Part shown: positions 1-53,693 of the stretch, one piece after another | How the letters are laid out: the number at the start of each line of letters is the position of its first letter | Numbering within the stretch: position 1 is the first letter of the stretch | Source of the DNA: a virus | Length of the DNA: 53,693 bases | Reading direction: 5' to 3' (one strand) | Virus genome (UHGV): UHGV-0129084 | Notes under the pieces: generated by a model | What the model saw: only the letters and a program-made list of their open reading frames with translations | What the model was told of the DNA's origin: nothing | Database searches by the model: none | Position numbers and translations under genes: made by a program

Positions 1-107
1 AACCCCCCCCCGCCTTTCTCGTTCCATCCTGGAACTGTGTCTTACCGACACATTGTCATCCTGACGCTGATAAGATACATGATTTAAAATGATAGGTAAA
101 CACTTAC

Positions 108-701
108 TTACTGCTTGTTGTAAACAAAACCAATATCTTTCTTGTGAGGCATATCTGCTGCGGAAAAAGCTGCGATCTTCGCGAGTCGATCACATATTTC
201 ATTTTCACGATGCCCGGCGTGACCTTTAACCCACTTCCAGCGAACATTATGTCGACTTGCAGCCTCATCCAGACGCTTCCACAGATCAACATTCTTTACC
301 GGTTTTTTGTCAGAAGTCACCCATCCATTGCGTTTCCACCATTTCATCCACTGTGTCATGCCGTTTTTCAGATACTGGCTATCAGAGTGCAAAATAACGT
401 TGCATGGATATTTCAAACGCTCCAGCCCGATAAGTGCCCCCATCATCTCCATGCGGTTATTGGTGGTGCTATGAAAACCATCTGAGAACTCGCGTTCCTC
501 ACCACGATACTGGAGAACGATACCGTAACCGCCCGGGCCACCCGGATTTTTAAGGCAAGAGCCATCACTAAAGATTTTCACGGTTTTAAGCTGGGGATTG
601 AACTCTACGACAGGCGTTGTGGGATTGGTGCGGGGGGAATTTTTGTTTTTGGCTTTTTTGCGAGTTTTTGCTTGCGATCGGGCTGGTGTCTTCGTCGTCA
701 T
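108..701 (-). CDS. Ribonuclease HI (RNase H) with basic N-terminal extension
   Basis: ORF 108..755; motifs [26 protein letters not shown] typical of RNase HI; start placed at in-frame ATG 701 preceded by AGGAG on the minus strand (706-710). Confidence 0.8.
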
Positions 702-1286
702 ATAAACTCCTGAATCAAGCGCCGCGCCGATTTTTTTCCTCGCGCGTGCGCACACGCGTGCGTGTTAATAATTATTAAAATAAACAAATTACTTCCCAGA
801 ACAGGTTTTAATAAAACCTGAACTGAACGAACGAAGTGAGTGAAGTTCACCTCGAACGAAGTGAGAGGTTGTCTTTTCAGGTAATACTCTCCCAGGGAGG
901 TGAGTACAAAATTTCCTCACCAACCTGGTCGTTTCATAACCTGAAAAGTTATGACCTAAGTCTACTGTCAGCTTAGGCTTGGGAAGTTATGGATGACAGC
1001 ACCCCAGAACCGAGATCTTCCCACACTTTATGAAGGGGAGTACTGGATTCAACCTCTCGAAACACCCCAGACTCGACAATCATAAAGTGACCCTTGTCTC
1101 CGCTCACTTTGGTTCCCCCTTCCCCGACACCTAAACGGCACCGGTTCTACGCTGGTAGTGAGCTTTTTTAAACCTGACGCCAGTGACGCTTACCCCCACC
1201 CATCAGGTCGAGTCTCCAGTCTACGACTGGAAACTATCAGATCTTAGCACTTACAATTCACTTTATGAATAGTTTGTACTTATCTA

Positions 1287-1541
1287 TCATTTCGATTGAT
1301 TATTTTCTCGACCATGTAGTTGAACATTCAAGGCAAACACCTCGTTAATCAACTCACCTAAAAGCTGTTCAACAAGTTCGCGATGCTCCCCAAGATGCAA
1401 GCACTTAATTGCCCATTCGTACAAGTTGAAAGCCTGCTCGCGATCTTTCATCATTTCACGGGCCTGGGCCAGAAAATCGCTCTCTACGAGCGCAACGACA
1501 TTAGTCGGGTATGACATGTTGGTTTCCTTAAAGTGGTTCAT
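1287..1541 (-). CDS. Hypothetical protein (84 aa)
   Basis: Intact ORF in the same orientation as neighbours; no recognisable motif. Confidence 0.35.
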   Translation of the reverse strand: MNHFKETNMSYPTNVVALVESDFLAQAREMMKDREQAFNLYEWAIKCLHLGEHRELVEQLLGELINEVFALNVQLHGRENNQSK

Positions 1542-1623
1542 AAAATCGATTTTAAAGCGTCTGGGAAGGGGTTCTAGTGGATTCTGTAGTGATGTTCAGG
1601 TCTGGAGTCTCTGATACAAAGCT

Positions 1624-1680
1624 GCCTGCTTCCGTATATTAATAATTAATATGTAGTTATTTATATATACAGAAGCAGGC
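1624..1680. repeat. Inverted-repeat element (16-bp arms, 25-bp AT-rich spacer), copy 1
   Basis: GCCTGCTTCCGTATAT ... ATATACAGAAGCAGGC. Confidence 0.6.
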
Positions 1681-1702
1681 TAATTACAGACGCCAGAACA
1701 AA

Positions 1703-2296
1703 CTAAGCAGCCTTCTTTGATGGTCTTTTTTTCCTGATCACATTCGCAGGATCATACCCTCCCAGACTTTTCATGACGTCCAAAGGGATCTTGCTTATAG
1801 AGTGCCCAGCGTCCTGACAGAATCCTCGAAAAACAACGAGCATACTGCCACCTGGGTTGATGTTTACTTCTACCTGACCCAGATTTACGTCAGGCTCGAC
1901 AAACGCTACGCGGCCACCAGACAGAATAATCGTCTCATTCGCACACTCTGTTGCACGCTCATACCACTTTGTATCTAGGGATTGAGGAATTAGCATCACT
2001 GTTGTAACTCCGCGAGCCTGCTCACGTATAGCCGCATCAATCCAGGGGTAGATTTTGGAGTAGGGTGGATTGAGGAAGGCAATTGTACCTGGCTGTCCCC
2101 ATTCAGATTTCAAAGCATCACGCTCAACGCCTATGAAATTAGGCAGCTTTGCATTGTCCTTGTTGCAGGCAACGTCAACATCAAATGTCACTCCAAGATA
2201 ACGTTGAATGGCAGAAAACAGCCAGTCAGGTGTTCTCCAGAGGTCACGAAGAGAGTTGTCGCGCTTTCGCTGTTTGATTTTTTCGGCTGCAATCAT
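1703..2296 (-). CDS. DNA N6-adenine methyltransferase (phage Dam-like)
   Basis: 197 aa; catalytic NPPY motif (FLNPPYS) of amino-MTases; small size typical of phage orphan Dam enzymes. Confidence 0.7.
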   Translation of the reverse strand: MIAAEKIKQRKRDNSLRDLWRTPDWLFSAIQRYLGVTFDVDVACNKDNAKLPNFIGVERDALKSEWGQPGTIAFLNPPYSKIYPWIDAAIREQARGVTTVMLIPQSLDTKWYERATECANETIILSGGRVAFVEPDVNLGQVEVNINPGGSMLVVFRGFCQDAGHSISKIPLDVMKSLGGYDPANVIRKKRPSKKAA

Positions 2297-2479
2297 CTTC
2301 TTTCTCTATAGGTAAGTATATACCTATTTTTGCATTTGATTTTATGTCTGGCAATCAAATAAAACGCGCCAGAAATGCAAACGAGAAGCTCTCTGGCGCG
2401 TTTTTGTGGTGCTGGGTATGTGATTGGCTTACCCAGTACTATAAAGCTCTCTATGGGCTTTATTTTAAGTAGGGGAACG

Positions 2480-3289
2480 TCATCCAATAGTGTACTCCGC
2501 GACAAACTTCTTAACGATCGGTGATTCTTCGTTCAATGTTAGATTTCCACCGTCTCTAACGGCAATTCCTGTCGCTGGAAATACAGCCATCATTTGCCCA
2601 GCCTGAGTTGACGCAGTATTAAGCGGATACGGTTTTTCTGGATTGCTCATTAAAGCAATCTTAATACTATTACTTGTAGCCTTCTTTTCTGTGAGAAGGT
2701 GTCTCATGGAAATTATCGTGTAAACACTAATATCTGGACCTCCGCTAAACCAATTAAGAAGGTTTAATATCTTATCCTTTGCTTTGACAGGCGCGTTATC
2801 GTAAGCGTCTAAGAAAATATCTTTTTCTAAGCCCGCTTTATTGAAAAACGAATCATCTTTATCACTTAAAGTAAAACGAGGACCTCTTGCAGTACGAGCT
2901 TTTTTATTTGTATTGCTATCATTTGACTGTTGAACTTTTAATTCATCATTAACCTCAACACACTCTTCAACCTCAATAAATCCCAATTGTTCTGGCTCGT
3001 TTTCGACAGCTTCAACACTTTCAGCGTTAATTACGTTTATAGGCTCATGCGCTAACTCCAACTCATTTAAAGCAGAGCTGAAATCACCTGCTTTTTCTTC
3101 ATTGAACAGTTCTTCGGCAACATCATCAGAACTCATGGCTACGCCAGCATCTAGGCCGAGCAGCAGATCGTCAATATCATCAGTATTTTCAACCTGTGCA
3201 GCTTTTTTTACTGGTTCATCAAGTGATTGCAACATGGCTGTCAGCTCGTCCAGATCAGCATTTGTCATTATATTTTCAACCGAACTCAT
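2480..3289 (-). CDS. Hypothetical protein with strongly acidic N-terminal half
   Basis: 269 aa; first ~130 residues very rich in D/E (e.g. NTDDIDDLLLGLDAG, VEAVENEPEQLGFIEVEECVEVNDE), C-terminal half neutral. Confidence 0.45.
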   Translation of the reverse strand: MSSVENIMTNADLDELTAMLQSLDEPVKKAAQVENTDDIDDLLLGLDAGVAMSSDDVAEELFNEEKAGDFSSALNELELAHEPINVINAESVEAVENEPEQLGFIEVEECVEVNDELKVQQSNDSNTNKKARTARGPRFTLSDKDDSFFNKAGLEKDIFLDAYDNAPVKAKDKILNLLNWFSGGPDISVYTIISMRHLLTEKKATSNSIKIALMSNPEKPYPLNTASTQAGQMMAVFPATGIAVRDGGNLTLNEESPIVKKFVAEYTIG

Positions 3290-3410
3290 GTAAGTCTCCT
3301 TCTGTTTGGTTACATTTGCGTTTCGATGGCTGCATTTTGACTAAACCTATCAGGCGGAAAAGTATTAAATACAGGCAGGAAATGATTGAAAGGCGACTGT
3401 TCTTTAAAAA

Positions 3411-3445
3411 AAAAGCCTACTTTAAACTTTTTAAAGTAGGCTTTT
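3411..3445. terminator. Bidirectional rho-independent terminator
   Basis: 16-bp stem AAAAGCCTACTTTAAA / TTTAAAGTAGGCTTTT with 3-nt loop, A-run upstream and T-run downstream. Confidence 0.65.
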
Positions 3446-3448
3446 GTT

Positions 3449-4006
3449 TTACACAATTTCAGAGGGCAATTTAAAAAATCCGTACTTATTACGTGCCTTA
3501 AAGAAGCATTGCATCATTAAGTTTGTGTCATATAAGGCACTATGTGCTTTGGCATGATCGTATATAAAGCCAAGAGAGAAGGCCAACTCTTCAAGGCGGG
3601 GACGTTTACCGTCTTCTGTGGCCCACAATCCCGATAACATAGTATCTATAACAGGAACTTCTGGCAGTCTTACTCCATACCCTGAAAACTCGTGTCGAAT
3701 AAATGGTATATCAAATGCTTCGCCGTTATGAGCAACCCACACACTACATGCCCCCATATAAGCGCCAATTTCGCTGGCATGATTTGACAACAAAGGTTCA
3801 GCTGCGAGCTGTTCCAATGAAATGCCATGAACGGCTTGAGCTTTCGGATCTATGTTTCTGCGAGGGTTAAAACGCATCTCCAGACTATCAATATGTCTCT
3901 GTGTCTCCAGTTCATAGCGGGTAATTGCGATTTCAATAATTTTATGACCAGCAAGGAAATCCAGTCCCGTAGACTCGATATCGATGCCTGCAACAATCGT
4001 TGTCAT
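3449..4006 (-). CDS. DnaQ-like 3'-5' exonuclease (DEDDh family), candidate proofreading subunit
   Basis: Exo I GIDIESTGL, Exo II HNGEAFDIPF, Exo III HSALYDT motifs in correct order; 185 aa. Confidence 0.75.
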   Translation of the reverse strand: MTTIVAGIDIESTGLDFLAGHKIIEIAITRYELETQRHIDSLEMRFNPRRNIDPKAQAVHGISLEQLAAEPLLSNHASEIGAYMGACSVWVAHNGEAFDIPFIRHEFSGYGVRLPEVPVIDTMLSGLWATEDGKRPRLEELAFSLGFIYDHAKAHSALYDTNLMMQCFFKARNKYGFFKLPSEIV

Positions 4007-4015
4007 CAGAACTCC

Positions 4016-4435
4016 TTACAACTTCTTAGCGCCCTTAAGTAGTGCGCTACGTACAAATTGAGCCGCTTTTTTCAAAGTTTCTTCACTGGTTTCACAGACA
4101 ATCGGATCTTTCCACTTACCTGACACAGTGTTGAGAATATTGATTTGGTTGCTATCCAGACAAACAGAGATATAAAGCACCGTGCCACCAGCCAGCATCA
4201 AATGCATAGGAAACAGAGGCTTTTTACTGCCTTCACTGAACTGAGACATGGCGATGTTAATGGCTTCACCCACTTGTGTACCAACAAGCCCCTGCGCAGT
4301 TTCGAATATGGCACGAATAGCCAGACGAGCCTCTCGATCGCTCATAAGCGACCGGGAATGTTCGTCCGCTACACGAATCAAAGCCTCTGTTGTTTTCCGA
4401 TCCAGTTCATCTTCAAGCAACATTTCACTAAACAT
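4016..4435 (-). CDS. Hypothetical protein (139 aa)
   Basis: Intact ORF between exonuclease and kinase genes; no recognised motif. Confidence 0.4.
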   Translation of the reverse strand: MFSEMLLEDELDRKTTEALIRVADEHSRSLMSDREARLAIRAIFETAQGLVGTQVGEAINIAMSQFSEGSKKPLFPMHLMLAGGTVLYISVCLDSNQINILNTVSGKWKDPIVCETSEETLKKAAQFVRSALLKGAKKL

Positions 4436-4496
4436 TTTTTATCCTTAACCCATTTTGAGAGTTTTATTGTCGCAATGTCGAAGAGGCGAACAATTT

Positions 4497-5141
4497 CTAA
4501 TGAACGGTCACTCGGCCACAGAACCGGTTTTCTATCTTTTCTACAGCGTTATCTAGCATTCTCATCACTGATCTGGCTCTTGCTTCAACCGTGCGATATC
4601 GGTTGGAAACGACGAAGGTTTGCAGATCTCCCCTTTGCGGATGCAGGTGAATTTTTGTCAGTTCCCCGCACATCAACGCATCAATACGAGCGACATACAG
4701 ACGGTCTAATGATGCTCGTTGTGATCGCAAGTAATCTCGCTCTGAGAGAGCGACTCCCGGGCGTAAGCCAGCAATGGCGTTAAAGTTTGAAATAGCAGTT
4801 TTGTGGCAAAACTTTTCGATATCGAGGGCTAACTCAATACACCGATCTTCATTTGTATGGCCGACCAAATCCAACGTGTAGGCCATAACATCAGCAGGTG
4901 TGCGATCGATAACAAAGCCTTCAACACCACGCGTAAGTAGCTCTATATGCTTTGCTATTTCCATTTGAATCTGAAGCCGCTCATATAGAGGCATAGAATC
5001 ACCTACTCGAACACCGAGGCGGCTCATCAAACTTCCGACACCAGCATCCACGTAAGGGATTCCGTAATGTTTGTCGATATATTTAGCCAGGGTTGTTTTC
5101 CCACTGCCCTGAGCACCAGTGATCCCAATCCGGTAATCCAT
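4497..5141 (-). CDS. P-loop nucleotide kinase-like protein (possible dNMP kinase)
   Basis: N-terminal Walker A GITGAQGSGKTTLA; 214 aa; start overlaps DHFR stop (ATGA at 5141). Confidence 0.5.
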   Translation of the reverse strand: MDYRIGITGAQGSGKTTLAKYIDKHYGIPYVDAGVGSLMSRLGVRVGDSMPLYERLQIQMEIAKHIELLTRGVEGFVIDRTPADVMAYTLDLVGHTNEDRCIELALDIEKFCHKTAISNFNAIAGLRPGVALSERDYLRSQRASLDRLYVARIDALMCGELTKIHLHPQRGDLQTFVVSNRYRTVEARARSVMRMLDNAVEKIENRFCGRVTVH

Positions 5142-5617
5142 TACGACCTTCTGTATACGATCTGCGAAAAGCCAGGCTCTTCCTCGCTGGCTCGTTGGGT
5201 ATAAGCTGTTTCAACAGGCACAAAGCCTAAATTACGCATCATGCTTGCAGGGAAGAATGCATCGGCGTTTGGCACATCAACGCCGATGTGGGAGAGCCAA
5301 ATCTCTTCAACATGCGGCATGAATAGCGAGTAAATTTGTTCCCCGCCAATCACCCACACAGGCTCTGGTAATCGCAACACATCATCCACACCAGCAGGGT
5401 AGAATCCATTTGGTACAAAGCCATGAGAGCGCGTCAAAACGAGGTTATGACGCTCTGGAAGAGGGCGTTTGAGACTTTCCATCGTTTTACGCCCCATAAC
5501 GACAGTGGCGTTTTTGGTGAGTCTCTTAAATAGCTTCAGATCGGTAGAACAACGCCAGGGTAGTTCATTCGCTATGCCGATCTCATAGTTACGGCCAACA
5601 GCAGCTATCATCTTCAT
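5141..5617 (-). CDS. folA: Dihydrofolate reductase
   Basis: 158 aa; MIAAVGRNYEIG...LPW...VVMGRKT pattern diagnostic of DHFR. Confidence 0.85.
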   Translation of the reverse strand: MKMIAAVGRNYEIGIANELPWRCSTDLKLFKRLTKNATVVMGRKTMESLKRPLPERHNLVLTRSHGFVPNGFYPAGVDDVLRLPEPVWVIGGEQIYSLFMPHVEEIWLSHIGVDVPNADAFFPASMMRNLGFVPVETAYTQRASEEEPGFSQIVYRRS

Positions 5618-6027
5618 TTGCTCACCTCATAGATGACCGGTCGATGGTGAGAGTCAGCTAAAGCGGCACGGAGTCGAGGATCGTGCACCAGCGCAGCGAT
5701 AAGCAGATCGCCTTTATGCTCCGCTAATGTGCGCTTAATATGCTTCTCATAACTGGTGCCATTCGGTACTAGATGAAGCCAGTCATAATCAACACCAAAA
5801 TCTTTCAGCCATCGTTTAGTGGGCGCTTCAAGAGTTTCAGAGCGGCTACTGATAAGCACCACTTCAGCCCCTGAGCGAGCAAAACCACGCAACATACGGC
5901 TGGTGGGGAAAATGAGTTCATCACCGGCAATGAATTGGCCTGCATCCGAGTCAGATACAGATTTACGATGGCTGGTATTTGCCAGCACACCTTCAATTTC
6001 GCATAAGACATACATACCTCTTGCCAT
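5614..6027 (-). CDS. Hypothetical protein, possibly HAD-like phosphatase/nucleotidase
   Basis: ORF 5614..6123 overlaps thyA; start moved to in-frame ATG at 6027 (MARGMYVLCEIEGVL), 1 nt after the thyA stop; LCEIEGVL loosely resembles HAD motif I with D->E. Confidence 0.3.
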   Translation of the reverse strand: MARGMYVLCEIEGVLANTSHRKSVSDSDAGQFIAGDELIFPTSRMLRGFARSGAEVVLISSRSETLEAPTKRWLKDFGVDYDWLHLVPNGTSYEKHIKRTLAEHKGDLLIAALVHDPRLRAALADSHHRPVIYEVSK

Positions 6028-6028
6028 A

Positions 6029-7159
6029 TCACACCGCCACTGGAACCTTGATCCACGGTAGAGGGGCATAGCCAAGAATAAGAATCTCGTCCCATTTGAA
6101 ATCATCCAGCTCAGACCATTCATTAGGGAATATAACGACCGGATCTGAATGCTCTGGAGCCTGTCGTTGCATTAGCTCACACACACCTTCCATGTGGTTG
6201 TTGTACAAATGCACGTCAAAGCCAAAATGCACAAATGCACCGGCCATGTGACCCGTAATCTTCGCGAGAAAATGAGTGAGAATGCCATAGCCAGCAATAT
6301 TGAATGGCATACCAACAAAAGTGTCTACGCTACGCTGTACGAGGCAGGAGTTGAGGATGCGTTTGGGGATTCCAAGTGCATCCAGTTCAGTTTCAGTAAC
6401 ACTGCCGTCCATCTCCAGATCGTATAGCATCTTGGTGTAGATAGACTCATAACCGAGGCGACTGTGTTGAAGACCAATGTCAGTTGCCATCGTTAAACGG
6501 GTTTCAAAATCCAGTTCACGACTCCACAAAGAGAAGACAAAGTGGCAAGGTGGCAGTTTCATATCCTCAAGCTCGCCTACGTTCCATGCGTTAAGCATGA
6601 TGCGACGATCGGTAGGGTTCGTGCGCAGTGTATCGACAATACGCTGTAGCTGATCGATTTCACGGGACAGCACTACGCGATCTTCACTGATACCCAGGTA
6701 TCCCTCGACTTTGTACCCGCGTTCACGGAAAGTAGCGATCTTGCTCAGATATTCACTATGGCTCACGATGCGGGTATCTTCCCATCGACGCCACTGCTTA
6801 CCGTAAACCGGCCCCAAATCGCCATTCTCATCGGCCCATGCATCCCAAATCTTAACGCCGTTATCCTTGAGAAATTGGATGTTGCCCGTGCCTTTCAGAT
6901 ACCACTCAAGTTCGACAAGCAGTGGCTTAAGATTTACCGCCTTTCCAGAAATAAGCGGCACAGTCCCACCAGTAAGCATGTAGTAAGAGGGAACGTAGCA
7001 GGTGCTTAAAGTACCAGTGCCTGTGCGATCATCAGCCTGCACGCCGCTTTTAAGCACCGTCTCAATAACTTTTGCATACGATGCGTTTGTTACCTGACCG
7101 TTCGTATGCTCACGATTCAAAAGGAGTGACACAAAAACCTCACAAAGATAAGTAACCAC
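6029..7159 (-). CDS. thyA: Thymidylate synthase (ThyA) with two internal insertions
   Basis: DRTGTGT, LLVELEWYLKG, GDLGPVYGKQWRRW, catalytic LPPCH; 376 aa, longer than typical ThyA. Start uncertain: ORF begins with GTG at 7159, alternative GTG at 7132. Confidence 0.85.
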   Translation of the reverse strand: MVTYLCEVFVSLLLNREHTNGQVTNASYAKVIETVLKSGVQADDRTGTGTLSTCYVPSYYMLTGGTVPLISGKAVNLKPLLVELEWYLKGTGNIQFLKDNGVKIWDAWADENGDLGPVYGKQWRRWEDTRIVSHSEYLSKIATFRERGYKVEGYLGISEDRVVLSREIDQLQRIVDTLRTNPTDRRIMLNAWNVGELEDMKLPPCHFVFSLWSRELDFETRLTMATDIGLQHSRLGYESIYTKMLYDLEMDGSVTETELDALGIPKRILNSCLVQRSVDTFVGMPFNIAGYGILTHFLAKITGHMAGAFVHFGFDVHLYNNHMEGVCELMQRQAPEHSDPVVIFPNEWSELDDFKWDEILILGYAPLPWIKVPVAV

Positions 7160-7216
7160 TTATTCATTGCGTGAGTTTACATTTATTGAGAGAACAAGAC
7201 CAGACAGATAAAAAAA

Positions 7217-7235
7217 TGGTGGCCATAGGCCACCA
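7217..7235 (-). terminator. Rho-independent terminator after the 7304..8173 gene
   Basis: TGGTGGCC-ATA-GGCCACCA hairpin with A7 tract on the plus strand (T-run on minus). Confidence 0.6.
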
Positions 7236-7303
7236 AAAACGAATAGTTGTTTCAGAAATTTAACGCGCCAGCGCAATATACACAGATAGATAACTACCTA
7301 CAA

Positions 7304-8173
7304 TTATTTTTTGATCATTCCGTACATTGCTGAGGCTTTAGCTTGCTCAACAAAGGAGGATAAATCGACATCACTATAGGTTGGAGACTTCAGAATCTTT
7401 CCATCGGAAATTCGAAAACCGATCATCTTATCGGTGCCATCAGCATGGCGAAATCCCAGGTCAGAAGAGTCGTATTTGCAGTTGGCCACAGCATGGCGAC
7501 GCTCTTCGGCATCTGCAGGCCATAATTTTGTCATGTTGGACCGATGAATTTCGCCAACCAGCTCGACGACATTGATACCGAGAAAATCAGCCAGTCGATA
7601 AGTCATCATGCACGCCACATAGATTTTGTTCATTACACGGCGCAGTTCCTGAATCAGCTCAGAATCCTTAACAGTCTTCTTCTCAAGTTTATCTGCCAGC
7701 TCTTCGAGCATACATGACGCCTCACGAGCTTCCTGAAATGGCATTGCCATATCATCGAAAACAGTGTTACCAGGCACAAAAATTGTCTGCATAAAGCGAT
7801 CAATGCTCTGTTCCTGCGTGTAATAAGTCATGCCGGTAGAAATACCACCTTTGATGGCGACCATCGTACCAACACCAACGTATAAAAAGTCGGCCATTGC
7901 ATCCAGCAGTTGCTCAATATCCCCATTCATTGCGGCTGGAATACCTTCCACTACAGCTTCTTCATGAATCAGGCTTGCACGGAGACGAAGCAGCTCTGGT
8001 GTCGGCATAACGCGTCTCGGATGCTGGAAGAGTTCATGAAACTGATCGACCATCTTGTAAATACTTTCAGTGGCTACACCATGGCCTTCATGCAACTCAT
8101 ATGGTTCTGGCTTAAATCCAATGAGTCGATCGGTGGCAAGTTTCAGGTGGTCAGTCAGTTTGGTAAAGTTCAT
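7304..8173 (-). CDS. Hypothetical protein, possible all-alpha NTP pyrophosphohydrolase (MazG-like)
   Basis: 289 aa; helical acidic patches (LIHEEAVVEG...GDIEQLLDAMADF) reminiscent of MazG/HisE-type NTP-PPases; weak. Confidence 0.35.
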   Translation of the reverse strand: MNFTKLTDHLKLATDRLIGFKPEPYELHEGHGVATESIYKMVDQFHELFQHPRRVMPTPELLRLRASLIHEEAVVEGIPAAMNGDIEQLLDAMADFLYVGVGTMVAIKGGISTGMTYYTQEQSIDRFMQTIFVPGNTVFDDMAMPFQEAREASCMLEELADKLEKKTVKDSELIQELRRVMNKIYVACMMTYRLADFLGINVVELVGEIHRSNMTKLWPADAEERRHAVANCKYDSSDLGFRHADGTDKMIGFRISDGKILKSPTYSDVDLSSFVEQAKASAMYGMIKK

Positions 8174-8250
8174 GCTAGTTTTGCTCCTTCTTAATTCTTG
8201 TGATCCATTGTGGCCCAGCGTTGCCAGGCCACATAATGCTTTGTATCGGT

Positions 8251-9393
8251 TTACAGGTCTGCAAACTGGCTTAGAGAAGCCTTATCCACGGTAGAATCGA
8301 TCTGACCTACCAGATATGTGCTTTGCTCTGCCTCTTGTGGCGCAATTTGCAGTGTGTCGGTTAACAACCACTTGTTCATCCAGACCAGCGGATCAGTGGT
8401 AACTTCTGGAAATAAAGCCTTCAGGCCAAGACGATTCATAGCCAGATTGGTGCGGTATTTTACATAGGTTTTGAGAATATCCGCGTTTAAACCAATCATC
8501 GAACCGTCTTTGAAGAGATAGTCTGCCCAGTTCATTTCTTGTTCGGCGACTGATTTCATGGTGTCGTAAATGACGTTTTCTTCATCAGCAGCAATCTCTT
8601 TCCACAATAAACCTTCGCGACCGGTACGCATGAAGCGGATCATGCGTTCAGTTCCTTCGCAATGCAGAGCTTCATCACGGGCAATAAAGCGCATAATTTT
8701 GGTGTTACCCTCAAGCAACTTCCGTTCACCAAAGGCAAACGTACATGCAAAACTTACGTAGAAACGGATCGCCTCAAGCGCATTAATGGACACCAACGTG
8801 CGGAAAAGCTGACGATGCAAAGGGTATGGCTCCCAGCCATATTCATTTACGTACAGACGCTCAAATTCCTTCTCACCTAACGACTGGCGCTCGCAGGTCA
8901 TCCCATAAAGCCTGTCATATTCAGCAGAGATACTGATCGCTCGGTTGATGATTTCTTCATCCGTAACAATACCGTCAAAAACAATGCTCGGATCGTCCAC
9001 CATGCCACGAATAATGTGGGTGTAGCTGCGGCTATGGATAGTCTCAGAGAAAGACCACGTTTCAACCCACGTTTCCAGTTCAGGAATAGAGATAAGCGGC
9101 AGCAGCGTTGCATTTGGACTACGTCCCTGAACTGAATCGAGTAACGTTTGATAACGGAGATTGCTCAGAAAAATGTGACGTTCGTGGTCCCGCAGCTTCG
9201 TGTTGAAGTCGATACGATCGCTCGAAATATCAACTTCTTCCGGCCGCCAGAAGAAAGACAATTGACGTTCAATCAACTTTTCAAAATCACGGTATTTTTG
9301 CTGATCGTAACGTGCCACGTTGACAGATTGTCCGAGGAACATAGGCTCTTTGGTTGCATCATTAGCACCCAAACGGAACGTTGAATATGACAT
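8251..9393 (-). CDS. nrdB: Ribonucleotide reductase class Ia beta subunit (NrdB)
   Basis: 380 aa; [16 protein letters not shown] closely matches the E. coli NrdB N-terminal region; start has conserved AAGGAAAAACACATG initiation region. Confidence 0.9.
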
Positions 9394-9499
9394 GTGTTTT
9401 TCCTTTTTCTTTTTTGGTGCGTTTAAACAAGTTGTTATCTTATGTGTTTAAACAAGGCTTACAAATCAAAGAGAAGGTGGGGATATCCCCCACCATATG

Positions 9500-11815
9500 T
9501 CAGATTTTGCAGGCTCCGTCGCACTCATCTTCTGGCTCGACGGCTACAGCTTGCGCCAGTGGATTCTGCGGTTCGTCGTCATCACGCTTTCCTGCACCAT
9601 CTCTGGTGTTGTGGTAATAAAGCGTTTTAACTCCCATCTTGTAGGCGAGAAGCAAATCTGACAGTAGCGTCATCATTGGGACTTTATCGCCTTCAAAGCG
9701 AGAAGGGTCATAGTTGGTATTGGCTGAAATAGCCTGGTCAAAGAACTTCTGGATGATCGCCACCTTTGTCAGATAGCCGCGGTTGTCCGGCATATCCCAC
9801 AGGTATTCATACTGTTCCTTCAGTTTTTCAAACTCAGGCACGACCATCTTAACGATGCCGTCCTTAGAAGATTTCACCGACACCGGGCCACGAGGCGGTT
9901 CGATGCCGTTGGTGGAATTAGTGATCTGGCTGGAAGTCTCGCATGGCATTTGTGCCGTCAGTGTGGAGTTGCGAAGGCCGTATTTTGCAATACGTTCACG
10001 CAGTTCTTCCCACGGCATCTTTAACTCAAAGTTGGTTTCGCCACTTTCGTCTAATGAAGAACGGTAATGGTCGATCGGCAACTGACCAATTGCGTATTTG
10101 GTCTGCTCAAACCAGTCACACTCACCTTTTGCTTCAGCAAGTCGGCAGCTGGCATCAAGAAGGTAATACTGGATAGCTTCGAATGTTTCATGCACCAGTT
10201 TATTGCCAGCGGTATCAGAATAACGAACGCCATTCTTTGCCAGGTAATAAGCAAAGTTGGTTACACCAATTCCCAAGCTACGACGAGCTTTGGCAGGCAC
10301 TTCGGCTGCCTCCATCGGATAGTCTTGATAATCCAGTAACGAATCCAGTGCAGCAACGGCATAGAACGCCACCTCTTTAAGAGACTCCAGTGAACGGATG
10401 GCTCCGAGGTTAAAAGCGGATAAAGTGCATAGCGCGATCTCACCGTTCGGGTCGTCGGTAAATGCCAGTGGACGGGTGGGTAGGGTGATCTCCATACACA
10501 GGTTTGACTGGCGGACAGGTGCAAGAGCAGGAATGAAAGCGCCATGCTCATTAATATGATCGACGTTCGCAATATAAATTCGGCCCGTGGACGCTCGTTC
10601 CTGCATCAGAGATGAGAACAGCTCAATGGCAGGTACTGACTTCTTGCGAATTGAATCATCGGCTTCGTATTTATGGTACAGCTTTTCAAACAGCTCCTGG
10701 TCTGTGAAGAAGGCTTCGTACATATCAGGCACATCATGCGGGCTGAACAGAGTGATGTTCTCGCTTCTGACGAGTCGACGGTACATTAGACGGTTACTCA
10801 TGACGCCGTAATCAAGATGGCGAACGCGGTTTTCATCAATACCACGGTTATTTTTCACCACCAGCAGACTTTCAACTTCAAGATGCCAGATCGGGTAAAA
10901 CGCTGTTGCTGCGCCACCACGAACACCACCTTGCGAACAAGATTTAACAGCCGTCTGGAAATGCTTCAGGAATGGAATAACTCCGGTATGGGTGGCTTCA
11001 CCATTGCGGATCTCGCTGCCCAGCGCACGGATACGGCCAAAACCAATACCAATTCCAGCACGACGTGAAACGTAGTCGATAATTGCGGCTGAAGCTGCAC
11101 TAATCCCTTTCAGACTATCGCCAGCTTCAATCAGCACACAACTGGAGAACTGACGGGTTGGAGTACGGACGCCGGCCATGATTGGTGTGGGCAGAGACAG
11201 TTTGAACGTACTTGTAACGTCATAGAAACCTTTGACCATCTCCATACGTGTTTTGCCAGCGCAGTCGTCTTCCCAATTCTGGAACAGACACATGCCTACC
11301 AGCATATAGATATGTTGCGGCCCCTCATGAATCTCACCAGTAACACGGTTTTGAACGAGGTATTTGCTTTGCAACTGCACCGTAGCTGCATAGCCAAAAA
11401 GATCGTCACGTTTAGGCTTAATGTAATTGCCGAGTTCTTCGATCTCTTCAAACGAATAATGTGTCAGCAAATCCTTGTCATAAACGCCCTTGTTAACGTT
11501 CTTGACAATGTGTTGGTAGAAGTTCGGATAGTCGTAACGACCGAAGGCATCTTTGCGGATTTTAAAAATGTTCAGGCGGGCAGCCACCTGTGAGTAATTT
11601 GGTGCTTCTGGTGAGATCAAATCAGCGGCAGATTTAACCAAAGCCTCATGCAACTGGCTGGTGGTCATCCCATCAAAAATGCTGGCCGCAGCTCCCATTG
11701 CTACAGCGGATGCGCTTACACCACGAATGCCTTCTACGCCATACATTACGACGCGGTTATATTTTTCTTCGGATAACGGCTCTGTTTGGCCGTTACGTTT
11801 TACGATGCTTATCAT
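9500..11815 (-). CDS. nrdA: Ribonucleotide reductase class Ia alpha subunit (NrdA)
   Basis: 771 aa; PTRQFSSCVLIE...SQGGVRGGAATAFYPIWHLEVESLLVVKNNRG near-identical to the E. coli NrdA active-site region. Confidence 0.92.
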   Translation of the reverse strand: MISIVKRNGQTEPLSEEKYNRVVMYGVEGIRGVSASAVAMGAAASIFDGMTTSQLHEALVKSAADLISPEAPNYSQVAARLNIFKIRKDAFGRYDYPNFYQHIVKNVNKGVYDKDLLTHYSFEEIEELGNYIKPKRDDLFGYAATVQLQSKYLVQNRVTGEIHEGPQHIYMLVGMCLFQNWEDDCAGKTRMEMVKGFYDVTSTFKLSLPTPIMAGVRTPTRQFSSCVLIEAGDSLKGISAASAAIIDYVSRRAGIGIGFGRIRALGSEIRNGEATHTGVIPFLKHFQTAVKSCSQGGVRGGAATAFYPIWHLEVESLLVVKNNRGIDENRVRHLDYGVMSNRLMYRRLVRSENITLFSPHDVPDMYEAFFTDQELFEKLYHKYEADDSIRKKSVPAIELFSSLMQERASTGRIYIANVDHINEHGAFIPALAPVRQSNLCMEITLPTRPLAFTDDPNGEIALCTLSAFNLGAIRSLESLKEVAFYAVAALDSLLDYQDYPMEAAEVPAKARRSLGIGVTNFAYYLAKNGVRYSDTAGNKLVHETFEAIQYYLLDASCRLAEAKGECDWFEQTKYAIGQLPIDHYRSSLDESGETNFELKMPWEELRERIAKYGLRNSTLTAQMPCETSSQITNSTNGIEPPRGPVSVKSSKDGIVKMVVPEFEKLKEQYEYLWDMPDNRGYLTKVAIIQKFFDQAISANTNYDPSRFEGDKVPMMTLLSDLLLAYKMGVKTLYYHNTRDGAGKRDDDEPQNPLAQAVAVEPEDECDGACKI

Positions 11816-11832
11816 GTATCACCAAATAAAGA

Positions 11833-11855
11833 GGGCCACTAAATATAGTGGCCCA
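11833..11855 (-). terminator. Rho-independent terminator after the RuvC-like gene
   Basis: GGGCCACTA-AATAT-TAGTGGCCC hairpin followed on the minus strand by TCTTTATTT. Confidence 0.55.
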
Positions 11856-11888
11856 TGTTAATAGATAAGTACCTACCTATCAATGAAA

Positions 11889-12458
11889 TCAAATGAGAGA
11901 CTTAAGAACATCGCGCACCTGGCGGAACTGATCTGTTTGCATACCGGTATGGATGGCAGCCACCGCATCAGCCAAATGTTCGTTTTTGTTCACGAGAACA
12001 TCCTGTCCAGATTGCTTACGACGCAGCCACGGTGCTTTAGGGTGTTTTTTCGTAGCCCACTGGATAATCTCTTCTTTCGATGTAGTAAGTTTATTGCCGA
12101 CAAAATGCTTAATTTCGTTTGGAGTAACCTGGATCAATGGCTTATCCACACACGCAAGTACACCGATACAAATACCGTAAGACGTCTGCGAACGAGAGTT
12201 TTGGCTCCCAACCGGTAGCTCACAAAAAACCATATTTGCCTTATCAATGATTGGCTTCGCAACACGCCATATTTCACTGGCGCGGCGCAGATCGTCACTG
12301 TTCACACGAACGGTCTTTTTGTTACTCCCCGCTTTAGTCTCAACAAGAGTAAGGCCGTGAATCTCAAGTTCGTCCGTCTCAAGGTCTAAAGTGCCCACAG
12401 CAAGCCCAAAGTTGCTCATTGAGGGATCAACACCAACTACGCTGATTTTTTTACTCAT
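11889..12458 (-). CDS. RuvC-like Holliday junction resolvase
   Basis: 189 aa; N-terminal VVGVDPSMSNFGLAV and C-terminal HLADAVAAIHTG match the RuvC/RNase H-fold catalytic segments. Confidence 0.6.
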   Translation of the reverse strand: MSKKISVVGVDPSMSNFGLAVGTLDLETDELEIHGLTLVETKAGSNKKTVRVNSDDLRRASEIWRVAKPIIDKANMVFCELPVGSQNSRSQTSYGICIGVLACVDKPLIQVTPNEIKHFVGNKLTTSKEEIIQWATKKHPKAPWLRRKQSGQDVLVNKNEHLADAVAAIHTGMQTDQFRQVRDVLKSLI

Positions 12459-13210
12459 ATAGTCTCCTTACCATGTTCCCCATATAGGGTTTCCAATAAT
12501 CTCGCCTCCAACGAATTGGCTACTATTGCCGTTTGCAACGTTGGTTGGGGATAGTTTGCAAAGTCTGAATACTCATTTTCCTGCGTGACACGTTTATCTG
12601 CGGCATGTTTAACACCACTTGCTATGAAATGACGCATGATGCCCAATAGCCTCCGACTGTCTGCACTATCGTTTGCTAAAACATGAGGGAGCTGAAGTTC
12701 GATTTCTACCATTTCTCCATACTTACCAACAAACTGTAGTTTGTCCGCACTGTACTTTTTATCCCTCCTTTGGATAAGGAAACCAGTAAAAGCATCACCT
12801 GGCGATGCCAAACTATCCACCCGCTTATTGGCAAGTCGAATAAGGTTCGTGAAAGCCATACAGTGATGCGCACCCATTCCCCCAAAGAACCCTTCGCTAT
12901 TAATGTTAAGATCTTCAGTTTCATGGGATGCAATAAACCCAGGCCCGACGTTGGGAAGATATCCCCCCTCAACAAAAGGATTAATCAGGATCGGCGCAAT
13001 ACATCCAGGTGGTAGTGATTTCAAACTTTGCATCAATGGCGTCTCGGATATTAGACCAAGCAACGCGGCGAATTGTACTCCGTCAATATTGTTGCTGCCC
13101 CACAGAATACGTGGAGCCGCACCATTGGAAGTATGCCCATTGATCAGTTTTATCGACTGCATCACTGCAAATACCTGCAAAAACTGCGAGCGGCTTAATT
13201 TAAACGACAT
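12455..13210 (-). CDS. Hypothetical protein (251 aa), co-operonic with recombination/repair genes
   Basis: Overlaps the SbcC-like stop and RuvC-like start (ATGA); no motif assigned. Confidence 0.45.
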   Translation of the reverse strand: MSFKLSRSQFLQVFAVMQSIKLINGHTSNGAAPRILWGSNNIDGVQFAALLGLISETPLMQSLKSLPPGCIAPILINPFVEGGYLPNVGPGFIASHETEDLNINSEGFFGGMGAHHCMAFTNLIRLANKRVDSLASPGDAFTGFLIQRRDKKYSADKLQFVGKYGEMVEIELQLPHVLANDSADSRRLLGIMRHFIASGVKHAADKRVTQENEYSDFANYPQPTLQTAIVANSLEARLLETLYGEHGKETI

Positions 13211-15116
13211 AGCTGCGCCCCTCTTTAACTTCCAGCGTAATAGTTTCCCGGAACCATGACTTCATCTCTTTATGGGAGATAATCAGCACAGTACCTCGCT
13301 CGCGAGCTTTGGACTCCAGAATACCCATGAGGCGTTCAAGACCGGCTGTATCGAGTGCATCGTCAATTTCGTCGCCGATAAACAAATCGATGTTTTTACT
13401 CGCCCGGTTACTAACCAGATCCTGCAATGCCAAAGAACACGCAATGCGAACCTTCCGCTTCTCACCACCAGAGAGGGTCTGGAACGACTTACTTGAACCT
13501 TTCTTCTGCACACTAATGTTGAATTTGTCGCGATACTCACCTTTTTTAGTGACATCCATCGTCGACCACTCAGCAGTAATATTCCCGTCAGACAACGTAT
13601 TGAGATACTCGGCAGTGCGTGTATTCAGGAAAGGCGTAACAGACGTCAAAATATGAGAACGCACCCCGGCAGGAGAGTAGACCTGACGAGCTTTTTCCAA
13701 TAGCAACGTTTGTTCCTGAATAGCCTTCAACTCATCTTTTAAGGACTTGAAGGTAGACTTACTGGATACCAAGTTATCTTCGTGTCTGGCGATAAGAGCA
13801 ATAAACGGATTAATCTCTTTTGATATACGATCGACCTCAGTACGAGCACGAGTCACAAGAGACTCAATAGCAACAACCTCCTTCTCACGATGACGCAAAG
13901 ATGAGAGTTGTTTCGTAAGCTCTTCAATCCGGGCAATGATAGCCGTTACATCAGGTGTCGTTTTAACAAGGGCAGACTCAATGCTTAACGCTTTCTCAAG
14001 ATTCGTTTTGTGTTTAGCCATTGCCTCTGCAAGTGTCTTCGCCTGACCAATTTCCTGACGTGCTTGTTCAATGAAACTCTCCTTCACCGTTGATAGATCT
14101 TCTTCGCAGTAGGCTTTGCCACAAGTAGGGCATGGTGATCCCACTTTAGTACCAACCTCTTCTGCTTTGGTCTTAAAATTACGCGCGCGGTTCATTGCAT
14201 CAGCCTGACTATTTTCTGTAGCTTTGATGCTTGCCCGAATATCAGTTATCGCACCACGAACTTTGAGCAACTTGGCGTCATGTTCTTCTTTTGAGGCTAA
14301 CTTTTTGCGCTCACTTTCGATTGCCTTCTCGGTATCACGTATCTGTTCGGGAAGAGTGCGGATCTCAAGTTCAACTTCCGTTAACTCAACTTCGGCACTG
14401 GCCAGCCCAGCCAGGGCATCGTCATAACGTTTAGAACGCTCTTGCTCCCATGATTCAGAGGAGGCTTTCGCTGACTCAATTTCTGACTGTGTTGCCTCAA
14501 TGGTCGAGATTGTCGACTCCAATTTGGTTTTAACCACATCCATACGTGCGGCAGCTGCATTAGCTCGCTCACGAGCAATAGCGTAGGCGCGTGTCAGTCT
14601 GTCAACGCCAGCGGCTTCTTCTACGATGGTTTTGAGGTTTTTGTCGGACATTCCAGGTAAATCTGGCATAGCTTCTTGGCTCGCATAGATGGAAGCCATG
14701 AAAACCTCTTTAGATGCACCGATCAGACGCTCGACGAACTCCTGCGTCAGCGCATCTTTGCCTTTCGTCATATCGCCATCTTCACCACGAACGATAAGAC
14801 GATTTTTGAACTCTTTGTGTTTACGGTGACGAATGATTGCGTATCTCTTGCCTTCATCCTCGATGGTTACTGCAACACGACAGTTCTTTTCATGGTCGGT
14901 AGACAACACATCGTCACCCTTCACACCATGAGCTGTTTCGCCATAAAGACACCACATCAGGCTATTCATTAGAGTTGACTTTCCAGAGCCATTACTTGAT
15001 GCGGAACTATCATCACTATTAACACCCTGAATAAGCACTAAACCACGCTGATCTAACTCGACCTCCGCGCTGGCGATAGCCATAAAATTCTCAACCTGGA
15101 GCTTTAAAAACTTCAT
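13200..15116 (-). CDS. SbcC/Rad50-like ATPase (T4 gp46-like recombination nuclease subunit)
   Basis: 638 aa; Walker A SNGSGKST, long central coiled coil, ABC signature LSGGEKRKVRIA, Walker B LFIGDEIDDALD. Confidence 0.8.
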   Translation of the reverse strand: MKFLKLQVENFMAIASAEVELDQRGLVLIQGVNSDDSSASSNGSGKSTLMNSLMWCLYGETAHGVKGDDVLSTDHEKNCRVAVTIEDEGKRYAIIRHRKHKEFKNRLIVRGEDGDMTKGKDALTQEFVERLIGASKEVFMASIYASQEAMPDLPGMSDKNLKTIVEEAAGVDRLTRAYAIARERANAAAARMDVVKTKLESTISTIEATQSEIESAKASSESWEQERSKRYDDALAGLASAEVELTEVELEIRTLPEQIRDTEKAIESERKKLASKEEHDAKLLKVRGAITDIRASIKATENSQADAMNRARNFKTKAEEVGTKVGSPCPTCGKAYCEEDLSTVKESFIEQARQEIGQAKTLAEAMAKHKTNLEKALSIESALVKTTPDVTAIIARIEELTKQLSSLRHREKEVVAIESLVTRARTEVDRISKEINPFIALIARHEDNLVSSKSTFKSLKDELKAIQEQTLLLEKARQVYSPAGVRSHILTSVTPFLNTRTAEYLNTLSDGNITAEWSTMDVTKKGEYRDKFNISVQKKGSSKSFQTLSGGEKRKVRIACSLALQDLVSNRASKNIDLFIGDEIDDALDTAGLERLMGILESKARERGTVLIISHKEMKSWFRETITLEVKEGRSYVV

Positions 15117-15391
15117 ATAACACCTTTGATACCGTGTGTTAGCTTTTGACCTTCTTTCAATCTGAACTCCGTATGCGCCGGGAAGGATCTGCGCCTCAAT
15201 ACGCCTTTTCTTGTTAACCTTCCAAGATAAAACGCTACGGGATTTCCTTGTGGCGGGTAGGGCTTGTGAAACATCACCGTCTGGCCTCGTTCAAGTCTTT
15301 TCATCGTGATGGCAAAGTCTCGAAAGCTCCCATAACGACTTTGCTTCACACAGCCTCCGAACTCTCCGCTTCGGTGAGGATTTCCTGACAC
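15113..15391 (-). CDS. Small basic hypothetical ORF (92 aa), doubtful
   Basis: Fills the SbcD/SbcC gap but overlaps the SbcD 3' end by 46 nt; may be spurious or use an internal start. Confidence 0.2.
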   Translation of the reverse strand: MSGNPHRSGEFGGCVKQSRYGSFRDFAITMKRLERGQTVMFHKPYPPQGNPVAFYLGRLTRKGVLRRRSFPAHTEFRLKEGQKLTHGIKGVI

Positions 15392-16431
15392 AAAATATCC
15401 AATTTGCTCAGATCAAATCCGCCGTCAGTATCGTGGACAATCTTGCAATAAGCAGATACCGACTCTCCCAGGCTATCGATTTTGCTGGTTTCAGTTGTGC
15501 TGGCTGTACCTTCCATCATTGATGACTTACGGATGAAGTTGCACACGACACCTTTTGCACCCATTGTTTTGAGGATGTTCTGGTACTTAATGCCTTCTTC
15601 ATCGTTCTCAATTACGGCGCGGAAACGCACGTAGTTGCCGCGAATTTGGTCATCAGCAACATCATCTTCCAGGTTAATGAATTTAGGCGCACTGGTTTCG
15701 TAGTGACTGAAACTGCCGTCCGGGTTTACGATCATGTAGCCAGCCAGAGATCCAACATCTCCCCAATTTTGATGAGTCAGTGCACCGACACTGATAACTC
15801 CAGGAATGACCTCTTTGTGGTTGTGGTAATGCCCACTAAGCACGAGACGAAAGCCGATATCCTTTAACTCCTGCGCATCGATACCGACGTCAGGCATTGT
15901 TGGAATGGCTTTGTTAATGGATGTATGGATAACAACGTCATGATTATCACCTTCTACGCTCTTACGTAATGCTTTCAGATCGCTGATAAGCTCCGCATGA
16001 TTGTTACGCCAGCTAATCAGGTGGACAGTCACATCACCAATTTTTATTGAGTGTGGGCGCTTGCCACATACGATTACCACGCCGATAGAACTCAGCGATG
16101 CTGCTGCGTTGGCGCTATATACTGAATCGTTGGTTTCAAGATCGTGATTACCGGCCAGCATTACTACTGTCAGATCAAGCTCGTTGATAATCCACTTGTA
16201 CGTTTCAGTTACGTAATGCAAAACAGAAGGGGACACAGTTCCTCGGACGTGAAATGTATCACCGGCAACCAACATGTACTTACAACCGGCCTTCTTCATG
16301 GCGATGGCTGCTTCTTTCGTTGCTTCCAACTGTATTTCAAGTCTGGAGTTAAGCCCCTCAGCGTTCGTCGTGGAGAACGCATCCCATTTGTGGTAGTGGC
16401 AGTCAGAAATGACGCCGTATGGCAAAGTCAT
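15346..16431 (-). CDS. SbcD/Mre11-like nuclease (T4 gp47-like)
   Basis: 361 aa; calcineurin-like phosphoesterase motifs LVAGDTFH, AGNHD, SGHYHNH; conserved initiation region upstream. Confidence 0.8.
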   Translation of the reverse strand: MTLPYGVISDCHYHKWDAFSTTNAEGLNSRLEIQLEATKEAAIAMKKAGCKYMLVAGDTFHVRGTVSPSVLHYVTETYKWIINELDLTVVMLAGNHDLETNDSVYSANAAASLSSIGVVIVCGKRPHSIKIGDVTVHLISWRNNHAELISDLKALRKSVEGDNHDVVIHTSINKAIPTMPDVGIDAQELKDIGFRLVLSGHYHNHKEVIPGVISVGALTHQNWGDVGSLAGYMIVNPDGSFSHYETSAPKFINLEDDVADDQIRGNYVRFRAVIENDEEGIKYQNILKTMGAKGVVCNFIRKSSMMEGTASTTETSKIDSLGESVSAYCKIVHDTDGGFDLSKLDILCQEILTEAESSEAV

Positions 16432-16685
16432 GTGTTTTTCCTTTGTGGTTATTTTGATACAAATTCTAAGAGCAATGAGGAGGTAAACAACTATGCATAA
16501 CGGTATGTTAGGAATGAAACGAGCGCCTTAATATACAAAATTTATAAGTAAGTATATACCTATTTATCGTGGCGCAACTTTGCTTGTCTGTATGACTAAA
16601 AATAAGACAGGATCACTGTAGAACGCTATGAGAGCTATTTTGAGGGGGCGTAGATTCTATCTACGCCAATATACGATCTGGAGGG

Positions 16686-17330
16686 TTACAGCGCGTCAGT
16701 GGGCTTTTTACGCGCTGCATTTATGCTTATGACGCCAGCTTTTGGACGTGGGTCAACAAGGTTAAGCTCTTCTTCACTGTGGTATTCGAGGTCGAACTCA
16801 CGTTTTACATGTCTGATGTAGATTGCGGTGAGCAGGCTATCTTTGGTCAGAAAGTGTCCGTAGGATTTGCGGATCACTTCTTCTACCTTCTCGATTTTCT
16901 CACCACCCATACAGAGATGATTAAACCGGCTGTGTTTCCGCAACATTTCGTCTACTGGGCCTGAGTAAACCTTGTCTACTTTCCCAAAACGGATGATTTT
17001 CCCTGTGTCTGCGGATACGAGGCAAATCAGCTTGTCTGGTGATAAACGATCTCGCCACGTCACACCTGAACGGAGTGTGTTGAAGTAGGGAGCATCCAAT
17101 CCGATGATCGGTTTGCGAAATGCGAGCAATGGAACGTACCTGATGCAACTGTTTAAATGAAAATTCACACCAGCCTTATCAAGTTTAATTCTGGTTTCGT
17201 AGATCGGGCACTTCGCCGCTATACCGCAGATGTCACAAAGCAACTTCTGCTTATTCAGGTTGGAATTTGATTCGATAGTGTAGGAGCCGTCCTCAAGACG
17301 ACGAACCCAGCGCGTGCGTTTTAGATCCAT
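16686..17330 (-). CDS. Hypothetical protein (214 aa)
   Basis: Intact ORF adjacent to the replicon origin; no recognised motif. Confidence 0.4.
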   Translation of the reverse strand: MDLKRTRWVRRLEDGSYTIESNSNLNKQKLLCDICGIAAKCPIYETRIKLDKAGVNFHLNSCIRYVPLLAFRKPIIGLDAPYFNTLRSGVTWRDRLSPDKLICLVSADTGKIIRFGKVDKVYSGPVDEMLRKHSRFNHLCMGGEKIEKVEEVIRKSYGHFLTKDSLLTAIYIRHVKREFDLEYHSEEELNLVDPRPKAGVISINAARKKPTDAL

Positions 17331-17430
17331 AATCGTTTTTTCAGTAGTTATTGGCCGATGCTACGATAACTCATTAGGCATACCTTAATCTGCATTTGCC
17401 TGTTTACTTATCCCAGTTATCCACTGGATA

Positions 17431-17488
17431 GATCCAAATAAGAGATCCCAAGTAAGATCAAATAGAAGATCCAAAGAGATCCCCGATC
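17431..17488. promoter_or_regulatory. Cluster of six GATC (Dam) sites in AGATCC(A/C) heptamer-like repeats
   Basis: GATC at 17431, 17444, 17456, 17468, 17478, 17485 within 58 bp; resembles the methylation-sensitive GATC cluster of P1-type origins. Confidence 0.6.
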
Positions 17489-17529
17489 GCCTCTAGCCGT
17501 TGCGGTTACTGGTCTGAAAGGGTGTTGCC

Positions 17530-17631
17530 ATCCACTATGGAGAGCAAAGAAACCTCTGTAGAGAGCTGAATAACCGCTATGAAGAGTAAAACAACCACTC
17601 TGGAGAGCTGTATATATCCACTGTAGAGAGT
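17530..17631 (+). repeat. Iteron array A (5 copies, 21-23 bp period)
   Basis: 16-mers ATCCACTATGGAGAGC, AACCTCTGTAGAGAGC, AACCGCTATGAAGAGT, AACCACTCTGGAGAGC, ATCCACTGTAGAGAGT starting at 17530, 17551, 17572, 17593, 17616. Confidence 0.7.
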
Positions 17632-17742
17632 AGAGCACATTGTCTTTTATGGATAACTTAATGACTTAATTCTTCATTAACATACTGATATACATAGATA
17701 TATTTTAAACTCTACTCTTAGTCATGATTCTTATGTCCTTAA

Positions 17743-17797
17743 ATATCCACAGAAGAGTAGAGTTACCTGTTCTTGAAATCCTCTGATTTTTATCCAC
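17743..17797 (+). promoter_or_regulatory. Two DnaA-box-like 9-mers in an AT-rich stretch
   Basis: ATATCCACA at 17743-17751 and TTATCCACA at 17789-17797 (consensus TTATCCACA) inside the AT-rich region 17640-17800. Confidence 0.55.
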
Positions 17798-17910
17798 AGG
17801 CCCGATCCAGTAATTCAGATCACAAAGAGAACCAAATAGACCCATAAAGACCCAATAAGATCCCCGCCCACCTCAAACCGTTGTGCCATCTGCCTTCAGA
17901 CATGATCGAT

Positions 17911-18032
17911 ATCCACTATAGAGAGCGAATAATCCACTATAGGGAGCAAAGCAACCACTATAGAGAGGAGAAAAACCACTATAGACGGTAGGATAACCGC
18001 TGTGATGAGTGCTACTATCCACTGTAATCAGC
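17911..18032 (+). repeat. Iteron array B (6 copies, 21-22 bp period) immediately upstream of repA
   Basis: ATCCACTATAGAGAGC, ATCCACTATAGGGAGC, AACCACTATAGAGAGG, AACCACTATAGACGGT, AACCGCTGTGATGAGT, ATCCACTGTAATCAGC starting at 17911, 17932, 17953, 17974, 17995, 18017. Confidence 0.75.
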
Positions 18033-18072
18033 AAAGGCCACCAAAGCCGTCGAATAACAAGAGACATTTGGA

Positions 18073-19128
18073 ATGAGCGAAAACGGCAATAAAAACATAG
18101 CGATCGTTGAAGCATTTTCAGAAACAGATAAAAAGACAGGCGAAGTTGTTACGTTGGTTCCTAACACTAATAACACTGTTCAGCCTGTTGCTTTGATGCG
18201 TCTGGGCCTCTTCGTTCCGACGCTGAAATCGACATCCAGAGGAAGAAAGGGGCAAATGGTCTCTATGGATGCCTCTGCTGAACTCAAACAGCTGTCTCTG
18301 GCAAAAGCCGAAGGGTACGAAGACATAAGGATCTCTGGCCTTCGGCTTGATATGGATAACGACTTTAAAACGTGGGTGGGAATAATCCACGCGTTTGCCA
18401 AACACAAGGTCGTTGGCGATACTGTCACGTTGCCGTTCGTTGAGTTTGTAAGGCTGTGTGGCATTCCGACCGCCAGGTCATCAGCGAAGTTACGCAAACG
18501 CCTGGACAGTTCGCTAAGCCGTATTGCCACAAATACCATCTCGTTCCGTAGCAAAGGCTCTGATGAGTTTTACGTAACGCATCTTGTGCAAACGGCAAAA
18601 TATAGTGTCAAGCACGATACGGTCGAACTGAAAGCAGATCCCAAGATTTTCGAACTCTACCAGTTCGACAAAAAGGTTCTTCTGCAACTCCGGGCTATAA
18701 ACGAACTCTCAAGAAAAGAATCCGCTCAGGCGCTTTATACTTTTATTGAAAGTTTGCCGCCTGATCCGGCACCAATATCACTAGCCCGTTTACGCGCCAG
18801 ACTTAATCTGACAAGTCGCACTATTACTCAGAATGCGACGGTAAGAAAGGCTATGGAACAGCTGCGAGAGATAGGATATCTCGATTACACGGAAGTTAAG
18901 CGCGGAAACTCGGTCTACTTCGTCATCCACTATAGGCGGCCAAAGTTACGCCAGGCACAAATATCAACAAAAATCGATAATGATGAGACGGAATATAGCC
19001 TCCCAGATGAGAATCAAGATGACATTATCGACGTTGTGCCTGACGAAAAAGAAGGCAAAATGGTCATGTTGAGTAAAGAAGAACTGGCGCTTCTCGAAGA
19101 GTTGCGCAAGGCAAAGACTCGCAAATAG
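18073..19128 (+). CDS. repA: Plasmid replication initiator RepA (P1/RepFIB-type, iteron-binding)
   Basis: 351 aa; [41 protein letters not shown] match what I recall of P1 RepA; flanked on both sides by iteron arrays. Confidence 0.8.
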
Positions 19129-19130
19129 CC

Positions 19131-19570
19131 CAACCACTGTAGTTAGTAGTAAGGCTCACTATCCACTGTAGTGAGCCTTACTTATATCTGTAATTCGCTA
19201 TCCACTATAGTGAGTATCGTTATCTGTTGATAACCACTGTAGGCAGTAGAATGCAAATACTGAATTAAATGTTAGTGATCACTAACACTGATGAAACAAG
19301 GGCTGCGAGGTTAGTGGTCACTGGGTATCTTGGAAAATTTACTGTCTATAGTGGTTGTTGTCGCCCTCATCTTTGAGCGTATCCACTGTGGCGAGTGGAT
19401 ATCCACTGAAAACAGCAAAGGCTTACTCACCATAGTGGTTGTTTGATGCGAATGAAAGGCTGTCTACTCGCTACAGTGGTTAGCAGATATGTAGGAAGGT
19501 TTTGTTACTGACTACAGTGGATAATGAGCTGGATACGAATGCGGTGAGCTGGCTACTCACCGCAGTGGTT
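19131..19570. repeat. Iteron array C downstream of repA (incA-like), copies in both orientations
   Basis: About 12 CCACTGTAG / CCACTATAG / CTACAGTGG / CCATAGTGG / CGCAGTGG cores, several embedded in short palindromes (e.g. AAGGCTCACT..AGTGAGCCTT). Confidence 0.65.
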
Positions 19571-19789
19571 GGTGCTATTAGTGTATTTTCTTCAACAGAC
19601 CCCAAAGTGTTCCGGCTTTTGTAGTCAGTTTTCCTGTTTCTGGATCGTACATACGCTATTCACGCCGCTGGTGGACGATATACCCATCTTCACGTTCCAG
19701 ACGCTCAAGAATGCCAGGCTGCTTGAAACCCTTAGCACGCCAGTAGCCGCTTGTTTTCTCGATTTCCAGACCTGCCAGTGTTAATGCCA

Positions 19790-20125
19790 TTATCCAACCT
19801 CCTTGCAGTCATCGAAAAGGTAGCTTTGCTGAGAAGCGTGAACGCCATAGAAGCCCTTGTATTTGTTGTATACGAAGTGGTCTTCTCCGACGCCGGTTAA
19901 TTTGCCATTACGATTTGTGAGATATGGGGATGACAACACTCGATCGTCACGCACAACATAGAACTGGTCGCCGCTGTCTACGACCATCGCTCCATATGGT
20001 GCTTTTATGACGTCGGTAAGAGCGCCATTCTTAACGTCGGCTACAGACATTTCACACTGATAAACAGTGGTGTCGGCCACAACGATCGAAGAAAGAAACA
20101 ACAGCGCGAATGGGATGGTCTTCAT
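19790..20125 (-). CDS. Secreted hypothetical protein (111 aa)
   Basis: N-terminal signal-peptide-like MKTIPFALLFLSSIVVA; start ATG overlaps the stop of the upstream small membrane ORF (ATGA). Confidence 0.5.
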   Translation of the reverse strand: MKTIPFALLFLSSIVVADTTVYQCEMSVADVKNGALTDVIKAPYGAMVVDSGDQFYVVRDDRVLSSPYLTNRNGKLTGVGEDHFVYNKYKGFYGVHASQQSYLFDDCKEVG

Positions 20126-20301
20126 GCTGCCACCTCTTTGATTACATCAAATGCTGAATTAAATACGAGCACGATAGCCAAAGCGTTTATGACTACGTCG
20201 TGCACCGGGGAAAAGACTTTACGAATGACACCAGTGAAAATGCAGTCGATGACAAAAGCTATTGAAACGATGAGTAACAAGTATTCAATAAAAATCTTCA
20301 T
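20122..20301 (-). CDS. Small hydrophobic membrane protein (59 aa), not in the supplied ORF track
   Basis: Hand-translated MKIFIEYLLLIVSIAFVIDCIFTGVIRKVFSPVHDVVINALAIVLVFNSAFDVIKEVAA; below the 60-aa track cutoff; translationally coupled to the downstream secreted protein. Confidence 0.35.
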   Translation of the reverse strand: MKIFIEYLLLIVSIAFVIDCIFTGVIRKVFSPVHDVVINALAIVLVFNSAFDVIKEVAA

Positions 20302-20340
20302 GATAGGTAGATACTAACTTATATAAACTTTACTGTAAAC

Positions 20341-20616
20341 TCACTCAAAAGTGCTGATGCTTAAAATACGCTCAAGATGTTCAGCATCTTCATTACTGAT
20401 TTGTTGAGTCTCTTCTACGTACCAACAGTTGCCGTTATGCCAACAAACACCATCATCATCAACCATCACTGAATCAGCGTCATGACCCGTATATTCAACA
20501 AGAGTACGCTGGATCAGCGCGTCAGTTTCTTCATCGTTAAGGCCATCGACTTTGACCATAAAAAGCGGAAACACGTCATAGACAGTGCTGGTAACGATTC
20601 GAACTAAAACTCTCAT
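20341..20616 (-). CDS. Hypothetical protein (91 aa)
   Basis: Intact ORF with conserved AAGGAAAAACACATG-type initiation region. Confidence 0.4.
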   Translation of the reverse strand: MRVLVRIVTSTVYDVFPLFMVKVDGLNDEETDALIQRTLVEYTGHDADSVMVDDDGVCWHNGNCWYVEETQQISNEDAEHLERILSISTFE

Positions 20617-20671
20617 GTGTTTTTCCTTTTGTGGTTAGTGTTTACTTATTTTGTTAGTTATGAATAGGCGA

Positions 20672-21097
20672 TCAATCTTCTTGGTTAGGGAAAAACTGTT
20701 CAATAACTCTGTCAACGGCTGTGTCTATATGGAGTAGATGCCACACAACCATATCTTTGCTTCCCATGCCTTGTGTGAATATCACGTCATACTTACGCCA
20801 TGCGCAGTGGAACCAATATGCTGAGTCATCAATTGGTAAATCCTCTCCCGCCTCTTTGAAGTATTTCAGCAGCATTGCCTGCTCTGCCGTTGGCGTTGGA
20901 CCTATTTCCTGAGCGTACATACGGATGAATCGCTGCCAGTCTGTCTCCTCGGGGGTTGGATCTGGTGGGGTCATTTCTGCGATAGCGTTTCGTAGCTGAT
21001 GCGCCCAATCAGGTTCAGGAAAGCCTTTTGCTGCTTCATCATCAATAACATCCAGAGCCACGTTTGCGGCATCGTAGAGTTTCTTAATAGCTGTCAT
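20672..21097 (-). CDS. Hypothetical protein (141 aa)
   Basis: Intact ORF; AAACAAATTGTTT palindrome 16-32 nt upstream of the start. Confidence 0.4.
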   Translation of the reverse strand: MTAIKKLYDAANVALDVIDDEAAKGFPEPDWAHQLRNAIAEMTPPDPTPEETDWQRFIRMYAQEIGPTPTAEQAMLLKYFKEAGEDLPIDDSAYWFHCAWRKYDVIFTQGMGSKDMVVWHLLHIDTAVDRVIEQFFPNQED

Positions 21098-21152
21098 GTT
21101 TTCTTATCCTTTTAAACAAATTGTTTTCTTAATAAGATAATTGCGATAAAAA

Positions 21153-21172
21153 AGGCGTCCAACTGGACGCCT
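21153..21172 (-). terminator. Rho-independent terminator after the SPFH gene
   Basis: AGGCGTCC-AACT-GGACGCCT hairpin with T-run on the minus strand. Confidence 0.65.
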
Positions 21173-21188
21173 GAACTTTTTAGGGGAG

Positions 21189-22019
21189 TTATTTCACTGT
21201 AATGAAAGGAGTGTTAGCCCCTTGAGTCATGTACTGCGGTAACTGGCCATTCCATTTATTGATGGCTTCCAGTTCCATAACGTTCGGGTTTTGACGCAGA
21301 GCTTCACCGCGCAGACGAATGGCGTCTGCTTCTGCTTGCGCACGAGCACGGATAGCATCAGCTTCACCATTAGCCTGTTCACGTAGCATATTCGCCTCAG
21401 CTTTACGTTGTTCAACTTCCTGCTGACGTTGCAGAGTACGCTGGTTAGCCGTTACTTTGGCGTTGATAGATTCAATGACGGTTTTTGGGTAATCAGGCTT
21501 TCCAACCCATGACAGGCTCAGTACCTCAATACCAACCGGAGACATCTCTTTCTGAATGTCTTTCAGTGCGTTGTCCAGCAATTGCGCCTTACCACCGTCG
21601 ATAAATGAGTCAGTGGTCATACGGCTGGCCAAACGGTTTAGAGAGTCGGCAATTTTCTGACGCAGATCTGATTCGGTGATATCGTCTACGCCTTTGCGAT
21701 AGGTCTGGAACACCGTCGTTACCTTGTCACGATTAACCAGATACGCAACGCCAATTTTGTGACCAATAGCAGTACCGTCACTCATCTGGAATGTGAACGG
21801 CTCGTCGTAGGTCTTCATTTGTTTGAAGGTCGGGAATACGTAAAGTTCGGTGTTAAGACCTGTCCATTGGCGACCAACGCCAACCACTTCACCGATCCCT
21901 TTGTCTTCACCTAATTTGTTTACTTTGATGCCAACGTATCCAGGCTCCACGCGATCACAGCCAGTAAGACCCATTGTGCAAATAGCCGCCAGAGCAACTG
22001 CAAGTAAACCTTTCTTCAT
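21189..22019 (-). CDS. SPFH/band-7 (HflC/prohibitin-like) lipoprotein
   Basis: 276 aa; lipoprotein signal LAAICTMGLTGC; coiled-coil C-terminus rich in A/E/R/Q typical of SPFH proteins; terminator hairpin downstream. Confidence 0.6.
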   Translation of the reverse strand: MKKGLLAVALAAICTMGLTGCDRVEPGYVGIKVNKLGEDKGIGEVVGVGRQWTGLNTELYVFPTFKQMKTYDEPFTFQMSDGTAIGHKIGVAYLVNRDKVTTVFQTYRKGVDDITESDLRQKIADSLNRLASRMTTDSFIDGGKAQLLDNALKDIQKEMSPVGIEVLSLSWVGKPDYPKTVIESINAKVTANQRTLQRQQEVEQRKAEANMLREQANGEADAIRARAQAEADAIRLRGEALRQNPNVMELEAINKWNGQLPQYMTQGANTPFITVK

Positions 22020-22022
22020 TAC

Positions 22023-22223
22023 TTATTTCCCTTTTGCTTTGATTAATGAGTTGATAAACTTACGACCAGCAATAAGACCGATTACAGGAGCACCAAAACC
22101 AACGATAACTCCAAACATGACGGCTAAATCACTCTTGGTAGAAATCAGCGACGGAACCAGTAAACCGTAGATGAGAGCCACTGAAAGGCCTGTGGCTACT
22201 GCCAATAGATAGATTTTGATCAT
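22023..22223 (-). CDS. Small integral membrane protein (66 aa)
   Basis: Two predicted hydrophobic helices; directly upstream of, and co-oriented with, the SPFH gene. Confidence 0.45.
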   Translation of the reverse strand: MIKIYLLAVATGLSVALIYGLLVPSLISTKSDLAVMFGVIVGFGAPVIGLIAGRKFINSLIKAKGK

Positions 22224-22291
22224 GTGTTTTCCTATGTGGTTGTTATGCGAAAATAATAAGTAAGTACTTATATATTTTCAAGAGATAAAAA

Positions 22292-22310
22292 AGGCGTCCT
22301 GTGGACGCCT
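22292..22310 (-). terminator. Rho-independent terminator after the RecA-like gene
   Basis: AGGCGTCC-TGT-GGACGCCT hairpin (same stem as the 21153 terminator) with T-run on the minus strand. Confidence 0.65.
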
Positions 22311-22315
22311 TGTGT

Positions 22316-23389
22316 TTACTCTTCTACTGACTCGGTGGGGTTGTCTTTTGCTCTTCGGTCGTCGATTGCCTGCAAAGCCGCAATGATTTCAGCCAGTGGC
22401 TTCTCCCGATACATCTCGACGATCTGCGATTTGGTGTATTTCTTGTCACCAATTTCAACTCGCCCGCTGGCGTTCTTTGGCAGGTATCCTTCTTCCAGCA
22501 TGTACTCGACGAGCGATTCGATAACGTCGAGGCCACGAGTAGGATCGAAGTAGAATTTCCAGGTGCATTTGCCATACGGTGGTGCAACTTTGTTTTTGAT
22601 GCATTCTGCGCCTACGTCCTGGCCGATCTTCTCTTTACCATCCTTCATCACCGATGCACCAAGACGGATACGTACAGAAGCGTAGAACTTCGGTGAATCT
22701 CCACCTGGCGACGTAGTAGGGTCGCCAAACATTACACCGATTTTTGTGCGAACCTGATTCAAGAAGATGATGCAGGCGTTGTATTTGCGTGCCCACAAAG
22801 CCAGAGTAGGGAAGTTCGCACTTGTCGCACGAGCCAGTGCCGTATTGTCGTTCATGTTTAGCTGATCTTTGTCTTTGGCAGTGCCTTCAGCCATCTTTTC
22901 GAACTTCTCGGCTTTGGAGTTCGGAACCATAGACGCAAGTGAGTCAGCCACGATACAGATAGGTGCTGATTCAGGAATAAGCTCTTCATCACGTACCAAT
23001 TTAAGAATTGTGCCGATCAACTCTACAGAGTCTTCGAAGGTATCAGGCTGCTTGTATACCCACTGACCGTCATCCTCATCTGCGTTCAGGCCATTGGCTA
23101 CAGCCAGGCCAACGTCAAAACTGTTTTCATGATCGAGGAATACCGCCAGACCATCTTGTTTTTGAGCGGAGATCATCGCTGCTGTTGCAAGGAACGTTTT
23201 CCCTGCACTTGGAGGACCGAATACTTCGACGATACGACCACATGGGAAGCCGCCATCGTAACGACCAGAAATAGCTTTGTTTAACGGAGGAAAGCCTGTG
23301 TCAATCCAATGAGTTACTTTCTGAATTTCGTCGTTGCTACCGATTTTCTTTTTCAGAGCAAGTGCCAGTGCGGATTTTCCTTTTGCCAT
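22316..23389 (-). CDS. RecA/UvsX-like recombinase
   Basis: 357 aa; Walker A GPPSAGKT, IIFLNQVR and KFYASVRIRLG segments parallel RecA. Confidence 0.75.
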   Translation of the reverse strand: MAKGKSALALALKKKIGSNDEIQKVTHWIDTGFPPLNKAISGRYDGGFPCGRIVEVFGPPSAGKTFLATAAMISAQKQDGLAVFLDHENSFDVGLAVANGLNADEDDGQWVYKQPDTFEDSVELIGTILKLVRDEELIPESAPICIVADSLASMVPNSKAEKFEKMAEGTAKDKDQLNMNDNTALARATSANFPTLALWARKYNACIIFLNQVRTKIGVMFGDPTTSPGGDSPKFYASVRIRLGASVMKDGKEKIGQDVGAECIKNKVAPPYGKCTWKFYFDPTRGLDVIESLVEYMLEEGYLPKNASGRVEIGDKKYTKSQIVEMYREKPLAEIIAALQAIDDRRAKDNPTESVEE

Positions 23390-23391
23390 GA

Positions 23392-23664
23392 TCAGGCTCC
23401 TTTTGTTTCGTTGATTCGTTTTAAAGCGGCGGATTCGTCGAATACAATCGCATCGTGGTTAAGGAGTCTGGATACACGAGCGAGGATTTTTACGACCTGC
23501 TCGCTGACTAATCCAAACTCGCGATCTGTCGCTTTCATTCCGGCAGCGCCTAGAATTGACGGCAGTGCGATGACAGCGTACTCACCGTGATAAAAGACAA
23601 TCTCTTTTGCCAGTTGGGCAGGGGTGGTTGTAGCGCCATTAATAATCGATTTAAGCATTAGCAA
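23392..23664 (-). CDS. Hypothetical protein (90 aa)
   Basis: Small ORF overlapping the start of the flap endonuclease gene by 7 nt. Confidence 0.35.
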   Translation of the reverse strand: MLMLKSIINGATTTPAQLAKEIVFYHGEYAVIALPSILGAAGMKATDREFGLVSEQVVKILARVSRLLNHDAIVFDESAALKRINETKGA

Positions 23665-24653
23665 TACCTTTCGAATGGAAGAACAAACACTTCAAGGTCT
23701 TCAAGGAACGAACGGAAATTCAGCTCGTAGCACAGTTGCTCGAATGCTTTCACGTCACGATTGCCTTTGATTGTTTCGATTTCGGTAGGCGGAAACTTCG
23801 TCTCAATCAGGTTCATTAGCGTGATGTTTCTCTTGAACGCTTCGAGCATTCGACAGCCTGTTTTCTCGTTGAAGGCATTCTTCGCTAGTTTGTTGAAGGC
23901 GGTCTTATGGCGTCCTTTGTCAACCACGATTGAGCCGTCGTTGATGCCGCGTACCATCGTTGCGACACTTCCCCATTCATGCAGCAGCTCTTTCGCACCG
24001 CCAGCACCAATGCCACCAACACCGCTAATGTTGTCCGATTTATCGCCTTGTAATGCTTTTGCTTCCAAAAATGCGCGAGGAGTAGCGAATCCTGTCAGCT
24101 CCGCAAATTGCTCAAAATTAACCTGCTTGTTTTTGGCGTCTTCGCGCAGGCTTACCCAGCTTACGTTTTCGCGAACTAACTGAAGCCAGTCGCTATCGCC
24201 TGTTAACAGATAGATGTGTTCAACGGTTGGCTGCGCTGCCATGCGGGATACCAGCAGCCCGGCCAGATCATCCGCTTCTGCATCTTTTGCAATGAGTTGG
24301 GTAACTCCAAGCGCGGTCATCATTTTGAGGATGTATGGCTTCTGGATAGCAAAGCCTTCCTTCATCTTTTTCATATCAGGATCGTCGTCGCGATTTGTTT
24401 TGTAGTCCGGGTAAAAGTCGCGACGCTTGTCACTAAATCCATCCCAAAGAATCATAGGTCGGGCATGGAGGATGGAGGCATAACGACGGACGTTCTTAAC
24501 AAAGCCGAAAGCAGCCTGTACTTCCATTTCGCCGTTGTGCAATTTGTCAGATTGTTGGTGGTAATAACCCAGGCTATTGCCATCTACGAAGAGATAATTC
24601 ACCGGTACATTCCTTCCAAAAAGTAAGGCGTCCGTAGACGCCTTACTGGTCAC
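23658..24653 (-). CDS. 5'-3' exonuclease / flap endonuclease (T4 RNase H / T5 D15-like)
   Basis: 331 aa; LLTGDSDWLQL and GVGGIGAGGAKELL (helix-hairpin-helix) segments typical of the FEN/5'-nuclease family. Confidence 0.8.
   Translation of the reverse strand: MTSKASTDALLFGRNVPVNYLFVDGNSLGYYHQQSDKLHNGEMEVQAAFGFVKNVRRYASILHARPMILWDGFSDKRRDFYPDYKTNRDDDPDMKKMKEGFAIQKPYILKMMTALGVTQLIAKDAEADDLAGLLVSRMAAQPTVEHIYLLTGDSDWLQLVRENVSWVSLREDAKNKQVNFEQFAELTGFATPRAFLEAKALQGDKSDNISGVGGIGAGGAKELLHEWGSVATMVRGINDGSIVVDKGRHKTAFNKLAKNAFNEKTGCRMLEAFKRNITLMNLIETKFPPTEIETIKGNRDVKAFEQLCYELNFRSFLEDLEVFVLPFERYC
24623..24646 (-). terminator. Rho-independent terminator after the SSB gene
   Basis: GTAAGGCGTC-CGTA-GACGCCTTAC hairpin with TTTTTGG on the minus strand. 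Confidence 0.65.
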
Positions 24654-24662
24654 GTAATGGGA

Positions 24663-25691
24663 TTACAGAGAGTCCAGCTCTCTCAGTAGGTCATCCAGAC
24701 CTTCATCTTCCGTCGCAGATGCGGCTGCTACAGATGTCGCTGCGACTGCTTCAGACTCTTTGACTGATACTGCAACGGCAGCGGAACTTGCTTCTGGTTT
24801 AAATTCAGTTTCAACGGCACGGAGGATTTCTTCATCAACCAGACTGGTTGGTTCAGAAGCTGGGGTATGAGCGGTAGCTACAGCCGTCGCACCCTCCGTA
24901 TGACCAGTGACAGAGCCAAATCCAGGTAGTGCCGCAGCCGATGTTTTCGCGGTTGAGGAAATTGCTGGTGCAGATGCTGCGGCAGTTGGTGCAGCGATGC
25001 CAATCAGACGACCCATAGTGCGAACTGTCGACAGAAGACGAGTTTCATCAGCCTGATTTGCGTATGCGATCAGATCATGCTGGGTATTCCAGAATTTATC
25101 TTCGATATCGCCTTTGTAGACTTTACGCTTAGGCGAGACGTCATATTTGGTATCGCGACCAGAGCCAGTACGTTTAATCAGGAATGCGTAGCCTTCCTCT
25201 TTGCTCAGTGGATTGCCGATATCATCAGCGATGTCTTCGGTGATTGCTTTGCAGATATCATCGAATACAGTAGACGGCAGCTCGATTAACTGGCATTTCT
25301 CAGCATCTGCGAAATCCTCACGAGCAGAAAGAATGCCGTTGACCAGGTAGCGAGGAGTGGCACGCATTTGACCGATGCGTTCTTCCATTGCTTTGTTACC
25401 CTTGTGACGAGCGCGACCTTCCATAACCATTTCGCATAGCTGACAAGCGCGACCGTGAGTATGTTGCTCACAAATATAAGCGTTGGTTGCTTCTTTACCT
25501 TCCTCGTTCTGATACTTAACGTAGTGCATACCGAAAGTCTGGAAGAACTTACCGTTTGGGTCGTCTTTATTCGGGAAGATGCGGATATAGTTGACGCCGT
25601 CTTTTAAGCGAGTCAGATCAACGTTGTTGCCACGTTTGGCGGCAATGTCTTCACGAGTTTTGTTAAGCAAATCAAGTAATGTCTTAGACAT
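24663..25691 (-). CDS. Single-stranded DNA-binding protein (T4 gp32-like)
   Basis: 342 aa; GVNYIRIFPNKDDPNGKFF resembles the gp32 N-terminal region; Cys/His cluster CEQHTHGRACQLC; acidic C-terminal tail DEGLDDLLRELDSL. Confidence 0.55.
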   Translation of the reverse strand: MSKTLLDLLNKTREDIAAKRGNNVDLTRLKDGVNYIRIFPNKDDPNGKFFQTFGMHYVKYQNEEGKEATNAYICEQHTHGRACQLCEMVMEGRARHKGNKAMEERIGQMRATPRYLVNGILSAREDFADAEKCQLIELPSTVFDDICKAITEDIADDIGNPLSKEEGYAFLIKRTGSGRDTKYDVSPKRKVYKGDIEDKFWNTQHDLIAYANQADETRLLSTVRTMGRLIGIAAPTAAASAPAISSTAKTSAAALPGFGSVTGHTEGATAVATAHTPASEPTSLVDEEILRAVETEFKPEASSAAVAVSVKESEAVAATSVAAASATEDEGLDDLLRELDSL

Positions 25692-25808
25692 GTGTTTCTC
25701 CTTGTTGTGATTTGGCCGATGGCGCTATGCGCGTTGGGCTTTCGTTCATTCGTGGCTCTTTCGAGCTGTTAAATGATAGATCAGTACTTACTTATTATCT
25801 ATCAAAAA

Positions 25809-26240
25809 TCAACGGGGAGTAATAAAGCGTTCAGAGCCTAATCGCTCTAATTCAACGATGGCCATCTTTGACGCCTGAACGATCATGTCTCGGCGATGCG
25901 AAAAGGCGGCGACAGCATGTTTGTATATGTCTGCGATGTGCCGTGCTTCATCCAACTTCTGCCGTTTAGACAGATACTGTGGGTTTGTTTTAACCTTAGC
26001 GTCCAGTACAGACTCGTTGAACTTAATGCCGTTCATACTCAAGTTCTTACGCTCTGTGTCGTATAGCTTTGCTTCAACAGCTTCAAGGTTAAGTTTTGCC
26101 TCTGCGACACTTCTTTCTGCATGAGCGAGTTTTGAGCCATACTCCATTAAAAGGCGGGGTTGTCTACGCCAGACTTCCTCCAGATTGTCTCGGTCAAACT
26201 CGAGATCAGACATTATTTTCTCGTAAATATCGGTGATCAT
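25809..26240 (-). CDS. Hypothetical protein (143 aa), possibly UvsY-like recombination mediator
   Basis: Size, helical character and position next to the SSB gene fit UvsY; no sequence motif confirmed. Confidence 0.3.
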   Translation of the reverse strand: MITDIYEKIMSDLEFDRDNLEEVWRRQPRLLMEYGSKLAHAERSVAEAKLNLEAVEAKLYDTERKNLSMNGIKFNESVLDAKVKTNPQYLSKRQKLDEARHIADIYKHAVAAFSHRRDMIVQASKMAIVELERLGSERFITPR

Positions 26241-26335
26241 GTGCTTTCCTTTTTACTTATCATCTTATATTGATTATATCATTGTGATGATAAGGCAAGG
26301 AGTTCGAGGATAGGGGATATGAGGGGATAAGAGAA

Positions 26336-26358
26336 AACATGGCCATAGAGGCCATGTT
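26336..26358 (-). terminator. Rho-independent terminator after the polymerase gene
   Basis: AACATGGCC-ATAGA-GGCCATGTT hairpin followed on the minus strand by TTTTCTCTT. Confidence 0.6.
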
Positions 26359-26365
26359 TATTGGA

Positions 26366-29300
26366 TCACGACTTAATAGTTTCTGCTACGTCGGCTAATA
26401 TCGCTTCTAGTCGTTCTCCCTCTTCAGGTCTGAAGTAAAGAATGTTGGGGTTAAACCCGTAAAAGACAGTAACGTCAAGGTCTGGAAGATACTCCTTCCT
26501 GCCGACCAAATCGGATGGCTTGTTTTTGTTGTTAAACAATGAAGTTGCCCGGCTGCCACACGTCAGCACATAGGTCGGACGCACCAGATTGATCTCTTCA
26601 CGCATAAAGTCGGTGAACTGGCCGATCTCGTCTTTGGTGTAGTCTTTTTCTTTGTCTTTAACCTTCTTGCAAACACCTGTGACATAGAGATCGCCCATGC
26701 GTAAATCTCCAGCCGTCAATAGCTTGGCCTTAAAGTCGTCGTATCCGTTCTCCATAAAGTAACCGGTTCGAGCATCATTGCCGTTCGCATTGTCCAGAAT
26801 GATCATGATTTTCGGCTTAATACCAATGCTGGGGCGGATTAGTTCATCACCTAAGCCCATTTCAGCCGCCATCCGCGTCATGAGTACGTTAATTTCAGCC
26901 GAACGTTTGGGGTTCATCTCAAACGGACGTGAGGCTTTAACTGCGTCTATGACAAGGTTTCCCATCAATTCAGCTTGGTCGCGTAGGCGCTCTGGATCAG
27001 TTGCTGGCAGACTGCCTGGCTCGATGGATGCAAACGCCCCTACTTTTTGCAGCGATTCGCGCACTCGACTATTACAGGCACGTTTCTCGACAGCTTCTTC
27101 GAATTGCGCCAGTGACTCGAATTTGCCGCCAACTTTTTCTCGCGCTCTCATGATGGCTTGGCAGCCATTCTCAGAACACCCTTTCACAGCAGAGAAGGGC
27201 GCATACAGCACCTGGCTGCCATCTTCAAGCGTGCGGATCTCGATTCGGTTAGATGACACGTTAACGTCTGGTGGCAATACGCGAATACCATAGGTCAGCG
27301 CATCTTTAACCAGCCCCTGGTGTTTATCTTCGCCAAGAATAGTGAGAGCAGCAGCGAAGAACTCCGCGGGATAATGAGTTTTCAACCACATAGATTGATA
27401 ACTGATTAAGGAGTAAGCAACAGAGTGTGATTTGTTGAACTGGTAGGCACCATTCTTTTCGAATGCGGTCCAGATCTCCTTCGCTTTCATCTCTGATAGC
27501 CCTGGATGTGACGCTGTAACGCGTACTGCGTTTATAGGTAGTTTTGCGCCGTACTCAAGTGCCTCTTCGACAGTTTTCAGAGTTCCGTCTTCGCATTTAA
27601 AATGTTCCGCACGGTGAATGCGCTGTGTAGTGCCATCTTCCAGCTCAACGTCTATCCAGCCAGCTTGAGCCTGAACGATGAACTTCTCGCCCATGCTCTT
27701 CATTTTTTCCATGTCTTTTTTGCCGATCGCTTTACGAACGCCGTCAGCTTCAGCCATTGTGAAGCCAGCAAGCAATCGAGTCGCGTTCATCGTCTGTTCC
27801 TGATAGAGAATCACGCCATTTGTTTCTGCGGTAAGTTCATCAAGAACGGGGTGTAATGATTCCGGCGTCATAAAGCCTTTGGCTACAGAAACATAGTCAT
27901 CCAACATGCCTGACTGAATTGGCCCCGGCCGGAAGAGTGCAGTCGTAGCAACAACCGTTTTAAAGCTCATTGGCTCAATTCCACCACCTAAATCTTTAAG
28001 CAGCTTGCGCATTGGGCCTGATTCAAGCTGGAAAACACCTTGAGTGTACCCAGCAGCAAAACCATCCAGCACCTTGCGATCTTCAAGAGAAATGGCATCA
28101 AGATTGATATCTTCACCTGTGTTCTCTTTTATGTAGCGTTTTGCACTATCGAGCAAATCGAGAGTTGCCAGACCAAGTACGTCCAGCTTAATTAGGCCCA
28201 TAGCCTCGCAGTAACGCTTGTCAAATGCGATACAACGCGCGTCACCACGGCGTTCAACCGGTGTACGTTCTGTCAGAGGAACACCTGCTACGATCATCCC
28301 TGCCGCATGTCTACCAAAGCCACGCATAAGGCTTTGTAACTTGCAGGCTGCATTGAATGCATCAGGATATTTTGTTGCGTATTTGTCGAGACTTGCCAGT
28401 TGTTCGCGCAACTCTTCCAATGGAAGGCTATCATCCTCGACGTTCTTCAGTTCTTTTGATACCGCCATATCTGCGGACTCCACACCATAAATACGAGCGG
28501 TGTCACGTAGTGCAGAGGCTGCGCCCAGGTAGGTGAAGTTCGGAATGCCTGCAACGTAATCTTCGCCGTAGCGTTCATTCAGATACTCGATCACCTCATG
28601 GCGACGTGCCTGGCTGAAGTCCAAGTCCGCATCCGGCAAGTCGAGACGCTCAGGGTTGATGAAACGCTCAAACAGAAGACCGTGACGGATTGGGTCGACG
28701 TTGGTTATGCCTATGCACCACGCCACCAGAGAACCGGCAGAGGAACCACGACCAGGCCCAACGGGAATGCCAGTTTCACGACTATGATTCATCAGATCGC
28801 GCACCATCAGGAAGTAACCACAGAATCCCAGGCGAGTCAGCGTGTCCATTTCGTACTTTAGCCGCTCAACATAAACCCTGTTCTCAGAAGCAGGTGGTGT
28901 GTATCCAAACTCTTTTGTGGTAAGACGTTTACGCAGCCCTGCAACAGCCAGTTTCATCAGCGTTGCAGGTTCGTCGTCTGCCATCTTGGGCAGTGCTGGT
29001 GGCAATTCATGCCAGCGCCATGTGCAGGCATCGATAATGGAGTCCTGCGTTGTTGAGGCCATTGCAGCTGTTACCGGCACATCCATGCGAACGGAGAAGG
29101 CTTTAAGCGCCTCAAGGAGATGGCGACGACCATTGATGGCGTTATCTCGCTGGTGGGGGATACGCAGACGATGCGGCTGGTCGATTTTGATGTTGTTCGT
29201 AACCATGTGCGCAATGTCTTTAATGTCTGCATCGTCGATCGATTCGTAATAAGCGGGATAGAACGCCACTGGCTCTATTTTCAATGCGCTGGCGACTTTC

Positions 29301-38482: not shown

Positions 38483-39260
38483 AATTCAGCACTGCCAGTA
38501 TTTATTACTCAACAGTGCCAATCGCGACGGTTTAGTTTCTGCCAGGAAACGCACCGCTACTTGCACTTTTCGTTAGTGCCAGACGCTTTCGACTTCGCTC
38601 AATAGTAGAAGGCAAAATCTTTAAGTAGATGATGTTTCTGAGGACAGCACCTACTTTGTAATTTATACAATGTGATGTATGGAATCATTTGTTGTGAAAA
38701 CAGGCACCAATGGCAACAGTGGTTAAACCTACACAACAATCCTGTCTTCACAACGTTGAGGCCACTACTCCGATTGAATGTTTGCCCAACATGTTACATA
38801 TCAACGCTCGCCGGTATCTCTGTGAATAGAACCTTAGAATTGATAAAAATGTAATGGCCTCAACGTTGTGTGCTGGCTAACCATACCAGCCGGGCTACGT
38901 CGCCGCTTTTTAACCCAGTATAAACGACATAATTGAACAAAATGACGTAACAGGATGGGCGGTCAGTGGCTAAGAATCCGGGAGTCATATGGAGTTGAAA
39001 ATATACCAACCGCCCATTCTGTTACTTCATCGGAGGGAACATTCATGTTCCCTCCTGCGTTCTGCAATCACACTCGCTCAGTGTGTCCCATTTCGGTAAC
39101 GAGGCTGGAAACTGACCTCGCTGGTGTTTGGCTTATTAGGCTACTGCCAGATAGACTTCTTCGTTTGCACTTGTATTTAAGTTCAAACAGTCGCGTCTCA
39201 ACGAAAACAAAGTCATCTTATACATAAAAGATAAGTAAGTAAATACTTATCATTGTATTT

Positions 39261-39551
39261 TTATTCGGTTGTGACTTTTTTGATCAAGGCCACTCTACGA
39301 CTAGGTGTTCTTGTGATGGTGGCAGTGAACCGTTTCGCTTGGATAGTAATGGTTTCGTTCTCCTTAAGTTGCCCGTAGCGAGTTTCCACCAGGGTGCCAA
39401 GACGCCACAGACCATCATCGATACGTTTATGACTAGCAAATTTTATCAGCAACAGTTTTACGACTAACTGACCTACGTAAAAGGCGAGTGCGACTCCGGC
39501 CGCTAAGAAATAGGTGGCCAACCACCAGTCCCAAGAAGTTAAATTGCTCAT
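39261..39551 (-). CDS. Membrane protein (96 aa, N-terminal transmembrane helix)
   Basis: WDWWLATYFLAAGVALAFYVGQLVV hydrophobic segment. Confidence 0.4.
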   Translation of the reverse strand: MSNLTSWDWWLATYFLAAGVALAFYVGQLVVKLLLIKFASHKRIDDGLWRLGTLVETRYGQLKENETITIQAKRFTATITRTPSRRVALIKKVTTE

Positions 39552-39696
39552 TTTCTAACCTTTGTTTCATGAACTACCCGATACACACGCTTTCCGATGC
39601 ACAGTGTTTTGGTTTTAAGTTCCTGCTTAATTAAATCACGACAGATGCCGAAGCCAATAAGGAAGCCACCCATAAAAGCTAATGAGATGTATGGAA

Positions 39697-39912
39697 TCAT
39701 TTTAACGCTCCTGATTCTACTAATTGCTGTAGCAATACTTTCCCTTTATCAGTTAACTGGTAGTTGGCCGAGCACCACGTTTCAGAAACGTTTGCAACCA
39801 ACCCTAAACGCTCTAACTTAGCTCGCGTTTTAGGCTTCCAGTACTCAGGGAACTCCGGCCACTTACTGATTTCATGAAGCGTTTCTTTCTCCCTTTTACT
39901 TAATACGATCAT
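39697..39912 (-). CDS. Hypothetical protein (71 aa)
   Basis: Start overlaps the ligase stop (ATGA). Confidence 0.4.
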   Translation of the reverse strand: MIVLSKREKETLHEISKWPEFPEYWKPKTRAKLERLGLVANVSETWCSANYQLTDKGKVLLQQLVESGALK

Positions 39913-41231
39913 TCTTTATCTCCGATTCGATCTTCGGTATCGCGTAAGCAACGCGGCCATTTCAGTCGTGGGTGGCGTAAGCTGCCGTCCGGTGTTTTCT
40001 CGTGACAATGAACCTCGACAATACGACCACGGTACTTCTCTTTGTTGTTCCAGATCTCATCCAGATATTTATGCTTAATGCCGCTCGCACGAACGATGAC
40101 GCCGTTTTCAAGACGAATAACAATTTTTCCAAGCGTGTTGGCAAAACCAGAGTCCGGATCGCCCGGCTCAAAATCGATAATTTCACCATCTTCTGAATCT
40201 TCGTCTTTTAACTTCCACCAGCTGCGGGTACGTTTAAACTCGTAAACAGAGTTCGGATCTTTGCCCATCTCCCCTTCTTCGTTATCGTCCAGGCGTTTCA
40301 TGAAGCGTTCGATGAAGTCTTCGTGGCTATGGATGATATAGAACGGATGCAGGTGAATGTCTTGTGTGTAGCCTTCACTGCGATCGTTTTTGAACAACGC
40401 CACCAGCATAGCCAGGCGCTCTTTCAGCTTCATACCTGTCTTTGCATACTCTTTGGATTTAGCCTGTGCTCGCCATTCCGGTAGGAAGAAGTCGAAAACA
40501 TGATAAATAGCGCCAATTGCCTGCACGTTCTTTTTGCGCAATGCAGATACGGACTGGTTAAATGAACCGGCAGTTCCTTCACCATCGAAGAAGATGTGTT
40601 TGTGGCCTGAAAGTTTGCCTAATTCGAGCATGGCTGGCTTTAGGTGATCGAGAGACGTGATTGGATTACCAGTACGAGAAAGGAAGTTAACCTCTTCCTC
40701 GTCAACAATAACCTCGCAAATTACTCGCAAACCATCGAGCTTAAGACTGCCAATCATCGGCCATTTTGCTTTAGGATTTGGCTTGAAGGGGTATTTGTCG
40801 CCCTTTTCTTTATACGGTGACGCCAGCTGCACCTCGAATTTCGGAATGGAATTTTCAAAAACCTTGTTGCATAGGCTAATCCCAACGCCAGCTTTCGGGT
40901 CTTTTAAGAGGAAACGACGGAACACGTCCTGCCCATCGGCGCACATTGACGCCACGATAGACTCAACAGCTGCTATTGCTGCGTTCCCCGTTAGCTCGCG
41001 AGAGGCCAGCTTATTCAGTACATCAATGGCTTTTTCGTCACTTGGGATGGACTCACTAAGCGGCTCTGCCACTTTGTATTTCTTTACCCCAAAACGGATG
41101 AAAGGGTTGAGCATCAATGAAACCATGCTTTGTTCAAAGTCATCCATGTTGGCCAATGCCTCTTTTTTTGCATTGGTTCCCATAGCTTTCATTTCGTCCA
41201 GCTTATGCTTAAGTGCGATCAACTTTTTCAT
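39909..41231 (-). CDS. ATP-dependent DNA ligase
   Basis: 440 aa; adenylation motif I SLKLDGLRV (KxDG), motif III-like FFDGEG, motif V-like WWKLKDE. Confidence 0.65.
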   Translation of the reverse strand: MKKLIALKHKLDEMKAMGTNAKKEALANMDDFEQSMVSLMLNPFIRFGVKKYKVAEPLSESIPSDEKAIDVLNKLASRELTGNAAIAAVESIVASMCADGQDVFRRFLLKDPKAGVGISLCNKVFENSIPKFEVQLASPYKEKGDKYPFKPNPKAKWPMIGSLKLDGLRVICEVIVDEEEVNFLSRTGNPITSLDHLKPAMLELGKLSGHKHIFFDGEGTAGSFNQSVSALRKKNVQAIGAIYHVFDFFLPEWRAQAKSKEYAKTGMKLKERLAMLVALFKNDRSEGYTQDIHLHPFYIIHSHEDFIERFMKRLDDNEEGEMGKDPNSVYEFKRTRSWWKLKDEDSEDGEIIDFEPGDPDSGFANTLGKIVIRLENGVIVRASGIKHKYLDEIWNNKEKYRGRIVEVHCHEKTPDGSLRHPRLKWPRCLRDTEDRIGDKE

Positions 41232-41710
41232 TGTTGTTTTACCTCCATATGTTGATCGATTTGCTCATGTGTTTCTTTTGTTGTTTCTTCAAGCAACGCC
41301 GCATACACGTCAGTGATCGCTGTTTGTGATGTGGTGCTCTTCTTAACCATGCTATTAATCGTTACACTGTCACGTTTTCGTTTTAAAGTTCTGGCTTGTT
41401 TATTCCGTTCTTCAACCTCCTTAATGAGCGCGGTCATATCTTCGAAATACAGAGATTCTCCTTTACGAATCTCTTCAACCATCATTTTTAACGCCTTGCA
41501 TTTGCCTGCTTTGATAGCGGTTGCGCACGACTGGAATGAAGTTCGAGGAAGACGGTTTTCTTTGAAGGCAAGAATGGTGTGCTGGCAAACGGAGTAGCTG
41601 CAATATGCCGACTCACCGTTTATCTTTACTTCCTCACAACGAAGTGAATAACCATTATTTCCTGAAATAGAGGGGATTTTTGACAAATCAGCTTTCACAA
41701 TTACCGCCAA
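41228..41710 (-). CDS. Hypothetical protein (160 aa)
   Basis: ORF begins with TTG in the track; Cys-containing N-terminus; no motif assigned. Confidence 0.35.
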   Translation of the reverse strand: MAVIVKADLSKIPSISGNNGYSLRCEEVKINGESAYCSYSVCQHTILAFKENRLPRTSFQSCATAIKAGKCKALKMMVEEIRKGESLYFEDMTALIKEVEERNKQARTLKRKRDSVTINSMVKKSTTSQTAITDVYAALLEETTKETHEQIDQHMEVKQQ

Positions 41711-41765
41711 AAATAATCTTGTGCTTACCTATCATTATTTGCGTAAAAAACGACACACTGAGAGC

Positions 41766-42548
41766 TTACCAACTTCCCCAGCTAATCATCTTGCGCTGAT
41801 CGCTTTCTAAGCGATAGGGGACAAGAAGCTCTGTGACATGATTGGTGGCGTATGATTTAGCCTCTTGCTCTATCATCGGTAATTCGTTAGCAATCCTGAC
41901 CATCTTCCCAGCAAACTCCGCCATTACGCCATCACATGCCTTCCCAGCATCAATAACGATATGCACCAGATCCAACTGGCTTTTGCACATGTCCCAAAGA
42001 GTCGAATATTCGCTCTCTCTGATTACATTTACGGCATCATTAGCCCCTTTATTAAGCAAGACTTCCAACAGGTTTGTCGGGGTAACGAAATCGGCTTTAA
42101 GTGACAATGTTCTCTCACCTTTTATCGACCGTAAGTACTCTTCGTAGTTTTGCTTGTCTTCCAGCAAAACTAAGCTATGCATAGTTAGAAGTGATTCCTG
42201 AATAGCCTCTTCAATAATACTGTCGTTTGGCGCACAAAAAACGGTATTTGTGTAGATCACTTTGCCATCCATCCATGCCCCAACCTGCACTTTAAGACTG
42301 ATCGGGTTTTCTTTGCTAATAAAAACAACTAATGCAGAACGCCGTGCACAAGAAGGTTCACCCCATACGTGTAACTTAACCTTCAGATAAGGTAGCCCCG
42401 GTAGCGGGATCTCGACCAAACGAGTGGCGATATGATCCATTGCTGTTTTTACGGCTTTTTCAATGATGTCTAGCCGATTGCACTCGCTGATTTCTAAACC
42501 AGTTTTATCAATGATGTCGCAGGCTAATTTCTGAATTTCGTCTTTCAT
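41766..42548 (-). CDS. Hypothetical protein (260 aa)
   Basis: Between ligase and primase; could be a replisome accessory factor but no motif recognised. Confidence 0.4.
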   Translation of the reverse strand: MKDEIQKLACDIIDKTGLEISECNRLDIIEKAVKTAMDHIATRLVEIPLPGLPYLKVKLHVWGEPSCARRSALVVFISKENPISLKVQVGAWMDGKVIYTNTVFCAPNDSIIEEAIQESLLTMHSLVLLEDKQNYEEYLRSIKGERTLSLKADFVTPTNLLEVLLNKGANDAVNVIRESEYSTLWDMCKSQLDLVHIVIDAGKACDGVMAEFAGKMVRIANELPMIEQEAKSYATNHVTELLVPYRLESDQRKMISWGSW

Positions 42549-42623
42549 ACCAACTCCTAGCTAACAGATGAAAGTATTCTCACAGAAAGATAAGTAATCA
42601 TCTACTTATTTTAGCGGCACTTG

Positions 42624-43805
42624 TTACGATAGCGCCTTAATGCCCAAAACCTTGCTTTGCAACTCCAACTGTTTGGTATACGGTTTTGCCCGATAATAGG
42701 CTTTGATAATTTGTTCTGGCGTTGCATCGCCTGGGTCGAGTCCTTCTTCGCCCAAACATGCTACTTTGACATTAAGACCAATACTGGTCAGTCGCCTGGC
42801 TGCGGCCATAGTGTTGCGTATAGCTTGCTTTTCACTATCCCACATCATGATCACATTACGTAATCCACGCGCCTTGAGCGTCAGGAACGCGCCCAACTGA
42901 TCTTCTGCATCCTGAGTGGTGTTACCAGATAGATGCATCCCGAACGTTCCTATTGGTTCCACGTAATCACGTAATGTTTCTTCGTCAAAAATAGCTCGTT
43001 TAACCCCCATAACATCGAACGCCCCCTCACAGACAACTACAGTCTGTTTGCCGACTGCATTATGGCCGTTGTAGAGAAATTTACCTGAAGCTGGAAGTTG
43101 CATAGGAAAGAGGTAGCGGCGTTCTGCTGTACCGGTAATGTCTCGTCCCTGAAATGTCTTCATTACCCCATCCAGATCGTAAACCGGTATCAGTATTCGC
43201 ATATCGAATATCTGTCCTTTAACCTGATCTGTATACGGATCTACATAGGCGTGCTTGCCTTCGACGCAGTATCGTAGGTCAAAATACTTTGCCATTTCAG
43301 GCGATATGTTTCGTTCAACCAGATAGTCTGGAAGACGGCCATCTATAGGAAGCTCGTAATGACGAGGGAGTGCAACTGGCCCCTCTAACTCGACTGTGCT
43401 TGCAAGCACTAGCTCTTCTTTCTTTGGTGCCCACCCCTGGGAAAGAAGGGCGTTCTGCACATATTCCTCGAACTGTCGTCGTGATTTGCCGCTGTAGTGC
43501 TTGAGGAAGACCAGCTTATTGAACTGAATCTCTTCGGGATGATCACCAGCGAAGCATTTACCGACGCCACTGGTCAGATTGAAATATACCTTCCAGTTGG
43601 AGCTGCCACATACCGGACACTCCTTGATATTCACTTCACGACCGCGAGTACTCACGCCTCCACGTCGATAAACGATACCTTCAGTATCCAACCATTGTTC
43701 AAAATCTAATTCGGTAATTAGCTCTTTCAGCTCGCTCACGATAATTCCACTTTTAACAGGCAATATTGTGACCAACCTAAATGTTGATATAACATAAAGG
43801 CTCAT
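42624..43805 (-). CDS. DnaG-like DNA primase
   Basis: Zinc ribbon CPVCGSSNWKVYFNLTSGVGKCF; TOPRIM segments VVVCEGAFDVMGV and IMMWDSEKQA; ORF track starts at GTG 43877, but ATG at 43805 has the conserved AAAAGAAAAACACATG initiation region, so that start is preferred. Confidence 0.7.
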   Translation of the reverse strand: MSLYVISTFRLVTILPVKSGIIVSELKELITELDFEQWLDTEGIVYRRGGVSTRGREVNIKECPVCGSSNWKVYFNLTSGVGKCFAGDHPEEIQFNKLVFLKHYSGKSRRQFEEYVQNALLSQGWAPKKEELVLASTVELEGPVALPRHYELPIDGRLPDYLVERNISPEMAKYFDLRYCVEGKHAYVDPYTDQVKGQIFDMRILIPVYDLDGVMKTFQGRDITGTAERRYLFPMQLPASGKFLYNGHNAVGKQTVVVCEGAFDVMGVKRAIFDEETLRDYVEPIGTFGMHLSGNTTQDAEDQLGAFLTLKARGLRNVIMMWDSEKQAIRNTMAAARRLTSIGLNVKVACLGEEGLDPGDATPEQIIKAYYRAKPYTKQLELQSKVLGIKALS

Positions 43806-43886
43806 GTGTTTTTCTTTTGTGGTTTGGCAAAAGAAAAGTTGTTTCACCAATGAATCAAGCGTGGAGGTGTTCTCCACGCTTATTTT

Positions 43887-45227
43887 TTAGGTAACGTCTA
43901 AGATTCGCTCAATGAAGCGCATTTGTTCGAGGTTTTGTTTAACGCGAATGCTGATCCCTCCCTGCTGGTTACGTGAACCAGCAAAGTAGAGACGAGCCTC
44001 TCCTTTCGCTTCTTCTTCTTCGGTTTTGTTGATCGTTATTACCAGGTCAGCAATACGTACTTTTTCGATGTTGTCGGCAGCGTGCATCATTGTGGCAACT
44101 TCTGACGCGCCACCTTCACGGTTTGTCTGCGATGCCGTGATCCCAGCAACGTTATGCTTGTCATAAAGAGCACGTAAATCGGTGTAGATACTACGAATGT
44201 TGGCGCGATCATCACGAAGGTCATAACTGGCACGCATCAAATCTGCGTAGTCGACAACAACCATGTCAGGCACCATGCCATTGGCTTTCATACTGTTAAG
44301 CATACGGTCCAGATCTGCCGGTGACATACTTCCTGACGGACGCTCAACAACCCACAAACTACCAATCCCCTTCGTGGCTCCCAACTCTGCCAACTTACGA
44401 TGAACCTCATCGCGCCGTTCCACCAGCTTGGACATTTCCGTCTCCGACAATCTTGCATCAAAACGGTCGGATAAAATGGTGGTGTGAACCTCCAGCGAGA
44501 GATACAGAACATTGTAGCCAGCAAGCGTTGCGTTTATGGAAAACTCACCCATTGCGGTCGATTTACCGGATTTAGCGAACCCCATGAAGAGCACCATTTC
44601 GCGCTTTGCCCAGCCTTTTTGGTACAGCAACCTATCGAGAAGAGGGAGTCCAGTTGTAATACTGTTTGGTACATACTCCTCTGAAGCCTCATATTCACGC
44701 GCTTTCAATCGCTCACTTGCGGAGGTGTAGTAGTCATAGATTCCGGTCGCTTCGTTCGATCCAATCTGCTGAACCTTGGCCATGATTGCCATCGCCCCCT
44801 GAAAGTCGCCTTTCTCTTTCAGTTCAGCAGCCTTAATCAGAGCATCATCAAACGCTACACTTTTTGCGAAGGTTGATACCTGGTCAACCATGTACGAGGT
44901 ATCAGACAATTTTTCTGCAAGGATGCGCTTAAACGCAGCAACAACATCGGCGAATAGTTCCTCACGGATAGTCTTATCGCGTTTCGCACGCTTAAGCATA
45001 TCCAGAATCGCAGATGAAGAGGGCGCGCTCTTGTACATACGGTAATAGCCCGAAACCATATTAACCAATATGGCATTGGCCGCATTGGCAAATTGGCCAG
45101 GTACAACCAGATCTCCAGCACGAGTAAGAAACTCGTGATCACGACAAAAATATGCCGTCAGTCTGTTCTGGAAATCTTCATCAAACTCTTCGGACAGCCC
45201 GCGTCCTGTATGGCAAAGTTCGGTCAT
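43887..45227 (-). CDS. DnaB-like replicative helicase
   Basis: 446 aa; C-terminal RecA-like domain with Walker A GFAKSGKST and Walker B-like VVVDYADLM. Confidence 0.75.
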   Translation of the reverse strand: MTELCHTGRGLSEEFDEDFQNRLTAYFCRDHEFLTRAGDLVVPGQFANAANAILVNMVSGYYRMYKSAPSSSAILDMLKRAKRDKTIREELFADVVAAFKRILAEKLSDTSYMVDQVSTFAKSVAFDDALIKAAELKEKGDFQGAMAIMAKVQQIGSNEATGIYDYYTSASERLKAREYEASEEYVPNSITTGLPLLDRLLYQKGWAKREMVLFMGFAKSGKSTAMGEFSINATLAGYNVLYLSLEVHTTILSDRFDARLSETEMSKLVERRDEVHRKLAELGATKGIGSLWVVERPSGSMSPADLDRMLNSMKANGMVPDMVVVDYADLMRASYDLRDDRANIRSIYTDLRALYDKHNVAGITASQTNREGGASEVATMMHAADNIEKVRIADLVITINKTEEEEAKGEARLYFAGSRNQQGGISIRVKQNLEQMRFIERILDVT

Positions 45228-45270
45228 GTGCTTTCCTTTGTTTTTTAAACAAATTGTTTTCTAGTATTAG

Positions 45271-46020
45271 TTAATTAGATAGGGGATCAATAAACCGCCG
45301 TGCTTCTTCCAGTTCTTCTGGAAAGTGGGCGGAAATAAGGCGCTCTGGAACGATTTCCATTAACCAGATAGCGGAGAAAATTGCGCGTATGCGCTTGCTG
45401 CGGGGGATGGTGCGTAAACGCTCCAGAATCCACCCAAAATAGCTTTCCTGAATCGGGTTGAACTGCATGTCTCCCATATGCTTAAAGCTAACGAGAGAGT
45501 CATCCAGACGGGTTGTTGCGCGTCTGGCTAATTTCTCTTCGAATATCTCAATCAGCTCTGGCTGCCATAAATGCTGTGGGCGCGGCAGCTTGTCCCACAG
45601 CCGTCGTGCAGCTGCGGAAAGAACGGTGGAGATAAAGTAGTCGTATGAGCAGCAATAGCGATCCGCAAACTGGCGTGCTTTCCATAGCGACGTTTTGTTG
45701 GCAGTCGACAACTCCTGATAAGGCAGACGTTTTAACCCGGTGGTGAACGGAGCTGTTTCAAAGTGTTCGCGACCGTGCGTCAGCATGATATTTGAGTACT
45801 GACGTTTGTATGCCTCCGTAAAAAGACAGGTGGCCATGAGAGGATGCATGTCGCGGTAATCAAACCACTTCGTCTCGAAGAGTTCAGCCTCGTCTTTACA
45901 GCGCGACAAACCAATGTTTTCAGCAACCCACTTGTCCATAACAGCGGTATTCCACTCTGTCATGAAGTCGTACTGGTTGTTGTCGATGGTATCGAAAAAG
46001 ATTTGGCTCATGTGGCTCAC
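45271..46020 (-). CDS. Hypothetical protein (249 aa)
   Basis: First gene of the helicase-primase run; no P-loop, so not a DnaC-type loader. Confidence 0.4.
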   Translation of the reverse strand: MSHMSQIFFDTIDNNQYDFMTEWNTAVMDKWVAENIGLSRCKDEAELFETKWFDYRDMHPLMATCLFTEAYKRQYSNIMLTHGREHFETAPFTTGLKRLPYQELSTANKTSLWKARQFADRYCCSYDYFISTVLSAAARRLWDKLPRPQHLWQPELIEIFEEKLARRATTRLDDSLVSFKHMGDMQFNPIQESYFGWILERLRTIPRSKRIRAIFSAIWLMEIVPERLISAHFPEELEEARRFIDPLSN

Positions 46021-46127
46021 CTGGTAGGTTGTTACTTACTTATCACGATGAGCGGATGATAGCGACTGGTGGCAGTTTTTGGAAGTGTAAACGGAAGGGA
46101 ATGTATCTGGGAAGTCAGCAGAGAAAA

Positions 46128-46185
46128 GACCTGCTTCCGTATAAATAATAATAAGTAACTTAATATTTATATACAGAAGCAGGTC
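46128..46185. repeat. Inverted-repeat element (16-bp arms, 26-bp AT-rich spacer), copy 2
   Basis: GACCTGCTTCCGTATA ... TATACAGAAGCAGGTC; shares core and the same single arm mismatch with the element at 1624-1680. Confidence 0.6.
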
Positions 46186-46383
46186 AAAAACCAACCCAAC
46201 CTAGTTTTTAGTCTCATGGTAGGCAACCTTAAGATCTACTTCAAAACAGCTGCACGCCAGACGGTTGCAACATTGTTAAGTGTAACAAATTATTGTAGAT
46301 TACTCAGACACAGAATAGCGTCTACAACTTAAGAAACGTCCAGAAATAAACAATGTACCAATCACGTAGAAAGGGAATTAAGA

Positions 46384-47061
46384 ATGAAGGCGAATAAGTC
46401 AGCGGCACTTTTAGTTTTATTATTAGCCGGTTGCGCGCAACAAAGTAACCCACAACAAAATGCCACTGTAAAACCAATCCTAACCCAAGAAATATTGCCT
46501 TCCTCTAACGTAGAGTCAAAGGCGAAAATGGGTGACCTTGTCGTTTATAACACGTTTGTGTCCACGTTAAAAACCGACATGGTCACTCTTGGTAACGCTT
46601 CTGGTTCGATGTCTGAGATTAAAGCGGGCAACTACTGCCACGTTGGTGGTGGGGTCTACCGGAACTTTGAAGACTCAAAAGCTGTTGGCCTGAAGGCCAT
46701 TACAGGGCAGGTAGTGAGCCACACTGATAACGTCAAGTATGACAAGGTCAAAAACACTATATCTCCTCCCAACACTACGACGTTCGACGCCTCTGAAATA
46801 TCCATAAAATTCGCACAAAATGTCCCCTGCCATGTAGAGAAAAAGATTGTTCAGTCTATTTCTTATAATGGCAAAAGTGGCGACGACCTTAAATTTATTT
46901 ATTCCGAAAGCTACCCAAGTTTAGATGAAACTAAGACTGAGTTTTCAGTGCCTCTTTCCGATGCAAAAACCAAAGTCGAATATAAAAACCTGGCATTCAA
47001 GGTTATTGAAATGGAGGGTACTACAATCCGCTACTATGTATTACCATCTGGCAATAAATAA
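46384..47061 (+). CDS. Lipoprotein (225 aa)
   Basis: Signal peptide with lipobox MKANKSAALLVLLLAGC; plus-strand gene in a minus-strand context; AAGGGA RBS upstream. Confidence 0.6.
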   Translation: MKANKSAALLVLLLAGCAQQSNPQQNATVKPILTQEILPSSNVESKAKMGDLVVYNTFVSTLKTDMVTLGNASGSMSEIKAGNYCHVGGGVYRNFEDSKAVGLKAITGQVVSHTDNVKYDKVKNTISPPNTTTFDASEISIKFAQNVPCHVEKKIVQSISYNGKSGDDLKFIYSESYPSLDETKTEFSVPLSDAKTKVEYKNLAFKVIEMEGTTIRYYVLPSGNK

Positions 47062-47076
47062 ACTGCTTTAAAATAT

Positions 47077-47094
47077 AGGCGCCATCTGGCGCCT
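47077..47094. terminator. Bidirectional rho-independent terminator between convergent genes
   Basis: AGGCGCC-ATCT-GGCGCCT hairpin flanked by A/T runs on both sides. Confidence 0.6.
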
Positions 47095-47099
47095 TATTC

Positions 47100-47459
47100 T
47101 TAACTCTTCTTCATTAACTCGCGTTTAATTTCATCGGTACGCATCGTGACATCGGCAGCAGTGATCGCCTCGTTCAGCTTCACGATGTCCTCGATTTCCT
47201 GCGGTGTCTTCTCCGCAAGATGGAAAATAGCAGCACGAATCACGTCAGAACGAGTGAACTTCTCGAAGCGAGGGATGAACTTCATCATCTCCAGCAGTTC
47301 GAAGTATTCGTCCTCCAGTGACATTGTGCGGCTTTTAATTTTCTCTTTGCCACGAGTCGGGCGTCCCTGTGGTCTGACTGGTTGGCGCAAAGGAGTTGTG
47401 TTCTTAGCCGGTGCATCAGGCTCTTTGCGCTTTGCTAGGTCACCCATTTTCATGGACAT
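47100..47459 (-). CDS. Small partition protein (ParB/ParG-like adaptor)
   Basis: 119 aa; basic N-terminal tail, predicted ribbon-helix-helix-like C-terminal region; start overlaps the parA stop. Confidence 0.45.
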   Translation of the reverse strand: MSMKMGDLAKRKEPDAPAKNTTPLRQPVRPQGRPTRGKEKIKSRTMSLEDEYFELLEMMKFIPRFEKFTRSDVIRAAIFHLAEKTPQEIEDIVKLNEAITAADVTMRTDEIKRELMKKS

Positions 47460-48127
47460 TATTCTTCTTCCTCCAGACTCAACAGATAATCTACAAATTC
47501 TTCAAACTCGGCTTCCGCCTTTTTGTCGCGCTCGCTACCGGTCATTTCAAAGATAGAGCGACCAGACTCTTCCGCATCATCATAGACGTTGCGGTTATAT
47601 AGATTGACTGGCGCAGACTCGATTCCAAACGTCTCAACAATCTCTTTAGCCGCCAGAATGCGAGACACTTGTGATGGCAAAGCCGGGCACTGGTTCATGA
47701 CCGCGCGGACCTTCACTTTATCGTTTACATTGCGAACATTGTCGATAATAGGATCGATGTCACGTAAAGATTTCAAATCACGACGCTTAGGACGCAGCGG
47801 GATAATGATAACGTCAGCCATCAGCATCGCTTGTCGCTGAATTTCGGAGTCGAAGCCACCAGCATCTACCACTACAAACTCAGCTCTACCCTGAAGCGAT
47901 TTTAGGTGCTTAATGATGTCATCCTGAACGTATGCAAAAGGAATCAGCTCAAGGTCTTCGTTCTGTCGACGGTCTTCACACCAGCTCGTTGTCGTGCGCT
48001 GAATATCTATATCGGTAATATAAACCTTCTTCTTCTTTTTGACTTTCAGGCAAACGGCAATTTGCTGGGCAACGGTGGATTTGCCAGGCCCGCCCTTTGT
48101 GCCGCCAACCACAAAGATCTTGGTCAT
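47459..48127 (-). CDS. parA: ParA-type partition ATPase (small type Ib)
   Basis: 222 aa; deviant Walker A GGTKGGPGKST. Confidence 0.8.
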   Translation of the reverse strand: MTKIFVVGGTKGGPGKSTVAQQIAVCLKVKKKKKVYITDIDIQRTTTSWCEDRRQNEDLELIPFAYVQDDIIKHLKSLQGRAEFVVVDAGGFDSEIQRQAMLMADVIIIPLRPKRRDLKSLRDIDPIIDNVRNVNDKVKVRAVMNQCPALPSQVSRILAAKEIVETFGIESAPVNLYNRNVYDDAEESGRSIFEMTGSERDKKAEAEFEEFVDYLLSLEEEE

Positions 48128-48445
48128 TGGAGAGTTCCCTTTGCGTATATAATTATCGTCTGAAACAACTTGTTTTCTTATATGTGATATAGCCTAAATG
48201 CCTACGGCTGCGGTGTAAAGGTTAAATGGTAGGTTGTGATTAACAATTGGCAAACATAGCTTGTATTTGTCTGTTGAAAAAAGTAACAATGACATCTATA
48301 TTACAAGTACGGTGATATGCCGTACACAATTTGATAATGCACACGTAATGGGCTATAGCCTTTTAAAGTAATTTTTGAGTCGAAAACTCAGTTTGAACAG
48401 AGGAGATTGATGGCCTTCCTACATCACGGCCATCAGGAGGAATAC

Positions 48446-48715
48446 ATGTCAGCACTAAAAAAGCAGCGCATCGATTTGAGATTAACCGATGACGATAAAA
48501 GCATCATCGAGGAAGCTGCCGCAATGTCTAACCAGAGCATTACTCAGTTTATGGTTAGCAGTGCATCTGAACGTGCCGTGAAAGTTATAGAGCAACACCG
48601 TAGACTAGTTCTGAATGAAGAATCCTGGAATCTGGTTATGGACGCTATAAGCAATCCTCCGGCACCGAACGACAAGCTGAAACGAGCTGCTGATCGTCTG
48701 AAAAGCATGGAGTAG
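48446..48715 (+). CDS. Antitoxin, DUF1778/TacA-like (ribbon-helix-helix)
   Basis: MSALKKQRIDLRLTDDDKSIIEEAAAMSNQSITQFMV; start chosen at ATG 48446 with AGGAGG RBS; directly upstream of the GNAT gene. Confidence 0.65.
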   Translation: MSALKKQRIDLRLTDDDKSIIEEAAAMSNQSITQFMVSSASERAVKVIEQHRRLVLNEESWNLVMDAISNPPAPNDKLKRAADRLKSME

Positions 48716-48722
48716 TTTACTC

Positions 48723-49244
48723 GTGGATAATATAAAGATAGAAATTTTCTCTGGAGAGAAACATTATGATTTGAATGGTTTTGATTGCGGTGAAGAATCA
48801 CTAAATGCCTTTTTAACCAACCACTTAAAAAGGCAGCATGAGGGAAAAATTCTTCGCGCTTATGTGCTTTGCACGAAAGAAGGCAGACCAAAAGTGTTAG
48901 GGTATTACACTTTGTCAGGTAGCTGCTTTGAAAAGGAGTCCTTACCTTCAAGAAGCCAGCAAAAGAAGGTACCTTATCGGAATGTTCCAAGTGTTACTTT
49001 GGGTAGGCTGGCTTTGGACAAGTCCCTTCAAGGTCAAGGATTTGGCTCAATGCTTGTAACACATGCAATGCGCGTTGTGTACAATGCATCTCTTGCTGTA
49101 GGCATTCATGGACTTTTCGTTGAGGCGTTAAATGACAAAGCCAAGGCGTTTTATAAAAGTTTAGACTTTATCCAGCTGGTTGGTAACAACGAGCGTTCTT
49201 TGTTCTATCCTACAAAATCTATCGAAAAATTGTTCGAAGAATAA
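48723..49244 (+). CDS. GNAT-family acetyltransferase toxin (TacT/AtaT-like)
   Basis: 173 aa; acetyl-CoA binding-like segment RLALDKSLQGQGFGSML; two-gene arrangement with DUF1778 antitoxin; GTG start at 48723. Confidence 0.65.
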   Translation: MDNIKIEIFSGEKHYDLNGFDCGEESLNAFLTNHLKRQHEGKILRAYVLCTKEGRPKVLGYYTLSGSCFEKESLPSRSQQKKVPYRNVPSVTLGRLALDKSLQGQGFGSMLVTHAMRVVYNASLAVGIHGLFVEALNDKAKAFYKSLDFIQLVGNNERSLFYPTKSIEKLFEE

Positions 49245-49412
49245 TGTGTTCCCCTCATTTGAGGGGAACTTCGACATCACCAACCACAAACCCTCTCTCC
49301 CATCGTATTGTGAAAAAGGATTTGGCGTTCGGTTTCTTCAGTCATTACATCATTATTGCTGATATAGATAGGCTCAGCCCCATCGCAGAACAACACGCTG
49401 GCTGTTTGTGGT

Positions 49413-49664
49413 TTAATGACGCACCCACTTATCATACAACTCACGATGAACGGCAGAAGCATCTTTCTGACGTATTTTACTGCTCGTCTCATTCACCACT
49501 TTCACTGTGTTTTGAAGTCGTTTTCTGTCTTCCTGTTTTGCCTTCTCTTCCATTGCTCGTCGCGCCGCATTCCCGCCCATCGTGTAAGCGCCGACAAGAA
49601 CGAAAAGAACGGCAGCCAGCGTAATCAAAGCAACTTTTAGCTTTGTCATCAGGCTGCCTAGCAT
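49413..49664 (-). CDS. Membrane protein with N-terminal TM helix and charged coiled-coil tail (spanin-like, speculative)
   Basis: KVALITLAAVLFVLVGAYT hydrophobic segment followed by EEKAKQEDRKRLQ. Confidence 0.35.
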   Translation of the reverse strand: MLGSLMTKLKVALITLAAVLFVLVGAYTMGGNAARRAMEEKAKQEDRKRLQNTVKVVNETSSKIRQKDASAVHRELYDKWVRH

Positions 49665-49665
49665 A

Positions 49666-50385
49666 TTAGACCATCCCTTTCTGGTGTCTTCTTACCTGCG
49701 ACCAGGCAATGAATCCGGCCACAACAATAGTGGCAATGCCGAAGATGATGCGTACTGTATCCCCGCTAGAGATATGACCTTGTGCCTTATCCATAGCAGC
49801 GGAAACCTGCGGCATAACATCGGCCAGCTGCGCCAGACCAATACCTGCTGTAACAGTTGCGCCTGCGGTTTCTTTAGTTACAGGAACAGCCTTCACGGTT
49901 TTCACCGGCTTAACAACGCCAGCTCGACGCAGACCTTCCTCAATAACTTCTGCCGCATACCAGGTGTTCAGCGTTTTTAGCGGGCCTCGGCCATTCTCGT
50001 GGCGAATGATTGCCTCAACCAAAGGTCGAAGGATGTCGTAATCATGCAGATCGATGATCATGTCTGCGGTTACACCAACGGCTTTAGACACCTCATTAAT
50101 GTAGGCGTCAGTATTGTTTTCATTCGGCGGTGCCCAACGTTCAATAACTTCACGAATGGTATCGATACTTGAGCCGTCTTTTGCGCGACGTTTGTCGTGG
50201 TAGGTAATTAGAGTCACCGCCAGCGCACGAATCCCCCAAACAGGGTCTTTAAACGTGCAAAAGCGCGGTTCGGCAGGGTTGTCGATTAGCCCCTGCCACG
50301 GCGAACCTTTGTCGAGGTTGCCAGGGTTGTTATTACGAATGCCTCTCGGAGTTTTCATCCTTGATCTCCTGTTATTGCAGTCCAC
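49666..50385 (-). CDS. Hypothetical membrane-anchored protein (239 aa), possible envelope/lysis function
   Basis: GIRNNNPGNL motif near the N-terminus, C-terminal TM segment RIIFGIATIVVAGFIAW; function not assigned. Confidence 0.35.
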   Translation of the reverse strand: MDCNNRRSRMKTPRGIRNNNPGNLDKGSPWQGLIDNPAEPRFCTFKDPVWGIRALAVTLITYHDKRRAKDGSSIDTIREVIERWAPPNENNTDAYINEVSKAVGVTADMIIDLHDYDILRPLVEAIIRHENGRGPLKTLNTWYAAEVIEEGLRRAGVVKPVKTVKAVPVTKETAGATVTAGIGLAQLADVMPQVSAAMDKAQGHISSGDTVRIIFGIATIVVAGFIAWSQVRRHQKGMV

Positions 50386-50707
50386 TTTTTACGCCATACG
50401 CGGCTAACCCCAAAAGCAGTGCGGTAATAATGAACGACGTTATTTTAGAAACAATGCCGCCAAAGAACCCACTTGAGATGGAATCTAACCGGTTAAGGAG
50501 TTTGTCCAGATTGGAGTGTTGAATACTATGTTGCGCCGGGGTCATATCACCAAAGTAGGTTTTCAGCTGATCATTGACCTCCTGGCCAATTTCTTCACGT
50601 AGCTCTTTACCTAATTTGCCAACAACCTCCCGAGCAACGATCGCGGCAATACGCTCAACTTGCTCTGTTGTAACGCCCGCCATCTCGTTCGACATGTTTT
50701 CCTCCAT
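50372..50707 (-). CDS. Tail-anchored small membrane protein (111 aa)
   Basis: Single C-terminal TM segment ITSFIITALLLGLAAYGV; overlaps the downstream gene by 14 nt. Confidence 0.35.
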   Translation of the reverse strand: MEENMSNEMAGVTTEQVERIAAIVAREVVGKLGKELREEIGQEVNDQLKTYFGDMTPAQHSIQHSNLDKLLNRLDSISSGFFGGIVSKITSFIITALLLGLAAYGVKSGLQ

Positions 50708-50769
50708 GAAAAGTCAAATCGGGATGGCGGTTTTATATCATAAAACGCCCACACTTGGTAGGTAAGTAC

Positions 50770-51615
50770 TTACACATGAGCGCCGTAAATTGCCCCAGCT
50801 TTAGTCCAAGTTGGAGCATTACCGGTAACAGCTTTACCAGCTGCGCCACCTCCGTACAATGTCCCCACTCGTCCAGTTGCAGCGGCACCAGCAGCCCCCA
50901 CATTACCTCCACTACCGCATGTATATTGGACAGCATTAGAGCCGATCACATATTGAGCGCCAATCCCGGCAGCGGTTAGAGTGCCAGAAGTTGCCGCCCG
51001 CGAATTTGAAGCTGGTGGCCTTGTAGTGTTTGCAACACCAAACGGGCGACCGCCCCCACCCATACCACCATCGAGTGAGCTACCGCCACCGCCACCGCCA
51101 CCGCCGGCAATAGCGCCATTATTGGTTATTCTTAAACGGGTCCCAATTCCGTTGTTAATAGCAGTGCCACCGGCAGCACCGCCACCTTTAACGCCACCAT
51201 TACCGCCACGGCCATAGACAGTTACACCTGCGTTGATTACCAGGCTGATATAAGAGTTGGTAAGCGAACTTGGGAAATCTAAACATGGCACGCCGCTACT
51301 GGACGACACCAGATCCCCTGTAATGGTAACAACGACTGGCGTCGCCCCCTGGGATTTTAAATAGTTGATCAGTGTGTCTTTGTTGTAGTTATGATTCGCA
51401 CCGATGCTGTACTGAACTTCTTTAGATCGCCCGGCCATTTGAGACATTGAACCAGCCGCTGGCAGTTGCACCGCCGTTCGAGCCGCACTCATCCATCTCT
51501 GGCCTGTCACACTGACAGCCGAAGACCCAATCCAACCGGGAACACCGACAATTGGCACATCTAATCTCCTTTTTGATGTGAATATCCTGAATTGGTGAGG
51601 GTGGCCCCTCACCAT
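50770..51615 (-). CDS. Glycine-rich tail-fibre-associated protein (gp38-like adhesin, speculative)
   Basis: 281 aa; poly-Gly tracts (GGGGGGGGSSLDGGMGGGGRP) separated by short segments; immediately downstream of the tail fibre gene. Confidence 0.45.
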   Translation of the reverse strand: MVRGHPHQFRIFTSKRRLDVPIVGVPGWIGSSAVSVTGQRWMSAARTAVQLPAAGSMSQMAGRSKEVQYSIGANHNYNKDTLINYLKSQGATPVVVTITGDLVSSSSGVPCLDFPSSLTNSYISLVINAGVTVYGRGGNGGVKGGGAAGGTAINNGIGTRLRITNNGAIAGGGGGGGGSSLDGGMGGGGRPFGVANTTRPPASNSRAATSGTLTAAGIGAQYVIGSNAVQYTCGSGGNVGAAGAAATGRVGTLYGGGAAGKAVTGNAPTWTKAGAIYGAHV

Positions 51616-51624
51616 TCACCTTGA

Positions 51625-53693
51625 TTACATTTTTGCCTTCAGTTCGCGCACTTCCTCGCGCAGCTCTTTGACAGCCTCGACCAACATGCCGATAACGCCG
51701 TTGTAGTTAAGACGCAGACGAGGCTCTCCTGACTGATCGTTATGGTCAACCGTTACCAGTTCAGGCTGAACATTCTGGACGTCCTGAGCGATGAGGCCGC
51801 CAGACTGCTCATACCGGTCACAGACCTGAATCTCGTACAGAACACCTTCGATCCGATCCAGCTTGTCGAGCGCTCGTTCAATCTTGCGAATATTGCGTTT
51901 GCTACGACGGTCAGAGCGGATATAAACGTCATTAAAGCTGCCATTACCGCCACAAACCCAAGTACCATCATTCTGGAGGTATGCGTTCGCATCCGTGCCG
52001 TTTTCGGTACGTGAGTTGTTGATCATGTAAAAACCAAACTGACTGTTTCCCAAGCCACCCAAGAAGAATTTGCGATCCGCGTGGTCTTGTCTCAACAACG
52101 CTTGTGCAGAGCTTGTACTTACAGCGTTCCTCCCGAAGATGACGTTCTGGTTACGCATATCTATCCACGCGCCAGAGCCGCTGTTGATGGAAAAACGGTT
52201 GGCGTAAACCCACGCACTTGACGTGATGTCACCCGTTACACTCAACGGCTTAAGGCTTTGCAGCGTGCTATTAACGAACCTAAAAACATGGGCGCTATTG
52301 GCGTAAACATCCAGAATGCCATCTCCGTTCTGTTTAAAGCCGGTGTCATTGTCACCCAGAACAATGGAATTACCGCCAAGACCATTGACCACACCCAGCC
52401 CAAGACCACCGTTAACAACAGCACCATTGCCCATTGTTACTCTGCCATTAGTGAGATCTACATAAAATGGACGAAGCGAACCTATATCACCATTTTCTCC
52501 CTGGTCTTTTGCTGTCGGGATAAGGTAAAAATTATTTTCGGAACGGCGAAAAATCATCCCGTATGCCGCATCGTAAATGCGTAACCCATCCGTAGAGCGG
52601 ATCTTAAGCTGTCCGGACATCGTACCGCCGCTGTTTTTCATAAATAGCGCATCAATCCAGCCTGCAAATCCCGACTTATTAATGTATAAATTTCCATCAT
52701 TTGCCAGAATGCCTCCACCTTGCGTCTTGAGGGGCTGACTCACATTTTGCAGCGTCAGCACACCAGTCATTGTTCCGCCAGAAATCGGTAACGCACCGAC
52801 ATCAGCCGCAGTGGGTTTATGAGCAGTGGTATAGACCTGCGCCCAACCAGACCAATTCGCTGTCGAAGTATCACGGCGTGAACGAACATAAACCGGTGCA
52901 TGAGCACCATCCGTTCCGCTCCAGCCAATAAGCAACTCGCCCTCACCAATCGCCCCAGCGCCTTTCATGTGGAGAATGTTGCCGTAGGCTGTCGGGGCGC
53001 CATTGTTGTAGGCTTCGTACATTTGAATGCCAGCAGTACCCTGAGTAGAGCCACTTAACGCCGTAACTCGGCCACGAGATACCAGTGTATTAATGTTGAT
53101 ATCGCCTGAGCCATCAAACTTAACACCATTGATGTTTCTCGCTGTTTGCAACTTCGTAGCAGTAGCCGCGTTGCCCGTTGTATTCTGATTACCGGCAGCA
53201 TTAACACCAGGCAAATTAATATTCGCAGTGCCATCGAAGCTAACACCACCGATGGTTCTTGCTGTCTGCAATTTGGTTGCTGTGCTTGCATTACCCGATA
53301 AAGATCCAGTGATACCACTACTCGCGTTTAATTTAGTTGCAATTGTAACATTGCCAGTAGAGTTACTAATTATAAACGGCCTTAAGCTATTGTACGTACC
53401 AAGACTGTTACCCGAATCTGTCAACATAAAATATGTATTTGAGCCATCATTTCGGATAAAGAATCCATAGTTGCCATAGGCAATGCGCAGACCATTCGCC
53501 GATTTTGAAATGATCTCACCAGTAGCCGTTAAACCGCCGTTGAGATTTCCTCCGGTTATTGGTAATGCGCCGACATCCGTGGCGGTCGGTTTAATGTGCG
53601 AACTGTAAATGACATATACCGTTCCATCAGTAAGACCAGTTGGTTTATTCGCTGTATAAGTTGGTGATGTATGAATCGTTACGCTGGCGTTAC
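51625..53693 (-). CDS. Tail fibre protein with C-terminal intramolecular chaperone domain (5' end beyond window)
   Basis: Reading frame stays open upstream of the first ATG (53427) to the window edge; repeated ATKLQTAR motifs; internal repeat LRIAYGNYGFFIRNDGSNTYF vs LRIYDAAYGMIFRRSENNFYL; C-terminal SDRRSKRNIRKIE...LAQDV region matches the S74-type chaperone of tail fibres/endosialidases. Confidence 0.7.
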   Translation of the reverse strand, partial: NASVTIHTSPTYTANKPTGLTDGTVYVIYSSHIKPTATDVGALPITGGNLNGGLTATGEIISKSANGLRIAYGNYGFFIRNDGSNTYFMLTDSGNSLGTYNSLRPFIISNSTGNVTIATKLNASSGITGSLSGNASTATKLQTARTIGGVSFDGTANINLPGVNAAGNQNTTGNAATATKLQTARNINGVKFDGSGDININTLVSRGRVTALSGSTQGTAGIQMYEAYNNGAPTAYGNILHMKGAGAIGEGELLIGWSGTDGAHAPVYVRSRRDTSTANWSGWAQVYTTAHKPTAADVGALPISGGTMTGVLTLQNVSQPLKTQGGGILANDGNLYINKSGFAGWIDALFMKNSGGTMSGQLKIRSTDGLRIYDAAYGMIFRRSENNFYLIPTAKDQGENGDIGSLRPFYVDLTNGRVTMGNGAVVNGGLGLGVVNGLGGNSIVLGDNDTGFKQNGDGILDVYANSAHVFRFVNSTLQSLKPLSVTGDITSSAWVYANRFSINSGSGAWIDMRNQNVIFGRNAVSTSSAQALLRQDHADRKFFLGGLGNSQFGFYMINNSRTENGTDANAYLQNDGTWVCGGNGSFNDVYIRSDRRSKRNIRKIERALDKLDRIEGVLYEIQVCDRYEQSGGLIAQDVQNVQPELVTVDHNDQSGEPRLRLNYNGVIGMLVEAVKELREEVRELKAKM

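Follow-up and report, generated by a model that had tools for sequence, protein, structure and literature searches.

The early, replication and maintenance arm of a very probable SSU5/pHCM2-group phage-plasmid from the Escherichia coli lineage

When a linear viral sequence combines a phage-style replication set with a plasmid replicon, a partition operon and a toxin-antitoxin pair, does it belong to a phage, to a plasmid or to an element that is both? This question is raised by UHGV-0129084, analysed here over its whole stretch of 53,693 nt (the window), which a sequence-only reading had taken for a phage-plasmid with a P1-type RepA and had likened to SSU5 and pHCM2. Our analysis makes it highly probable that the window is approximately half of an E. 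coli-lineage siphovirus phage-plasmid of the SSU5/pHCM2 group with a pLF82-type IncFIB replicon, known here from a linear 53.7 kb piece, and that the part covered is its early, replication and maintenance arm. This kind of element (SSU5/pHCM2/pLF82, a low-copy plasmid in Escherichia coli) is already known and ordinary.

Megablast matched the first 25 kb at 99.1% nucleotide identity and 100% coverage to circular, non-mobilizable IncFIB plasmids of ~105–125 kb from E. coli, E. albertii and Shigella, and at 98.4% to Cyrano (pLF82, OV696614). Across most of the remaining window, identity to Cyrano and the IncFIB plasmids (such as NZ_CP104844 and pLR4-105k) is 97–98%, and these relatives share with it an identical RepA, the gene order, the ParA operon, the TacA/GNAT pair and the lysis cassette. 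All records matching near full length are plasmids of 95–125 kb, and the SbcD-repA region was found at 381 places on plasmids and none on chromosomes among 5,426 complete E. coli genomes, a result that does not refute the phage-plasmid reading. The proposed likeness to SSU5 and pHCM2 was borne out by these IncFIB matches and by gene order, which is colinear with pHCM2 and, for 42 of 50 genes (at 82% amino acid identity on average), with Salmonella phage SSU5, although nucleotide identity to the two is only about 78–81% (77.8% for SSU5 by megablast). SSU5 and pHCM2 have been placed in the SSU5_pHCM2 group (Pfeifer et al., 2021), and the SSU5 supercommunity has been described as IncFIB siphovirus phage-plasmids (PMC7969092). 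Plasmid copy number and inducible virions have been demonstrated elsewhere for Cyrano, 98% identical to the window, which is kept at ~5.5 plasmid copies per cell and makes virions, with 39-fold induction by ciprofloxacin (PMC9928086); our own observations are the identity and integrity of genes and repeats, the homology with RepA and oriR of P1, and the location of the relatives on plasmids only.

The replicon consists of the following parts.
17404–17640, plus strand: origin module 1 (sequence, repeat families, P1 oriR alignment; conserved in SSU5)
17640–17790, no strand: AT-rich spacer separating the two origin modules (composition profile)
17790–18035, plus strand: origin module 2 (sequence, repeat families, iteron scan)
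18073–19128, plus strand: repA, iteron-binding replication initiator of 351 aa (Pfam Rep3 WH1 and WH2 domains, Rep3_N and Rep3_C)
19131–19572, both orientations: downstream iteron array, about 11 copies (iteron scan, repeat families)

RepA is 100% identical to that of Cyrano, 91% to that of SSU5 and 47.5% to that of P1 (E 1e-71). That repA is flanked by iterons, as had been proposed, is evident from the core WCCACTNTRG, whose 17 matches all lie inside 17531–19521, against a chance expectation of 1.36 per whole window. When up to three mismatches were allowed, 23 of 25 matches fell inside 17419–19570 (3.0 expected); the relaxed match at 17419 coincides in part with a DnaA box, so that some 22 iteron-like sites remain, and these cluster only around the repA flanks. 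Module 1 carries DnaA boxes, including TTATCCACT at 17417, then six GATC sites in AGATCC-type heptamers (17430–17488) and five iterons at 21–23 bp spacing (17529–17636). Module 2 opens with a perfect DnaA box, TTATCCACA, at 17790, followed by degenerate GATC heptamers and by six iterons at 21 bp spacing (17910–18031) directly upstream of repA, and is presumed to be the repA promoter/operator; promoter-like sites in the origin did not exceed their frequency in shuffled sequence. The spacer, with a GC fraction of 0.22–0.25 at 17660–17750, is the least conserved stretch of the origin alignment with SSU5 and is a candidate unwinding element. The direct-repeat families D6, D8 and D11 join module 1 to module 2 at distances of 373–381 bp. 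The origin module is present as a tandem duplicate. In the downstream array, six iterons are direct and five inverted, and the first begins 3 bp past the repA stop codon; the array resembles the incA (P1) and E–K (RepFIB) control arrays, and the FIB replicon model ties upstream iterons to the origin and downstream iterons to control (PMC11983097).

The designation P1-type is supported by RepA homology and by the DnaA-box/GATC segment, which aligns at the nucleotide level to the annotated P1 oriR. The P1 replicon (oriR-incC-repA-incA) and RepFIB of IncF plasmids also share the layout of the window: DnaA boxes, GATC repeats, five 21-bp-spaced iterons, repA and a downstream array from the stop codon. 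Unlike in P1 and RepFIB, module 1 is separated from repA in the window by a further DnaA/GATC/iteron module, which is degenerate, and the downstream iterons lie in two orientations; the window's iteron reads ATCCACTATAGAGAG, compared with GATGTGTGCTGGAGGGA in P1, whose genome is otherwise unrelated except for a 220-bp tail-fibre patch. The two-module origin is common to SSU5/pHCM2 (89% identical). In pECOH89-type E. coli SSU5-like phage-plasmids, IncFIB(H89-PhagePlasmid), such as the NZ_CP027358 plasmid, phage CMS-2020a and PhiR41_1, the backbone is 92.6% identical left and 98% right of the replicon (joined match 96–97%) and the DnaA-box/GATC segment is shared, whereas block 17519–19558 (iterons, repA, downstream iterons) is swapped for a cassette with a 48.8%-identical initiator, TATGCTGTCAGCGGT iterons and a single origin module.

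Two further maintenance systems, a ParA operon (47100–48127) and a GNAT/DUF1778 pair (48446–49244), had been named beforehand and were recovered, the latter as a type II toxin-antitoxin pair.
47100–47459, minus strand: ParA partner gene, 119 aa, overlapping parA (phrog_5111)
47459–48127, minus strand: parA, small Walker-type, 222 aa (Pfam, NCBIfam ParA_partition, PHROG 164)
48446–48715, plus strand: TacA/DUF1778 antitoxin (TacA1, E 8.6e-26)
48723–49244, plus strand: GNAT toxin (solved chains 6gts, 6ajm, 5zgn)

The closest solved relative of ParA is ParF of TP228, in contrast to the type Ia ParA/ParB of P1. ParA and its partner are 91–92% identical to those of SSU5/pHCM2. Since RepA and ParA are full length and, respectively, 100% and 99.6% identical to their Cyrano counterparts, they are not pseudogenes. 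The partner, from a family restricted to SSU5-like elements, has a basic disordered N-terminus and a helical C-terminal part in an AlphaFold2 model; a search for a DNA-binding family or fold recognised none in it, and a search for centromere repeats near parA found none. The label "ParE toxin" given to this partner in Cyrano is unsupported. The toxin matches the acetyltransferases 6gts and 6ajm and KacT 5zgn (E about 1e-74 to 1e-78), and in relatives the pair is annotated as TacA-family antitoxin and KacT toxin.

The phage side of the window comprises the following genes, those of DNA metabolism having been assigned by Pfam or NCBIfam.
108–16431, minus strand: nucleotide-metabolism and recombination block (Pfam and PHROG matches), comprising the next 13 lines
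108–755, minus strand: RNase H
1703–2296, minus strand: Dam methylase
3449–4006, minus strand: 3'-5' exonuclease
4497–5141, minus strand: AAA kinase-like
5141–5617, minus strand: DHFR
5614–6123, minus strand: PNKP-phosphatase-like
6029–7159, minus strand: ThyA
7304–8173, minus strand: MazG-like
8251–9393, minus strand: NrdB
9500–11815, minus strand: NrdA
11889–12458, minus strand: RuvC-like
13200–15116, minus strand: SbcC
15346–16431, minus strand: SbcD
20672–21097, minus strand: DUF7238 protein (this and the next five by Pfam/PHROG and identity to relatives)
21189–22019, minus strand: SPFH/stomatin-like protein
22316–23389, minus strand: RecA-like recombinase without intein
23658–24653, minus strand: 5'-3' exonuclease (FEN)
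24663–25691, minus strand: gp32-like SSB
25809–26240, minus strand: UvsY-like protein (weak match)
26366–29884, minus strand: DnaE-type polymerase
30065–31300, minus strand: AAA_5 ATPase
31396–33504, minus strand: CobT/VWA protein
34067–34453, plus strand: HTH repressor-like gene (Pfam HTH_19)
34448–35551, minus strand: tyrosine recombinase (Pfam Phage_integrase)
36293–37542, plus strand: IS911-like (IS3 family) element, 1250 bp (HTH_Tnp_1 and rve transposase domains, junctions)
37829–38482, minus strand: four tRNA genes, Ser-TGA, Thr-TGT, Tyr-GTA and Asn-GTT (ARAGORN)
39909–41231, minus strand: ATP-dependent DNA ligase
42624–43877, minus strand: primase (DnaG_N and Toprim slightly under Pfam cut-offs; homologues in relatives annotated DNA primase)
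43887–45227, minus strand: DnaB-like helicase
49413–49664, minus strand: Rz-like spanin
49666–50385, minus strand: endolysin (PHROG endolysin)
50372–50707, minus strand: holin
50770–51615, minus strand: gp38-type adhesin (Pfam GP38)
51625 to window end 53693, minus strand: incomplete tail-fibre gene (open translation, no stop codon)

Proteins of the first block are full length and 96–100% identical to those of NZ_CP104844 and Cyrano. The lysis and host-range region (49413–53693) is also supported by the annotation of Cyrano and pLR4-105k, and Pfam matches in the tail-fibre region are GP38, Peptidase_S74 and Gp34_trimer. Every feature that the sequence-only reading had named is present and intact where it had been placed, according to Pfam, NCBIfam, PHROG and the annotation of relatives.

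We propose that in the plasmid (lysogenic) state a P1/RepFIB-type theta origin would be fired by RepA on 21-bp-spaced iterons beside DnaA boxes and Dam (GATC) sites. By analogy, RepA may shut down its own promoter via the iterons directly upstream of repA, and the ~11 downstream iterons may titrate or "handcuff" RepA, keeping the copy number low. The 119-aa protein and the small ParA ATPase that it partners would segregate the copies, the former putatively by binding a centromere, and cells losing the element would be killed or arrested by the AtaT/KacT-like GNAT toxin, paired with the TacA antitoxin. The HTH repressor would silence the lytic genes, and the adjoining tyrosine recombinase probably acts in multimer resolution. 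After DNA damage, the element would probably switch to its own replisome (DnaE, DnaB, primase, gp32-like SSB, ligase, FEN, RNase H), dNTP supply (NrdAB, ThyA, DHFR, MazG, glutaredoxin) and recombination set (RecA/UvsY/SbcCD/RuvC), this lytic replication mode being suggested by analogy; DNA would then be packaged by structural genes outside the window, followed by lysis by holin, endolysin and spanin.

Might only the plasmid half of this lifestyle still work, in a domesticated or defective "phage-like plasmid" without virion production? We consider this improbable. Structural and packaging genes do lie outside the window: no capsid or terminase gene was found within its 53.7 kb, and in relatives these genes lie past the position matching its right end, which cuts the tail-fibre gene. 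In addition, one Klebsiella SSU5-like plasmid has been described as plasmid-like in behaviour while its phage genes are conserved (PMC8969562). An IS911-like element, 99.8% identical to the IS of phage SEN22 and 95% to IS911 in Sf6, has also inserted with a 3-bp target duplication, CTT (36290–36292 and 37543–37545), which shows some decay or cargo gain. However, it breaks only the homologue of a small Cyrano gene of unknown function, CYRAN_41, and leaves all replication and maintenance genes unhit; the lysis and tail-fibre genes are intact apart from the cut at the window end, and 50 of 50 genes checked are full length and 92–100% identical to those of virion-producing Cyrano, the variable gp38 adhesin excepted.

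A strictly lytic SSU5-like phage with relic plasmid genes, as SSU5 was first described, is very improbable. SSU5 is a phage isolate with a use in lytic cocktails (PMC7969092), and its syntenic arm is without the repressor, integrase, glutaredoxin and TA genes of the window, no homologue of the repressor or recombinase being found in its syntenic 22–82 kb. The window, by contrast, has a repressor-like gene and a recombinase (annotated in Cyrano as putative repressor and integrase), a TA pair, a ParA operon and a full iteron replicon, and its closest relatives (99% identity) reside as plasmids in cultured isolates; pHCM2 likewise has the repressor and integrase, with no TA pair at this locus. 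Least probable of all is a prophage integrated into a chromosome through the tyrosine recombinase, for although this phage-integrase-family enzyme adjoins the repressor-like gene and the window has no circularising junction, the SbcD-repA region in 5,426 complete E. coli genomes and all near-full-length matches are on plasmids, RepA, its iterons, ParA and the TA pair are intact, and no host genes were found at either window end, the left carrying a poly-C run absent from relatives and typical of an assembly end, and the right cutting the tail-fibre gene.

The phage-plasmid assigned here differs from its relatives at several loci. Tail-fibre and adhesin genes are not alike in SSU5/pHCM2, and the gp38 adhesin and the tip of the fibre are divergent from those of Cyrano and the IncFIB plasmids. 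Compared with the latter, the window lacks the HicAB/CspG islet that separates the UvsY-like gene from dnaE, and a different 225-aa gene adjoins par. RecA has 357 aa and no intein/homing endonuclease, whereas that of Cyrano has 780 aa. Besides the IS911-like insertion, the window carries one additional tRNA (Tyr), and Rfam confirmed three of its four tRNA genes.

The family of phage-plasmids to which the element belongs has already been described and studied experimentally, and the element is an ordinary representative of it. The resemblance to SSU5 and pHCM2 proposed in the sequence-only reading was borne out by colinear gene order and by an IncFIB-type RepA. Comparison of the first 25 kb of the window with plasmid records revealed 114 with matches that cover 80% or more of it; the best of these is NZ_CP104844, a circular, non-mobilizable IncFIB plasmid of 112 kb (99.1% identity over 100%). 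The E. coli phage-plasmid Cyrano (pLF82, OV696614) is 98.4% identical and the Salmonella phage SSU5 77.8% identical over the same 25 kb (overall nucleotide range for SSU5, 78-81%), and the same pattern of relatives holds for the second 25 kb and for the window's right end. All 50 genes checked are full-length. Those common to Cyrano and the window are 92-100% identical; the gp38 adhesin, a variable protein, is the exception and finds no match in Cyrano. Colinear SSU5 homologues were found for 42 of the 50 genes, with a mean amino-acid identity of 82%, and in the Salmonella Typhi plasmid pHCM2 the first 50 kb follow the gene order of the window from position 19790 on (27 of 31 checked genes). 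The nearest plasmids are typed as IncFIB in PLSDB, and both IncFIB(pLF82-PhagePlasmid) and IncFIB(H89-PhagePlasmid) are named replicon types in plasmid-typing tools and are used in published papers. As the RepA protein is 100% identical to that of Cyrano (ParA, 99.6%), the replicon of the window belongs to the pLF82 type. Pfeifer et al. (PMC7969092) assign such elements to the SSU5_pHCM2 group (SSU5 supercommunity), described as IncFIB-typed, predicted siphoviruses. SSU5-like phage-plasmids are thus already catalogued with replicon types of their own, and Cyrano, a near-identical member, has been characterised experimentally, so that the element carries little weight as a discovery.

The genes of the window are densely packed, mainly on the minus strand, and every gene class named in the sequence-only reading was recovered by profile searches where that reading had placed it.

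Genes of the window by functional class (profile searches; strand where recorded)
Nucleotide metabolism
108-755, RNase H
1703-2296, Dam methylase
3449-4006, RNase T-type 3'-5' exonuclease
5141-5617, DHFR
6029-7159, ThyA
7304-8173, MazG-like
8251-9393, NrdB
9500-11815, NrdA
Recombination and repair
13200-15116, SbcC
15346-16431, SbcD
22316-23389, minus strand, RecA-like
23658-24653, 5'-3' exonuclease (FEN)
24663-25691, gp32-like SSB
Replisome
26366-29884, minus strand, DnaE-type polymerase
39909-41231, ATP-dependent ligase
42624-43877, primase (Pfam matches just under cut-offs; the homologue is annotated as primase in relatives)
43887-45227, DnaB-like helicase
Host range
50770-51615, gp38-type adhesin
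from 51625 past the right end of the window, tail-fibre gene (profile search and translation)

The possibility that the fibre gene is truncated was rejected, since the listed ORF of 600 aa represents the C-terminal portion of a longer gene that runs past the window boundary. The DnaE-type polymerase contains PHP, pol3_alpha, finger and HHH_6 domains. Its C-terminus (residues ~1050-1170, about 26366-26735) gave weak, repeated matches to family-4 uracil-DNA glycosylases, both to TIGR00758 (E 2.9e-7) and to four PDB chains (E 0.03-0.18), and profile and PDB searches found no match there to the usual OB or tau-binding end. Adjoining dnaE is a conserved pair of AAA_5 ATPase and CobT/VWA genes (30065-33504, minus strand), which is labelled "cobalamin/porphyrin biosynthesis" in relatives; the CobT-like protein is just 60-65% identical to the SSU5 and pHCM2 versions, whereas its neighbours are 81-94% identical.

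A place within the P1 group (Punavirus) was rejected, as only the RepA protein and a 220-bp tail-fibre patch match and the type of ParA differs. Pseudogenised RepA or ParA, which would have refuted the sequence-only reading, was likewise rejected, both proteins being intact. A chromosomal prophage was a further alternative. The SbcD-repA-iteron region (15300-19700) has matches in 248 of 5,426 complete E. coli genomes, which fall at 381 plasmid places and at no chromosomal one, and the matching plasmid records are circular; the prophage explanation was rejected on this basis, the relatives in these genomes residing on plasmids only. Capsid and terminase genes are absent within the window, where only lysis, adhesin and tail-fibre genes fall, and in Cyrano the terminase-to-J structural block comes immediately after the tail-fibre gene in which the window ends. 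Positions 1-11 are a AACCCCCCCCC run, which looks like a contig-end artefact and is not found in relatives, where a terminator-like hairpin occupies this place. The right end, 53693, interrupts the tail-fibre ORF at a point from which the match to relatives is mosaic. Together, the AACCCCCCCCC start and the cut tail-fibre end indicate that the window is a partial, linear piece of the element, and suggest that it represents one entire draft-assembly contig, with breaks at 1-11 and at 53693. The contig should accordingly be labelled as part of a phage-plasmid, neither a plain plasmid nor an integrated prophage, and this correct labelling is of practical value.

The replicon has the layout of P1 and RepFIB, with origin sequences upstream of repA and a further iteron array downstream.

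Elements of the replicon
17404-17640, module 1: DnaA boxes, heptamers of AGATCC type with six GATC sites, and five iterons spaced 21-23 bp apart
17660-17750, AT-rich stretch between the modules, GC 0.22-0.25 in the composition profile
17790-18035, module 2: degenerate copy of module 1 in which the DnaA box is perfect, GATC sites are fewer and six iterons abut repA
18073-19128, repA, with Rep3 WH1 and WH2 domains
19131-19572, downstream array of about 11 iteron-like sites in both orientations, 3 bp past the repA stop codon

RepA shares 91% identity with SSU5 RepA and 47.5% with the RepA proteins of P1 and P7 (residues 40-293, E 1e-71, tblastn), so that the designation "P1-type" holds in terms of both homology and domains. 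The iteron core WCCACTNTRG occurs 17 times, always within 17531-19521, with 1.36 occurrences expected in the whole window; when up to three mismatches are allowed, 23 of 25 sites lie within 17419-19570 (3.0 expected), although the site at 17419 represents a DnaA box and not an iteron. This clustering, far above chance, confirmed that repA is flanked by iterons, of which five and six, at 21 bp spacing, lie upstream of the gene. The DnaA/GATC part of module 1 aligns with the annotated P1 oriR at the nucleotide level, whereas its iterons are unlike those of P1 oriR. Both modules are kept in SSU5 (89% identity), and their tandem duplication is missing from P1 and from the H89-type replicon. The downstream array resembles P1 incA and the E-K repeats of RepFIB. 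By analogy with the annotated P1 replicon and with experiments on a FIB replicon (PMC11983097), RepA would fire the origin at the upstream iterons and repress its own gene, and the downstream array would act as a control or handcuffing locus. Scans for promoters and terminators found the origin and par/TA regions no richer than shuffled sequence, and a literature search for iteron or origin studies of pHCM2 returned nothing relevant.

Many relatives carry a different initiator, only 48.8% identical, between near-identical flanks (96-97%, joined match). The break points of this swap lie at 17518/17519 and 19558/19559, with flanking identities of 92.6% (left) and 98% (right), and the swapped block, 17519-19558, comprises exactly the iterons, repA and the downstream iterons; its counterpart in the H89-type phage-plasmid NZ_CP027358 (L007) is 2520-4308. 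In the relatives the substitute cassette has TATGCTGTCAGCGGT iterons, and the DnaA-box/GATC segment is kept, forming the left boundary of the swap. Such a replacement agrees with the published view that phage genes are conserved and plasmid genes vary (PMC7969092). We propose, tentatively and with considerable doubt, a joint reading that combines a bipartite origin of pLF82/SSU5 type with the unit exchange of a specificity cassette between near-identical backbones. The two tandem P1-oriR-like modules flanking the AT-rich stretch may have divided roles: the upstream one would be the actual origin, and the downstream one would serve as operator of repA. The cassette 17519-19558 may be swapped as a unit via recombination in the conserved DnaA/Dam segment. 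If so, the incompatibility type would switch from pLF82-type to H89-type, allowing related phage-plasmids to share a cell or to displace one another. A limited literature search found no paper describing this anatomy. Only the duplicated origin module, the precise boundaries of the cassette swap and the lack of support for the toxin label of the ParA partner are mildly new; the mapped replicon anatomy (duplicated module and swap boundaries) is of small added value, as a guide for mini-replicon and incompatibility experiments.

The ParA operon anticipated from the sequence consists of an intact ParA gene and an overlapping partner gene.

Partition genes
47100-47459, minus strand, ParA partner of 119 aa, overlapping the parA stop codon
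47459-48127, ParA, small Walker-type ATPase of 222 aa without an N-terminal DNA-binding domain

ParA matches the NCBIfam ParA_partition model with E 1.9e-33 and 115.7 bits, the equivalog cut-off being 180, and among solved proteins ParF of TP228 is nearest to it (E 1.2e-10). Its small size and this nearest relative assign the partition system to the small-ParA class rather than to that of P1. The partner is a member of a family found only in SSU5-like elements and has no family or fold match in Pfam, NCBIfam, PHROGs, a PDB sequence search or Foldseek against PDB. Its N-terminus (residues 1-45) is basic and predicted to be disordered, followed by helices, and the AlphaFold2 model is all-helical behind this disordered tail (mean pLDDT 70.5). 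The label "RelE/ParE putative toxin" in the Cyrano record is unsupported in view of this model and the lack of a family match. The position of the gene suggests a centromere-binding adaptor, which might be a ParG-like ribbon-helix-helix protein. A search of 45900-48500 for centromere repeats near parA gave none that was convincing, only short two-copy repeats and small palindromes.

A GNAT/DUF1778 addiction module had also been proposed, and both of its genes were identified, with the antitoxin directly upstream of the toxin in the same operon.

Toxin-antitoxin genes
48446-48715, TacA/DUF1778 antitoxin (PF08681 TacA1, E 8.6e-26)
48723-49244, GNAT toxin of the AtaT/KacT family, starting just after the antitoxin gene end (48715)

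The toxin matches the solved chains 6gts, 6ajm and 5zgn with E of about 1e-74 to 1e-78, including full-length phmmer matches to 6gts (7.5e-78) and to 5zgn, which is KacT (4.9e-74); 6gts and 6ajm, labelled just as acetyltransferases in the PDB search output, are presumably AtaT. Toxins of the TacAT/AtaRT/KacAT family act by acetylation of aminoacyl-tRNA, and the pairs have a plasmid-stabilising effect. As the pair is missing from the matching locus in SSU5 and pHCM2, it represents E. coli-lineage cargo. The Cyrano lysogen expresses both genes (PMC9928086).

Two further genes bear on lysogeny.

Genes related to lysogeny
34067-34453, HTH repressor-like gene
34448-35551, tyrosine recombinase

Both are common to the window, Cyrano and pHCM2, and the syntenic part of SSU5 (22-82 kb) contains no homologue of either. 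Cyrano is maintained at about 5.5 plasmid copies per cell, releases virions spontaneously as determined by qPCR, and is induced 39-fold by ciprofloxacin; its particles are siphoviruses by electron microscopy (PMC9928086). Judging from gene content, lytic replication would rely on a replisome, a dNTP supply and a recombination set that the element itself encodes.

Several smaller differences distinguish the window from its closest relatives. The RecA-like protein (22316-23389) has 357 aa and no intein, whereas Cyrano RecA has 780 aa, and in several near-identical plasmids a LAGLIDADG homing endonuclease or Hint-domain protein is annotated within the match to the RecA-bearing 25 kb. A HicA/HicB islet between the UvsY-like gene and dnaE is present in Cyrano and in NZ_CP104844, where it includes CspG, and is missing from the window (26219-26400). 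Conversely, Cyrano lacks, at the corresponding site, an insertion sequence found in the window, where it interrupts the gene homologous to CYRAN_41, a small gene of Cyrano, and is 99.8% identical to an IS in Salmonella phage SEN22. An Rfam scan identified no RNA families other than tRNAs.

Insertion sequence and tRNA genes
36290-37545, IS911-like (IS3 family) element of 1250 bp together with its clean 3-bp CTT target duplication
37829-38482, minus strand, four tRNA genes (Ser, Thr, Tyr, Asn)

Compared with these four tRNA genes, three are annotated in Cyrano, without Tyr, and the syntenic region of SSU5 has Asn only.

Follow-up and report, generated by a model that had tools for sequence, protein, structure and literature searches.

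A highly conserved candidate for a new family of structured non-coding RNA in SSU5-type phage-plasmids of Enterobacteriaceae

Several non-coding RNAs of phages and plasmids offer points of comparison for the RNA gene considered here. ROOL (RF03087) and GOLLD are phage-borne RNAs of several hundred nucleotides, which fold into multiple helices supported by covariation, contain no conserved open reading frame (ORF) and have functions that cannot be deduced from their context; they typically lie near tRNA genes. ColE1 RNA II is a constitutive, highly folded, non-coding plasmid RNA of about 0.5 kb, for which RNase H is relevant and beyond whose 3′ end the DNA is AT-rich. The PR′-tR′ 6S transcript of lambda (roughly 190 nt) is a short constitutive transcript of the lysogen that ends ahead of the downstream genes, and the put RNA of HK022 (put elements being roughly 70 nt) is folded just past the promoter and acts in cis on RNA polymerase. 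The immunity RNAs of P1/P7 (c4), N15 (CA) and P4 (CI) are non-coding and are made by the plasmid prophage in lysogeny from a constitutive promoter; they are about 70–80 nt in length, are processed from longer transcripts and act via short complementary sites in the adjacent operon (in part after references in PMC3632133).

The window analysed here, a stretch of 53,693 nt of viral DNA (UHGV-0129084), is an Escherichia-type SSU5-like phage-plasmid. The region of interest, together with its flanks, matches 12 phage and 689 plasmid records, including Salmonella phage SSU5 (88% identity) and Escherichia phage Cyrano (97.5%). The matching plasmids are nearly all non-mobilizable, those listed are mostly 105–125 kb in size, and their hosts are Klebsiella, Escherichia, Enterobacter, Salmonella, Citrobacter, Cronobacter and Shigella. 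Some SSU5/pHCM2-type elements carry resistance genes, such as dfrA51.

The original prediction had described positions 756–1286, between the RNase H gene and the next gene, as an ORF-free, hairpin-rich region that might encode a structured RNA, and had named an Rfam scan, covariation analysis and detection of a transcript as ways of checking it. ORFs there reach at most 50, 46 and 44 aa, with none of 60 aa or longer on either strand, which bears out the gene-free character of the region, but its left boundary has to be moved: the RNase H start codon is the ATG at 701–699 (preceded by GGAG at 707–710), and the true non-coding gap upstream of this gene therefore begins at 702 and covers 702–1286 (585 bp), position 756 being an artefact of a mechanical GTG start at 755. 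A GC-rich core had also been noted, and GC content is indeed 0.49–0.57 over 1001–1250, compared with 0.31–0.36 in the adjoining spacers. The gap is bordered by two minus-strand genes:

1287–1517 or 1287–1541, minus strand: small hypothetical gene (76 aa), phrog_5343
start ATG at 701, minus strand: RNase HI gene rnhA, PF00075

Both belong to one long co-oriented DNA-metabolism module, in the order sbcCD-like genes, nrdAB, thymidylate synthase, DHFR, 3′-5′ exonuclease, dam, the small gene, the gap and rnhA. Pfam and PHROGs assigned no function to the neighbours beyond RNase H and Dam methyltransferase, and the 76-aa protein encoded upstream, modelled with AlphaFold as three helices (pLDDT 79), resembles no PDB structure significantly and is not Rop-like.

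From the sequence, an RNA gene of about 455 nt is predicted on the minus strand of the gap, running from about 1234 to about 777, with the following signals:

1264–1269, minus strand: −35 hexamer TTCATA of a sigma-70 promoter; TTnnnn precedes the −10 by exactly 17 bp in all 62 distinct copies
1241–1249, minus strand: extended −10 element, TGC TAAGAT; TAnnAT in all 62 copies, extended by TGn in 49 of them
776–826, minus strand: 3′-end region, comprising a terminal hairpin (802–820), the invariant YUCUGGGAA (789–801) and a U-rich tail (777–788)

The 62 distinct copies are IMG/VR loci collected through the two flanking proteins, and the promoter holds the same position in every one of them, although the spacer and the surrounding sequence vary between lineages. 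Relatives of 68–82% identity have the same layout, mostly TTTACC or TTTACG with TGnTAACAT, and those at 68% combine a TAACAT −10 with TGC. Transcription is predicted to start at G1234 or A1235, 6–7 nt past the −10 hexamer proper (1241–1246), where an invariant G opens the hairpin P1. The RNA strand is identified as the minus strand because G-U pairs make up 10.9% of paired cells, which would be C-A mismatches on the other strand, and because covariance-model scores are strongly strand-biased (140–151 bits for the 3′-domain model on the minus strand versus 30–34 bits on the opposite one). The flanking genes have the same orientation. The 776–826 region is probably a termination or 3′-end site: its hairpin covaries at pair 446/455, and a short stem that closes on the conserved YUCUGGG is found in most of the lineages inspected, with a U-rich run next in most of these. 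The Klebsiella-type tail is not clearly U-rich, the structure beyond P8 is less uniform among lineages, and a consensus terminator scan did not call this 3′ end and found no canonical intrinsic terminator.

The region folds more stably than expected by chance, with a z-score of −5.6 for the minus strand (−185 kcal/mol) and −4.2 for the plus strand, and none of 100 shuffled sequences folds as well. RNAalifold applied to the 62 close copies gave 130 pairs, of which 13–14 show double compensatory changes, with 99.5% of cells paired, whereas shifted controls gave 1–4 compensatory pairs and 37–49% paired cells. Since half of the molecule is invariant in this set, more divergent copies were sought, and three covariance models (R1, R2 and R3) were built from the close lineages and then used to align the divergent ones. 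The RNA is modelled as about a dozen helices, with P4, P5, P6 and P7 radiating from a multi-way junction, and is divided as follows:

1211–1235, minus strand: P1, the 5′-terminal hairpin; 5 of 8 pairs doubly compensated
1102–1212, minus strand: 5′ domain (P2 hairpin, P3 helix, P3a hairpin); model R3
948–1101, minus strand: central domain (P4, P4a, P4b, P5, P5a, P6); model R1
838–953, minus strand: 3′ domain (P7, P7a, P7b, P8); model R2, 150.8 bits
828–840 and 853–865, minus strand: two copies of CUCACUUCGUUCG, an exact 13-nt repeat flanking P8

With relatives down to 68% identity included, 46 of the 108 predicted pairs are doubly compensated, compared with 0–4 per domain in shifted controls, and 95–97% of cells are paired in all domains, compared with 29–56%. 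These alignments were guided by the covariance models, which biases them towards structure, and the copies are kin; there were hence fewer independent events than the compensatory counts suggest. Identical pair exchanges can nevertheless be seen in the raw sequences, for example in P5 (GGGAAG/CUUCCC to GGAAGG/CCUUCC), P6 (GCCUAAG/CUUAGGU to ACCGGGA/UCUCGGU or GCAGAGA/UCUCUGC) and P4a (CUGG/CCAG to CCAGAC/GUCUGG). The helices predicted in the window are thus kept through compensatory changes in its relatives, as the covariation check was meant to establish.

P1 has different sequences among lineages yet is always paired. In the 5′ domain, 12 of 27 pairs are compensated and 97.3% of cells are paired (0–3 pairs and 29–45% in shifted controls); it contains the invariant single-stranded blocks GGGUGGrGG, UACCAGCG and GGGGArGGGrGAAyCAAAG, and its P3a tetraloop is GAAA or UUCG in divergent lineages. 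In the central domain, 23 of 45 pairs are compensated, again with 97.3% of cells paired (1–4 pairs and 32–49% in shifted controls); P4b has a GAGG loop, and the block UGGGAAGAUCUCGGUUCUGGGGUGCUGUCAUCCAUAACUUCCCA is near-invariant. The 3′ domain, which is also overlapped by a weaker opposite-strand match of R2 (868–967, 33.9 bits), has 6 of 28 pairs compensated and 96.6% of cells paired (0–2 pairs in shifted controls). Its P8 hairpin, GAGG-UGAA-CUUC, shows a G-U to G-C change together with a GAAA loop in divergent lineages, in which the variable hairpins end in GAAA or UUCG tetraloops. The alternative RNAalifold helix CGAGGUGA/UCACUUCG was replaced by P8 (GAGG-NGAA-CYUC), which the divergent sequences favour, and a possible anti-Shine-Dalgarno mimic in P7b, CUCACCUCC, was dropped because it is not conserved in those lineages. 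In the close set, 67% of the unpaired core positions are invariant, which points to constraint beyond secondary structure.

Every individual element picked out beforehand is present in the sequence, some of them slightly displaced. The GGTGAG/CTCACC hairpin expected near 898–921 has its arms at 899–904 and 916–921, and CCAGT..ACTGG at 1216–1230 forms part of an 11-bp stem spanning 1211–1235. The CAGGTTTTA/AAAACCTG hairpin is present as well, at 802–820 rather than 804–826. The repeat exists as a direct repeat of 13 nt, reading CTCACTTCGTTCG on the minus strand, with its second copy 1 nt from the position first given; the two starts are 25 nt apart, and the description as tandem is therefore not strictly correct. 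It is invariant in the 62 copies, and divergent lineages also have GUUCG twice. A search of the window for sequences complementary to the 13-mer returned chance-level matches only.

No other 400 bp of the 53.7-kb window are as well conserved as the core of the RNA gene. In a comparison with a Klebsiella pneumoniae phage-plasmid, the 400-bp interval from 801 ranks first of 564 sliding windows, at 90.8% versus a median of 75.3%. Across the 62 copies, 821–1216 is 90–100% conserved per 20-column block, with invariant runs of 20–43 positions, and the flanking coding sequence and both spacer ends are variable; across genera, the core is 86–100% identical, compared with 65–80% for the flanking genes. 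Similarly, identity to five other lineages is 0.80–1.00 per 100-nt block over 801–1200 and mostly 0.58–0.84 per block in flanking coding sequence. Homologues thus retain the region and conserve it more strongly than the genes around it, the opposite of the loss that would have spoken against the original prediction.

The RNA is carried by 691 PLSDB plasmids, with a core of 91–99% identity in 686 plasmids from at least eight genera, and by 232 of 5,426 complete E. coli genomes (4.3%), almost always plasmid-borne; the locus is blank in both PLSDB and PGAP annotation. An exact 20-mer scan of GTDB species representatives found it only in Kluyvera (twice) and Buttiauxella. A search for relatives of the small protein encoded upstream added divergent copies in Cronobacter sp. 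JZ38, Enterobacter sp. CP102 and metagenomes (L157 and L162, about 68%), as well as in L160 (82%) and Buttiauxella sp. WJP83 (L168); locus L161 was discarded as a bisulfite-converted assembly. The upstream 76-aa gene adjoins the RNA in every case, a linkage that is partly one of ascertainment, as most divergent loci were found via that gene. In other phages with distant RNase H relatives (38–49% identity, L072–L079), the element is absent by nhmmer and, for all of these loci but L077, which lay outside that search, by covariance model too. All copies come from one phage-plasmid group of Enterobacteriaceae and are related by descent, and the RNA may serve a core rather than an accessory function of these elements.

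Such conservation could also be expected of a DNA-level element, that is, a replication origin or a packaging or recombination site in which the hairpins are incidental. Besides the very high DNA conservation, the end-point of a deletion within the region in Buttiauxella gaviniae would suit this explanation. It is nevertheless highly improbable: substitutions preserve pairing, even at G-U pairs, which the other strand would read as C-A mismatches, the region has a positioned promoter and yields a discrete transcript, and there are no origin- or pac-type repeats beyond the one 13-mer pair.

A protein-coding origin, whether as the 44-aa product annotated as CYRAN_81 in phage Cyrano, as another small protein or as the remnant of one, has been considered as well and is the least probable of the rival explanations. 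The annotated 44-aa ORF (973–1107) lies in the central domain, and a 387-aa ORF of Buttiauxella gaviniae ends in the same 44 residues. However, the frame is intact in only 44 of the 62 copies and broken by indels in 18, with 1- and 2-nt indels interrupting it in the Klebsiella-type and one other lineage, and the Buttiauxella ORF is a deletion that fuses codon ~343 of an SbcD-like gene (the homologue of which lies at 15346–16431 in the window) to the middle of the RNA, in a degraded remnant. Derivation of the RNA from the 3′ end of a gene was rejected because of this fusion, and no internal repeat was found in the window. A 50-aa ORF that might be translationally coupled to rnhA (ATGA overlap, 698–701) has its frame in 2 of 62 copies only. 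No RNA-strand ORF of at least 12 aa is intact in all 62 distinct copies; the single ORF that is intact in all of them has 14 aa and lies on the opposite strand, within an invariant block. A frameshifted remnant of a protein gene, which the original prediction had allowed for, is accordingly not what these copies look like, and a conserved short ORF of the kind expected in a type I toxin-antitoxin mRNA (hok/sok-like) or a small-protein gene was likewise not found. The CYRAN_81 annotation is a mis-annotation of the RNA.

This annotation means that published RNA-seq of Cyrano, 97.5% identical to the window here, reports on the RNA in the plasmid state. CYRAN_81, which covers its central 135 nt, reached about 117 fpkm+5, compared with 9.5 and 8.4 for the flanking genes (Misson et al., PMC9928086 Table 1). 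In the two replicates of each condition, its log2(fpkm+5) was 6.8 and 6.9 after overnight growth in LB, 9.3 and 9.0 in bacteria alone at 1 h (B1), 6.9 and 6.9 in bacteria alone at 6 h (B6), 9.0 and 8.2 in macrophages at 1 h, and 10.35 and 10.3 in macrophages at 6 h, and both flanking genes remained at 2.6–5.8 across the five conditions (PMC9928086 S1 Table). The central part of the RNA is therefore 12- to 40-fold above either neighbour, as judged from gene-level counts over 135 nt whose strandedness is unconfirmed, and the RNA ends given here are predictions based on the promoter and the U-rich tail. The excess is present in five of five conditions, the signal drops more than 10-fold before RNase H, and the level of the RNA rises inside macrophages. 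An excess of this size fits a promoter of its own and an efficient 3′ end. CYRAN_43, which is reported to be 723-fold above background in Cyrano, has no counterpart in the window.

A promoter of its own, covarying structure, a transcript in published data and the lack of a conserved ORF or other coding potential are the generic marks of a structured non-coding RNA gene, and the central proposal of the original prediction is upheld on all of these counts, including the transcript whose absence would have told against it. With high confidence, the RNA is real, independently transcribed and structured.

How such an RNA acts is less certain, and the relation to the downstream gene is the first point to be weighed. 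It could be a long 5′ leader that decides, by attenuation or by put-like modification of RNA polymerase, whether transcription that began at its own promoter or in an upstream early operon proceeds into the downstream genes, with the abundant short RNA as the terminated product, comparable to the lambda PR′-tR′ 6S transcript. The layout invites this explanation, as a promoter, a structured RNA and a U-rich end are followed by a co-oriented gene without a detectable promoter in the 75-nt spacer, the downstream genes are about 10-fold lower in the plasmid state, and lineages with a different downstream gene still have the motif CGCGCGAG(G/A)AAA in the spacer. The downstream gene itself, however, is not conserved: it is RNase H in Escherichia, Salmonella and Klebsiella lineages, a gene for an unrelated 200-aa protein in the 68%-identical L157 and L162, and no rnhA at all on the Buttiauxella plasmid p1WJP83, where the RNA is kept and followed by a truncated start codon and then by Gabija-like genes on the other strand. 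Because RNase H is downstream in some lineages only, the RNA is not simply its leader, and the placement between RNase H and the next gene, true of the window, does not hold as a functional definition.

Further evidence bears on the same explanation. Conserved linkage to a regulated gene, as in a leader, attenuator or riboswitch of rnhA, was not observed, and neither were mutually exclusive terminator and antiterminator pairings that are both conserved. An alternative pairing of the P5 3′ strand (CUUCCCA) with a 3′ UGGGAAG was rejected, as it is lost in divergent lineages such as L157, whose tail reads CUGGGUAUU, whereas P5 itself covaries, with three compensatory pairs. A length of about 455 nt with invariant junctions far exceeds the needs of known attenuators or put RNAs, and no read-through is seen in five of five RNA-seq conditions. 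Similar distinctions separate this RNA from lambda 6S, which it resembles as a short constitutive lysogen transcript ending ahead of downstream genes, and from put RNA: it is several times larger and far more conserved, its downstream genes are not conserved, and no antiterminator partner or read-through is known for it. A role as a cis-acting leader is unlikely.

The proximity to RNase H also suggests a replication RNA, like ColE1 RNA II or the T4/T7 origin transcripts, which would stay hybridized to the DNA of the AT-rich stretch that comes next (762–800) and be processed by RNase H into a primer for lytic or plasmid replication. The RNA sits in a DNA-metabolism module, in most lineages just upstream of the RNase HI gene; its transcript is rich in G (GGGUGGGGG, GGGGAAGGGGG), an AT-rich spacer and a tract of alternating purines and pyrimidines come after it, and its length and constitutive promoter resemble those of RNA II, as do its pronounced folding and the AT-rich DNA beyond its 3′ end. 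Unlike in ColE1, however, no RNA I antisense partner overlaps the 5′ end (no RNAI match in Rfam), and no opposite-strand promoter-like site leads into the RNA body, the sole plus-strand promoter-like site (1228–1257) pointing away from it. The replicon is of a Rep-protein (IncFIB) type, with the rep gene about 18 kb from the RNA, three lineages keep the RNA without RNase H downstream, and the transcript appears to end rather than to extend into an origin. Moreover, the AT-rich spacer is variable in length and sequence, and no iterons or DnaA boxes were noticed. An origin-priming role is very unlikely.

Comparison with described RNA families leaves the RNA without a close relative. In a scan with Rfam 15 (4,227 models, including tmRNA, RNase P, 6S, group I/II introns, ROOL, GOLLD, RNAI and C4), only three tRNA genes in the window reach the gathering score; over 600–1700 at E ≤ 10, the best match was an unrelated viral element at 21 bits against a threshold of 56. 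The 68%-identical L157 copy has no match at E ≤ 1, and the L163-type region matches no Rfam 15 family. These results agree with the earlier failure to match the region by eye to tmRNA, RNase P RNA or a group I intron, and no description of the RNA was found in Rfam 15 or the searchable literature. It shares with the c4, CA and CI immunity RNAs its non-coding nature, its production by a plasmid prophage in lysogeny and its constitutive promoter, but differs from them in its length of about 455 nt and in having no complementary target in the window and no match to the Rfam C4 model. With ROOL and GOLLD it has in common a length of several hundred nucleotides, a covariation-supported multi-helix fold, phage-borne occurrence, the lack of a conserved ORF and a function not deducible from context; in contrast to both, with which there is no match in sequence or structure, it has its own conserved sigma-70 promoter, occurs only in SSU5-type phage-plasmids of Enterobacteriaceae and lies in a DNA-metabolism module rather than beside tRNA genes. 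It is best regarded as a new RNA family: descriptively it falls among the large structured orphan RNAs carried by mobile elements, but it belongs to none of the families described there.

The same comparison bears on a catalytic or self-assembling large RNA, either a new ribozyme or a multimer-former such as ROOL, GOLLD or OLE. Its size, multi-way junction, GNRA and UNCG tetraloops and 67% invariant unpaired core are typical of RNAs with tertiary structure, but no similarity to any ribozyme or large-RNA model was found, and covariation gives no support for a cleavage site, a substrate or a tertiary contact. This explanation is also very unlikely, if anything slightly more so than that of a replication primer.

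The rivals rank from the cis leader through origin priming, a ribozyme or self-assembling RNA and a DNA-level site down to a small protein gene. Set against them, the best explanation, held with moderate confidence, is an autonomous and probably trans-acting structured non-coding RNA gene of a new family. Host sigma-70 RNA polymerase would start at the conserved promoter (−35, 17-bp spacer, extended −10), placing the first nucleotide at the base of P1, with P2 and P3 forming the 5′ domain and P8 and the terminal hairpin the 3′ end. The RNA accumulates as a discrete transcript while the element is a plasmid in lysogeny; it would end at the short stem closed by CUGGG and the U-rich tract, so that little transcription would reach the next gene. 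As a stable folded molecule it may act in trans in a core function such as maintenance, replication or lysis-lysogeny control, its invariant loops and junctions contacting a conserved partner, for which a protein of the phage-plasmid or the enterobacterial host is the likeliest candidate and another nucleic acid a possible one. Action in trans is suggested because constraint reaches loops and junctions, because replacement of the downstream gene leaves the RNA in place, and because the element belongs to the conserved core, not to variable cargo, and no cis model survived the tests; it rests mainly on this exclusion of cis models, and a trans-acting, partner-binding role is a weaker proposition than the existence of the RNA gene.

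Covariation-supported complex bacterial non-coding RNAs longer than 400 nt are rare, and most of those that are understood are ribozymes or the cores of important ribonucleoproteins (RNPs). A more far-reaching possibility, put forward tentatively and regarded as unlikely, is that the RNA represents a new class of large bacterial RNA with a tertiary fold, either a ribozyme or the core of an RNP or homo-oligomeric particle, that is essential for the plasmid-prophage lifestyle. If true, an RNA of this class, acting for example in the control of copy number, partition or induction, would explain why the strongest constraint in the element falls on it. The coordinates, promoter, helix map, alignment and three covariance models provide a starting point for a new RNA family. 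Phage-plasmids of the SSU5/pHCM2 type are common in clinical Escherichia, Klebsiella, Salmonella and Enterobacter, and the RNA offers a testable handle on their maintenance or regulation.

Two sequence features lie at the promoter of the structured RNA gene:

1272-1290, minus strand: conserved motif directly upstream of the -35 element, with TAAGTA invariant at 1277-1282
1241-1246: AGATCT, containing a Dam GATC site and overlapping the -10 element

The first of these takes the form of a 14-bp perfect palindrome (GGTAAGTACTTACC) in Salmonella and Enterobacter lineages, and it could either serve as an operator for the RNA promoter or mark the end of the small gene upstream. The overlap between AGATCT and the -10 element is limited to the Escherichia lineage, and another AGATCT occurs at about 1012-1017, within the invariant internal loop of P5, a helix of the central domain of the RNA. 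The phage-plasmid also carries its own dam gene, located two genes upstream of this AGATCT-bearing RNA gene.

Beyond the 3′ end of the RNA, and before the ribosome-binding site of the RNase HI gene (rnhA), the spacer contains a further feature:

741-764: 24-nt tract of perfectly alternating pyrimidines and purines (CGCGCGTGCGCACACGCGTGCGTG)

This tract is prone to form Z-DNA or a cruciform. It is kept in multiple lineages, is expanded in one related locus (L140), and in part (CGCGCGAGrAAA) is retained even in lineages with a different downstream gene. Gene content immediately 3′ of the RNA differs between lineages. In plasmid p1WJP83 from Buttiauxella sp. WJP83 (L168/L306), RNase HI gives way to Gabija-like genes for a UvrD helicase and an AAA-ATPase; lineages L157 and L162, of Cronobacter and Enterobacter type, instead have an unrelated 200-aa protein that is unassigned to a family.

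Several annotations are problematic. The 44-aa ORF CYRAN_81, annotated inside the RNA in phage-plasmid Cyrano (OV696614.1), is almost certainly not a protein. For RNase H (108-755), the longest ORF begins at GTG 755 and the conserved start is ATG 701; rnhA of pEC16-2 (NZ_CP074122.1) carries a frameshift annotation. In a Logan contig from SRR8137545 (L161), almost all C positions appear as T; this is evidently an assembly built from bisulfite-converted reads, the inclusion of which would corrupt any alignment of the locus. A contig of Buttiauxella gaviniae ATCC 51604 (L153:4780-6188) holds a decayed remnant: a deletion of ~14 kb has joined the gene for the SbcD-like metallophosphoesterase to a point midway through the RNA, yielding a 387-aa ORF whose C-terminal 44 residues are encoded by the sequence of the RNA gene.

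The sole Rfam matches at gathering score in the window form one cluster:

38239-38482, minus strand: three tRNA genes, one with a long variable arm

In the L163 lineage (also L164 and L165), where the small upstream protein is 70% identical, a 714-bp gap (L163:3225-3939) occupies the position equivalent to that of the RNA gene and is followed by two RNase H genes. Searches with nhmmer, three covariance models and Rfam, together with a BLAST comparison to plasmids, detected no homology between gap and RNA. A promoter-like site and a 5′ hairpin are present in the gap, and 470 nt of it fold strongly (z = -5.75); it may represent a non-homologous analogue of the RNA or a very diverged relative.

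Follow-up and report, generated by a model that had tools for sequence, protein, structure and literature searches.

Hairpin-forming inverted repeats at three fixed junctions of SSU5-like phage-plasmids as candidate transcription terminators

Two near-identical inverted repeats in the window (the whole stretch of viral DNA analysed here, 53,693 nucleotides long) were found to be two of three paralogous cassettes, P1, P2 and P3, which hold fixed positions across the SSU5-like family of phage-plasmids. In our assessment they probably, if far from certainly, form RNA hairpins that act as intrinsic terminators or insulators between plasmid-mode or early operons and lytic modules, that lie within a longer inverted repeat and whose likeness is maintained by gene conversion. 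Termination, insulation and processing are what we infer; what was observed is the anatomy of the copies, their number and synteny, the restriction to one family, the conservation of pairing and the replacement by ordinary terminators.

SSU5-like phage-plasmids are common, with relatives in Klebsiella, Salmonella, Enterobacter and others, and their cargo includes resistance genes. The cassette sites are the exact junctions of maintenance or cargo operons with the replication and packaging modules, and thus offer a handle on how these replicons split transcription between plasmid and phage modes. They are also concrete, mutable targets for studying how some 100 kb of lytic genes, all read in one direction, are kept silent during expression of the plasmid-maintenance genes. 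If the cassette is more than a terminator, it would represent a new regulatory device of phage-plasmids.

Sequence and statistics of the two inverted repeats

The preliminary description, made from the sequence alone, had placed inverted repeats at 1624-1680 (site 1) and 46128-46185 (site 2), and both were present at these coordinates. Site 1, the inner palindrome of P1 (minus strand), consists of arms at 1624-1639 and 1665-1680 around an AT-rich interior (GCCTGCTTCCGTATAT ... ATATACAGAAGCAGGC); site 2, the inner palindrome of P2 (minus strand), has its arms at 46128-46143 and 46170-46185 (GACCTGCTTCCGTATA ... TATACAGAAGCAGGTC). A repeat search returned arms of 16 nt with 94% complementarity at both sites, separated by 25 nt at site 1 and 26 nt at site 2, in agreement with the arm and spacer sizes described before. 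The single mismatch said to be common to both copies was also recovered: at arm position 9, C in the left arm of the plus strand faces A in the right arm in each element.

The spacers were AT-rich and differed in sequence (27 and 26 nt between the 14-nt cores). They are themselves imperfect palindromes, so that each element as a whole is a near-palindrome of about 57 nt, and the centre of P2, TAAGTAACTTA, is a palindrome in its own right.

With up to two mismatches allowed, the window contains five occurrences of the 14-nt core CCTGCTTCCGTATA, compared with an expectation of 0.22, and all of 100 shuffles stayed below five. Four of the five matches were the four arms. A search with an nhmmer profile of the element, built from many instances, found no further copies in the window.

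Distribution and synteny of the cassette

The window covers roughly one half of an E. coli phage-plasmid of the SSU5-like type. Its identity was 98-99% to 'Escherichia phage CMS-2020a' and Cyrano (pLF82) and approximately 77-82% to Salmonella phage SSU5, and at site 2 it was 100% identical to plasmid p1 of E. coli WEM25 (NZ_CP061531.1, 108,197 bp). Almost all genes of the window are carried by the minus strand, and the replicon is nearly entirely co-directional.

Profile searches detected exactly three copies each in SSU5 and Cyrano, all at syntenic junctions. P1 follows the Dam methyltransferase gene (site 1; counterparts at 78082-78140 in Cyrano and 78302-78362 in SSU5), P2 precedes the module of the 249-aa gene, helicase and primase (site 2; 31157-31213 and 33456-33515, respectively), and P3, at 108340-19 in the Cyrano record OV696614, lies about 115 nt before the small terminase gene terS, outside the window. 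WEM25 p1 likewise has exactly three copies, the third before terS, so the window's own replicon contains P3 as well, beyond the window.

A pattern scan of IMG/VR yielded at least 120 loci, which were placed by BLAST of their flanks. All 121 instances among the matches listed were assigned to P1, P2 or P3, and the same three sites accounted for all of about 270 IMG/VR loci. When loci were sampled through neighbouring proteins, a procedure blind to the palindrome (78 P2 loci sampled), the element was present in 152 of 152 P2 and P3 loci and in 70 of 78 P1 loci.

Among one genome each of 185,579 species, the full palindrome was found in only seven stretches (Kluyvera, Buttiauxella, a 'Y. pestis' contig and one MAG), most of them on contigs of about 58-108 kb and two on contigs of 29.6 and 11.8 kb. 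Among 5426 complete E. coli genomes, the P2 cassette was located at 186 places, distributed over 185 genomes, and every one of these places was on a plasmid, none on a chromosome. From the seven stretches and the plasmid-only places in E. coli it follows that the cassette is private to SSU5-like phage-plasmids and is neither a host repeat nor a freely mobile element.

It had been proposed that common descent or selection, rather than coincidence, accounts for the likeness of the two sites. The fixed positions of the paralogues across the family bear this out; they amount to a strong positional pattern, in contrast to the scattered copies without any such pattern that had been named beforehand as grounds for rejecting the proposal.

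Three other origins of the repeats were considered and rejected. Host interspersed repeats (REP/BIME, ERIC) or a MITE were ruled out by the absence from chromosomes, the rarity among species and the three syntenic sites. An attL/attR pair of an integrated prophage, conceivable for copies 44.5 kb apart, was ruled out by the circular plasmid prophage, the third copy and the synteny in all relatives; terminal redundancy or an assembly duplicate was ruled out by the unrelated flanks.

Genes and flanks at the three junctions

The genomic contexts given previously were right, site 1 lying between two minus-strand genes and site 2 in a divergent intergenic region. On the upstream side of P1 is a gene for a Dam-type N6-adenine DNA methyltransferase (1703-2296, minus strand; Pfam PF05869, E 2.9e-38; PHROG 111), the Cyrano counterpart of which is annotated as an adenine methyltransferase. 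The first gene downstream of P1 (1287-1541, minus strand) encodes a small protein of phrog_5343. Its match to the family begins at residue 9, which places the likely start at about 1517, 106 nt after the P1 palindrome.

Downstream of P2, the first gene encodes a protein of 249 aa (45271-46020, minus strand; phrog_2500) with a likely ATG start at 46011. It is followed by a gene for a DnaB-like helicase (43887-45227) and then by a primase gene. The upstream side is occupied by a variable cargo gene (46384-47061, plus strand; phrog_1353), in place of which Cyrano, SSU5 and Klebsiella relatives have other genes, and the variable region stops exactly at the palindrome. The upstream flanks that meet P2 at precisely this point are of more than 20 kinds, while the downstream flank is conserved; at P1 and P3 the flanks are conserved on both sides. 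P2 is thus the fixed boundary of a cargo-gene hot spot beside the replication module, and such a precise landmark is useful for annotation, typing and engineering. In the window, the upstream gene adjoining P2 is divergent and the nearest co-directional operon is that of ParA (47100-48127), so only read-through from this operon further upstream could be stopped there.

P3 is located between a ParB/ABC-type operon and terS, 2 kb downstream of two ParB-like genes, and a gene for an 88-aa protein comes directly before it. Pfam and PHROG scans of the flanking genes provided no regulator or RNA-binding candidate; the matches to phrog_2500, 5343, 900 and 1353 are to families of unknown function.

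The leader between P2 and the 249-aa gene (46012-46115, minus strand) is conserved, as seen in a conservation profile of 56 unique orthologous leaders and a motif search. It contains a CCCAGA block, CCCTTCCGTTTACACTTCCAAAAAC, CCAGTCGCTAT, the motif TAAGTAAGTA (46033-46042) and then ACCTACCA (46022-46029). It is probably the module's own regulated promoter/operator region.

Predicted hairpin structure on the transcribed strand

On the minus strand, P1 has the sequence GCCTGCTTCTGTATAT...ATATACGGAAGCAGGC, in which arm position 9 forms a U.G pair; it is because the element is read on this, the transcribed strand that the C/A mismatch becomes a U.G pair. Folding of the minus-strand RNA predicted a 16-bp stem continued by an AU-rich upper helix for both elements, with -26.3 kcal/mol (z -4.3) for P1 and -29.3 kcal/mol (z -5.9) for P2. 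The base of the stem is G+C-rich in both folds (CCUGCUUC/GAAGCAGG), and a small apical loop is obtained only if the AU-rich interior pairs.

The TATA-rich text of the spacers had been regarded as promoter-like. This part of the preliminary description did not hold: a sigma-70 scan of the transcribed strand detected no promoter inside either element, and the spacer pairs as the upper part of the hairpin. A weak candidate promoter, TTCCAA-17-TATCAT, was read from the leader conservation profile about 60 nt downstream of P2.

In Cyrano and SSU5, each of the three elements begins 22-23 nt behind the stop codon of a gene read in the same direction, and 107-116 nt separate its end from the next start codon (about 105-116 nt for the cassettes in general). 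P1 of the window follows the same spacing, with 22 nt between the methyltransferase stop codon and the palindrome.

The sequence trailing the hairpin differed among the sites. The P2 stem (...GCAGGTC) is followed at 46116-46127 (minus strand) by the T-rich tract TTTTCTCTGCTG, with TTTTCTCT directly after the stem, and a TCTTTT(T/A) tail was present in nearly all of the 78 sampled P2 loci. The tail after the P1 hairpin (1611-1623, minus strand; CAGCTTTGTATCA) is only a weak T-tract in the window (CAGCTTTG); most P1 orthologues have the tail CTGTTTTGTATC or CTTTTTAAGAC and a stronger T-tract (CTGTTTTG or CTTTTTA). P3 has no T-tract in the SSU5/E. coli clade, where a second, conventional hairpin with a T-tract comes after it right before terS; in the KP1118 clade its T-tract is strong.

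When the whole Cyrano genome was scanned, P1 and P2 were the most stable hairpins trailed by a T-tract (-27.2 and -27.4 kcal/mol), and many ordinary short terminators were found as well. A consensus terminator scan limited to loops of 3-8 called neither element. In Rfam searches at the gathering score, only three tRNAs passed in the window, and at both sites there were only sub-threshold matches to miRNA-precursor-like hairpin models.

Outer inverted repeat

The inner hairpin of P1 is nested in a second inverted repeat. The Dam methyltransferase stop codon lies 2 nt before its 5' outer arm (1687-1700, minus strand; UGUUCUGGCGUCUG), which pairs with the 3' outer arm in the CAGAGACUCCAGAC region (1593-1604, minus strand). 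In the predicted 125-nt fold of 1588-1712 (minus strand), the outer helix encloses the inner hairpin, with -39.6 kcal/mol and z -4.9.

The outer arms GTCTGGGAG/CTCCCAGAC are common to P1 and P3 of the relatives. Similarity among the paralogues reaches beyond the palindrome: a CCCAGAC block is located 17-20 nt downstream in all three, and at P1 and P3 this block pairs with a GTCTGGG(AG) that comes directly behind the stop codon of the upstream gene. The outer helix is also part of the consensus structure derived from 36 P3 orthologues, where two of its pairs covary. Owing to the variable cargo upstream of P2, many genomes lack the outer left arm there. Since the 3' outer arm lies beyond the T-tract, the outer helix would form only in read-through RNA. 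Together with the G.U wobble, the T-tract at site 2 and the third copy outside the window, this nesting goes beyond what had been described before.

Evolution of the arms and of the three copies

In the close family, 95.5% of arm cells were paired. Double changes were recorded in three of 14 pairs, a number reached in 25 of 500 shuffles. Both intermediate and compensated states were observed: pair 8 occurred as C-G, U.G and U-A (ten P1 loci), pair 5 as C-G, U.G and U-A, pair 9 as U.G, C-G and U-A, and pair 6 as U.C (eleven P1 loci) and G-C; two sub-lineages of the SSU5/E. coli clade have purine-A mismatches at pair 6 of P3.

More distant P1 copies, next to methyltransferases of 61-64% identity, have arms of different sequence. 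One such locus (L365) is a perfect palindrome, GCCTTGCTCCCATA/TATGGGAGCAAGGC, and in another (L366, GCCGTGTTCCCATA/TATCGGAGCACGGC) the only exceptions to full pairing are a single U.G wobble and a single C.C mismatch. When the divergent arm GCCTTGCTCCCATA was used alone as a 14-mer to scan IMG/VR, only chance matches resulted, the paired pattern of this arm returned only the one P1 locus in IMG/VR, and megablast of L365 and L366 against plasmids gave no match. Taken together, the arm sequences clearly point to selection on pairing.

The strand on which pairing is better kept was also considered. At P2 and P3, almost all non-Watson-Crick states are G.U on the transcribed strand, equivalent to C.A on the other strand. 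The asymmetry was mixed at P1, where about 23 loci pair better on the antisense strand. The bias towards the sense strand, which looked strong by locus counts, was modest, about 9 to 5, once independent events were counted. On balance, the strand evidence speaks for RNA, though not decisively.

A different state was found in the Klebsiella pB-KP1118-1 clade, in which the 249-aa protein is 55% identical. The left arm has been lost at P1 and at the P2-equivalent site, and at both a canonical terminator (GC-stem and T-run) is located 8-25 nt downstream of the remnant; at P3 the imperfect hairpin has been kept and a long T-tract gained. This replacement by ordinary terminators at the same junctions is the best single argument for termination as the hairpin's selected function.

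In the same clade, the P1 and P2 remnants lacking the left arm are near-identical over about 45 nt, and the right-arm variants (GGAGCCAGGC versus CCAGAGCA[A/C]GGC) co-vary between P1 and P3 across genomes. Both observations point to homogenisation of the copies by recombination. The right half may also have a sequence-specific function, instead of or besides recombination. The palindromic centre has not been kept in this clade, though the ParB homologues have.

Proposed termination and insulation

In the reading preferred here, the inner palindrome would fold in the nascent minus-strand RNA into a hairpin with a G+C-rich base of 14-16 bp, an AU-rich top and a G.U pair at the 'mismatch', and the U-tract directly after it, at P2 and most P1 copies, would cause factor-independent termination. 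P2 would insulate the lytic replication module, P3 the late packaging and structural operon, and P1 the block after the methyltransferase. The transcription blocked would be that from upstream operons, including plasmid-maintenance operons that are on during lysogeny. RNA that is read through would gain the outer helix and with it a much longer duplex, which, more speculatively, could be a signal for RNase III or for other processing or regulation. The likeness of the three copies would be maintained by sequence exchange through recombination, that is, by concerted evolution.

Published expression data from E. coli LF82 agree with this arrangement. During lysogeny, CYRAN_29 and CYRAN_30, the last Cyrano genes before P2, are expressed; the genes listed as expressed do not include the replication genes that follow P2 (PMC9928086). 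Given these data and the position of P3 between the ParB/ABC-type operon and terS, the cassettes are thus placed where maintenance or cargo transcription must not enter lytic modules.

The individual copies differ in how well they fit. P3 of the SSU5/E. coli clade is by itself not a convincing intrinsic terminator, because it has no T-tract and two sub-lineages have the purine-A mismatches. Three observations run against the terminator reading more generally: the hairpin is atypical, being about 57 nt long, AU-rich in its upper part and missed by a simple terminator scan, the T-tract of P1 in the window is only weak, and the neighbour of P2 on its upstream side in the window is a divergent gene.

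Since the genome contains many ordinary short terminators, termination alone does not explain the sequence shared and conserved among the copies, including the interior. The persistence of the right half at P1 and P2 of the KP1118 clade, where it has no pairing partner, is a hint of a sequence-specific role independent of the hairpin. A second role of this kind may consist in regulated read-through, RNase III processing or protein binding.

Alternative and extended readings

In one alternative, the cassettes are protein-binding sites at the DNA level, operators or centromere-like sites for a phage-plasmid protein such as a dimeric regulator or one of the two ParB-like proteins whose genes lie upstream of P3; once bound at the three junctions, this protein would switch the neighbouring lytic modules off or on. 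The paralogues do share highly conserved sequence and not only structure, including the palindromic AT-rich centre AATAAGTNACTTATT. Lineage-specific variants of the right half are common to the copies within a genome, the right half has outlasted the left arm in the KP1118 clade, and P3 lies 2 kb downstream of the ParB genes. In addition, the relatives in Acinetobacter possess AT-rich palindromes of their own, alike in the centre (AATAAGTGCTTACTT, AATAAGCGCTTATT) and found at analogous places. However, the compensatory arm changes and the G.U-type substitutions are more readily reconciled with a single-stranded hairpin than with recognition of a duplex, and the concerted changes are accounted for by gene conversion without a factor acting in trans. 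The KP1118 clade drops the centre yet keeps the ParB homologues, and the central motif TAAGTNACTTA showed no enrichment within the window. As the T-tracts, the position after stop codons and the replacement by canonical terminators would also be left unexplained, we consider such sites improbable as the explanation of the cassettes.

A primary role in RNA processing (an RNase III cut of the nested duplex) or in read-through controlled by an antiterminator was given a similarly low chance. In the antitermination variant, one long transcript would cross all three junctions during lytic growth. The inner stem and AU helix together comprise about 24-26 bp, to which the outer arms add about 10 bp after read-through only. 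The two covarying pairs in the outer helix of P3, the identical outer arms at P1 and P3 and the almost wholly co-directional genome are compatible with such a role. So, above all, is the layout at P3, where a hairpin without a T-tract is followed by a hairpin with a T-tract before terS, as is typical of operons controlled by antitermination. Against it are the outer left arm, missing at P2 in many genomes, and the lack of any Rfam family at threshold.

An extension of the termination reading, which we regard as unlikely in this full form, is that the three cassettes make up a coordinated switch and are not passive terminators. In lysogeny, the inner hairpins would stop or insulate transcription before the replication, packaging and third modules. 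Upon induction, a phage-encoded factor or an antiterminated RNA polymerase would read through all three, and only then would the outer inverted repeat complete the long duplex, to be processed in an RNase III-type manner or bound. The shared sequence, the concerted evolution and the surviving right half would then reflect recognition by that factor. If true, this would couple the transition from plasmid to phage to three identical RNA checkpoints.

It is very doubtful that the cassettes are promoters, with the TATA-rich interior serving as a -10-type element for host sigma-70 or a phage-specific factor and starting transcription of the downstream module. In favour of this, the interior contains TATAAATA/TTAAATA with TATAC and a G+C-rich box after it, many copies have the T4-late-like TATAAATA, one clade has lost the left arm and retained the right half, and P3 and P2 lie where module promoters are expected. 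The sigma-70 scan was nevertheless negative within both elements on the transcribed strand, there is no evident -35 element, and arm covariation is not expected of a promoter. A transcript started there in the KP1118 clade would be stopped at once by the canonical terminator after the remnant, and at P2 a better promoter-like region with a conserved operator-like motif is found 60-100 nt further downstream.

Least credible is a DNA cruciform or hairpin serving replication, recombination or packaging (a lytic origin, an SbcCD/UvsX entry site or a packaging site), since the wobble-type substitutions, the T-tracts and the replacement by terminators all indicate RNA, it would be strange for packaging to have three terminase or origin sites at distances of 30-47 kb, and no iterons or DnaA boxes were noted beside the enterobacterial copies. 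Features in its favour are the AT-rich centre, which favours extrusion, the SbcCD-, UvsX-, UvsY- and UvsW-like proteins encoded by the phage, the helicase and primase genes after P2 and the analogous Acinetobacter palindrome after repM, and the nature of P2 as a recombination boundary. P3 also adjoins terS, and the database records of SSU5 and Cyrano are both linearised inside P3; this break may, however, reflect trouble in assembling a hairpin, or the SSU5 start point may have been copied into the Cyrano record.

Comparison with known systems

A search of a literature library found no paper with either arm sequence and nothing relevant on terminators or palindromes of SSU5, on pHCM2 or on packaging. 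The cassettes were compared with known elements of other replicons.

They resemble intrinsic terminators in the stable hairpin with a G+C-rich base just after a stop codon, in the T-tract at P2 and most P1 copies, in the compensatory changes that keep pairing and in the textbook terminator that takes the same spot in one clade. They differ from them in the length of the hairpin (about 57 nt), the AU-rich upper helix and the missing T-tract at P3 of the SSU5/E. coli clade. Moreover, the three copies share sequence and are nested in a second inverted repeat, whereas the ordinary terminators of the same genome are short and unrelated to one another.

In lambda tI/sib, a terminator hairpin lies in a longer inverted repeat whose outer helix exists only in read-through RNA, and in T7, long intercistronic RNase III hairpins are found between the genes of a co-directional phage genome. 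The P1 hairpin within its outer arms (1687-1700/1593-1604), completed by read-through, is comparable to sib, with RNase III cleavage being putative here, and the long hairpins between co-directional genes are comparable to the T7 sites. Unlike both, the cassettes are placed before modules and not behind a single regulated gene, and there is no sequence similarity.

The OB sites of RK2 KorB and the C1 operators of phage P1 are short, contiguous duplex sites of 13-17 bp that have no T-tracts and show no compensatory evolution. The cassettes share with them a small number of conserved copies (a few to a dozen) over a large replicon at operon starts, with ParB-family genes nearby, but the conserved arms of the cassettes are separated by 40 bp and have evolved in a way that suits a single-stranded hairpin.

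T4-type phages reportedly contain PeSL (promoter-early stem-loop) cassettes. PeSLs are near-identical intergenic stem-loop cassettes at module boundaries by variable genes; they are prone to recombination between copies, are present in many copies per genome and include a recognisable sigma-70 early promoter. The cassettes described here are likewise near-identical intergenic stem-loops repeated within one phage genome at module boundaries. In contrast to PeSLs, the cassettes number only three and keep fixed syntenic positions, the palindrome has no detectable promoter, and mobility of the flanking genes is confined to one side of P2. Exchange between copies, a trait of the PeSL type, was seen here as gene conversion in the KP1118 clade.

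Hairpins Upstream of terS

The database records of SSU5 (NC_018843.1; ends in extracted stretches L126 and L128) and Cyrano (OV696614.1; L123 and L125) are both linearised within P3, the palindrome preceding terS, a few bases to the right of its centre. Assembly may have broken at the hairpin, with the later record inheriting that break point. Alternatively, the shared break could represent a genuine DNA end beside terS; a search for virion-end data returned none.

A conventional hairpin, GAGCGCATGGACGCGCTC followed by TGTGTGTTTTAGAGGG, was located on the minus strand outside the window, at about 4790–4815 of extracted stretch L522 (Cyrano 95–116). It is highly conserved and stands immediately 5' of the terS start codon, overlapping the terS ribosome-binding region. 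The tandem arrangement of P3 and this hairpin before the late operon suggests that the operon is controlled by read-through.

Exonuclease Terminator and Alternative Pairing at P1

An ordinary terminator, AAAGCCTACTTTAAA-aag-TTTAAAGTAGGCTTT with a T-run, follows the epsilon-like exonuclease gene on the minus strand (window about 3405–3446). The counterpart hairpin in Cyrano reads AAGCCTGCTT...AAGCAGGCTT, and its stem base is identical to that of the palindromes. Comparison of the window with Cyrano, to which it is 98% identical, shows one compensated substitution in the stem of the exonuclease terminator, G-C to A-U.

According to the inverted-repeat search of the window, positions 1705–1719, in the last methyltransferase codons (AAGGCTGCTT), can pair with 1617–1631, which belong to the P1 hairpin's 3' arm and its tail (15 nt, 80%). 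This pairing could compete with the P1 terminator stem, or it could be a coincidence.

Second Intergenic Motif

Besides the palindromes, a second intergenic repeat was observed, TAAGTAAGTA-N3-ACCTAYCA, along with a partial or inverted variant, AGGTATATACTTAC[C/T]TAT. Minus-strand copies are located at 46022–46042, 25764–25794, 20291–20321, and 80–110 of the window, and a further copy at about 50740–50770. The reverse orientation was found at 2309–2318, 16545–16554, 22257–22266, and 39232–39245. With at most one mismatch allowed, the motif search of the window yielded 10 matches to TAAGTAAGTA, compared with 2.6 expected.

The motif lies 0–40 nt upstream of early gene or operon starts, including those of the 249-aa gene/helicase module, the gp32-like SSB, the Dam methyltransferase, and SbcD, among others. 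In the Klebsiella relatives, it is retained 5' of the 249-aa gene. It resembles an operator or promoter motif used by a global regulator, in the manner of the dispersed C1 operators of bacteriophage P1.

Palindromes in Other Records

The distantly related Acinetobacter baumannii plasmid NZ_CP107600.1 carries AT-rich palindromes of its own, at about 29810–29865 and about 30300–30330 of one extracted stretch (L500) and about 14900–14955 of another (L501). Their arms are CGAATAAT.../...ATTATTCG, with centres AATAAGTGCTTACTT and AATAAGCGCTTATT. They are found ahead of the terS region and in the interval from repM to the helicase module, and are flanked by repeated CCG-N4-TTGGGT motifs.

The exact palindrome was also present on a contig of 29.6 kb entered as "MAG: Bacillota bacterium" (JAEWTL010000044.1; L495); this contig probably represents part of an enterobacterial phage-plasmid that was assigned to the wrong bin.

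Cargo Hot Spot and tRNA Cluster

The segment from P2 to the ParA operon (window 46186–47099) is a cargo hot spot. It holds a plus-strand 225-aa gene (phrog_1353) in the window, a different gene in Cyrano (minus-strand in the window's orientation), and a DUF2971 gene in SSU5 and Klebsiella; more than 20 distinct flanks were found there in IMG/VR.

Three consecutive minus-strand tRNA genes occupy window 38239–38482 (Rfam tRNA scores of 75.5, 73.1, and 39.7 bits), matching the annotated tRNA-Asn/Thr/Ser cluster of Cyrano.

Follow-up and report, generated by a model that had tools for sequence, protein, structure and literature searches.

Adjacent methylase and acidic-arm winged-helix genes of an SSU5-type phage-plasmid as probable independent functions

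The locus and its neighbourhood

The window, that is, the whole stretch of 53,693 nucleotides analysed here (UHGV virus genome UHGV-0129084), belongs to a phage-plasmid of the SSU5/pHCM2 type and shares 97–99% identity with the Escherichia phages CMS-2020a, Cyrano and PhiR41_1. A preliminary description of this DNA singled out two adjacent genes as a candidate anti-restriction pair, and both open reading frames are present on the minus strand: a methylase gene at 1703–2296 and, upstream of it, the gene of an acidic protein at 2480–3289, which has an AGGAG ribosome-binding site at 3296–3300. Within ~5 kb lie genes for RNase H, proteins of unknown function of 84 and 139 aa, an epsilon-like exonuclease, a kinase, DHFR and ThyA. 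This gene neighbourhood agrees with the earlier placement of both genes at one end of a block of replication and nucleotide-metabolism functions. The exonuclease, an epsilon (DnaQ)-like 3'-5' enzyme of 185 aa, is encoded at 3449–4006 on the minus strand (PF00929, E 6e-22), and its matches to DnaQ-type NCBIfam models all fall under the equivalog cutoffs.

The acidic-protein gene is flanked by two hairpins on the minus strand. The first, between it and the exonuclease gene (3411–3445), is terminator-like, with a 16-bp stem followed by a T-run. The second lies between the acidic-protein gene and the methylase gene (2355–2405, AAAAACGCGCCAGA...TCTGGCGCGTTTTATTT) and resembles an intrinsic terminator; its RNA fold reaches −27.3 kcal/mol (z = −6.0), and 0 of 200 shuffles were equally stable. 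Terminators can leak. Next to this hairpin, a consensus scan gave a weak sigma-70-like promoter candidate for the methylase gene (2326–2354, minus strand; TTGCCA, a 17 nt spacer, AAAAAT and an extended TG); sites of this kind are as numerous in the region as in shuffled sequence.

The orphan methylase

The gene at 1703–2296 encodes a phage N6-adenine DNA methyltransferase of 197 aa. It scores E 2.9e-38 and 131.6 bits (cutoff 28.1) with Pfam PF05869 'Dam', 113.2 bits (equivalog cutoff 97.05) with NCBIfam TIGR01712 'phage N-6-adenine-methyltransferase' and E 8e-65 with phrog_111. With scores over the curated cutoffs, the enzyme that had been called Dam-like is a member of the Dam family (PF05869/TIGR01712). 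Motif IV is intact as NPPY at residues 76–79 (nt 2060–2071), in keeping with the pattern (D/N)PP(Y/F/W). The best PADLOC matches are 'orphan methyltransferase' models, and no restriction-type nuclease domain was found among the neighbours within ~5 kb or in annotated relatives. Because the neighbours within ~5 kb give no such match, the orphan status previously claimed for the enzyme, with a restriction partner absent over that distance, holds.

Relatives of the methylase were detected by tblastn in 1969 phage records. The PF05869/TIGR01712 family, which we take to include the Dam-type enzymes of T1, HP1 and Stx phages, comprises phage orphan methylases that resemble the present enzyme in passing the family cutoffs, in their small size, in NPPY and in the absence of a cognate nuclease; the Stx- and lambdoid-phage enzymes have ~39% identity to it and differ in nothing notable. 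Assignment to the Hia5-type non-specific adenine methylases was considered and dropped, as the Hia5 group carries FxGxG and DPPY motifs and forms its own subfamily. GATC occurs in the window at 0.88 of its expected frequency, with no depletion, and since this frequency is unremarkable, the composition gives no hint of methylase specificity. The methylase is thus an ordinary orphan phage enzyme and adds nothing new. It most likely methylates phage DNA during replication, as enzymes of this very common phage family generically do, and may serve restriction self-protection and/or methylation-dependent control.

The acidic arm

The upstream gene (2480–3289, minus strand) encodes a protein of 269 aa that combines an acidic arm with a winged helix. 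Its full length matches PHROG 5235 (E 1.5e-147), and its C-terminal domain also matches PHROG 3932 (E 5.4e-15). All 33 diverse relatives compared match both of these unnamed PHROGs, and the homologues carry no database name other than 'hypothetical protein'. No match was obtained in Pfam (at E ≤ 0.01), NCBIfam or PADLOC, and the 33 relatives were likewise without a Pfam match. Residues 1–130 have a pI of ~4.05 and residues 131–269 a pI of ~8.8. The arm proper (residues 1–125, nt 2915–3289, minus strand) holds 34 D/E and 4 K/R, a net charge of −30, which confirms that the N-terminal half of the upstream protein is strongly acidic. The window has 62 stop-to-stop frames that are 125 codons or longer. 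A 125-residue stretch of equal acidity occurs in one other of them, that of a CobT protein (−32), and the next in rank reaches −15; because just CobT matches it, the acidity of the arm is a true outlier.

AlphaFold predicts helices in the arm at residues 10–31, 36–50, 54–63 and 70–80, with the remainder at low confidence. Block means of pLDDT across two models are 29–69 for residues 81–135, and the helices between residues 10 and 80 reach only 60–85. In charge-hydropathy analysis, too, residues 1–135 classify as disordered, with H at 0.449 and the boundary at 0.482. The arm evolves fast, with 17–29% identity among close homologues and a length of 78–130 residues that varies through indels. Its first 25 residues have a mean identity of 54% and include its best-conserved piece, an amphipathic acidic motif of LDxLLxxL-like type (DLDELTAMLQSLDE, residues 12–25, nt 3215–3256, minus strand). 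The homologue alignment reveals a second copy of the same type (DIDDLLLGLDAG, residues 38–49, nt 3143–3178, minus strand); IDDLL.GLD is conserved in this region, and the motif pattern scores the corresponding IDDLLSGL in P0010.

The three-part architecture of acidic arm, basic linker and winged helix recurs in 145 diverse relatives, chosen as family representatives with mutual identity of at most 50%. The net negative charge of the arm is kept in 125 of these 145, and the median charge of the folded domain is +4. An LDxLLxxL-like motif falls within the first 60 residues in 55 of the 145, compared with ~10 in shuffles; across whole arms the motif is 5.5-fold enriched over shuffles and is placed near the N-terminus.

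The basic linker and winged-helix domain

Composition and alignments delimit a basic linker (NTNKKARTARGPRF, residues 126–139, nt 2873–2914, minus strand) just N-terminal of the folded domain. It carries a KKARTARGPRF patch ahead of the winged helix, and alignments A1 and A2 as well as the consensus of the family retain its K/R..RF pattern. The C-terminal domain that follows (residues 140–269, nt 2483–2872, minus strand) is predicted by AlphaFold with pLDDT 93–99 and has a mean identity of 69% among close homologues. Its helix-strand-helix-helix-beta-hairpin topology and its structural likeness to known winged helices identify the predicted fold as a winged helix, with a putative recognition helix at residues 223–240. 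Two polar faces are conserved, one formed by K169/K173/N176 and the other by T225/Q229/Q232. Sequence identity to the winged helices of ArsR/SmtB, Fur, BlaI/MecI, MarR and the globular domain of histone H1/H5 is 4–17%, and an HMM match to Pfam winged-helix families was not found. Compared with these known winged helices, the domain adds three N-terminal helices (146–181) bearing the invariant K169/K173/N176, as well as a C-terminal helix, and a dimerisation or metal-binding module is not evident.

We infer that the protein may bind nucleic acid; indirect signs at the sequence level are the basic linker, the C-terminal pI of 8.8 and the median family domain charge of +4. The closest structural matches of the domain are bacterial winged-helix repressors, and this likeness, together with the basic domain, would suit an ordinary regulator of lytic-programme transcription with sequence-specific binding, whose acidic region would be a low-complexity spacer that it could do without. 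We consider this decidedly unlikely. Both the charge of the arm and its N-terminal motif are conserved across the 145 distant representatives, so the arm is under selection and is not a spacer. Moreover, the putative recognition-helix residues T225/Q229/Q232 are near-invariant across very distant phages, those of Enterobacteria, Pseudomonas, Aeromonas, Stenotrophomonas and Rhizobium, and such invariance is unusual where operators co-evolve with each genome. It is atypical of sequence-specific regulators and could reflect a conserved protein partner or non-specific binding. The winged-helix fold is also used for protein-protein contacts.

Family distribution and gene order

At 50% clustering, 644 representatives match the winged-helix domain. 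In SSU5-type phage-plasmids, among them those of Salmonella Typhi, E. coli, Klebsiella and Aeromonas, the family belongs to the syntenic core genes, and it also occurs in related phages of 105–120 kb from Pseudomonas, Stenotrophomonas and Rhizobium. Its carriers are siphoviruses and phage-plasmids of ~105–120 kb, all of which seem to form one broad lineage of 105–120 kb siphoviruses. In a search for more distant loci of the family, a profile scan recovered SSU5-type loci only, and a scan with a degenerate DNA pattern gave 23 loci, mostly short. The broad family alignment was too divergent for the design of a search pattern, and three look-ups among distant members yielded short contigs or nothing.

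The position of the methylase gene next to the acidic-protein gene is fixed in all 73 SSU5-type loci with enough flank. This fixed adjacency recalls the Stx phages, in which the winged-HTH protein PNB-2, encoded upstream, joins in a 1:1 complex with a methylase that carries the annotation of a DNA adenine methylase; the two genes are co-transcribed, and PNB-2 directs substrate choice such that the MT-A70 enzyme prefers 16S rRNA (PMC10810198). The likeness to PNB-2/M.EcoPA8orf6770P is that a winged-HTH gene precedes a phage methylase gene (PMC10810198), and by this precedent the acidic protein might guide the adjacent methylase as its targeting or specificity subunit, a role that the small size of PF05869 enzymes (197 aa here) would accommodate. 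We regard such a role as highly improbable. The enzyme here is of the NPPY/PF05869 type, whereas that of the precedent is DPPW/MT-A70, and a strong terminator and a promoter-like site separate the genes here, in contrast to the co-transcription of the Stx-phage pair. Of 11 winged-helix clusters, only 3 (the SSU5 group, an SSU5-like fragment and L012) have a PF05869 methylase gene no more than 3 kb downstream, leaving 8 without one nearby, and the winged-helix family was found in only ~30 of the ~1970 phage records with PF05869 methylases. The two-subunit MT-A70 + PNB-2 type was therefore rejected for this locus: the enzyme belongs to PF05869, a terminator stands between the genes and the two families do not co-occur.

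On the other side of the acidic-protein gene, an epsilon-like exonuclease gene is found within 3 kb upstream of the winged-helix gene in 10 of the 12 clusters with enough flank. The order from exonuclease to winged-helix gene, on the same strand and 0–4 genes apart, persists down to ~23% identity and is also seen in Nickievirus and Aeromonas elements. This conserved order is consistent with a replisome or repair accessory, for instance one that tethers the exonuclease to DNA or to a DnaE-type polymerase. The exonuclease is just 185 aa long, consists of the catalytic domain only and scores under the epsilon equivalog cutoffs, and an acidic arm with short helical motifs would be typical of flexible tethers. 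However, because the carriers seem to be one lineage, the synteny may have been inherited by shared ancestry within it and need not mean functional coupling. The gene also has terminators on both sides, and phages without the winged-helix family commonly have DnaE-type polymerases and DnaQ-like exonucleases. We consider an accessory role of this kind unlikely. The broader idea of a general accessory of DnaE replicases was rejected: of the 1213 phage records with DnaE-type polymerases, most lack the winged-helix family, which was found in only ~30 records.

DNA mimicry and anti-restriction

The preliminary description likened the acidic protein to DNA mimics of the Ocr/ArdA class and paired it with the methylase. 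According to this explanation, the acidic region titrates Type I restriction or defence proteins and, together with the methylase, forms an anti-restriction pair. High Asp/Glu density and low pI are what residues 1–125 share with Ocr (T7 gp0.3) and ArdA, and Ocr has a comparable acidic charge density to the −30 over 125 residues seen here. The charge of the arm is conserved though its sequence is not, as an electrostatic decoy would require. Adenine methylases of two families occur within 3 kb of the winged-helix gene in three lineages (SSU5, L012 and Aeromonas caviae), slightly more often than we would expect by chance. Neither the methylase gene nor the acidic-protein gene is in the list of Cyrano genes expressed in lysogeny, which fits a lytic or entry-phase function (PMC9928086).

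Against this stand several properties of the protein and its gene, and we consider the explanation quite improbable. The lack of sequence similarity to Ocr and ArdA, already remarked upon in the preliminary description, extends to Pfam, NCBIfam and PADLOC, and Ocr, ArdA, anti-defence and defence models are all unmatched. No DNA-mimic structure was found among the fold matches of the acidic protein. In sequence searches with the protein and with its family profile, PDB sequences included, the sole match to the arm was the disordered N-terminus of FliN, which was set aside as non-significant (E 0.11). Ocr and ArdA are compact, rigid, stand-alone dimers, and the known DNA mimics are, to our knowledge, compact stand-alone proteins. 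The acidic part here, on the other hand, is fast-evolving, mostly predicted to be disordered and joined to a basic linker and a DNA-binding-type winged helix. Structure prediction of the acidic domain, the check proposed earlier for DNA-mimic charge spacing, gave no sign of a compact rigid array of carboxylates, with low pLDDT at residues 81–135 and moderate values at 10–80. The gene also sits in a replication module behind an exonuclease gene, with terminators of its own, and not at a genome end or in a leading region. The proposed functional pairing fares no better, as the hairpin of −27.3 kcal/mol and the promoter-like site separate the genes, and relatives outside the SSU5 group usually lack an adjacent methylase, while the epsilon-like exonuclease is kept upstream.

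A variant of the mimic explanation takes the fusion into account, with the winged helix tethering a disordered polyanionic decoy to the phage genome. It is very improbable that the family as a whole consists of such genome-anchored, disordered mimics serving anti-defence. If it did, the winged helix would anchor on the incoming or replicating phage genome, and the ~135-residue arm with its LDxLLxxL helices would locally capture or repel host DNA-binding proteins, for example Type I restriction enzymes, nucleoid proteins or other defence sensors.

Two probably independent lytic-programme genes

The explanation that we favour, and hold to be probable, is that the locus contains two independent genes of the lytic programme, an orphan methylase and an adaptor or regulator with an acidic arm and a winged helix, and no anti-restriction module. 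The functional independence of the two genes is our inference. The acidic protein is predicted to join a long, mostly disordered polyanionic arm, which bears one to three LDxLLxxL-like helices, through a basic linker to a winged helix. Linker and winged helix may anchor it on nucleic acid, most likely phage DNA, and the arm may use its helical motifs to capture a partner protein, either to recruit or to sequester it, or else fold back and gate DNA binding. In this way the protein, anchored on DNA, could act as an adaptor or regulator within the module for replication and nucleotide metabolism.

Acidic tails that gate DNA binding and/or recruit partners are found in sigma-70 region 1.1, in HMGB1 and at the C-termini of SSB, gp32 and gp2.5. 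The feature in common is a flexible polyanion on a DNA-binding module, and the likeness is one of analogy only. There is no homology to these tails, and the arm described here differs from them in being N-terminal, much longer (~135 residues) and furnished with repeated LDxLLxxL-like helices.

High Asp/Glu content by itself is a poor predictor of DNA mimicry of the Ocr/ArdA type. The acidic protein defines a sizeable family of which no member has been named so far, and any factor that it recruits or blocks probably matters to lytic replication in a clinically widespread group of phage-plasmids. Because a conserved charged arm, helical motifs, a linker and a winged helix are combined in it, the protein is a clear candidate for partner-finding experiments.

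The replication block and its methylase

Bases 1200-4500 of the window share 97.3-99.5% identity with the Escherichia phages CMS-2020a, Cyrano and PhiR41_1, which are phage-plasmids of the SSU5/pHCM2 type, 108-109 kb in size. According to the annotation of Cyrano and SSU5, the genes for an acidic protein and an adenine methylase close a minus-strand block that comprises, in order, ribonucleotide reductase, MazG, ThyA, a PNK-like protein, DHFR, a kinase, a hypothetical protein, an epsilon-like exonuclease, the acidic protein and the methylase, followed by a small hypothetical protein and then RNase H. Both ORFs, 2480-3289(-) for the acidic protein (269 aa) and 1703-2296(-) for the methylase (197 aa), are present as previously described, and this block order agrees with their placement at one end of the replication block. 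Two conserved proteins with unassigned functions flank the region, a phrog_5343 protein (1287-1541(-), 84 aa) and a phrog_5373 protein (4016-4435(-), 139 aa); the gene for the latter directly precedes that for the exonuclease in several distant lineages as well. In the transcriptome of an LF82 lysogen, the two homologues, CYRAN_78 and CYRAN_79, are not among the Cyrano genes listed as expressed (PMC9928086), which fits lytic-phase genes and does not discriminate between explanations of their function.

The methylase is routine. It matches PF05869 'Dam' (E 2.9e-38) and phrog_111, exceeds the equivalog cutoff of TIGR01712 'phage N-6-adenine-methyltransferase' and carries NPPY at residues 76-79. 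Its family is very common in phages, with relatives in 1969 phage records that include Stx and lambdoid phage enzymes at ~39% identity; no sequence match to solved structures was found. Hia5-type non-specific enzymes form a separate subfamily with DPPY and FxGxG motifs, unlike the window methylase. The enzyme had been described as an orphan, which is borne out by the best PADLOC matches ('orphan methyltransferase' models) and by the absence of a restriction-type nuclease among neighbouring proteins, both by family matches and in the annotation of related records. The GATC observed/expected ratio of 0.88 in the window indicates neither depletion nor enrichment, and GATC specificity therefore stays an assumption. 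A further putative DNA modification methylase, larger than the first, is encoded by SSU5-type elements a few kb past the RNase H gene, beyond the window's left end (CYRAN_90, containing DUF4942, ~561 aa, at 1945-3630 of the Cyrano locus L001; SSU5 counterpart SSU5_095). The Dam-family enzyme is thus not the sole methylase of the element.

The acidic winged-helix family

The N-terminal part of the acidic protein is densely acidic, as had been noted, residues 1-125 containing 34 D/E and 4 K/R (net -30), while its C-terminal half is basic (pI ~8.8). In the window, a 125-residue stretch of similar acidity occurs in just one other reading frame. This stretch is the most acidic one in the window (net -32, ~residues 248-372) and lies between the two Pfam domains of a 702-aa CobT/CobT_C (VWA) protein (31396-33504(-)) that adjoins an AAA_5 (CobS-like) ATPase (30065-31300(-)); although the Cyrano annotation lists these as cobalamin genes, the two resemble a MoxR-type ATPase and its VWA partner.

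Two AlphaFold runs on the acidic protein, with alignments of 22 and 145 sequences, agreed with each other. Residues 140-269 are predicted to fold as a winged-helix domain (pLDDT 93-99), immediately preceded by a basic patch, NTNKKARTARGPRF; three or four helices are modelled in residues 10-80 at moderate confidence (60-85), and residues 81-135 have low confidence in both models. A charge-hydropathy calculation likewise classes residues 1-135 as disordered and 140-269 as folded. Pairwise identity between SSU5-type homologues averages 54% in residues 1-25, 29% in 51-80, 17% in 81-135 and 69% in 166-269, and their acidic segments are 78 to 130 residues long.

The close family occurs only on contigs of ~105-120 kb from Enterobacteriaceae and is named 'hypothetical protein' in every source. 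A profile of the C-terminal domain matched 644 proteins at E<=1e-3 among 1.84 billion representatives, and in nearly all of the 150 matches listed the domain is C-terminal in a protein of ~200-340 residues. Carriers in the phage collection are SSU5-type elements, Pseudomonas Nickievirus, and Stenotrophomonas and Rhizobium phages of 108-122 kb; similar Aeromonas elements carry it as well. No Pfam family covers these proteins, and 33 of 33 diverse members match only PHROGs 5235 and 3932, whose function is unassigned. The family is an uncharacterised yet well-defined target, and holds no surprise.

Across 145 diverse representatives, the N-terminal region (median 152 residues) is strongly negative in 125, and the winged-helix domain has a median charge of +4. 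A short amphipathic acidic LDxLLxxL-like motif recurs near the N-terminus: in 55 of the 145 proteins a strict pattern falls within residues 1-60, versus ~10 in shuffles, and over whole arms it is 5.5-fold enriched, with at least two copies in 15 proteins versus 0.7 expected. The window protein has two copies, at residues 12-25 (nt 3215-3256(-)) and 38-49 (nt 3143-3178(-)). The motif (e.g. ELDALLADLD in relatives) resembles the EIDALL-type FliM peptide that binds CheY, as well as eukaryotic LD motifs; the sole PDB sequence match of the family profile, the disordered N-terminus of FliN, is non-significant (E 0.11).

Since charge and short motifs are kept across the family, the acidic character is selected as a property rather than as a fold. 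This fits a functional disordered arm and not a rigid mimic, and the earlier proposal of an anti-restriction protein mimicking DNA in the manner of the Ocr/ArdA class, prompted by the dense acidity, now has little probability. Invariant residues of the domain are K173, T225 and Q232, with K169, N176, S188, Y190, T191, Y221 and Q229 nearly invariant; judged by spacing, K169/K173/N176 and T225/Q229/Q232 each occupy one helix face. A plain transcription regulator is decidedly unlikely, and we lean, at somewhat better than even chances, towards an adaptor or regulator that is anchored on nucleic acid and bears a conserved polyanionic, motif-bearing arm.

Gene neighbourhood

The preliminary description had further joined the acidic protein to the methylase as a candidate anti-restriction pair. 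Between the two genes lies a terminator-like hairpin, AAAAACGCGCCAGA...TCTGGCGCGTTTTATTT (-27.3 kcal/mol, z-score -6.0, none of 200 shuffles as stable), followed by a promoter-like site; a second terminator-like hairpin separates the acidic gene from the upstream exonuclease. A 70-codon TTG-started ORF (2293-2505(-)) that spans the intergenic terminator matches no family and is probably spurious, and the annotation of PhiR41_1 has another ORF in this spacer, of 39 codons and unlike that of the window.

All fetched loci were searched with the domain HMM and the window's exonuclease and methylase, and the winged-helix proteins were clustered at 60% identity. Of the 12 clusters whose upstream flank reaches 3 kb or more, 10 have the exonuclease within 3 kb upstream of the winged-helix gene. 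One of the remaining two, L007, is a short contig from an Aeromonas caviae element; on the full-length contig of that element the exonuclease lies 2.9 kb upstream. A PF05869 methylase within 3 kb downstream was found in the SSU5 cluster (73/73), one SSU5-like fragment and one further lineage (L012), and was absent in the 8 other clusters. Pfam-annotated gene contexts concur on both genes. It is therefore the exonuclease that is conserved as a neighbour. The pairing is unsupported, like the mimic reading, while the observation itself and the orphan methylase stand.

A winged-helix protein acting as targeting subunit of the methylase has a precedent in Stx phages, where an MT-A70 methylase is co-transcribed with an upstream winged-HTH partner needed for 16S rRNA methylation. 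However, methylase family, transcription signals and co-occurrence here are all unlike that precedent, which leaves this a highly improbable, minor rival. An accessory of the exonuclease or replisome, to which the synteny would point, is unlikely: all carriers seem to belong to a single broad phage lineage, so the synteny may be inherited rather than functional, and polymerases of the DnaE type occur far more widely than the winged-helix family. The phage's own DnaE-type polymerase lies at 26366-29884. The exonuclease (3449-4006(-)), at just 185 aa, is too short to include a C-terminal polymerase-binding tail, and its matches to DnaQ models cover the catalytic domain and score far below the equivalog cutoffs.

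Around this position, methylases of different families are gained and lost, in line with an accessory hot spot at a module edge. In the A. caviae element (L118), a D12-class methylase, from a family unlike PF05869, is inserted upstream of the winged-helix gene, and Pfam annotation of the related A. veronii element (L119) has no methylase in the winged-helix gene context. The A. caviae cassette (L118 4920-6806), which separates the exonuclease block from the winged-helix gene, comprises the adenine methylase and two divergent HTH genes; the A. veronii element lacks it and has a RES-Xre toxin-antitoxin pair downstream instead. The exonuclease/winged-helix position itself seems to be a hot spot for accessory genes.

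Follow-up and report, generated by a model that had tools for sequence, protein, structure and literature searches.

The replicon and its initiator gene

The stretch of viral DNA analysed here (UHGV virus genome UHGV-0129084, 53,693 nt, hereafter the window) carries at 17417–19572 a replicon that, judged from its sequence, maintains an SSU5-like phage-plasmid in its plasmid-prophage state and belongs to the RepFIB/P1 family of iteron-controlled theta replicons. Two upstream modules, each with its own iterons (arrays A and B), are followed by the initiator gene repA and a further iteron array, array C; that membership of the RepFIB/P1 family, a duplicated origin cassette and an incA-like array C hold jointly is regarded as highly probable. 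The window is 99.8% identical to the phage-plasmid Cyrano/pLF82 and, at the same level, to about 66 plasmids of E. coli and E. albertii typed as IncFIB (PLSDB); identity to SSU5, pHCM2 and pMT1 is about 81–83%. Cyrano is maintained at ~5.5 copies per cell (PMC9928086).

The repA gene (18073–19128, plus strand) is predicted to encode an iteron-binding initiator of 351 aa. Its product matches Pfam Rep3_N (1.3e-10) and Rep3_C (1.3e-4), both above cutoff, profiles that place it among the Rep_3 (WH1-WH2) winged-helix initiators. It is 100% identical to the RepA of Cyrano, 91% to that of SSU5, 60% to that of F RepFIB (over 329 aa, E 5e-143) and 47.5% to that of P1/P7 (E 1e-71). A preliminary description of this DNA had recognized a complete P1-like origin; because RepA is homologous to P1/P7 RepA and the stretch of DnaA box and GATC sites shares DNA homology with the annotated core of P1 oriR, the term “P1-like” is correct, and so is “incA-like” for array C. 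The family is thus of the P1 type as proposed, but the closest characterised relative is RepFIB rather than P1 (RepA 60% versus 47.5%).

A scan of 16500–20500 against Rfam (E<=1) returned zero matches; there is therefore no sign of RNA-based control. The GC-skew profile of the whole window tracks gene orientation, without a polarity switch at the origin, and was discarded as an uninformative origin marker.

Two copies of one origin cassette

Upstream of repA lie two tandem, collinear cassettes of the P1 type, module 1 (17417–17632) and module 2 (17790–18033), which align collinearly with each other and have the same order of parts: DnaA box, GATC repeats, GC spacer, iterons. The region had previously been read as one linear origin running from the GATC cluster through array A and an AT-rich DnaA-box region to array B; this reading does not survive the presence of two cassette copies and of a natural 2.96-kb insertion between them.

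Module 1 begins with a putative DnaA box, TTATCCACT (17417–17425, plus strand), which the preliminary description lacked. It is identical to the second 9-mer of the annotated DnaA binding site of P1 and opens a 21-nt stretch, TTATCCACTGGATAGATCCAA, identical to P1 oriR; in relatives the box reads TTATTCACA, which fits the consensus TTATNCACA. Short repeats follow at 17431–17488, a putative Dam/SeqA-sensitive unwinding region, whose six GATC (Dam) sites start at 17431, 17444, 17456, 17468, 17478 and 17485 and, as described earlier, lie within 58 bp. No other 62-bp stretch of the 53.7-kb window holds at least four GATCs. The Poisson probability of such a cluster is ~3e-7 per position, or ~0.016 after multiplication by the window length, and one of 200 windows simulated with a Markov-1 model reached six GATCs. 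Among nine relatives the tetramers vary at 0 of 24 positions versus 15 of 39 (38%) between them (Fisher p = 4e-4). Taken alone the cluster is moderately unusual; once conservation is added it is decisive. The repeats are homologous to the five annotated Dam sites of P1 plus one decayed GGTC, and as a duplex they are less stable (~-47 kcal/mol per 40 nt versus a window mean of -55) than the repeats of module 2.

Next comes a GC-rich spacer (17489–17527, 57% GC), placed as in the origins of P1, Klebsiella, Shigella and SJ46, and then array A (17528–17632, plus strand) with the expected five direct iterons; their cores start at 17530, 17551, 17572, 17593 and 17616, a computed phasing of 21, 21, 21 and 23 bp. 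Matrix scores are 22–28 bits. All relatives have the same number of iterons at the same spacing, and 10% of core positions are variable as against 36% of inter-iteron bases. As a whole, module 1 is 71–73% identical to single-origin cassettes and only 62% to module 2.

Module 2 opens with a putative DnaA box of exact consensus, TTATCCACA (17790–17798, plus strand; TTATACACA in relatives), which falls opposite the module 1 box when the two modules are aligned. Of two DnaA-box 9-mers reported earlier, this is the one placed at 17789–17797: an exact box does exist, at 17790–17798. The other (17743–17751) reads ATATCCACA, one mismatch from consensus, and TTATCCCCA in relatives. Because exact matches to TTATNCACA in the window do not exceed chance (2 found versus 2.0 expected), it is homology and conservation, not number, that argue for the DnaA boxes.

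The short repeats of module 2 (17804–17862) are collinear with those of module 1 and keep three of six GATCs (17804, 17818, 17859), the others having decayed to GAAC (17829) and GACC (17839, 17849). Their tetramers, decayed ones included, vary at 1 of 24 positions versus 10 of 40 between them (p = 0.04); since the decayed state is itself conserved, this suggests that these repeats are probably still functional. Spacer 2 (17863–17908) has an invariant GATC at 17904. Array B (17909–18033, plus strand) consists of six direct iterons with cores at 17911, 17932, 17953, 17974, 17995 and 18017, includes the best matches to the iteron consensus, and is identical in iteron number and spacing in relatives. 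The 21–22 bp phasing ascribed to these six copies was borne out by computation (21, 21, 21, 21, 22), as was the distance of 41 bp to the repA ATG (last core end 18032, ATG 18073).

Array B is the probable operator/promoter region of repA. Its last two iterons and the repA leader are almost invariant among relatives, which is suggestive only of an autoregulated rep promoter inside the rep-proximal iterons. The -10 element of P1 PrepA sits between the last two incC iterons, and TACTAT at 18013–18018 would correspond to it by position; the promoter scan gave this no confirmation. With the sigma-70 consensus, no conserved match was found in array B: the sole one (17906–17933) is absent from relatives and was rejected as PrepA, as was the best plus-strand match (17677–17704), which is located in the non-conserved inter-module spacer.

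That spacer (17633–17789) is AT-rich in the Cyrano lineage only, with 29% GC versus 40–44% in SSU5, pHCM2, pMT1 and the Enterobacter relatives, and it holds the one-mismatch box at 17743–17751, which also resembles a degenerate iteron. At -41 kcal per 40 nt it is the least stable duplex of the window, and it is also the least conserved segment, with 45% variable columns versus 21% and 22% in the two modules; being lineage-specific and least conserved, the AT-rich stretch is unlikely to be a conserved unwinding element. In pM-64-197, a natural single-replicon plasmid, ISEcp1 has inserted at 17774–17778, at the boundary of the spacer and the module 2 box; the insertion of 2.96 kb leaves module 2, repA and array C contiguous and displaces module 1 by 3 kb. 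It shows that the modules are separable and says nothing on which of them fires.

The two-module layout was found in nine of nine clade members examined and in one Pantoea plasmid. The same cassette is present in F RepFIB, in the SJ46 type and in Klebsiella and Shigella replicons, but these, like P1, have a single module, and the replicon described here departs from the single-cassette architecture of P1, F and SJ46. Co-occurrence of the modules was measured by per-genus record counts for array A versus array B; the two queries gave identical counts among 72,556 plasmids, and the modules occur together in about 335 plasmids. “Places per record” was dropped as a count of one-module plasmids because cross-matches between the arrays are detected inconsistently. 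Of the two modules of the Pantoea plasmid, it is the one next to rep that is closer to the canonical form; short length and high divergence of the cassettes prevent a decision on whether the Pantoea duplication and that of the SSU5 clade are orthologous. The kind of replicon is already known, whereas the duplicated-cassette architecture is possibly undescribed: no description was found in the accessible literature, and an earlier one may exist.

The downstream control array

Array C (19130–19572) is predicted to be an incA-like copy-control array. It had been credited with about 12 copies in both orientations; both orientations are indeed present, and the number by matrix scan is 11, with six sites on the plus strand (19130, 19159, 19198, 19230, 19379, 19399) and five on the minus strand (19340, 19424, 19465, 19506, 19554), spaced about 30–41 bp. 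A matrix built from arrays A and B alone gives them 17–26 bits; the best score outside the arrays in the window is 12.2 bits. The latter belongs to an iteron-like site within repA (18923), which was set aside as within chance, simulations yielding 1–9 matches of at least 8 bits per window. Cyrano has 12 sites and the window lacks one 40-bp unit; among relatives copy number ranges from 11 to 15, in 40-bp steps. The likeness to incA seen earlier is well founded: as in P1, the array begins 2 nt past the repA stop codon, and orientation pattern, spacing and variable copy number match. For RepFIB it was shown experimentally that the downstream iterons are the control/incompatibility determinant and the upstream ones origin-associated (PMC11983097).

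A 16-bp palindrome, GTTAGTGATCACTAAC (19271–19286), was considered as a separate operator and rejected as lineage-specific; the conserved part at this place is a 12-mer direct repeat that resembles a degenerate inverted iteron.

A methyltransferase of the Dam family

The Dam-like methyltransferase gene noted at 1703–2296, 15 kb from the origin, lies on the minus strand and encodes a small phage N6-adenine methyltransferase of the Dam family, matching TIGR01712 phage_N6A_met at 8.4e-33 (113 bits, cutoff 97). Its translation contains the NPPY catalytic motif (FLNPPYS) and is 39% identical to Stx-phage methyltransferases. TIGR01712 is the small Dam family of the T1, HP1 and Stx-phage type, and to judge from the characterised members of this family the enzyme presumably recognizes GATC. 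It is plausible that this putative GATC methyltransferase could methylate the origin independently of host Dam.

Proposed mechanism and roles of the two modules

Homology is the basis on which RepA binding, firing of the origin, dependence on Dam and control of copy number are predicted for this replicon. By analogy with P1 and RepFIB, RepA monomers would bind the 21-bp-phased iterons beside the host-factor cassette, and the DNA would open at the cassette of DnaA box and GATC-bearing short repeats, where re-initiation would be gated by Dam methylation and by SeqA binding to the GATCs. RepA on the rep-proximal iterons would repress its own promoter, while array C would titrate RepA and pair with (“handcuff”) the origin iterons, thereby setting the copy number.

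Only a weak case can be made for assigning roles to the two modules. In the division that is tentatively preferred, though at somewhat less than even probability, module 1 would be the main Dam/SeqA-gated origin and module 2 mainly the repA operator/promoter, possibly also a weaker, methylation-poor secondary origin. Six invariant GATCs, greater closeness to single-origin cassettes and a less stable duplex argue for module 1 as the canonical core. Against it counts that the scan predicted no convincing sigma-70 promoter in array B. Further, in every relative with a single module (P1, F, Klebsiella, Shigella and SJ46) the place of module 2 is taken by a cassette that acts as both origin and operator, the DnaA box of module 2 is perfect, its decayed repeats are conserved, as under purifying selection, and in Pantoea the proximal module is the more canonical. 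These latter points lend weight to a rather less probable reading in which module 2 would by itself serve as functional origin and operator, the way P1 and F have it, and module 1 would be accessory, an array that titrates RepA or handcuffs and a SeqA-binding GATC cluster that tightens copy control; the best-consensus iterons of array B and the arrangement in pM-64-197, where only module 1 has been moved 3 kb away, speak for it as well. However, module 2 has lost three of its six GATC repeats, whereas in each of the five single-module origins examined the number of GATCs does not fall below five; further, a pure titration array would need no invariant DnaA box, six invariant GATCs and GC spacer, and array C, a true control array, has none of them.

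It is also conceivable, if unlikely, that the two modules are alternative origins, each of them active with the same RepA, module 1 strongly and module 2 weakly gated by Dam/SeqA, an arrangement that might provide robustness or condition-dependent initiation. Each has a complete set of parts, the two are equally conserved and always co-occur, and for P1 a second DnaA-box array able to serve a secondary-origin function has been described (PMC4980987); yet two active iteron origins at a distance of 370 bp should hinder one another through RepA-mediated pairing. Very improbable is a single composite origin that would work as one whole, with GATC cluster, array A, array B and, as its unwinding element, the AT-rich DnaA-box region: the spacer with its exceptionally unstable duplex is flanked by iterons and by the DnaA box at 17790, but its AT-richness is a feature missing in SSU5, pHCM2, pMT1 and Enterobacter, its sequence is the least conserved, its flanks are paralogous copies of one cassette, and in pM-64-197 the natural 2.96-kb insertion (at 17778) parts it from the module 2 box.

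Alongside the preferred division, it may be speculated, with little expectation of being right, that the duplication has split functions: the upstream copy would be the fully Dam/SeqA-gated origin, the rep-proximal copy, with half of its GATCs gone, would serve as operator and secondary origin with little dependence on methylation, and the element's own methyltransferase would tune the balance. If true, there would be two modes of initiation, for instance one for tightly sequestered maintenance and one for establishment, be it after infection or in low-Dam hosts.

Implications

pMT1 of Yersinia pestis, pHCM2 of Salmonella Typhi and the phage-plasmids of the SSU5/Cyrano type in E. coli, Enterobacter and Citrobacter all depend on this replicon for their maintenance. 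ESBL genes are present on some of these plasmids, and in pM-64-197 blaCTX-M-64 resides inside the origin region. The list of parts indicates which segment might serve incompatibility-based curing; for RepFIB these are the control iterons downstream of rep (PMC11983097). As array C gains or loses 40-bp units, it is predicted that copy number, and with it the dosage of cargo genes, can drift. The duplicated cassette offers a natural system for the evolution of a Dam/SeqA-gated origin after duplication; the general picture of iteron plasmid replication is unchanged.

Comparison with known replicons

SSU5, pHCM2, pMT1 (pFra) and Cyrano (pLF82) have the same replicon, with two modules, repA and array C collinear at 81–99.8% identity; arrays A and B are identical in iteron number and spacing, while array C has 12–15 iterons versus 11 here. 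The SSU5-like phage-plasmids of the Klebsiella pKPHS1 type and the Shigella/E. coli pMHMC-002 type share the phage backbone neighbourhood (a 645-nt upstream gene and a downstream ‘Cra’ gene) and a host-factor cassette of ~81% DNA identity; unlike the present replicon they have a single cassette, iterons of the sequence TATGCTGTCAGCGGT and a RepA that is only ~50% identical.

For classical RepFIB, F itself served as comparator; the ‘RepFIB’ of SJ46 was rejected as a stand-in, since it is the replicon of P1-like phage-plasmids of ~96 kb. RepFIB (F, P307, pO157) has the closest characterised initiator and the same upstream host-factor cassette, which in F consists of TTATCCACA, five GATCs and the spacer, and as here iteron arrays lie on both sides of rep. 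F RepFIB differs in having one upstream cassette instead of two, and the iterons are unrelated (..ATAAGCTGT.. in F versus ..ACCACTATAGAGAG.. here). The window repA starts with ATG, whereas CTG is reported for RepFIB (PMC11983097).

P1/P7 (oriR-incC, repA, incA), also phage-plasmids in the case of P1, share the core of DnaA box and GATC repeats as homologous DNA, 21 nt being identical, and the GC spacer; the five incC iterons are spaced 21, 21, 21 and 22 bp, a phasing equal to that found here. As array C does, P1 incA abuts the repA stop codon and has proximal direct and distal inverted iterons 31–41 bp apart. P1 differs in its single cassette, in which two DnaA boxes stand in tandem, in the further boxes of its repA leader, in its 19-bp iterons of different sequence, and in a RepA without the ~60-aa acidic C-terminal tail of the window RepA.

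Dam dependence has reportedly been published for P1 oriR and for REPI, by Abeles and Austin in 1987, Abeles et al. in 1993 and Gammie and Crosa in 1991, REPI being the pColV-K30 replicon that the last-named authors reportedly studied. In iteron origins with several clusters, such as RK2 oriV, copy number is modulated by iteron clusters that lie outside the minimal origin. Removal of iteron 10 of RK2, for example, leads to a higher copy number (PMC11983097). Such extra clusters of the RK2 type are bare iterons, whereas the replicon described here has a second full cassette of DnaA box, GATC repeats, spacer and iterons.

The element, its initiator and its methyltransferase

Over 2.4 kb around the origin the window shares 99.8% identity with Escherichia phage Cyrano, the phage-plasmid pLF82, and 83% with Salmonella phage SSU5; identity is at least 99% to about 66 plasmids of about 107 kb from E. 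coli, E. albertii and Shigella, typed in PLSDB as IncFIB and non-mobilizable, and about 81% to Yersinia pestis pMT1, S. Typhi pHCM2 and plasmids of Enterobacter and Citrobacter. These identities mark the window as an SSU5-like phage-plasmid and the origin region as its predicted plasmid-maintenance replicon. The kind of replicon is well known, and databases already contain nearly the same sequence, its repA annotated.

The product of repA (18073-19128), 351 residues long, carries Rep3_N and Rep3_C, Pfam domains of the winged-helix type found in initiators that bind iterons. It is 47.5% identical to the RepA proteins of P1 and P7 (E 1e-71) and closer to that of plasmid F RepFIB (60% over 329 residues, E 5e-143); a search of solved structures by sequence gave no match. 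Its C-terminal tail of about 60 residues (~290-351; 18940-19128) is acidic and coiled-coil-like, with a weak, sub-threshold Pfam match to T4_y05I_C; P1 RepA lacks such a tail, whereas F RepFIB RepA can be aligned with part of it.

The Dam-like methyltransferase of the preliminary description is present as an ORF at 1703-2296, on the minus strand (METHYLTRANSFERASE; 197 aa, NPPY motif). It scores above the equivalog cutoff of the NCBIfam model for phage N6-adenine methyltransferases and is 39% identical to enzymes of Stx phages and about 30% to those of T1-like phages. GATC is the target of the characterised enzymes in this family, and this one is a putative GATC methyltransferase; as its hosts normally have Dam of their own, the suggested independence from host Dam is not needed to explain the origin. 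Between the window and phage CMS-2020a (CP053388) the methyltransferases share 99.5% identity but the RepA proteins only 48.8%, which indicates an apparent replicon replacement on a common SSU5-like backbone.

Two tandem origin cassettes upstream of repA

Every feature from which a complete P1-like origin had been proposed at 17419-19570 is present, but the single long origin was not borne out: the upstream region consists of two tandem cassettes, with 17405-17645 aligning collinearly to 17778-18045 over the DnaA box, short repeats, spacer and every iteron. In module 1 (17417-17632) the DnaA box TTATCCACT and six GATCs are followed by a GC-rich spacer of 39 bp and then five iterons; in module 2 (17790-18033) come the DnaA box TTATCCACA, repeats with three GATCs, a spacer and six iterons.

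The cluster of six GATCs (starting at 17431, 17444, 17456, 17468, 17478 and 17485) holds up well, as no other 62-bp stretch of the window has four or more, and six were reached in 1/200 Markov-1 simulations. In module 2 GATC is kept at 17804, 17818 and 17859, while 17829 reads GAAC and 17839 and 17849 read GACC. Two DnaA boxes had been described; the exact one lies at 17790-17798, the other (17743-17751) is one mismatch away from the consensus and is not the same in relatives, and a third, at 17417-17425, had been overlooked. Exact matches to TTATNCACA (2 found, 2.0 expected) show no excess over chance.

The upstream iterons were made into a weight matrix of 19 nt for scanning; the sites of array C, downstream of repA, were outside the training set. 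Array A (17528-17632, in module 1) has five iterons spaced 21, 21, 21 and 23 bp; array B (17909-18033, in module 2) has six, and its 21-22 bp phasing was confirmed (21, 21, 21, 21, 22), the last core ending 41 bp before the repA ATG at 18073. Array C (19130-19572) does contain both orientations, six plus and five minus, at 17-26 bits, for a count of 11 rather than about 12. Outside the arrays the highest-scoring site in the 53.7 kb reaches 12.2 bits. An iteron-like TCATCCACTATAGGCGGCC at 18923-18941 within the repA coding sequence was rejected, its 12.2 bits being in the chance range and relatives falling below their 13-bit threshold.

The two-cassette layout is common to Cyrano, SSU5, pHCM2, pMT1, Enterobacter, Citrobacter and two divergent E. 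coli plasmids. The replicons of P1, F, SJ46, Klebsiella and Shigella carry only one cassette, next to rep on its upstream side, which makes the layout, on this comparison, derived. Two complete cassettes upstream of rep also occur in the 211-kb, non-phage Pantoea agglomerans pCFSAN047154_2 of the same iteron family (L013 1655-1880 and 2013-2230, with 5 and 4 GATCs, the rep-proximal copy being the more canonical); this duplication may be the same event. Searches of 72,556 plasmids with array A only or array B only gave identical record counts per genus (Escherichia 111, Enterobacter 89, Yersinia 63, Salmonella 44, Citrobacter 23, Klebsiella 3, Shigella 2), and no natural one-module derivative was visible among them. 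No description of a tandem duplication of a complete origin cassette with asymmetric GATC decay was found in the accessible literature, though an earlier one is possible.

Conservation and the possible site of initiation

In a nine-sequence alignment none of the 24 positions of the module 1 GATC tetramers varies, as against 15/39 between them (Fisher p = 4e-4); for the GAnC tetramers of module 2, decayed ones included, the figures are 1/24 and 10/40 (p = 0.04). Iteron cores are 10% (array A) and 17% (array B) variable, bases between iterons 27-36%, modules 1 and 2 overall 21% and 22%, and the inter-module spacer (17633-17789) 45%. The AT-rich stretch of the preliminary description lies in this spacer, which includes, in the Cyrano lineage only, the least stable 40-nt duplex of the window (17665-17710; at about -41 kcal/mol it lies past the 99th percentile); as the 29% GC is confined to the window and Cyrano, with 40-44% elsewhere, it is by this comparison a lineage-specific feature, not a conserved unwinding element. 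A consensus-like promoter in the spacer, TTAACA-16-TATATT (17677-17704, plus strand), was discarded, being absent as a conserved feature in relatives.

Parts, homologies and conservation pattern are direct observations; how they would work together we infer from P1 and RepFIB. RepA monomers would bind the 21-bp-phased iterons and DnaA the adjacent box, whereupon the GATC-repeat region would melt; RepA at the rep-proximal iterons would repress repA, and array C would titrate RepA and handcuff the origin. Dam methylation would be required and SeqA would sequester the hemimethylated core, both reportedly from the P1 and REPI papers. The P1 data on DnaA boxes and opening are summarized in PMC4980987.

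Both modules might instead form a single composite origin with the spacer as melting region. Against this argues pM-64-197 (NZ_MT773672.1), a naturally maintained plasmid with a single IncFIB replicon, where a 2.96-kb ISEcp1-blaCTX-M-64 transposition unit (L015 3702-6668) lies between the modules, at window ~17774-17778 with target duplication TGAAA, 11 bp before the DnaA box of module 2; module 2, repA and array C are thereby cut off from module 1 and the spacer, and with the modules thus standing apart their contiguity is dispensable.

As to which cassette fires, we lean tentatively towards module 1 as the chief origin, module 2 serving mainly as operator: module 1 keeps 6/6 GATCs, stands at 71-73% against proven or presumed single origins and at only 62% against module 2, and its repeats melt more easily than those of module 2. 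Module 2 as the only origin is somewhat less likely; in its favour are its perfect DnaA box, the constraint still seen on its decayed repeats, and a location where every single-module relative has its origin. That both are active origins appears improbable.

Array C and its proposed role in copy control

Beginning 2 nt after the repA stop, array C has four direct iterons, after which the orientation is mixed or inverted, with spacings of mostly 29-41 bp, much as P1 incA begins at the repA stop codon with three iterons in incC orientation, then inverted ones, at 31-41 bp. RepFIB downstream iterons exert displacement and incompatibility by experiment, the upstream ones being tied to the origin (PMC11983097); because of this, and of the agreement with incA in position, orientation pattern and spacing, the proposed incA-like nature of array C is well supported by analogy. 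Iteron number is constant across the clade in arrays A and B; in array C it is 11 in the window, 12 in Cyrano, 13 in pHCM2, 14 in pMT1 and 15 in SSU5. Compared with Cyrano the window is without exactly one 40-bp iteron-plus-spacer unit (L001 5126-5165; junction 19423/19424), a clean loss between two iterons. Such variation predicts copy-number differences between otherwise near-identical phage-plasmids. Cyrano is reportedly maintained at about 5.5 copies per cell (PMC9928086).

Array C has a gap of 110 bp without iterons, in which two copies of a conserved 12-mer, GTTAGTGGTYAC, stand at 19271-19282 and 19310-19321; the copies are 39 bp apart, continuing the ~40-bp periodicity, and resemble a degenerate inverted iteron core. 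The first copy forms in the window a perfect, lineage-specific 16-bp palindrome with a central GATC. Just downstream of the array, a 70-aa homolog of the 'P1 Cra / Cre-associated protein' (19578-19790, minus strand) differs from that of Cyrano by a premature stop (TGG->TAG, W45*) and N49D, and is probably a pseudogene in this copy.

Relation to P1 and other replicons

The P1 record annotates, in order, the oriR DnaA site, five Dam sites, five incC iterons with PrepA, repA and nine incA iterons. The P1 oriR core, TTATCCACTGGATAGATCCAATAATCAGGTCCATACAGATCCCAATTAGATCCATATAGATCCCTGATCG, and the window core from 17417, TTATCCACTGGATAGATCCAAATAAGAGATCCCAAGTAAGATCAAATAGAAGATCCAAAGAGATCCCCGATCG, are identical in their first 21 nt, their six short repeats pair one to one, the second being decayed to GGTC in P1, and both end GATCCC(C/T)GATCG before a GC-rich spacer; with a core DNA-homologous to oriR besides the RepA likeness, "P1-like" was an apt term. 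The cassette also lies 5' of the iterons in F RepFIB, the SJ46-type replicon of P1-like phage-plasmids, Klebsiella pKP037-2 and Shigella pMHMC-002, whose iteron sequences are nonetheless unrelated; copies are at L007 2528-2640, L008 2510-2625, L014 1198-1300 and L016 ~7880-8000 (minus strand), besides P1 oriR itself (L003). DnaA box, GATC repeats and GC spacer keep 60-81% DNA identity among replicons whose RepA is 44-60% identical to that of the window; for Klebsiella phage-plasmids the figures are about 81% and only about 51%. Because the same cassette precedes unrelated iterons, the host-factor part of the origin is, as far as these comparisons go, a conserved unit to which RepA/iteron systems of different specificity appear to have been joined; this points to the host-factor interface and the initiator specificity having evolved in a modular way.

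What the first reader, a model, noticed from the sequence alone, without database searches (positions are those of the whole stretch)
19790..20301. Translationally coupled small membrane protein and secreted protein next to the replicon
A 59-aa hydrophobic ORF missed by the 60-aa track cutoff ends in an ATGA overlap with a 111-aa protein carrying a signal peptide. Such coupled membrane plus exported pairs in phage accessory regions are often exclusion, immunity or toxin-like modules.
Basis: inference. Interest (0 to 1): 0.45.

Follow-up and report, generated by a model that had tools for sequence, protein, structure and literature searches.

The report
Stress-induced membrane plus periplasmic barrel operon
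Next to the plasmid replication genes of an SSU5-type phage-plasmid sits a real, conserved little operon for a tiny inner-membrane protein and an exported beta-barrel protein; its function is unknown, and in a near-identical element it is silent in broth but is the most strongly switched-on phage unit inside macrophages.

Summary
The genes lie on the minus strand: a 59-aa two-helix membrane ORF (20122-20301) overlaps by ATGA a 111-aa ORF (19790-20125). The 111-aa protein has a Sec-type signal peptide. A third coupled gene, a P1 Cra-like protein, is cut short in this window by a nonsense codon.

The window is an SSU5-type phage-plasmid, 98.6% identical here to Escherichia phage Cyrano. Both ORFs are under purifying selection. 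The trio keeps its order in every SSU5-like lineage examined, even at about 30% protein identity, so it is core rather than accessory.

Published RNA-seq of Cyrano shows the orthologues are silent in LB. They rank 1 and 2 of 123 genes for induction in macrophages, with about a 13-fold step-up at a conserved promoter-like site.

My best guess, at low-to-moderate confidence, is a conditionally expressed periplasmic binder or inhibitor that protects the envelope or excludes other phages. A toxin role is unsupported.

The parts
20311..20339 (-). Sigma-70-like promoter TTTACA-17 nt-TAGTAT, starting 1 nt after the stop codon of the upstream 91-aa gene and ending 9 nt before the ATG of the 59-aa gene
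   Evidence: The consensus scan finds it. The last 24 nt before the ATG are identical between the window and the SSU5 clade, although synonymous sites in the adjacent genes are saturated. By-eye inspection of the sequences finds -35/-10-like hexamers at 17-nt spacing in distant lineages L020 and L007. Cyrano RNA-seq steps up about 13-fold (log2) between CYRAN_59 and CYRAN_60 in macrophages at 6 h. The transcription start site itself was not mapped.
20302..20319 (-). Conserved motif AGTTAGTATCTACCTATC overlapping the -10 element and abutting the ATG, leaving no Shine-Dalgarno sequence for the 59-aa gene
   Evidence: It is identical in the window, Cyrano, SSU5 and L005; L003, L004 (pMT1-type) and L006 differ by at most one base or one indel in the wider region. 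GTTACTATC[TC]ACCTATC is also present upstream of the small gene in L020 and L007, whose iterons differ. Related copies occur elsewhere in the window: 6 with up to 3 mismatches against 0.82 expected.
20122..20301 (-). 59-aa small inner-membrane protein with two hydrophobic helices (about residues 3-25 and 36-52) and a cytoplasmic RK-x-x-x-P loop; D19 and N39 inside the helices are invariant
   Evidence: Searches give the ORF and its hydropathy. It matches phrog_2535 at E 3.7e-31. Selection acts in frame. Alignment A5 shows the invariant residues. Homologues are found only in SSU5-type elements. Shorter relatives of 45-51 aa with the same loop motif sit at the same position in L007, L016 and L020. 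The topology is inferred from the positive-inside rule.
20122..20125 (-). ATGA stop/start overlap between the 59-aa and 111-aa genes
   Evidence: Read directly from the sequence. It is conserved in all 7 close loci. L016 has a GTGA overlap, L020 a 1-nt overlap, and L007 an 8-nt gap.
20131..20136 (-). Shine-Dalgarno GAGGTG for the 111-aa gene, lying inside the 3' end of the 59-aa gene
   Evidence: The SSU5 clade has AGGAG at the equivalent place.
20075..20125 (-). Signal peptide of the 111-aa protein (residues 1-17, MKTIPFALLFLSSIVVA, predicted cleavage VVA|DT)
   Evidence: A rule-based check on 21 homologues supports it. AF2 gives low pLDDT for residues 1-19, with the fold starting at residue 20. 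No SignalP was run.
19793..20074 (-). Mature 94-aa periplasmic domain: closed 8-stranded up-and-down beta-barrel (broken into about 10 DSSP segments) with conserved Cys24 and Cys107 and conserved loops D50-S-G-x-Q-F55 and S66-P67-x-L69
19578..19790 (-). Third coupled gene, P1 Cra-like (phrog_804), starting in a TAATG overlap with the 111-aa stop and preceded by AAGGAGGT. In this window it is truncated to 44 aa by TGG>TAG at 19656-19658.
   Evidence: The gene is intact (70 aa) in Cyrano, CMS-2020a and pCTX, and intact in SSU5 and pMT1 as annotated 213-nt genes (71 aa by the ORF listing in pMT1).
19540..19564 (-). GC-rich 10-bp hairpin just after the full-length cra stop. It is a likely operon end or RNA stabiliser shielding the iterons, and has no U-tract.
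   Evidence: RNA fold gives a z-score of -3.05. It is conserved in Cyrano and SSU5. CMS-2020a has a different hairpin at the same place.
18073..19525 (+). Context: repA (18073..19128) and its downstream iteron array (19132-19525), convergent with the trio

Best explanation
**What is shown.** This is an autonomous three-gene operon of SSU5-type phage-plasmids, read on the minus strand from its own promoter at 20339-20311. Translation is coupled from gene to gene by ATGA and then TAATG overlaps. The products are:
1. a 59-aa two-pass inner-membrane micro-protein;
2. a Sec-exported, about 94-aa, two-cysteine 8-stranded beta-barrel released into the periplasm;
3. a small basic Cra-like cytoplasmic protein, inactivated in this window.

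In the near-identical Cyrano the operon is kept off in ordinary culture and switched on strongly under intracellular (macrophage) stress. It is not a constitutive lysogeny gene.

**What is inferred.** The barrel is the working part. It occurs on its own in unrelated phages. Its conserved residues sit in two loops, which by strand order should lie at one end of the barrel, as in small periplasmic inhibitor proteins. I propose that it binds and neutralises a protein that attacks or crosses the envelope. The target could be the cell-wall-degrading or DNA-delivery apparatus of an incoming phage (exclusion) or another wall hydrolase. The membrane micro-protein would be a lineage-specific helper that positions or modulates it at the inner membrane.
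For: **Real genes.** Selection acts in frame, homologues are conserved and PHROG matches are full-length.

**Export.** The signal-peptide features hold across all 21 homologues; the two-Cys mature domain holds in 20 of them.

**Own promoter and conditional expression**:
- CYRAN_60 and _61 are at about 0 fpkm in LB, 3-5 in DMEM and 340-380 in macrophages at 6 h.
- They rank 1 and 2 of 123 genes for the macrophage-versus-DMEM change at 6 h.
- The upstream genes CYRAN_58 and _59 stay low.

**The barrel is autonomous and sits where phages keep envelope or exclusion genes:**
- second gene of the operon divergent from cro in Pantoea phage PdC23;
- after an Arc/antirepressor block and directly upstream of a tape-measure-like gene (my reading of the sequence);
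- in a tail module;
- after a primase in a satellite-like element.

**Possible co-regulation.** The expression profile tracks the gene divergent from the putative repressor (r 0.989) and the integrase (r 0.985). This fits partial prophage derepression, though it rests on only five conditions and a hand-picked subset of 63 genes.
Against: - No functional test exists.
- There is no sequence link to any exclusion or inhibitor family.
- Silence in LB lysogens argues against classical prophage exclusion.
- Cyrano's replication and most structural genes are not co-induced in macrophages, so simple lytic derepression is not established either.
- Pairing with the membrane protein is seen only within SSU5-type elements, where everything is syntenic. 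It is therefore not independent evidence that the two proteins work together.
- The pHCM2 lineage of S. Typhi carries a deletion fusing and disrupting both genes and persists in thousands of isolates. The module is dispensable there.
Confidence: 0.4

Rival explanations
1. Host-adaptation (lysogenic conversion) factor. The barrel would be a PliC/MliC/PhiA-like periplasmic inhibitor of host lysozyme or another host-derived envelope-attacking protein. It would be induced by the phagosome environment and help the carrier bacterium survive inside macrophages.
For: - It is the strongest macrophage-versus-DMEM induction of all 123 Cyrano genes.
- The terminal Cys contexts, YQC[ED] and [DN][DN]C, resemble E. 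coli MliC by eye.
- SSU5-type elements reside in Y. pestis (pMT1), S. Typhi (pHCM2) and AIEC LF82.
Against: - hhalign against verified E. coli MliC gives only 23.6% probability, and only over the signal peptide and first Cys.
- There is no Pfam MliC hit at E<=1.
- The family's conserved loops (DSGxQF, SSPxL) are not the SxSGAxY / YxxxTKG motifs I recall for MliC/PliC. That recollection is from memory.
- Homologues occur in phages of non-pathogens and in metagenomes.
- The module is disrupted in the pHCM2 lineage of the macrophage-dwelling S. Typhi.
- The authors did not test Cyrano genes for macrophage survival.
Confidence: 0.2
2. Toxin-type or lysis-type module. The 59-aa hydrophobic protein would be a membrane-damaging toxin or holin-like protein, for plasmid addiction or lysis timing. 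The exported protein would be its modulator or antidote.
For: - The protein is small and very hydrophobic, with conserved polar residues inside its helices.
- It lies beside the replicon.
- It is tightly off in normal growth.
- Its expression profile resembles that of the hicAB toxin-antitoxin genes.
Against: - No hit to any toxin, holin or defence model, and no known antisense RNA family.
- Addiction modules are normally transcribed constitutively. Cyrano's real TA genes are among its morons, and this unit is not.
- Cyrano has a separate annotated holin-endolysin-spanin cassette, CYRAN_22-25.
- In macrophages the unit reaches about 380 fpkm while, according to the paper, no Cyrano virions are detected there.
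- The replicon can be swapped without the trio: CMS-2020a has different iterons immediately after the cra stop.
Confidence: 0.1
3. Replicon-associated control function. The trio, through the Cra-like protein and transcription running toward the iterons, would modulate plasmid copy number or the switch to lytic replication. The envelope proteins would be incidental passengers.
For: - The trio is convergent with repA and abuts the downstream iteron array, with only a hairpin between.
- The position is conserved in all SSU5-type lineages examined.
- Cyrano annotates Cra as a putative regulator.
Against: - repA expression is flat while the trio changes more than 60-fold.
- The upstream motif does not co-vary with iteron specificity.
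- The replicon swap boundary lies immediately after cra.
- cra is knocked out in this window while the two upstream genes are intact.
- Barrel homologues occur in phages without plasmid replicons.
Confidence: 0.05

Closest known systems
T4 Imm and Sp (spackle) superinfection-exclusion proteins
   Same: A phage-encoded small inner-membrane protein plus an exported periplasmic protein acting at the envelope. They are expressed on infection or induction rather than constitutively. This is the analogy behind my leading mechanism, and the description of T4 is from my own knowledge.
   Different: No sequence match to any Pfam model. As I recall, Sp is helical, not a beta-barrel, and imm and sp are not an overlapping gene pair. 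Nothing here shows inhibition of a tail lysozyme or of DNA entry.
PliC/MliC/PhiA/ACP periplasmic lysozyme inhibitors
Cap15 (CBASS effector: transmembrane helices plus minimal beta-barrel)
   Different: Identity is 2%. Cap15 is one polypeptide whose barrel is cytoplasmic and binds cyclic nucleotides. Here the barrel has a cleavable signal peptide and a conserved Cys pair, so it is periplasmic. There are no CBASS genes nearby and no PADLOC hit.
HK97 gp15-type moron exclusion genes next to the tape-measure gene
   Same: Distant barrel homologues (P0045, P0051) sit directly upstream of a gene of about 710-770 aa that looks like a tape measure. As I recall, that is the slot of the HK97 gp15 exclusion moron.
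   Different: As I recall, gp15 is a membrane protein unrelated in sequence. The SSU5-type copy is beside the replicon, not in the tail module. The tape-measure identification is my reading of the sequence, not a tool result.
P1 Cra (cre-associated protein), for the third gene
   Same: phrog_804 match at E 3.8e-35 for the full-length form. Cyrano and SSU5 annotate it as P1 Cra / Cre-associated.
   Different: The function of Cra is unknown. Here it is the last gene of the trio beside repA, not beside cre, and it is truncated in this window.

Membership tests
PHROG phrog_2535 / phrog_2077 / phrog_804 (uncharacterised phage protein families) | Full-length HMM match | tested here: met
   E-values are 3.7e-31 (residues 1-59 of 59), 8.8e-64 (1-111 of 111) and 4.1e-18 for the truncated Cra. 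Full-length Cra gives 3.8e-35. All three families are 'unknown function'.
Sec/SPase I secreted proteins | Basic n-region, hydrophobic h-region of about 10-15 residues, small residues at -3/-1, no lipobox Cys at +1 | tested here: met
   The window protein reads MK / TIPFALLFLSSI / VVA|DT. The same layout is found in 21 of 21 homologues by rule-based script. AF2 leaves residues 1-19 unstructured. No trained predictor (SignalP) and no experiment were available.
MliC/PliC lysozyme inhibitor family (Pfam MliC) | Sequence membership (HMM or profile match) | tested here: not met
   No Pfam family at E<=1. The A3 profile against all PDB sequences gives nothing relevant. hhalign of A4 against E. coli MliC gives 23.6% probability over 34 columns.
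MliC/PliC lysozyme inhibitor family (Pfam MliC) | Small periplasmic 8-stranded beta-barrel fold | tested here: inconclusive
MliC/PliC lysozyme inhibitor family (Pfam MliC) | Inhibits lysozyme through a conserved loop inserted into the active site | not testable with these tools
   This needs an enzyme assay or a complex structure.
Phage superinfection-exclusion systems (Imm/Sp, SieA/B, Sim, gp15, Cor/Llp) | Sequence membership in a described exclusion family | tested here: not met
   No Pfam, NCBIfam or PADLOC hit for either protein.
Phage superinfection-exclusion systems (Imm/Sp, SieA/B, Sim, gp15, Cor/Llp) | Expression blocks infection by the same or other phages | not testable with these tools
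   This needs plating and adsorption/injection assays.
Prophage 'moron' as defined in PMC9928086 | [quoted passage not shown] | tested here: not met
   CYRAN_60 and _61 are at the detection floor in LB and are absent from the paper's Table 1 list of 13 Cyrano morons.
Type I / small membrane toxin or holin families | HMM match to a toxin or holin family, or an associated antisense RNA family | tested here: not met
   No Pfam, NCBIfam or PADLOC hit apart from one chance-level PADLOC match, E 0.0087, to typeIV_Cas5. No Rfam match at E<=1 in 19300-20700.
Cap15-like CBASS effectors | Single polypeptide with N-terminal TM helices and a cytoplasmic nucleotide-binding barrel, encoded next to a CD-NTase | tested here: not met
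   There are two separate genes. The barrel carries a signal peptide. There is no PADLOC hit and no cyclase among the annotated neighbours.

The most novel reading that the evidence does not exclude
The exported barrel would found an undescribed family of phage-borne periplasmic inhibitor proteins. In SSU5-type phage-plasmids, including relatives of pMT1 of Y. pestis and the AIEC LF82 plasmid Cyrano, it would be wired, together with a membrane micro-protein, to a promoter that fires inside macrophages. It would then act as a lysogenic-conversion factor protecting the cell wall of intracellular bacteria, translated from an unusually short or leaderless mRNA.
Probability: 0.12. Interest if true: 0.7.

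Novelty: new variant of a known kind. Interest (0 to 1): 0.48.

Why it matters
SSU5-type phage-plasmids are common in E. coli, Salmonella, Enterobacter, Klebsiella and Yersinia. The pair's DNA matches 457-472 plasmid records. Almost nothing is known about what these elements do for their hosts beyond carrying resistance genes.

This operon is conserved in every lineage examined, belongs to no described family, and is often only partly annotated. In the one published transcriptome it is the element's most macrophage-responsive unit, a point the authors did not discuss.

That makes it a cheap, well-defined target for three questions:
- Does a phage-plasmid supply an envelope-protection or exclusion function on demand?
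- What signal turns it on?
- What does this beta-barrel family, scattered among unrelated phages as a stand-alone gene, bind?

If the function turns out to be trivial, the finding is still a useful annotation correction: a real 59-aa gene, a signal peptide and a three-gene operon.

Tried and rejected
**Family libraries.** Pfam, NCBIfam and PADLOC scans of both proteins, Cra and distant homologues found nothing usable.

**PDB by sequence.** The A3 profile against PDB sequences gave only a chance hit at E 1.1.

**AFDB search.** The afdb50 Foldseek library was unavailable.

**MliC homology.** hhalign gave only 23.6% probability. Homology was rejected as unproven.

**Conserved upstream motif as a RepA/iteron site.** Rejected. 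L007 and L016 have quite different iterons, while L007 keeps the motif.

**Motif as the operator of the master repressor.** Not supported. The other copies in the window are mostly antisense to genes and are not upstream of the co-regulated genes. CYRAN_83, downstream of one copy, shows a different expression pattern.

**PhoP, CpxR or LexA boxes in the promoter.** I looked by eye only and saw no convincing conserved match. No tool was run.

**Small hydrophobic ORF next to the PdC23 homologue.** It follows the barrel gene in reversed order and shows no detectable similarity to the 59-aa protein, so I did not count it as a second instance of the pair.

**Literature.** Searches by protein accession or locus tag found nothing. 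A 2026 preprint on phage-plasmid heteroresistance could not be opened. PhiR41 searches were uninformative.

Full report
**What the window is.** The 1.3 kb around the finding is 98.6% identical to Escherichia phage Cyrano (OV696614), 99.6% to phage CMS-2020a over the part they share, and 76.5% to Salmonella phage SSU5. It matches 457 plasmid records from Escherichia, Enterobacter, Yersinia, Salmonella, Citrobacter and others. The window is therefore an SSU5-type phage-plasmid. Cyrano and SSU5 annotate the two ORFs as hypothetical proteins (CYRAN_60/61, SSU5_066/067), followed by a 'P1 Cra' / 'Cre-associated' gene and then, convergently, RepA.

**The observation.**
- Both ORFs lie on the minus strand: 59 aa at 20122..20301 and 111 aa at 19790..20125, sharing ATGA at 20122-20125.
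- The 59-aa product is very hydrophobic (GRAVY 1.56). It has two hydrophobic stretches separated by the loop I-R-K-V-F-S-P-V.
- The 111-aa gene has GAGGTG 6 nt upstream of its ATG, inside the end of the 59-aa gene.
- A third gene starts in a TAATG overlap with the 111-aa stop and has an AAGGAGGT ribosome-binding site.
- This third gene is the Cra homologue (phrog_804). In this window a TGG-to-TAG change at 19656-19658 cuts it to 44 aa. It is intact in Cyrano, SSU5, pMT1, CMS-2020a and plasmid pCTX.
- A 10-bp GC-rich hairpin follows the full-length stop (19540-19564; fold z -3.05). The downstream iterons of repA then begin.

**Are they real genes?**
- Between the window and the SSU5 clade, the 111-aa gene has dN/dS 0.07-0.11.
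- The 59-aa gene has 37.5 synonymous against 21.5 non-synonymous differences in its frame. The two other frames give 7.5 against 42.5.
- Both match PHROG families end to end.
- The 59-aa family was found only in SSU5-type elements, with 52 clusters at 54% identity or more.
- It is missing from the PLSDB gene table of at least one RefSeq plasmid but annotated in pMT1 CO92.

**The exported protein.**
- A search of 1.84 billion representatives with a profile found only 27 relatives. Among them are about a dozen full-length proteins of 112-119 aa at 24-32% identity.
- All 21 aligned members have a basic N-terminus and a hydrophobic core. The rule-based script finds small residues at -3/-1 in each, and 20 of the 21 have a mature part with exactly two cysteines. 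For P0041 the script's cleavage site is probably wrong.
- Invariant columns are C24, F55, S66 and C107. Nearly invariant are A46, D50, P67, L69, Y93 and F104.
- With the deeper alignment AlphaFold gives pLDDT 89.4, about 95 over residues 20-110. The model is an all-beta up-and-down barrel.
- Against viral models the best matches (TM about 0.7) are uncharacterised small proteins and 'lipoproteins' of Erwinia, Xanthomonas, Pectobacterium and Salmonella phages.
- No Pfam, NCBIfam or PADLOC model matches. A profile comparison with E. coli MliC, whose sequence I verified against 2F09, gives only 23.6% probability.
- The safe statement is this: it is a periplasmic, probably disulfide-stapled, 8-stranded barrel of the size class that includes lysozyme inhibitors, but it is not demonstrably one of them.
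- The two conserved loops (50-55 and 66-69) should lie at the same end of the barrel, judging by strand order. This is an inference, because I could not inspect the coordinates.

**Conservation of the arrangement.**
- Y. pestis pMT1, SSU5, and Kluyvera and Buttiauxella plasmids have the same layout: a 91-aa gene, a 40-nt gap, then the 59-aa gene, ATGA, the 111-aa gene, an overlap, and cra.
- Three much more distant SSU5-like lineages from metagenomes (L007, L016, L020) have barrels 29-32% identical to ours. They keep the order: about 90-aa gene, small two-helix gene of 45-51 aa, barrel, 70-aa Cra-like gene, iterons, Rep3-type rep gene. The junctions are overlapping or nearly abutting.
- Their small proteins share the loop motif [RK]-[KR]-A-[FL]-x-P.
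- The trio is therefore a core feature of this phage-plasmid group, not an accessory island.
- It is not part of the exchangeable replicon. In CMS-2020a a different iteron set begins immediately after the cra stop.

**The barrel outside SSU5-type elements.** The barrel occurs without any 59-aa homologue in several other settings:
- as the second gene of the operon divergent from cro in Pantoea phage PdC23, where an unrelated 46-aa hydrophobic ORF follows it;
- after an Arc/antirepressor block and directly upstream of a large gene that looks like a tape measure;
- in an island with an integrase and a Tlde1-domain gene, again upstream of such a gene;
- after a primase/VapE gene;
- inside a tail module.

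The barrel is thus a self-sufficient, horizontally scattered phage gene. The membrane partner is specific to the SSU5 group, so co-occurrence there is not independent evidence of joint function.

**Regulation.**
- The 39-nt gap upstream of the 59-aa gene contains TTTACA-17-TAGTAT (20339-20311).
- Its last 24 nt are identical between the window and SSU5, although neighbouring synonymous sites are saturated.
- The core GTTA[GC]TATC[TC]ACCTATC is also upstream of the small gene in L020 and L007. There a Shine-Dalgarno sequence and about 14 nt follow it.
- In the window clade the ATG follows the motif directly, with no Shine-Dalgarno. The predicted transcript would therefore have a leader of only a few nucleotides. 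This is an inference, since no start site was mapped.

**Published expression data.** The S1 Table of PMC9928086 re-analyses GEO GSE154648. It covers LF82 carrying Cyrano in LB overnight, DMEM at 1 and 6 h, and THP-1 macrophages at 1 and 6 h.

| Gene | LB | DMEM 1 h | DMEM 6 h | Macrophage 1 h | Macrophage 6 h |
|---|---|---|---|---|---|
| CYRAN_60 (59 aa) | 2.32 | 4.34 | 3.34 | 6.99 | 8.60 |
| CYRAN_61 (111 aa) | 2.54 | 4.69 | 3.06 | 6.16 | 8.44 |

- Values are mean log2(fpkm+5), and 2.32 is the floor.
- In fpkm this is roughly 0 in LB, 3-5 in DMEM at 6 h, and 340-380 in macrophages at 6 h.
- The two genes rank first and second of 123 Cyrano genes for the macrophage-versus-DMEM change at 6 h (+5.4 and +5.3 log2, median +0.9).
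- The genes just upstream stay low: CYRAN_58 at 4.1 and CYRAN_59 at 5.0 in macrophages at 6 h. There is therefore about a 13-fold step-up exactly at the predicted promoter.
- The unit is not among the 13 Cyrano morons defined in LB.
- Most replication and structural genes are not induced. The authors report no Cyrano virions in macrophages, though Cyrano is inducible by ciprofloxacin.
- Across the five conditions, within a hand-picked subset of 63 genes, the profile is most like hicB (r 0.997), the gene divergent from the putative repressor (0.989) and the integrase (0.985). This hints at partial prophage derepression, but five conditions are few.
- The caveat is that these data are from Cyrano, not from this window's element.

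**Interpretation.** Four things are shown: a real, separately promoted, translationally coupled operon; an exported barrel; a two-helix membrane micro-protein; and conditional, stress-linked expression in a near-identical element. What the proteins do is inferred.
- I favour a periplasmic binder or inhibitor acting at the envelope, giving exclusion of incoming phage or protection against a wall hydrolase, with the micro-protein as a lineage-specific helper (confidence about 0.4).
- A specific role as an anti-lysozyme host-adaptation factor is attractive because of the macrophage induction and the fold class. It lacks sequence support, and the disruption of the module in the S. Typhi pHCM2 lineage argues against it (0.2).
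- Toxin or lysis roles (0.1) and replicon control (0.05) have little support.

**The pHCM2 variant.** The 101-aa protein P0016 has more than 1000 contigs, and a cluster member is named from S. Typhi CT18. It arises from a 206-bp deletion between two 12-bp direct repeats, GGCGCGATGGTT, one in each gene. The deletion fuses helix 1 and the loop of the small protein to residue 45 of the barrel. The N-terminal strands and Cys24 are lost, so the barrel cannot form as modelled.

**Novelty and interest.** The sequences themselves are already in databases as hypothetical proteins. What is new is the recognition of three things: a conserved three-gene operon with its own tightly controlled promoter, an undescribed exported-barrel family scattered among phages, and its standing as the top macrophage-responsive unit of a phage-plasmid related to pMT1 and pHCM2. 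Interest is moderate. The hypothesis is directly testable, but no function is established.

Noticed in passing
window 19656-19658 (minus strand): The Cra-like third gene carries a TGG>TAG nonsense change at codon 45, giving 44 aa instead of 70. It is intact in Cyrano, SSU5, pMT1, CMS-2020a and plasmid pCTX. This could be a recent pseudogene or a sequencing error.
   Followed up: yes
L024:2501-2806 (pHCM2-type plasmid), compared with L002 (SSU5): In the S. Typhi pHCM2 lineage a 206-bp deletion between two 12-bp direct repeats (GGCGCGATGGTT) fuses the first helix and loop of the small membrane protein to residue 45 of the barrel. The result is a 101-aa ORF found on more than 1000 contigs.
   Followed up: yes
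window 91-105(-), 2314-2328(+), 11867-11881(+), 16550-16564(+), 20302-20316(-); weaker copy at 1270-1284(+): A motif like AAGTAnnTACCTATY, preceded by TATAAGT-like bases, recurs 6 times with up to 3 mismatches against 0.82 expected by chance. All copies checked are intergenic, and three are antisense to the surrounding genes. It does not track iteron specificity or the macrophage-induced gene set. It is unexplained.
   Followed up: partly
L022 (Escherichia phage CMS-2020a), immediately after the cra stop; window equivalent about 19578: CMS-2020a is 99.6% identical up to the cra stop and then switches to a different hairpin and different iterons (CACCGCTGACAGCAT-type). A replicon swap has its boundary exactly at the end of the trio.
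   Followed up: partly
window 17522-18030 and 19132-19525: Iterons of the type A[TA]CCACT[AG]TAG flank repA on both sides, and the downstream set occurs in both orientations. This is a P1-like oriR/incA layout. Distant lineages have quite different iteron sequences.
   Followed up: partly
window about 21153-22311 (minus strand): Upstream there is a separate unit: promoter-like TTGAAA-17-TATTAT (22281-22253), a small membrane protein of about 66 aa, and an SPFH/Band-7 protein (21189-22019). It is bracketed by two strong terminator-like hairpins (22311-22291 and 21172-21153). Its Cyrano orthologues CYRAN_56/57 are also induced in macrophages, by +4.4 and +2.5 log2.
   Followed up: partly
L023 (NZ_CP047004.1) 2094-2308: The 59-aa gene is not listed in the gene table of this RefSeq plasmid, although the flanking genes are. 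It is annotated in pMT1 CO92, Cyrano and SSU5. The PLSDB table is incomplete, so this may not reflect the original record.
   Followed up: no
Cyrano CYRAN_62 (equivalent to window 19578-19790): cra shows about 70 fpkm in DMEM at 6 h, when the two upstream genes are at 3-5 fpkm. Possible reasons are an extra internal promoter, greater stability of the 3' end, or read-through from convergent repA if counting was not strand-specific.
   Followed up: no
window 22316-23389 and 25809-26366, compared with Cyrano CYRAN_55 and CYRAN_50/51: The window's RecA-like gene is 357 aa, whereas Cyrano's is 779 aa, probably through an intein or insertion. The window also has no room for the hicAB toxin-antitoxin pair that Cyrano carries between the PolIII-alpha and UvsY-like genes.
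   Followed up: no
window 38239-38482 (minus strand): There are three tRNA genes in a row (Rfam tRNA, 39.7-75.5 bits). They correspond to the Asn/Thr/Ser tRNA cluster annotated in Cyrano.
   Followed up: no
P0010 (Pseudocitrobacter faecalis plasmid, 167 aa): In this plasmid the small membrane ORF and the barrel ORF are read as one 167-aa protein. The cause is an apparent frameshift or read-through at the junction, and the C-terminal Cys is replaced by Ser.
   Followed up: no
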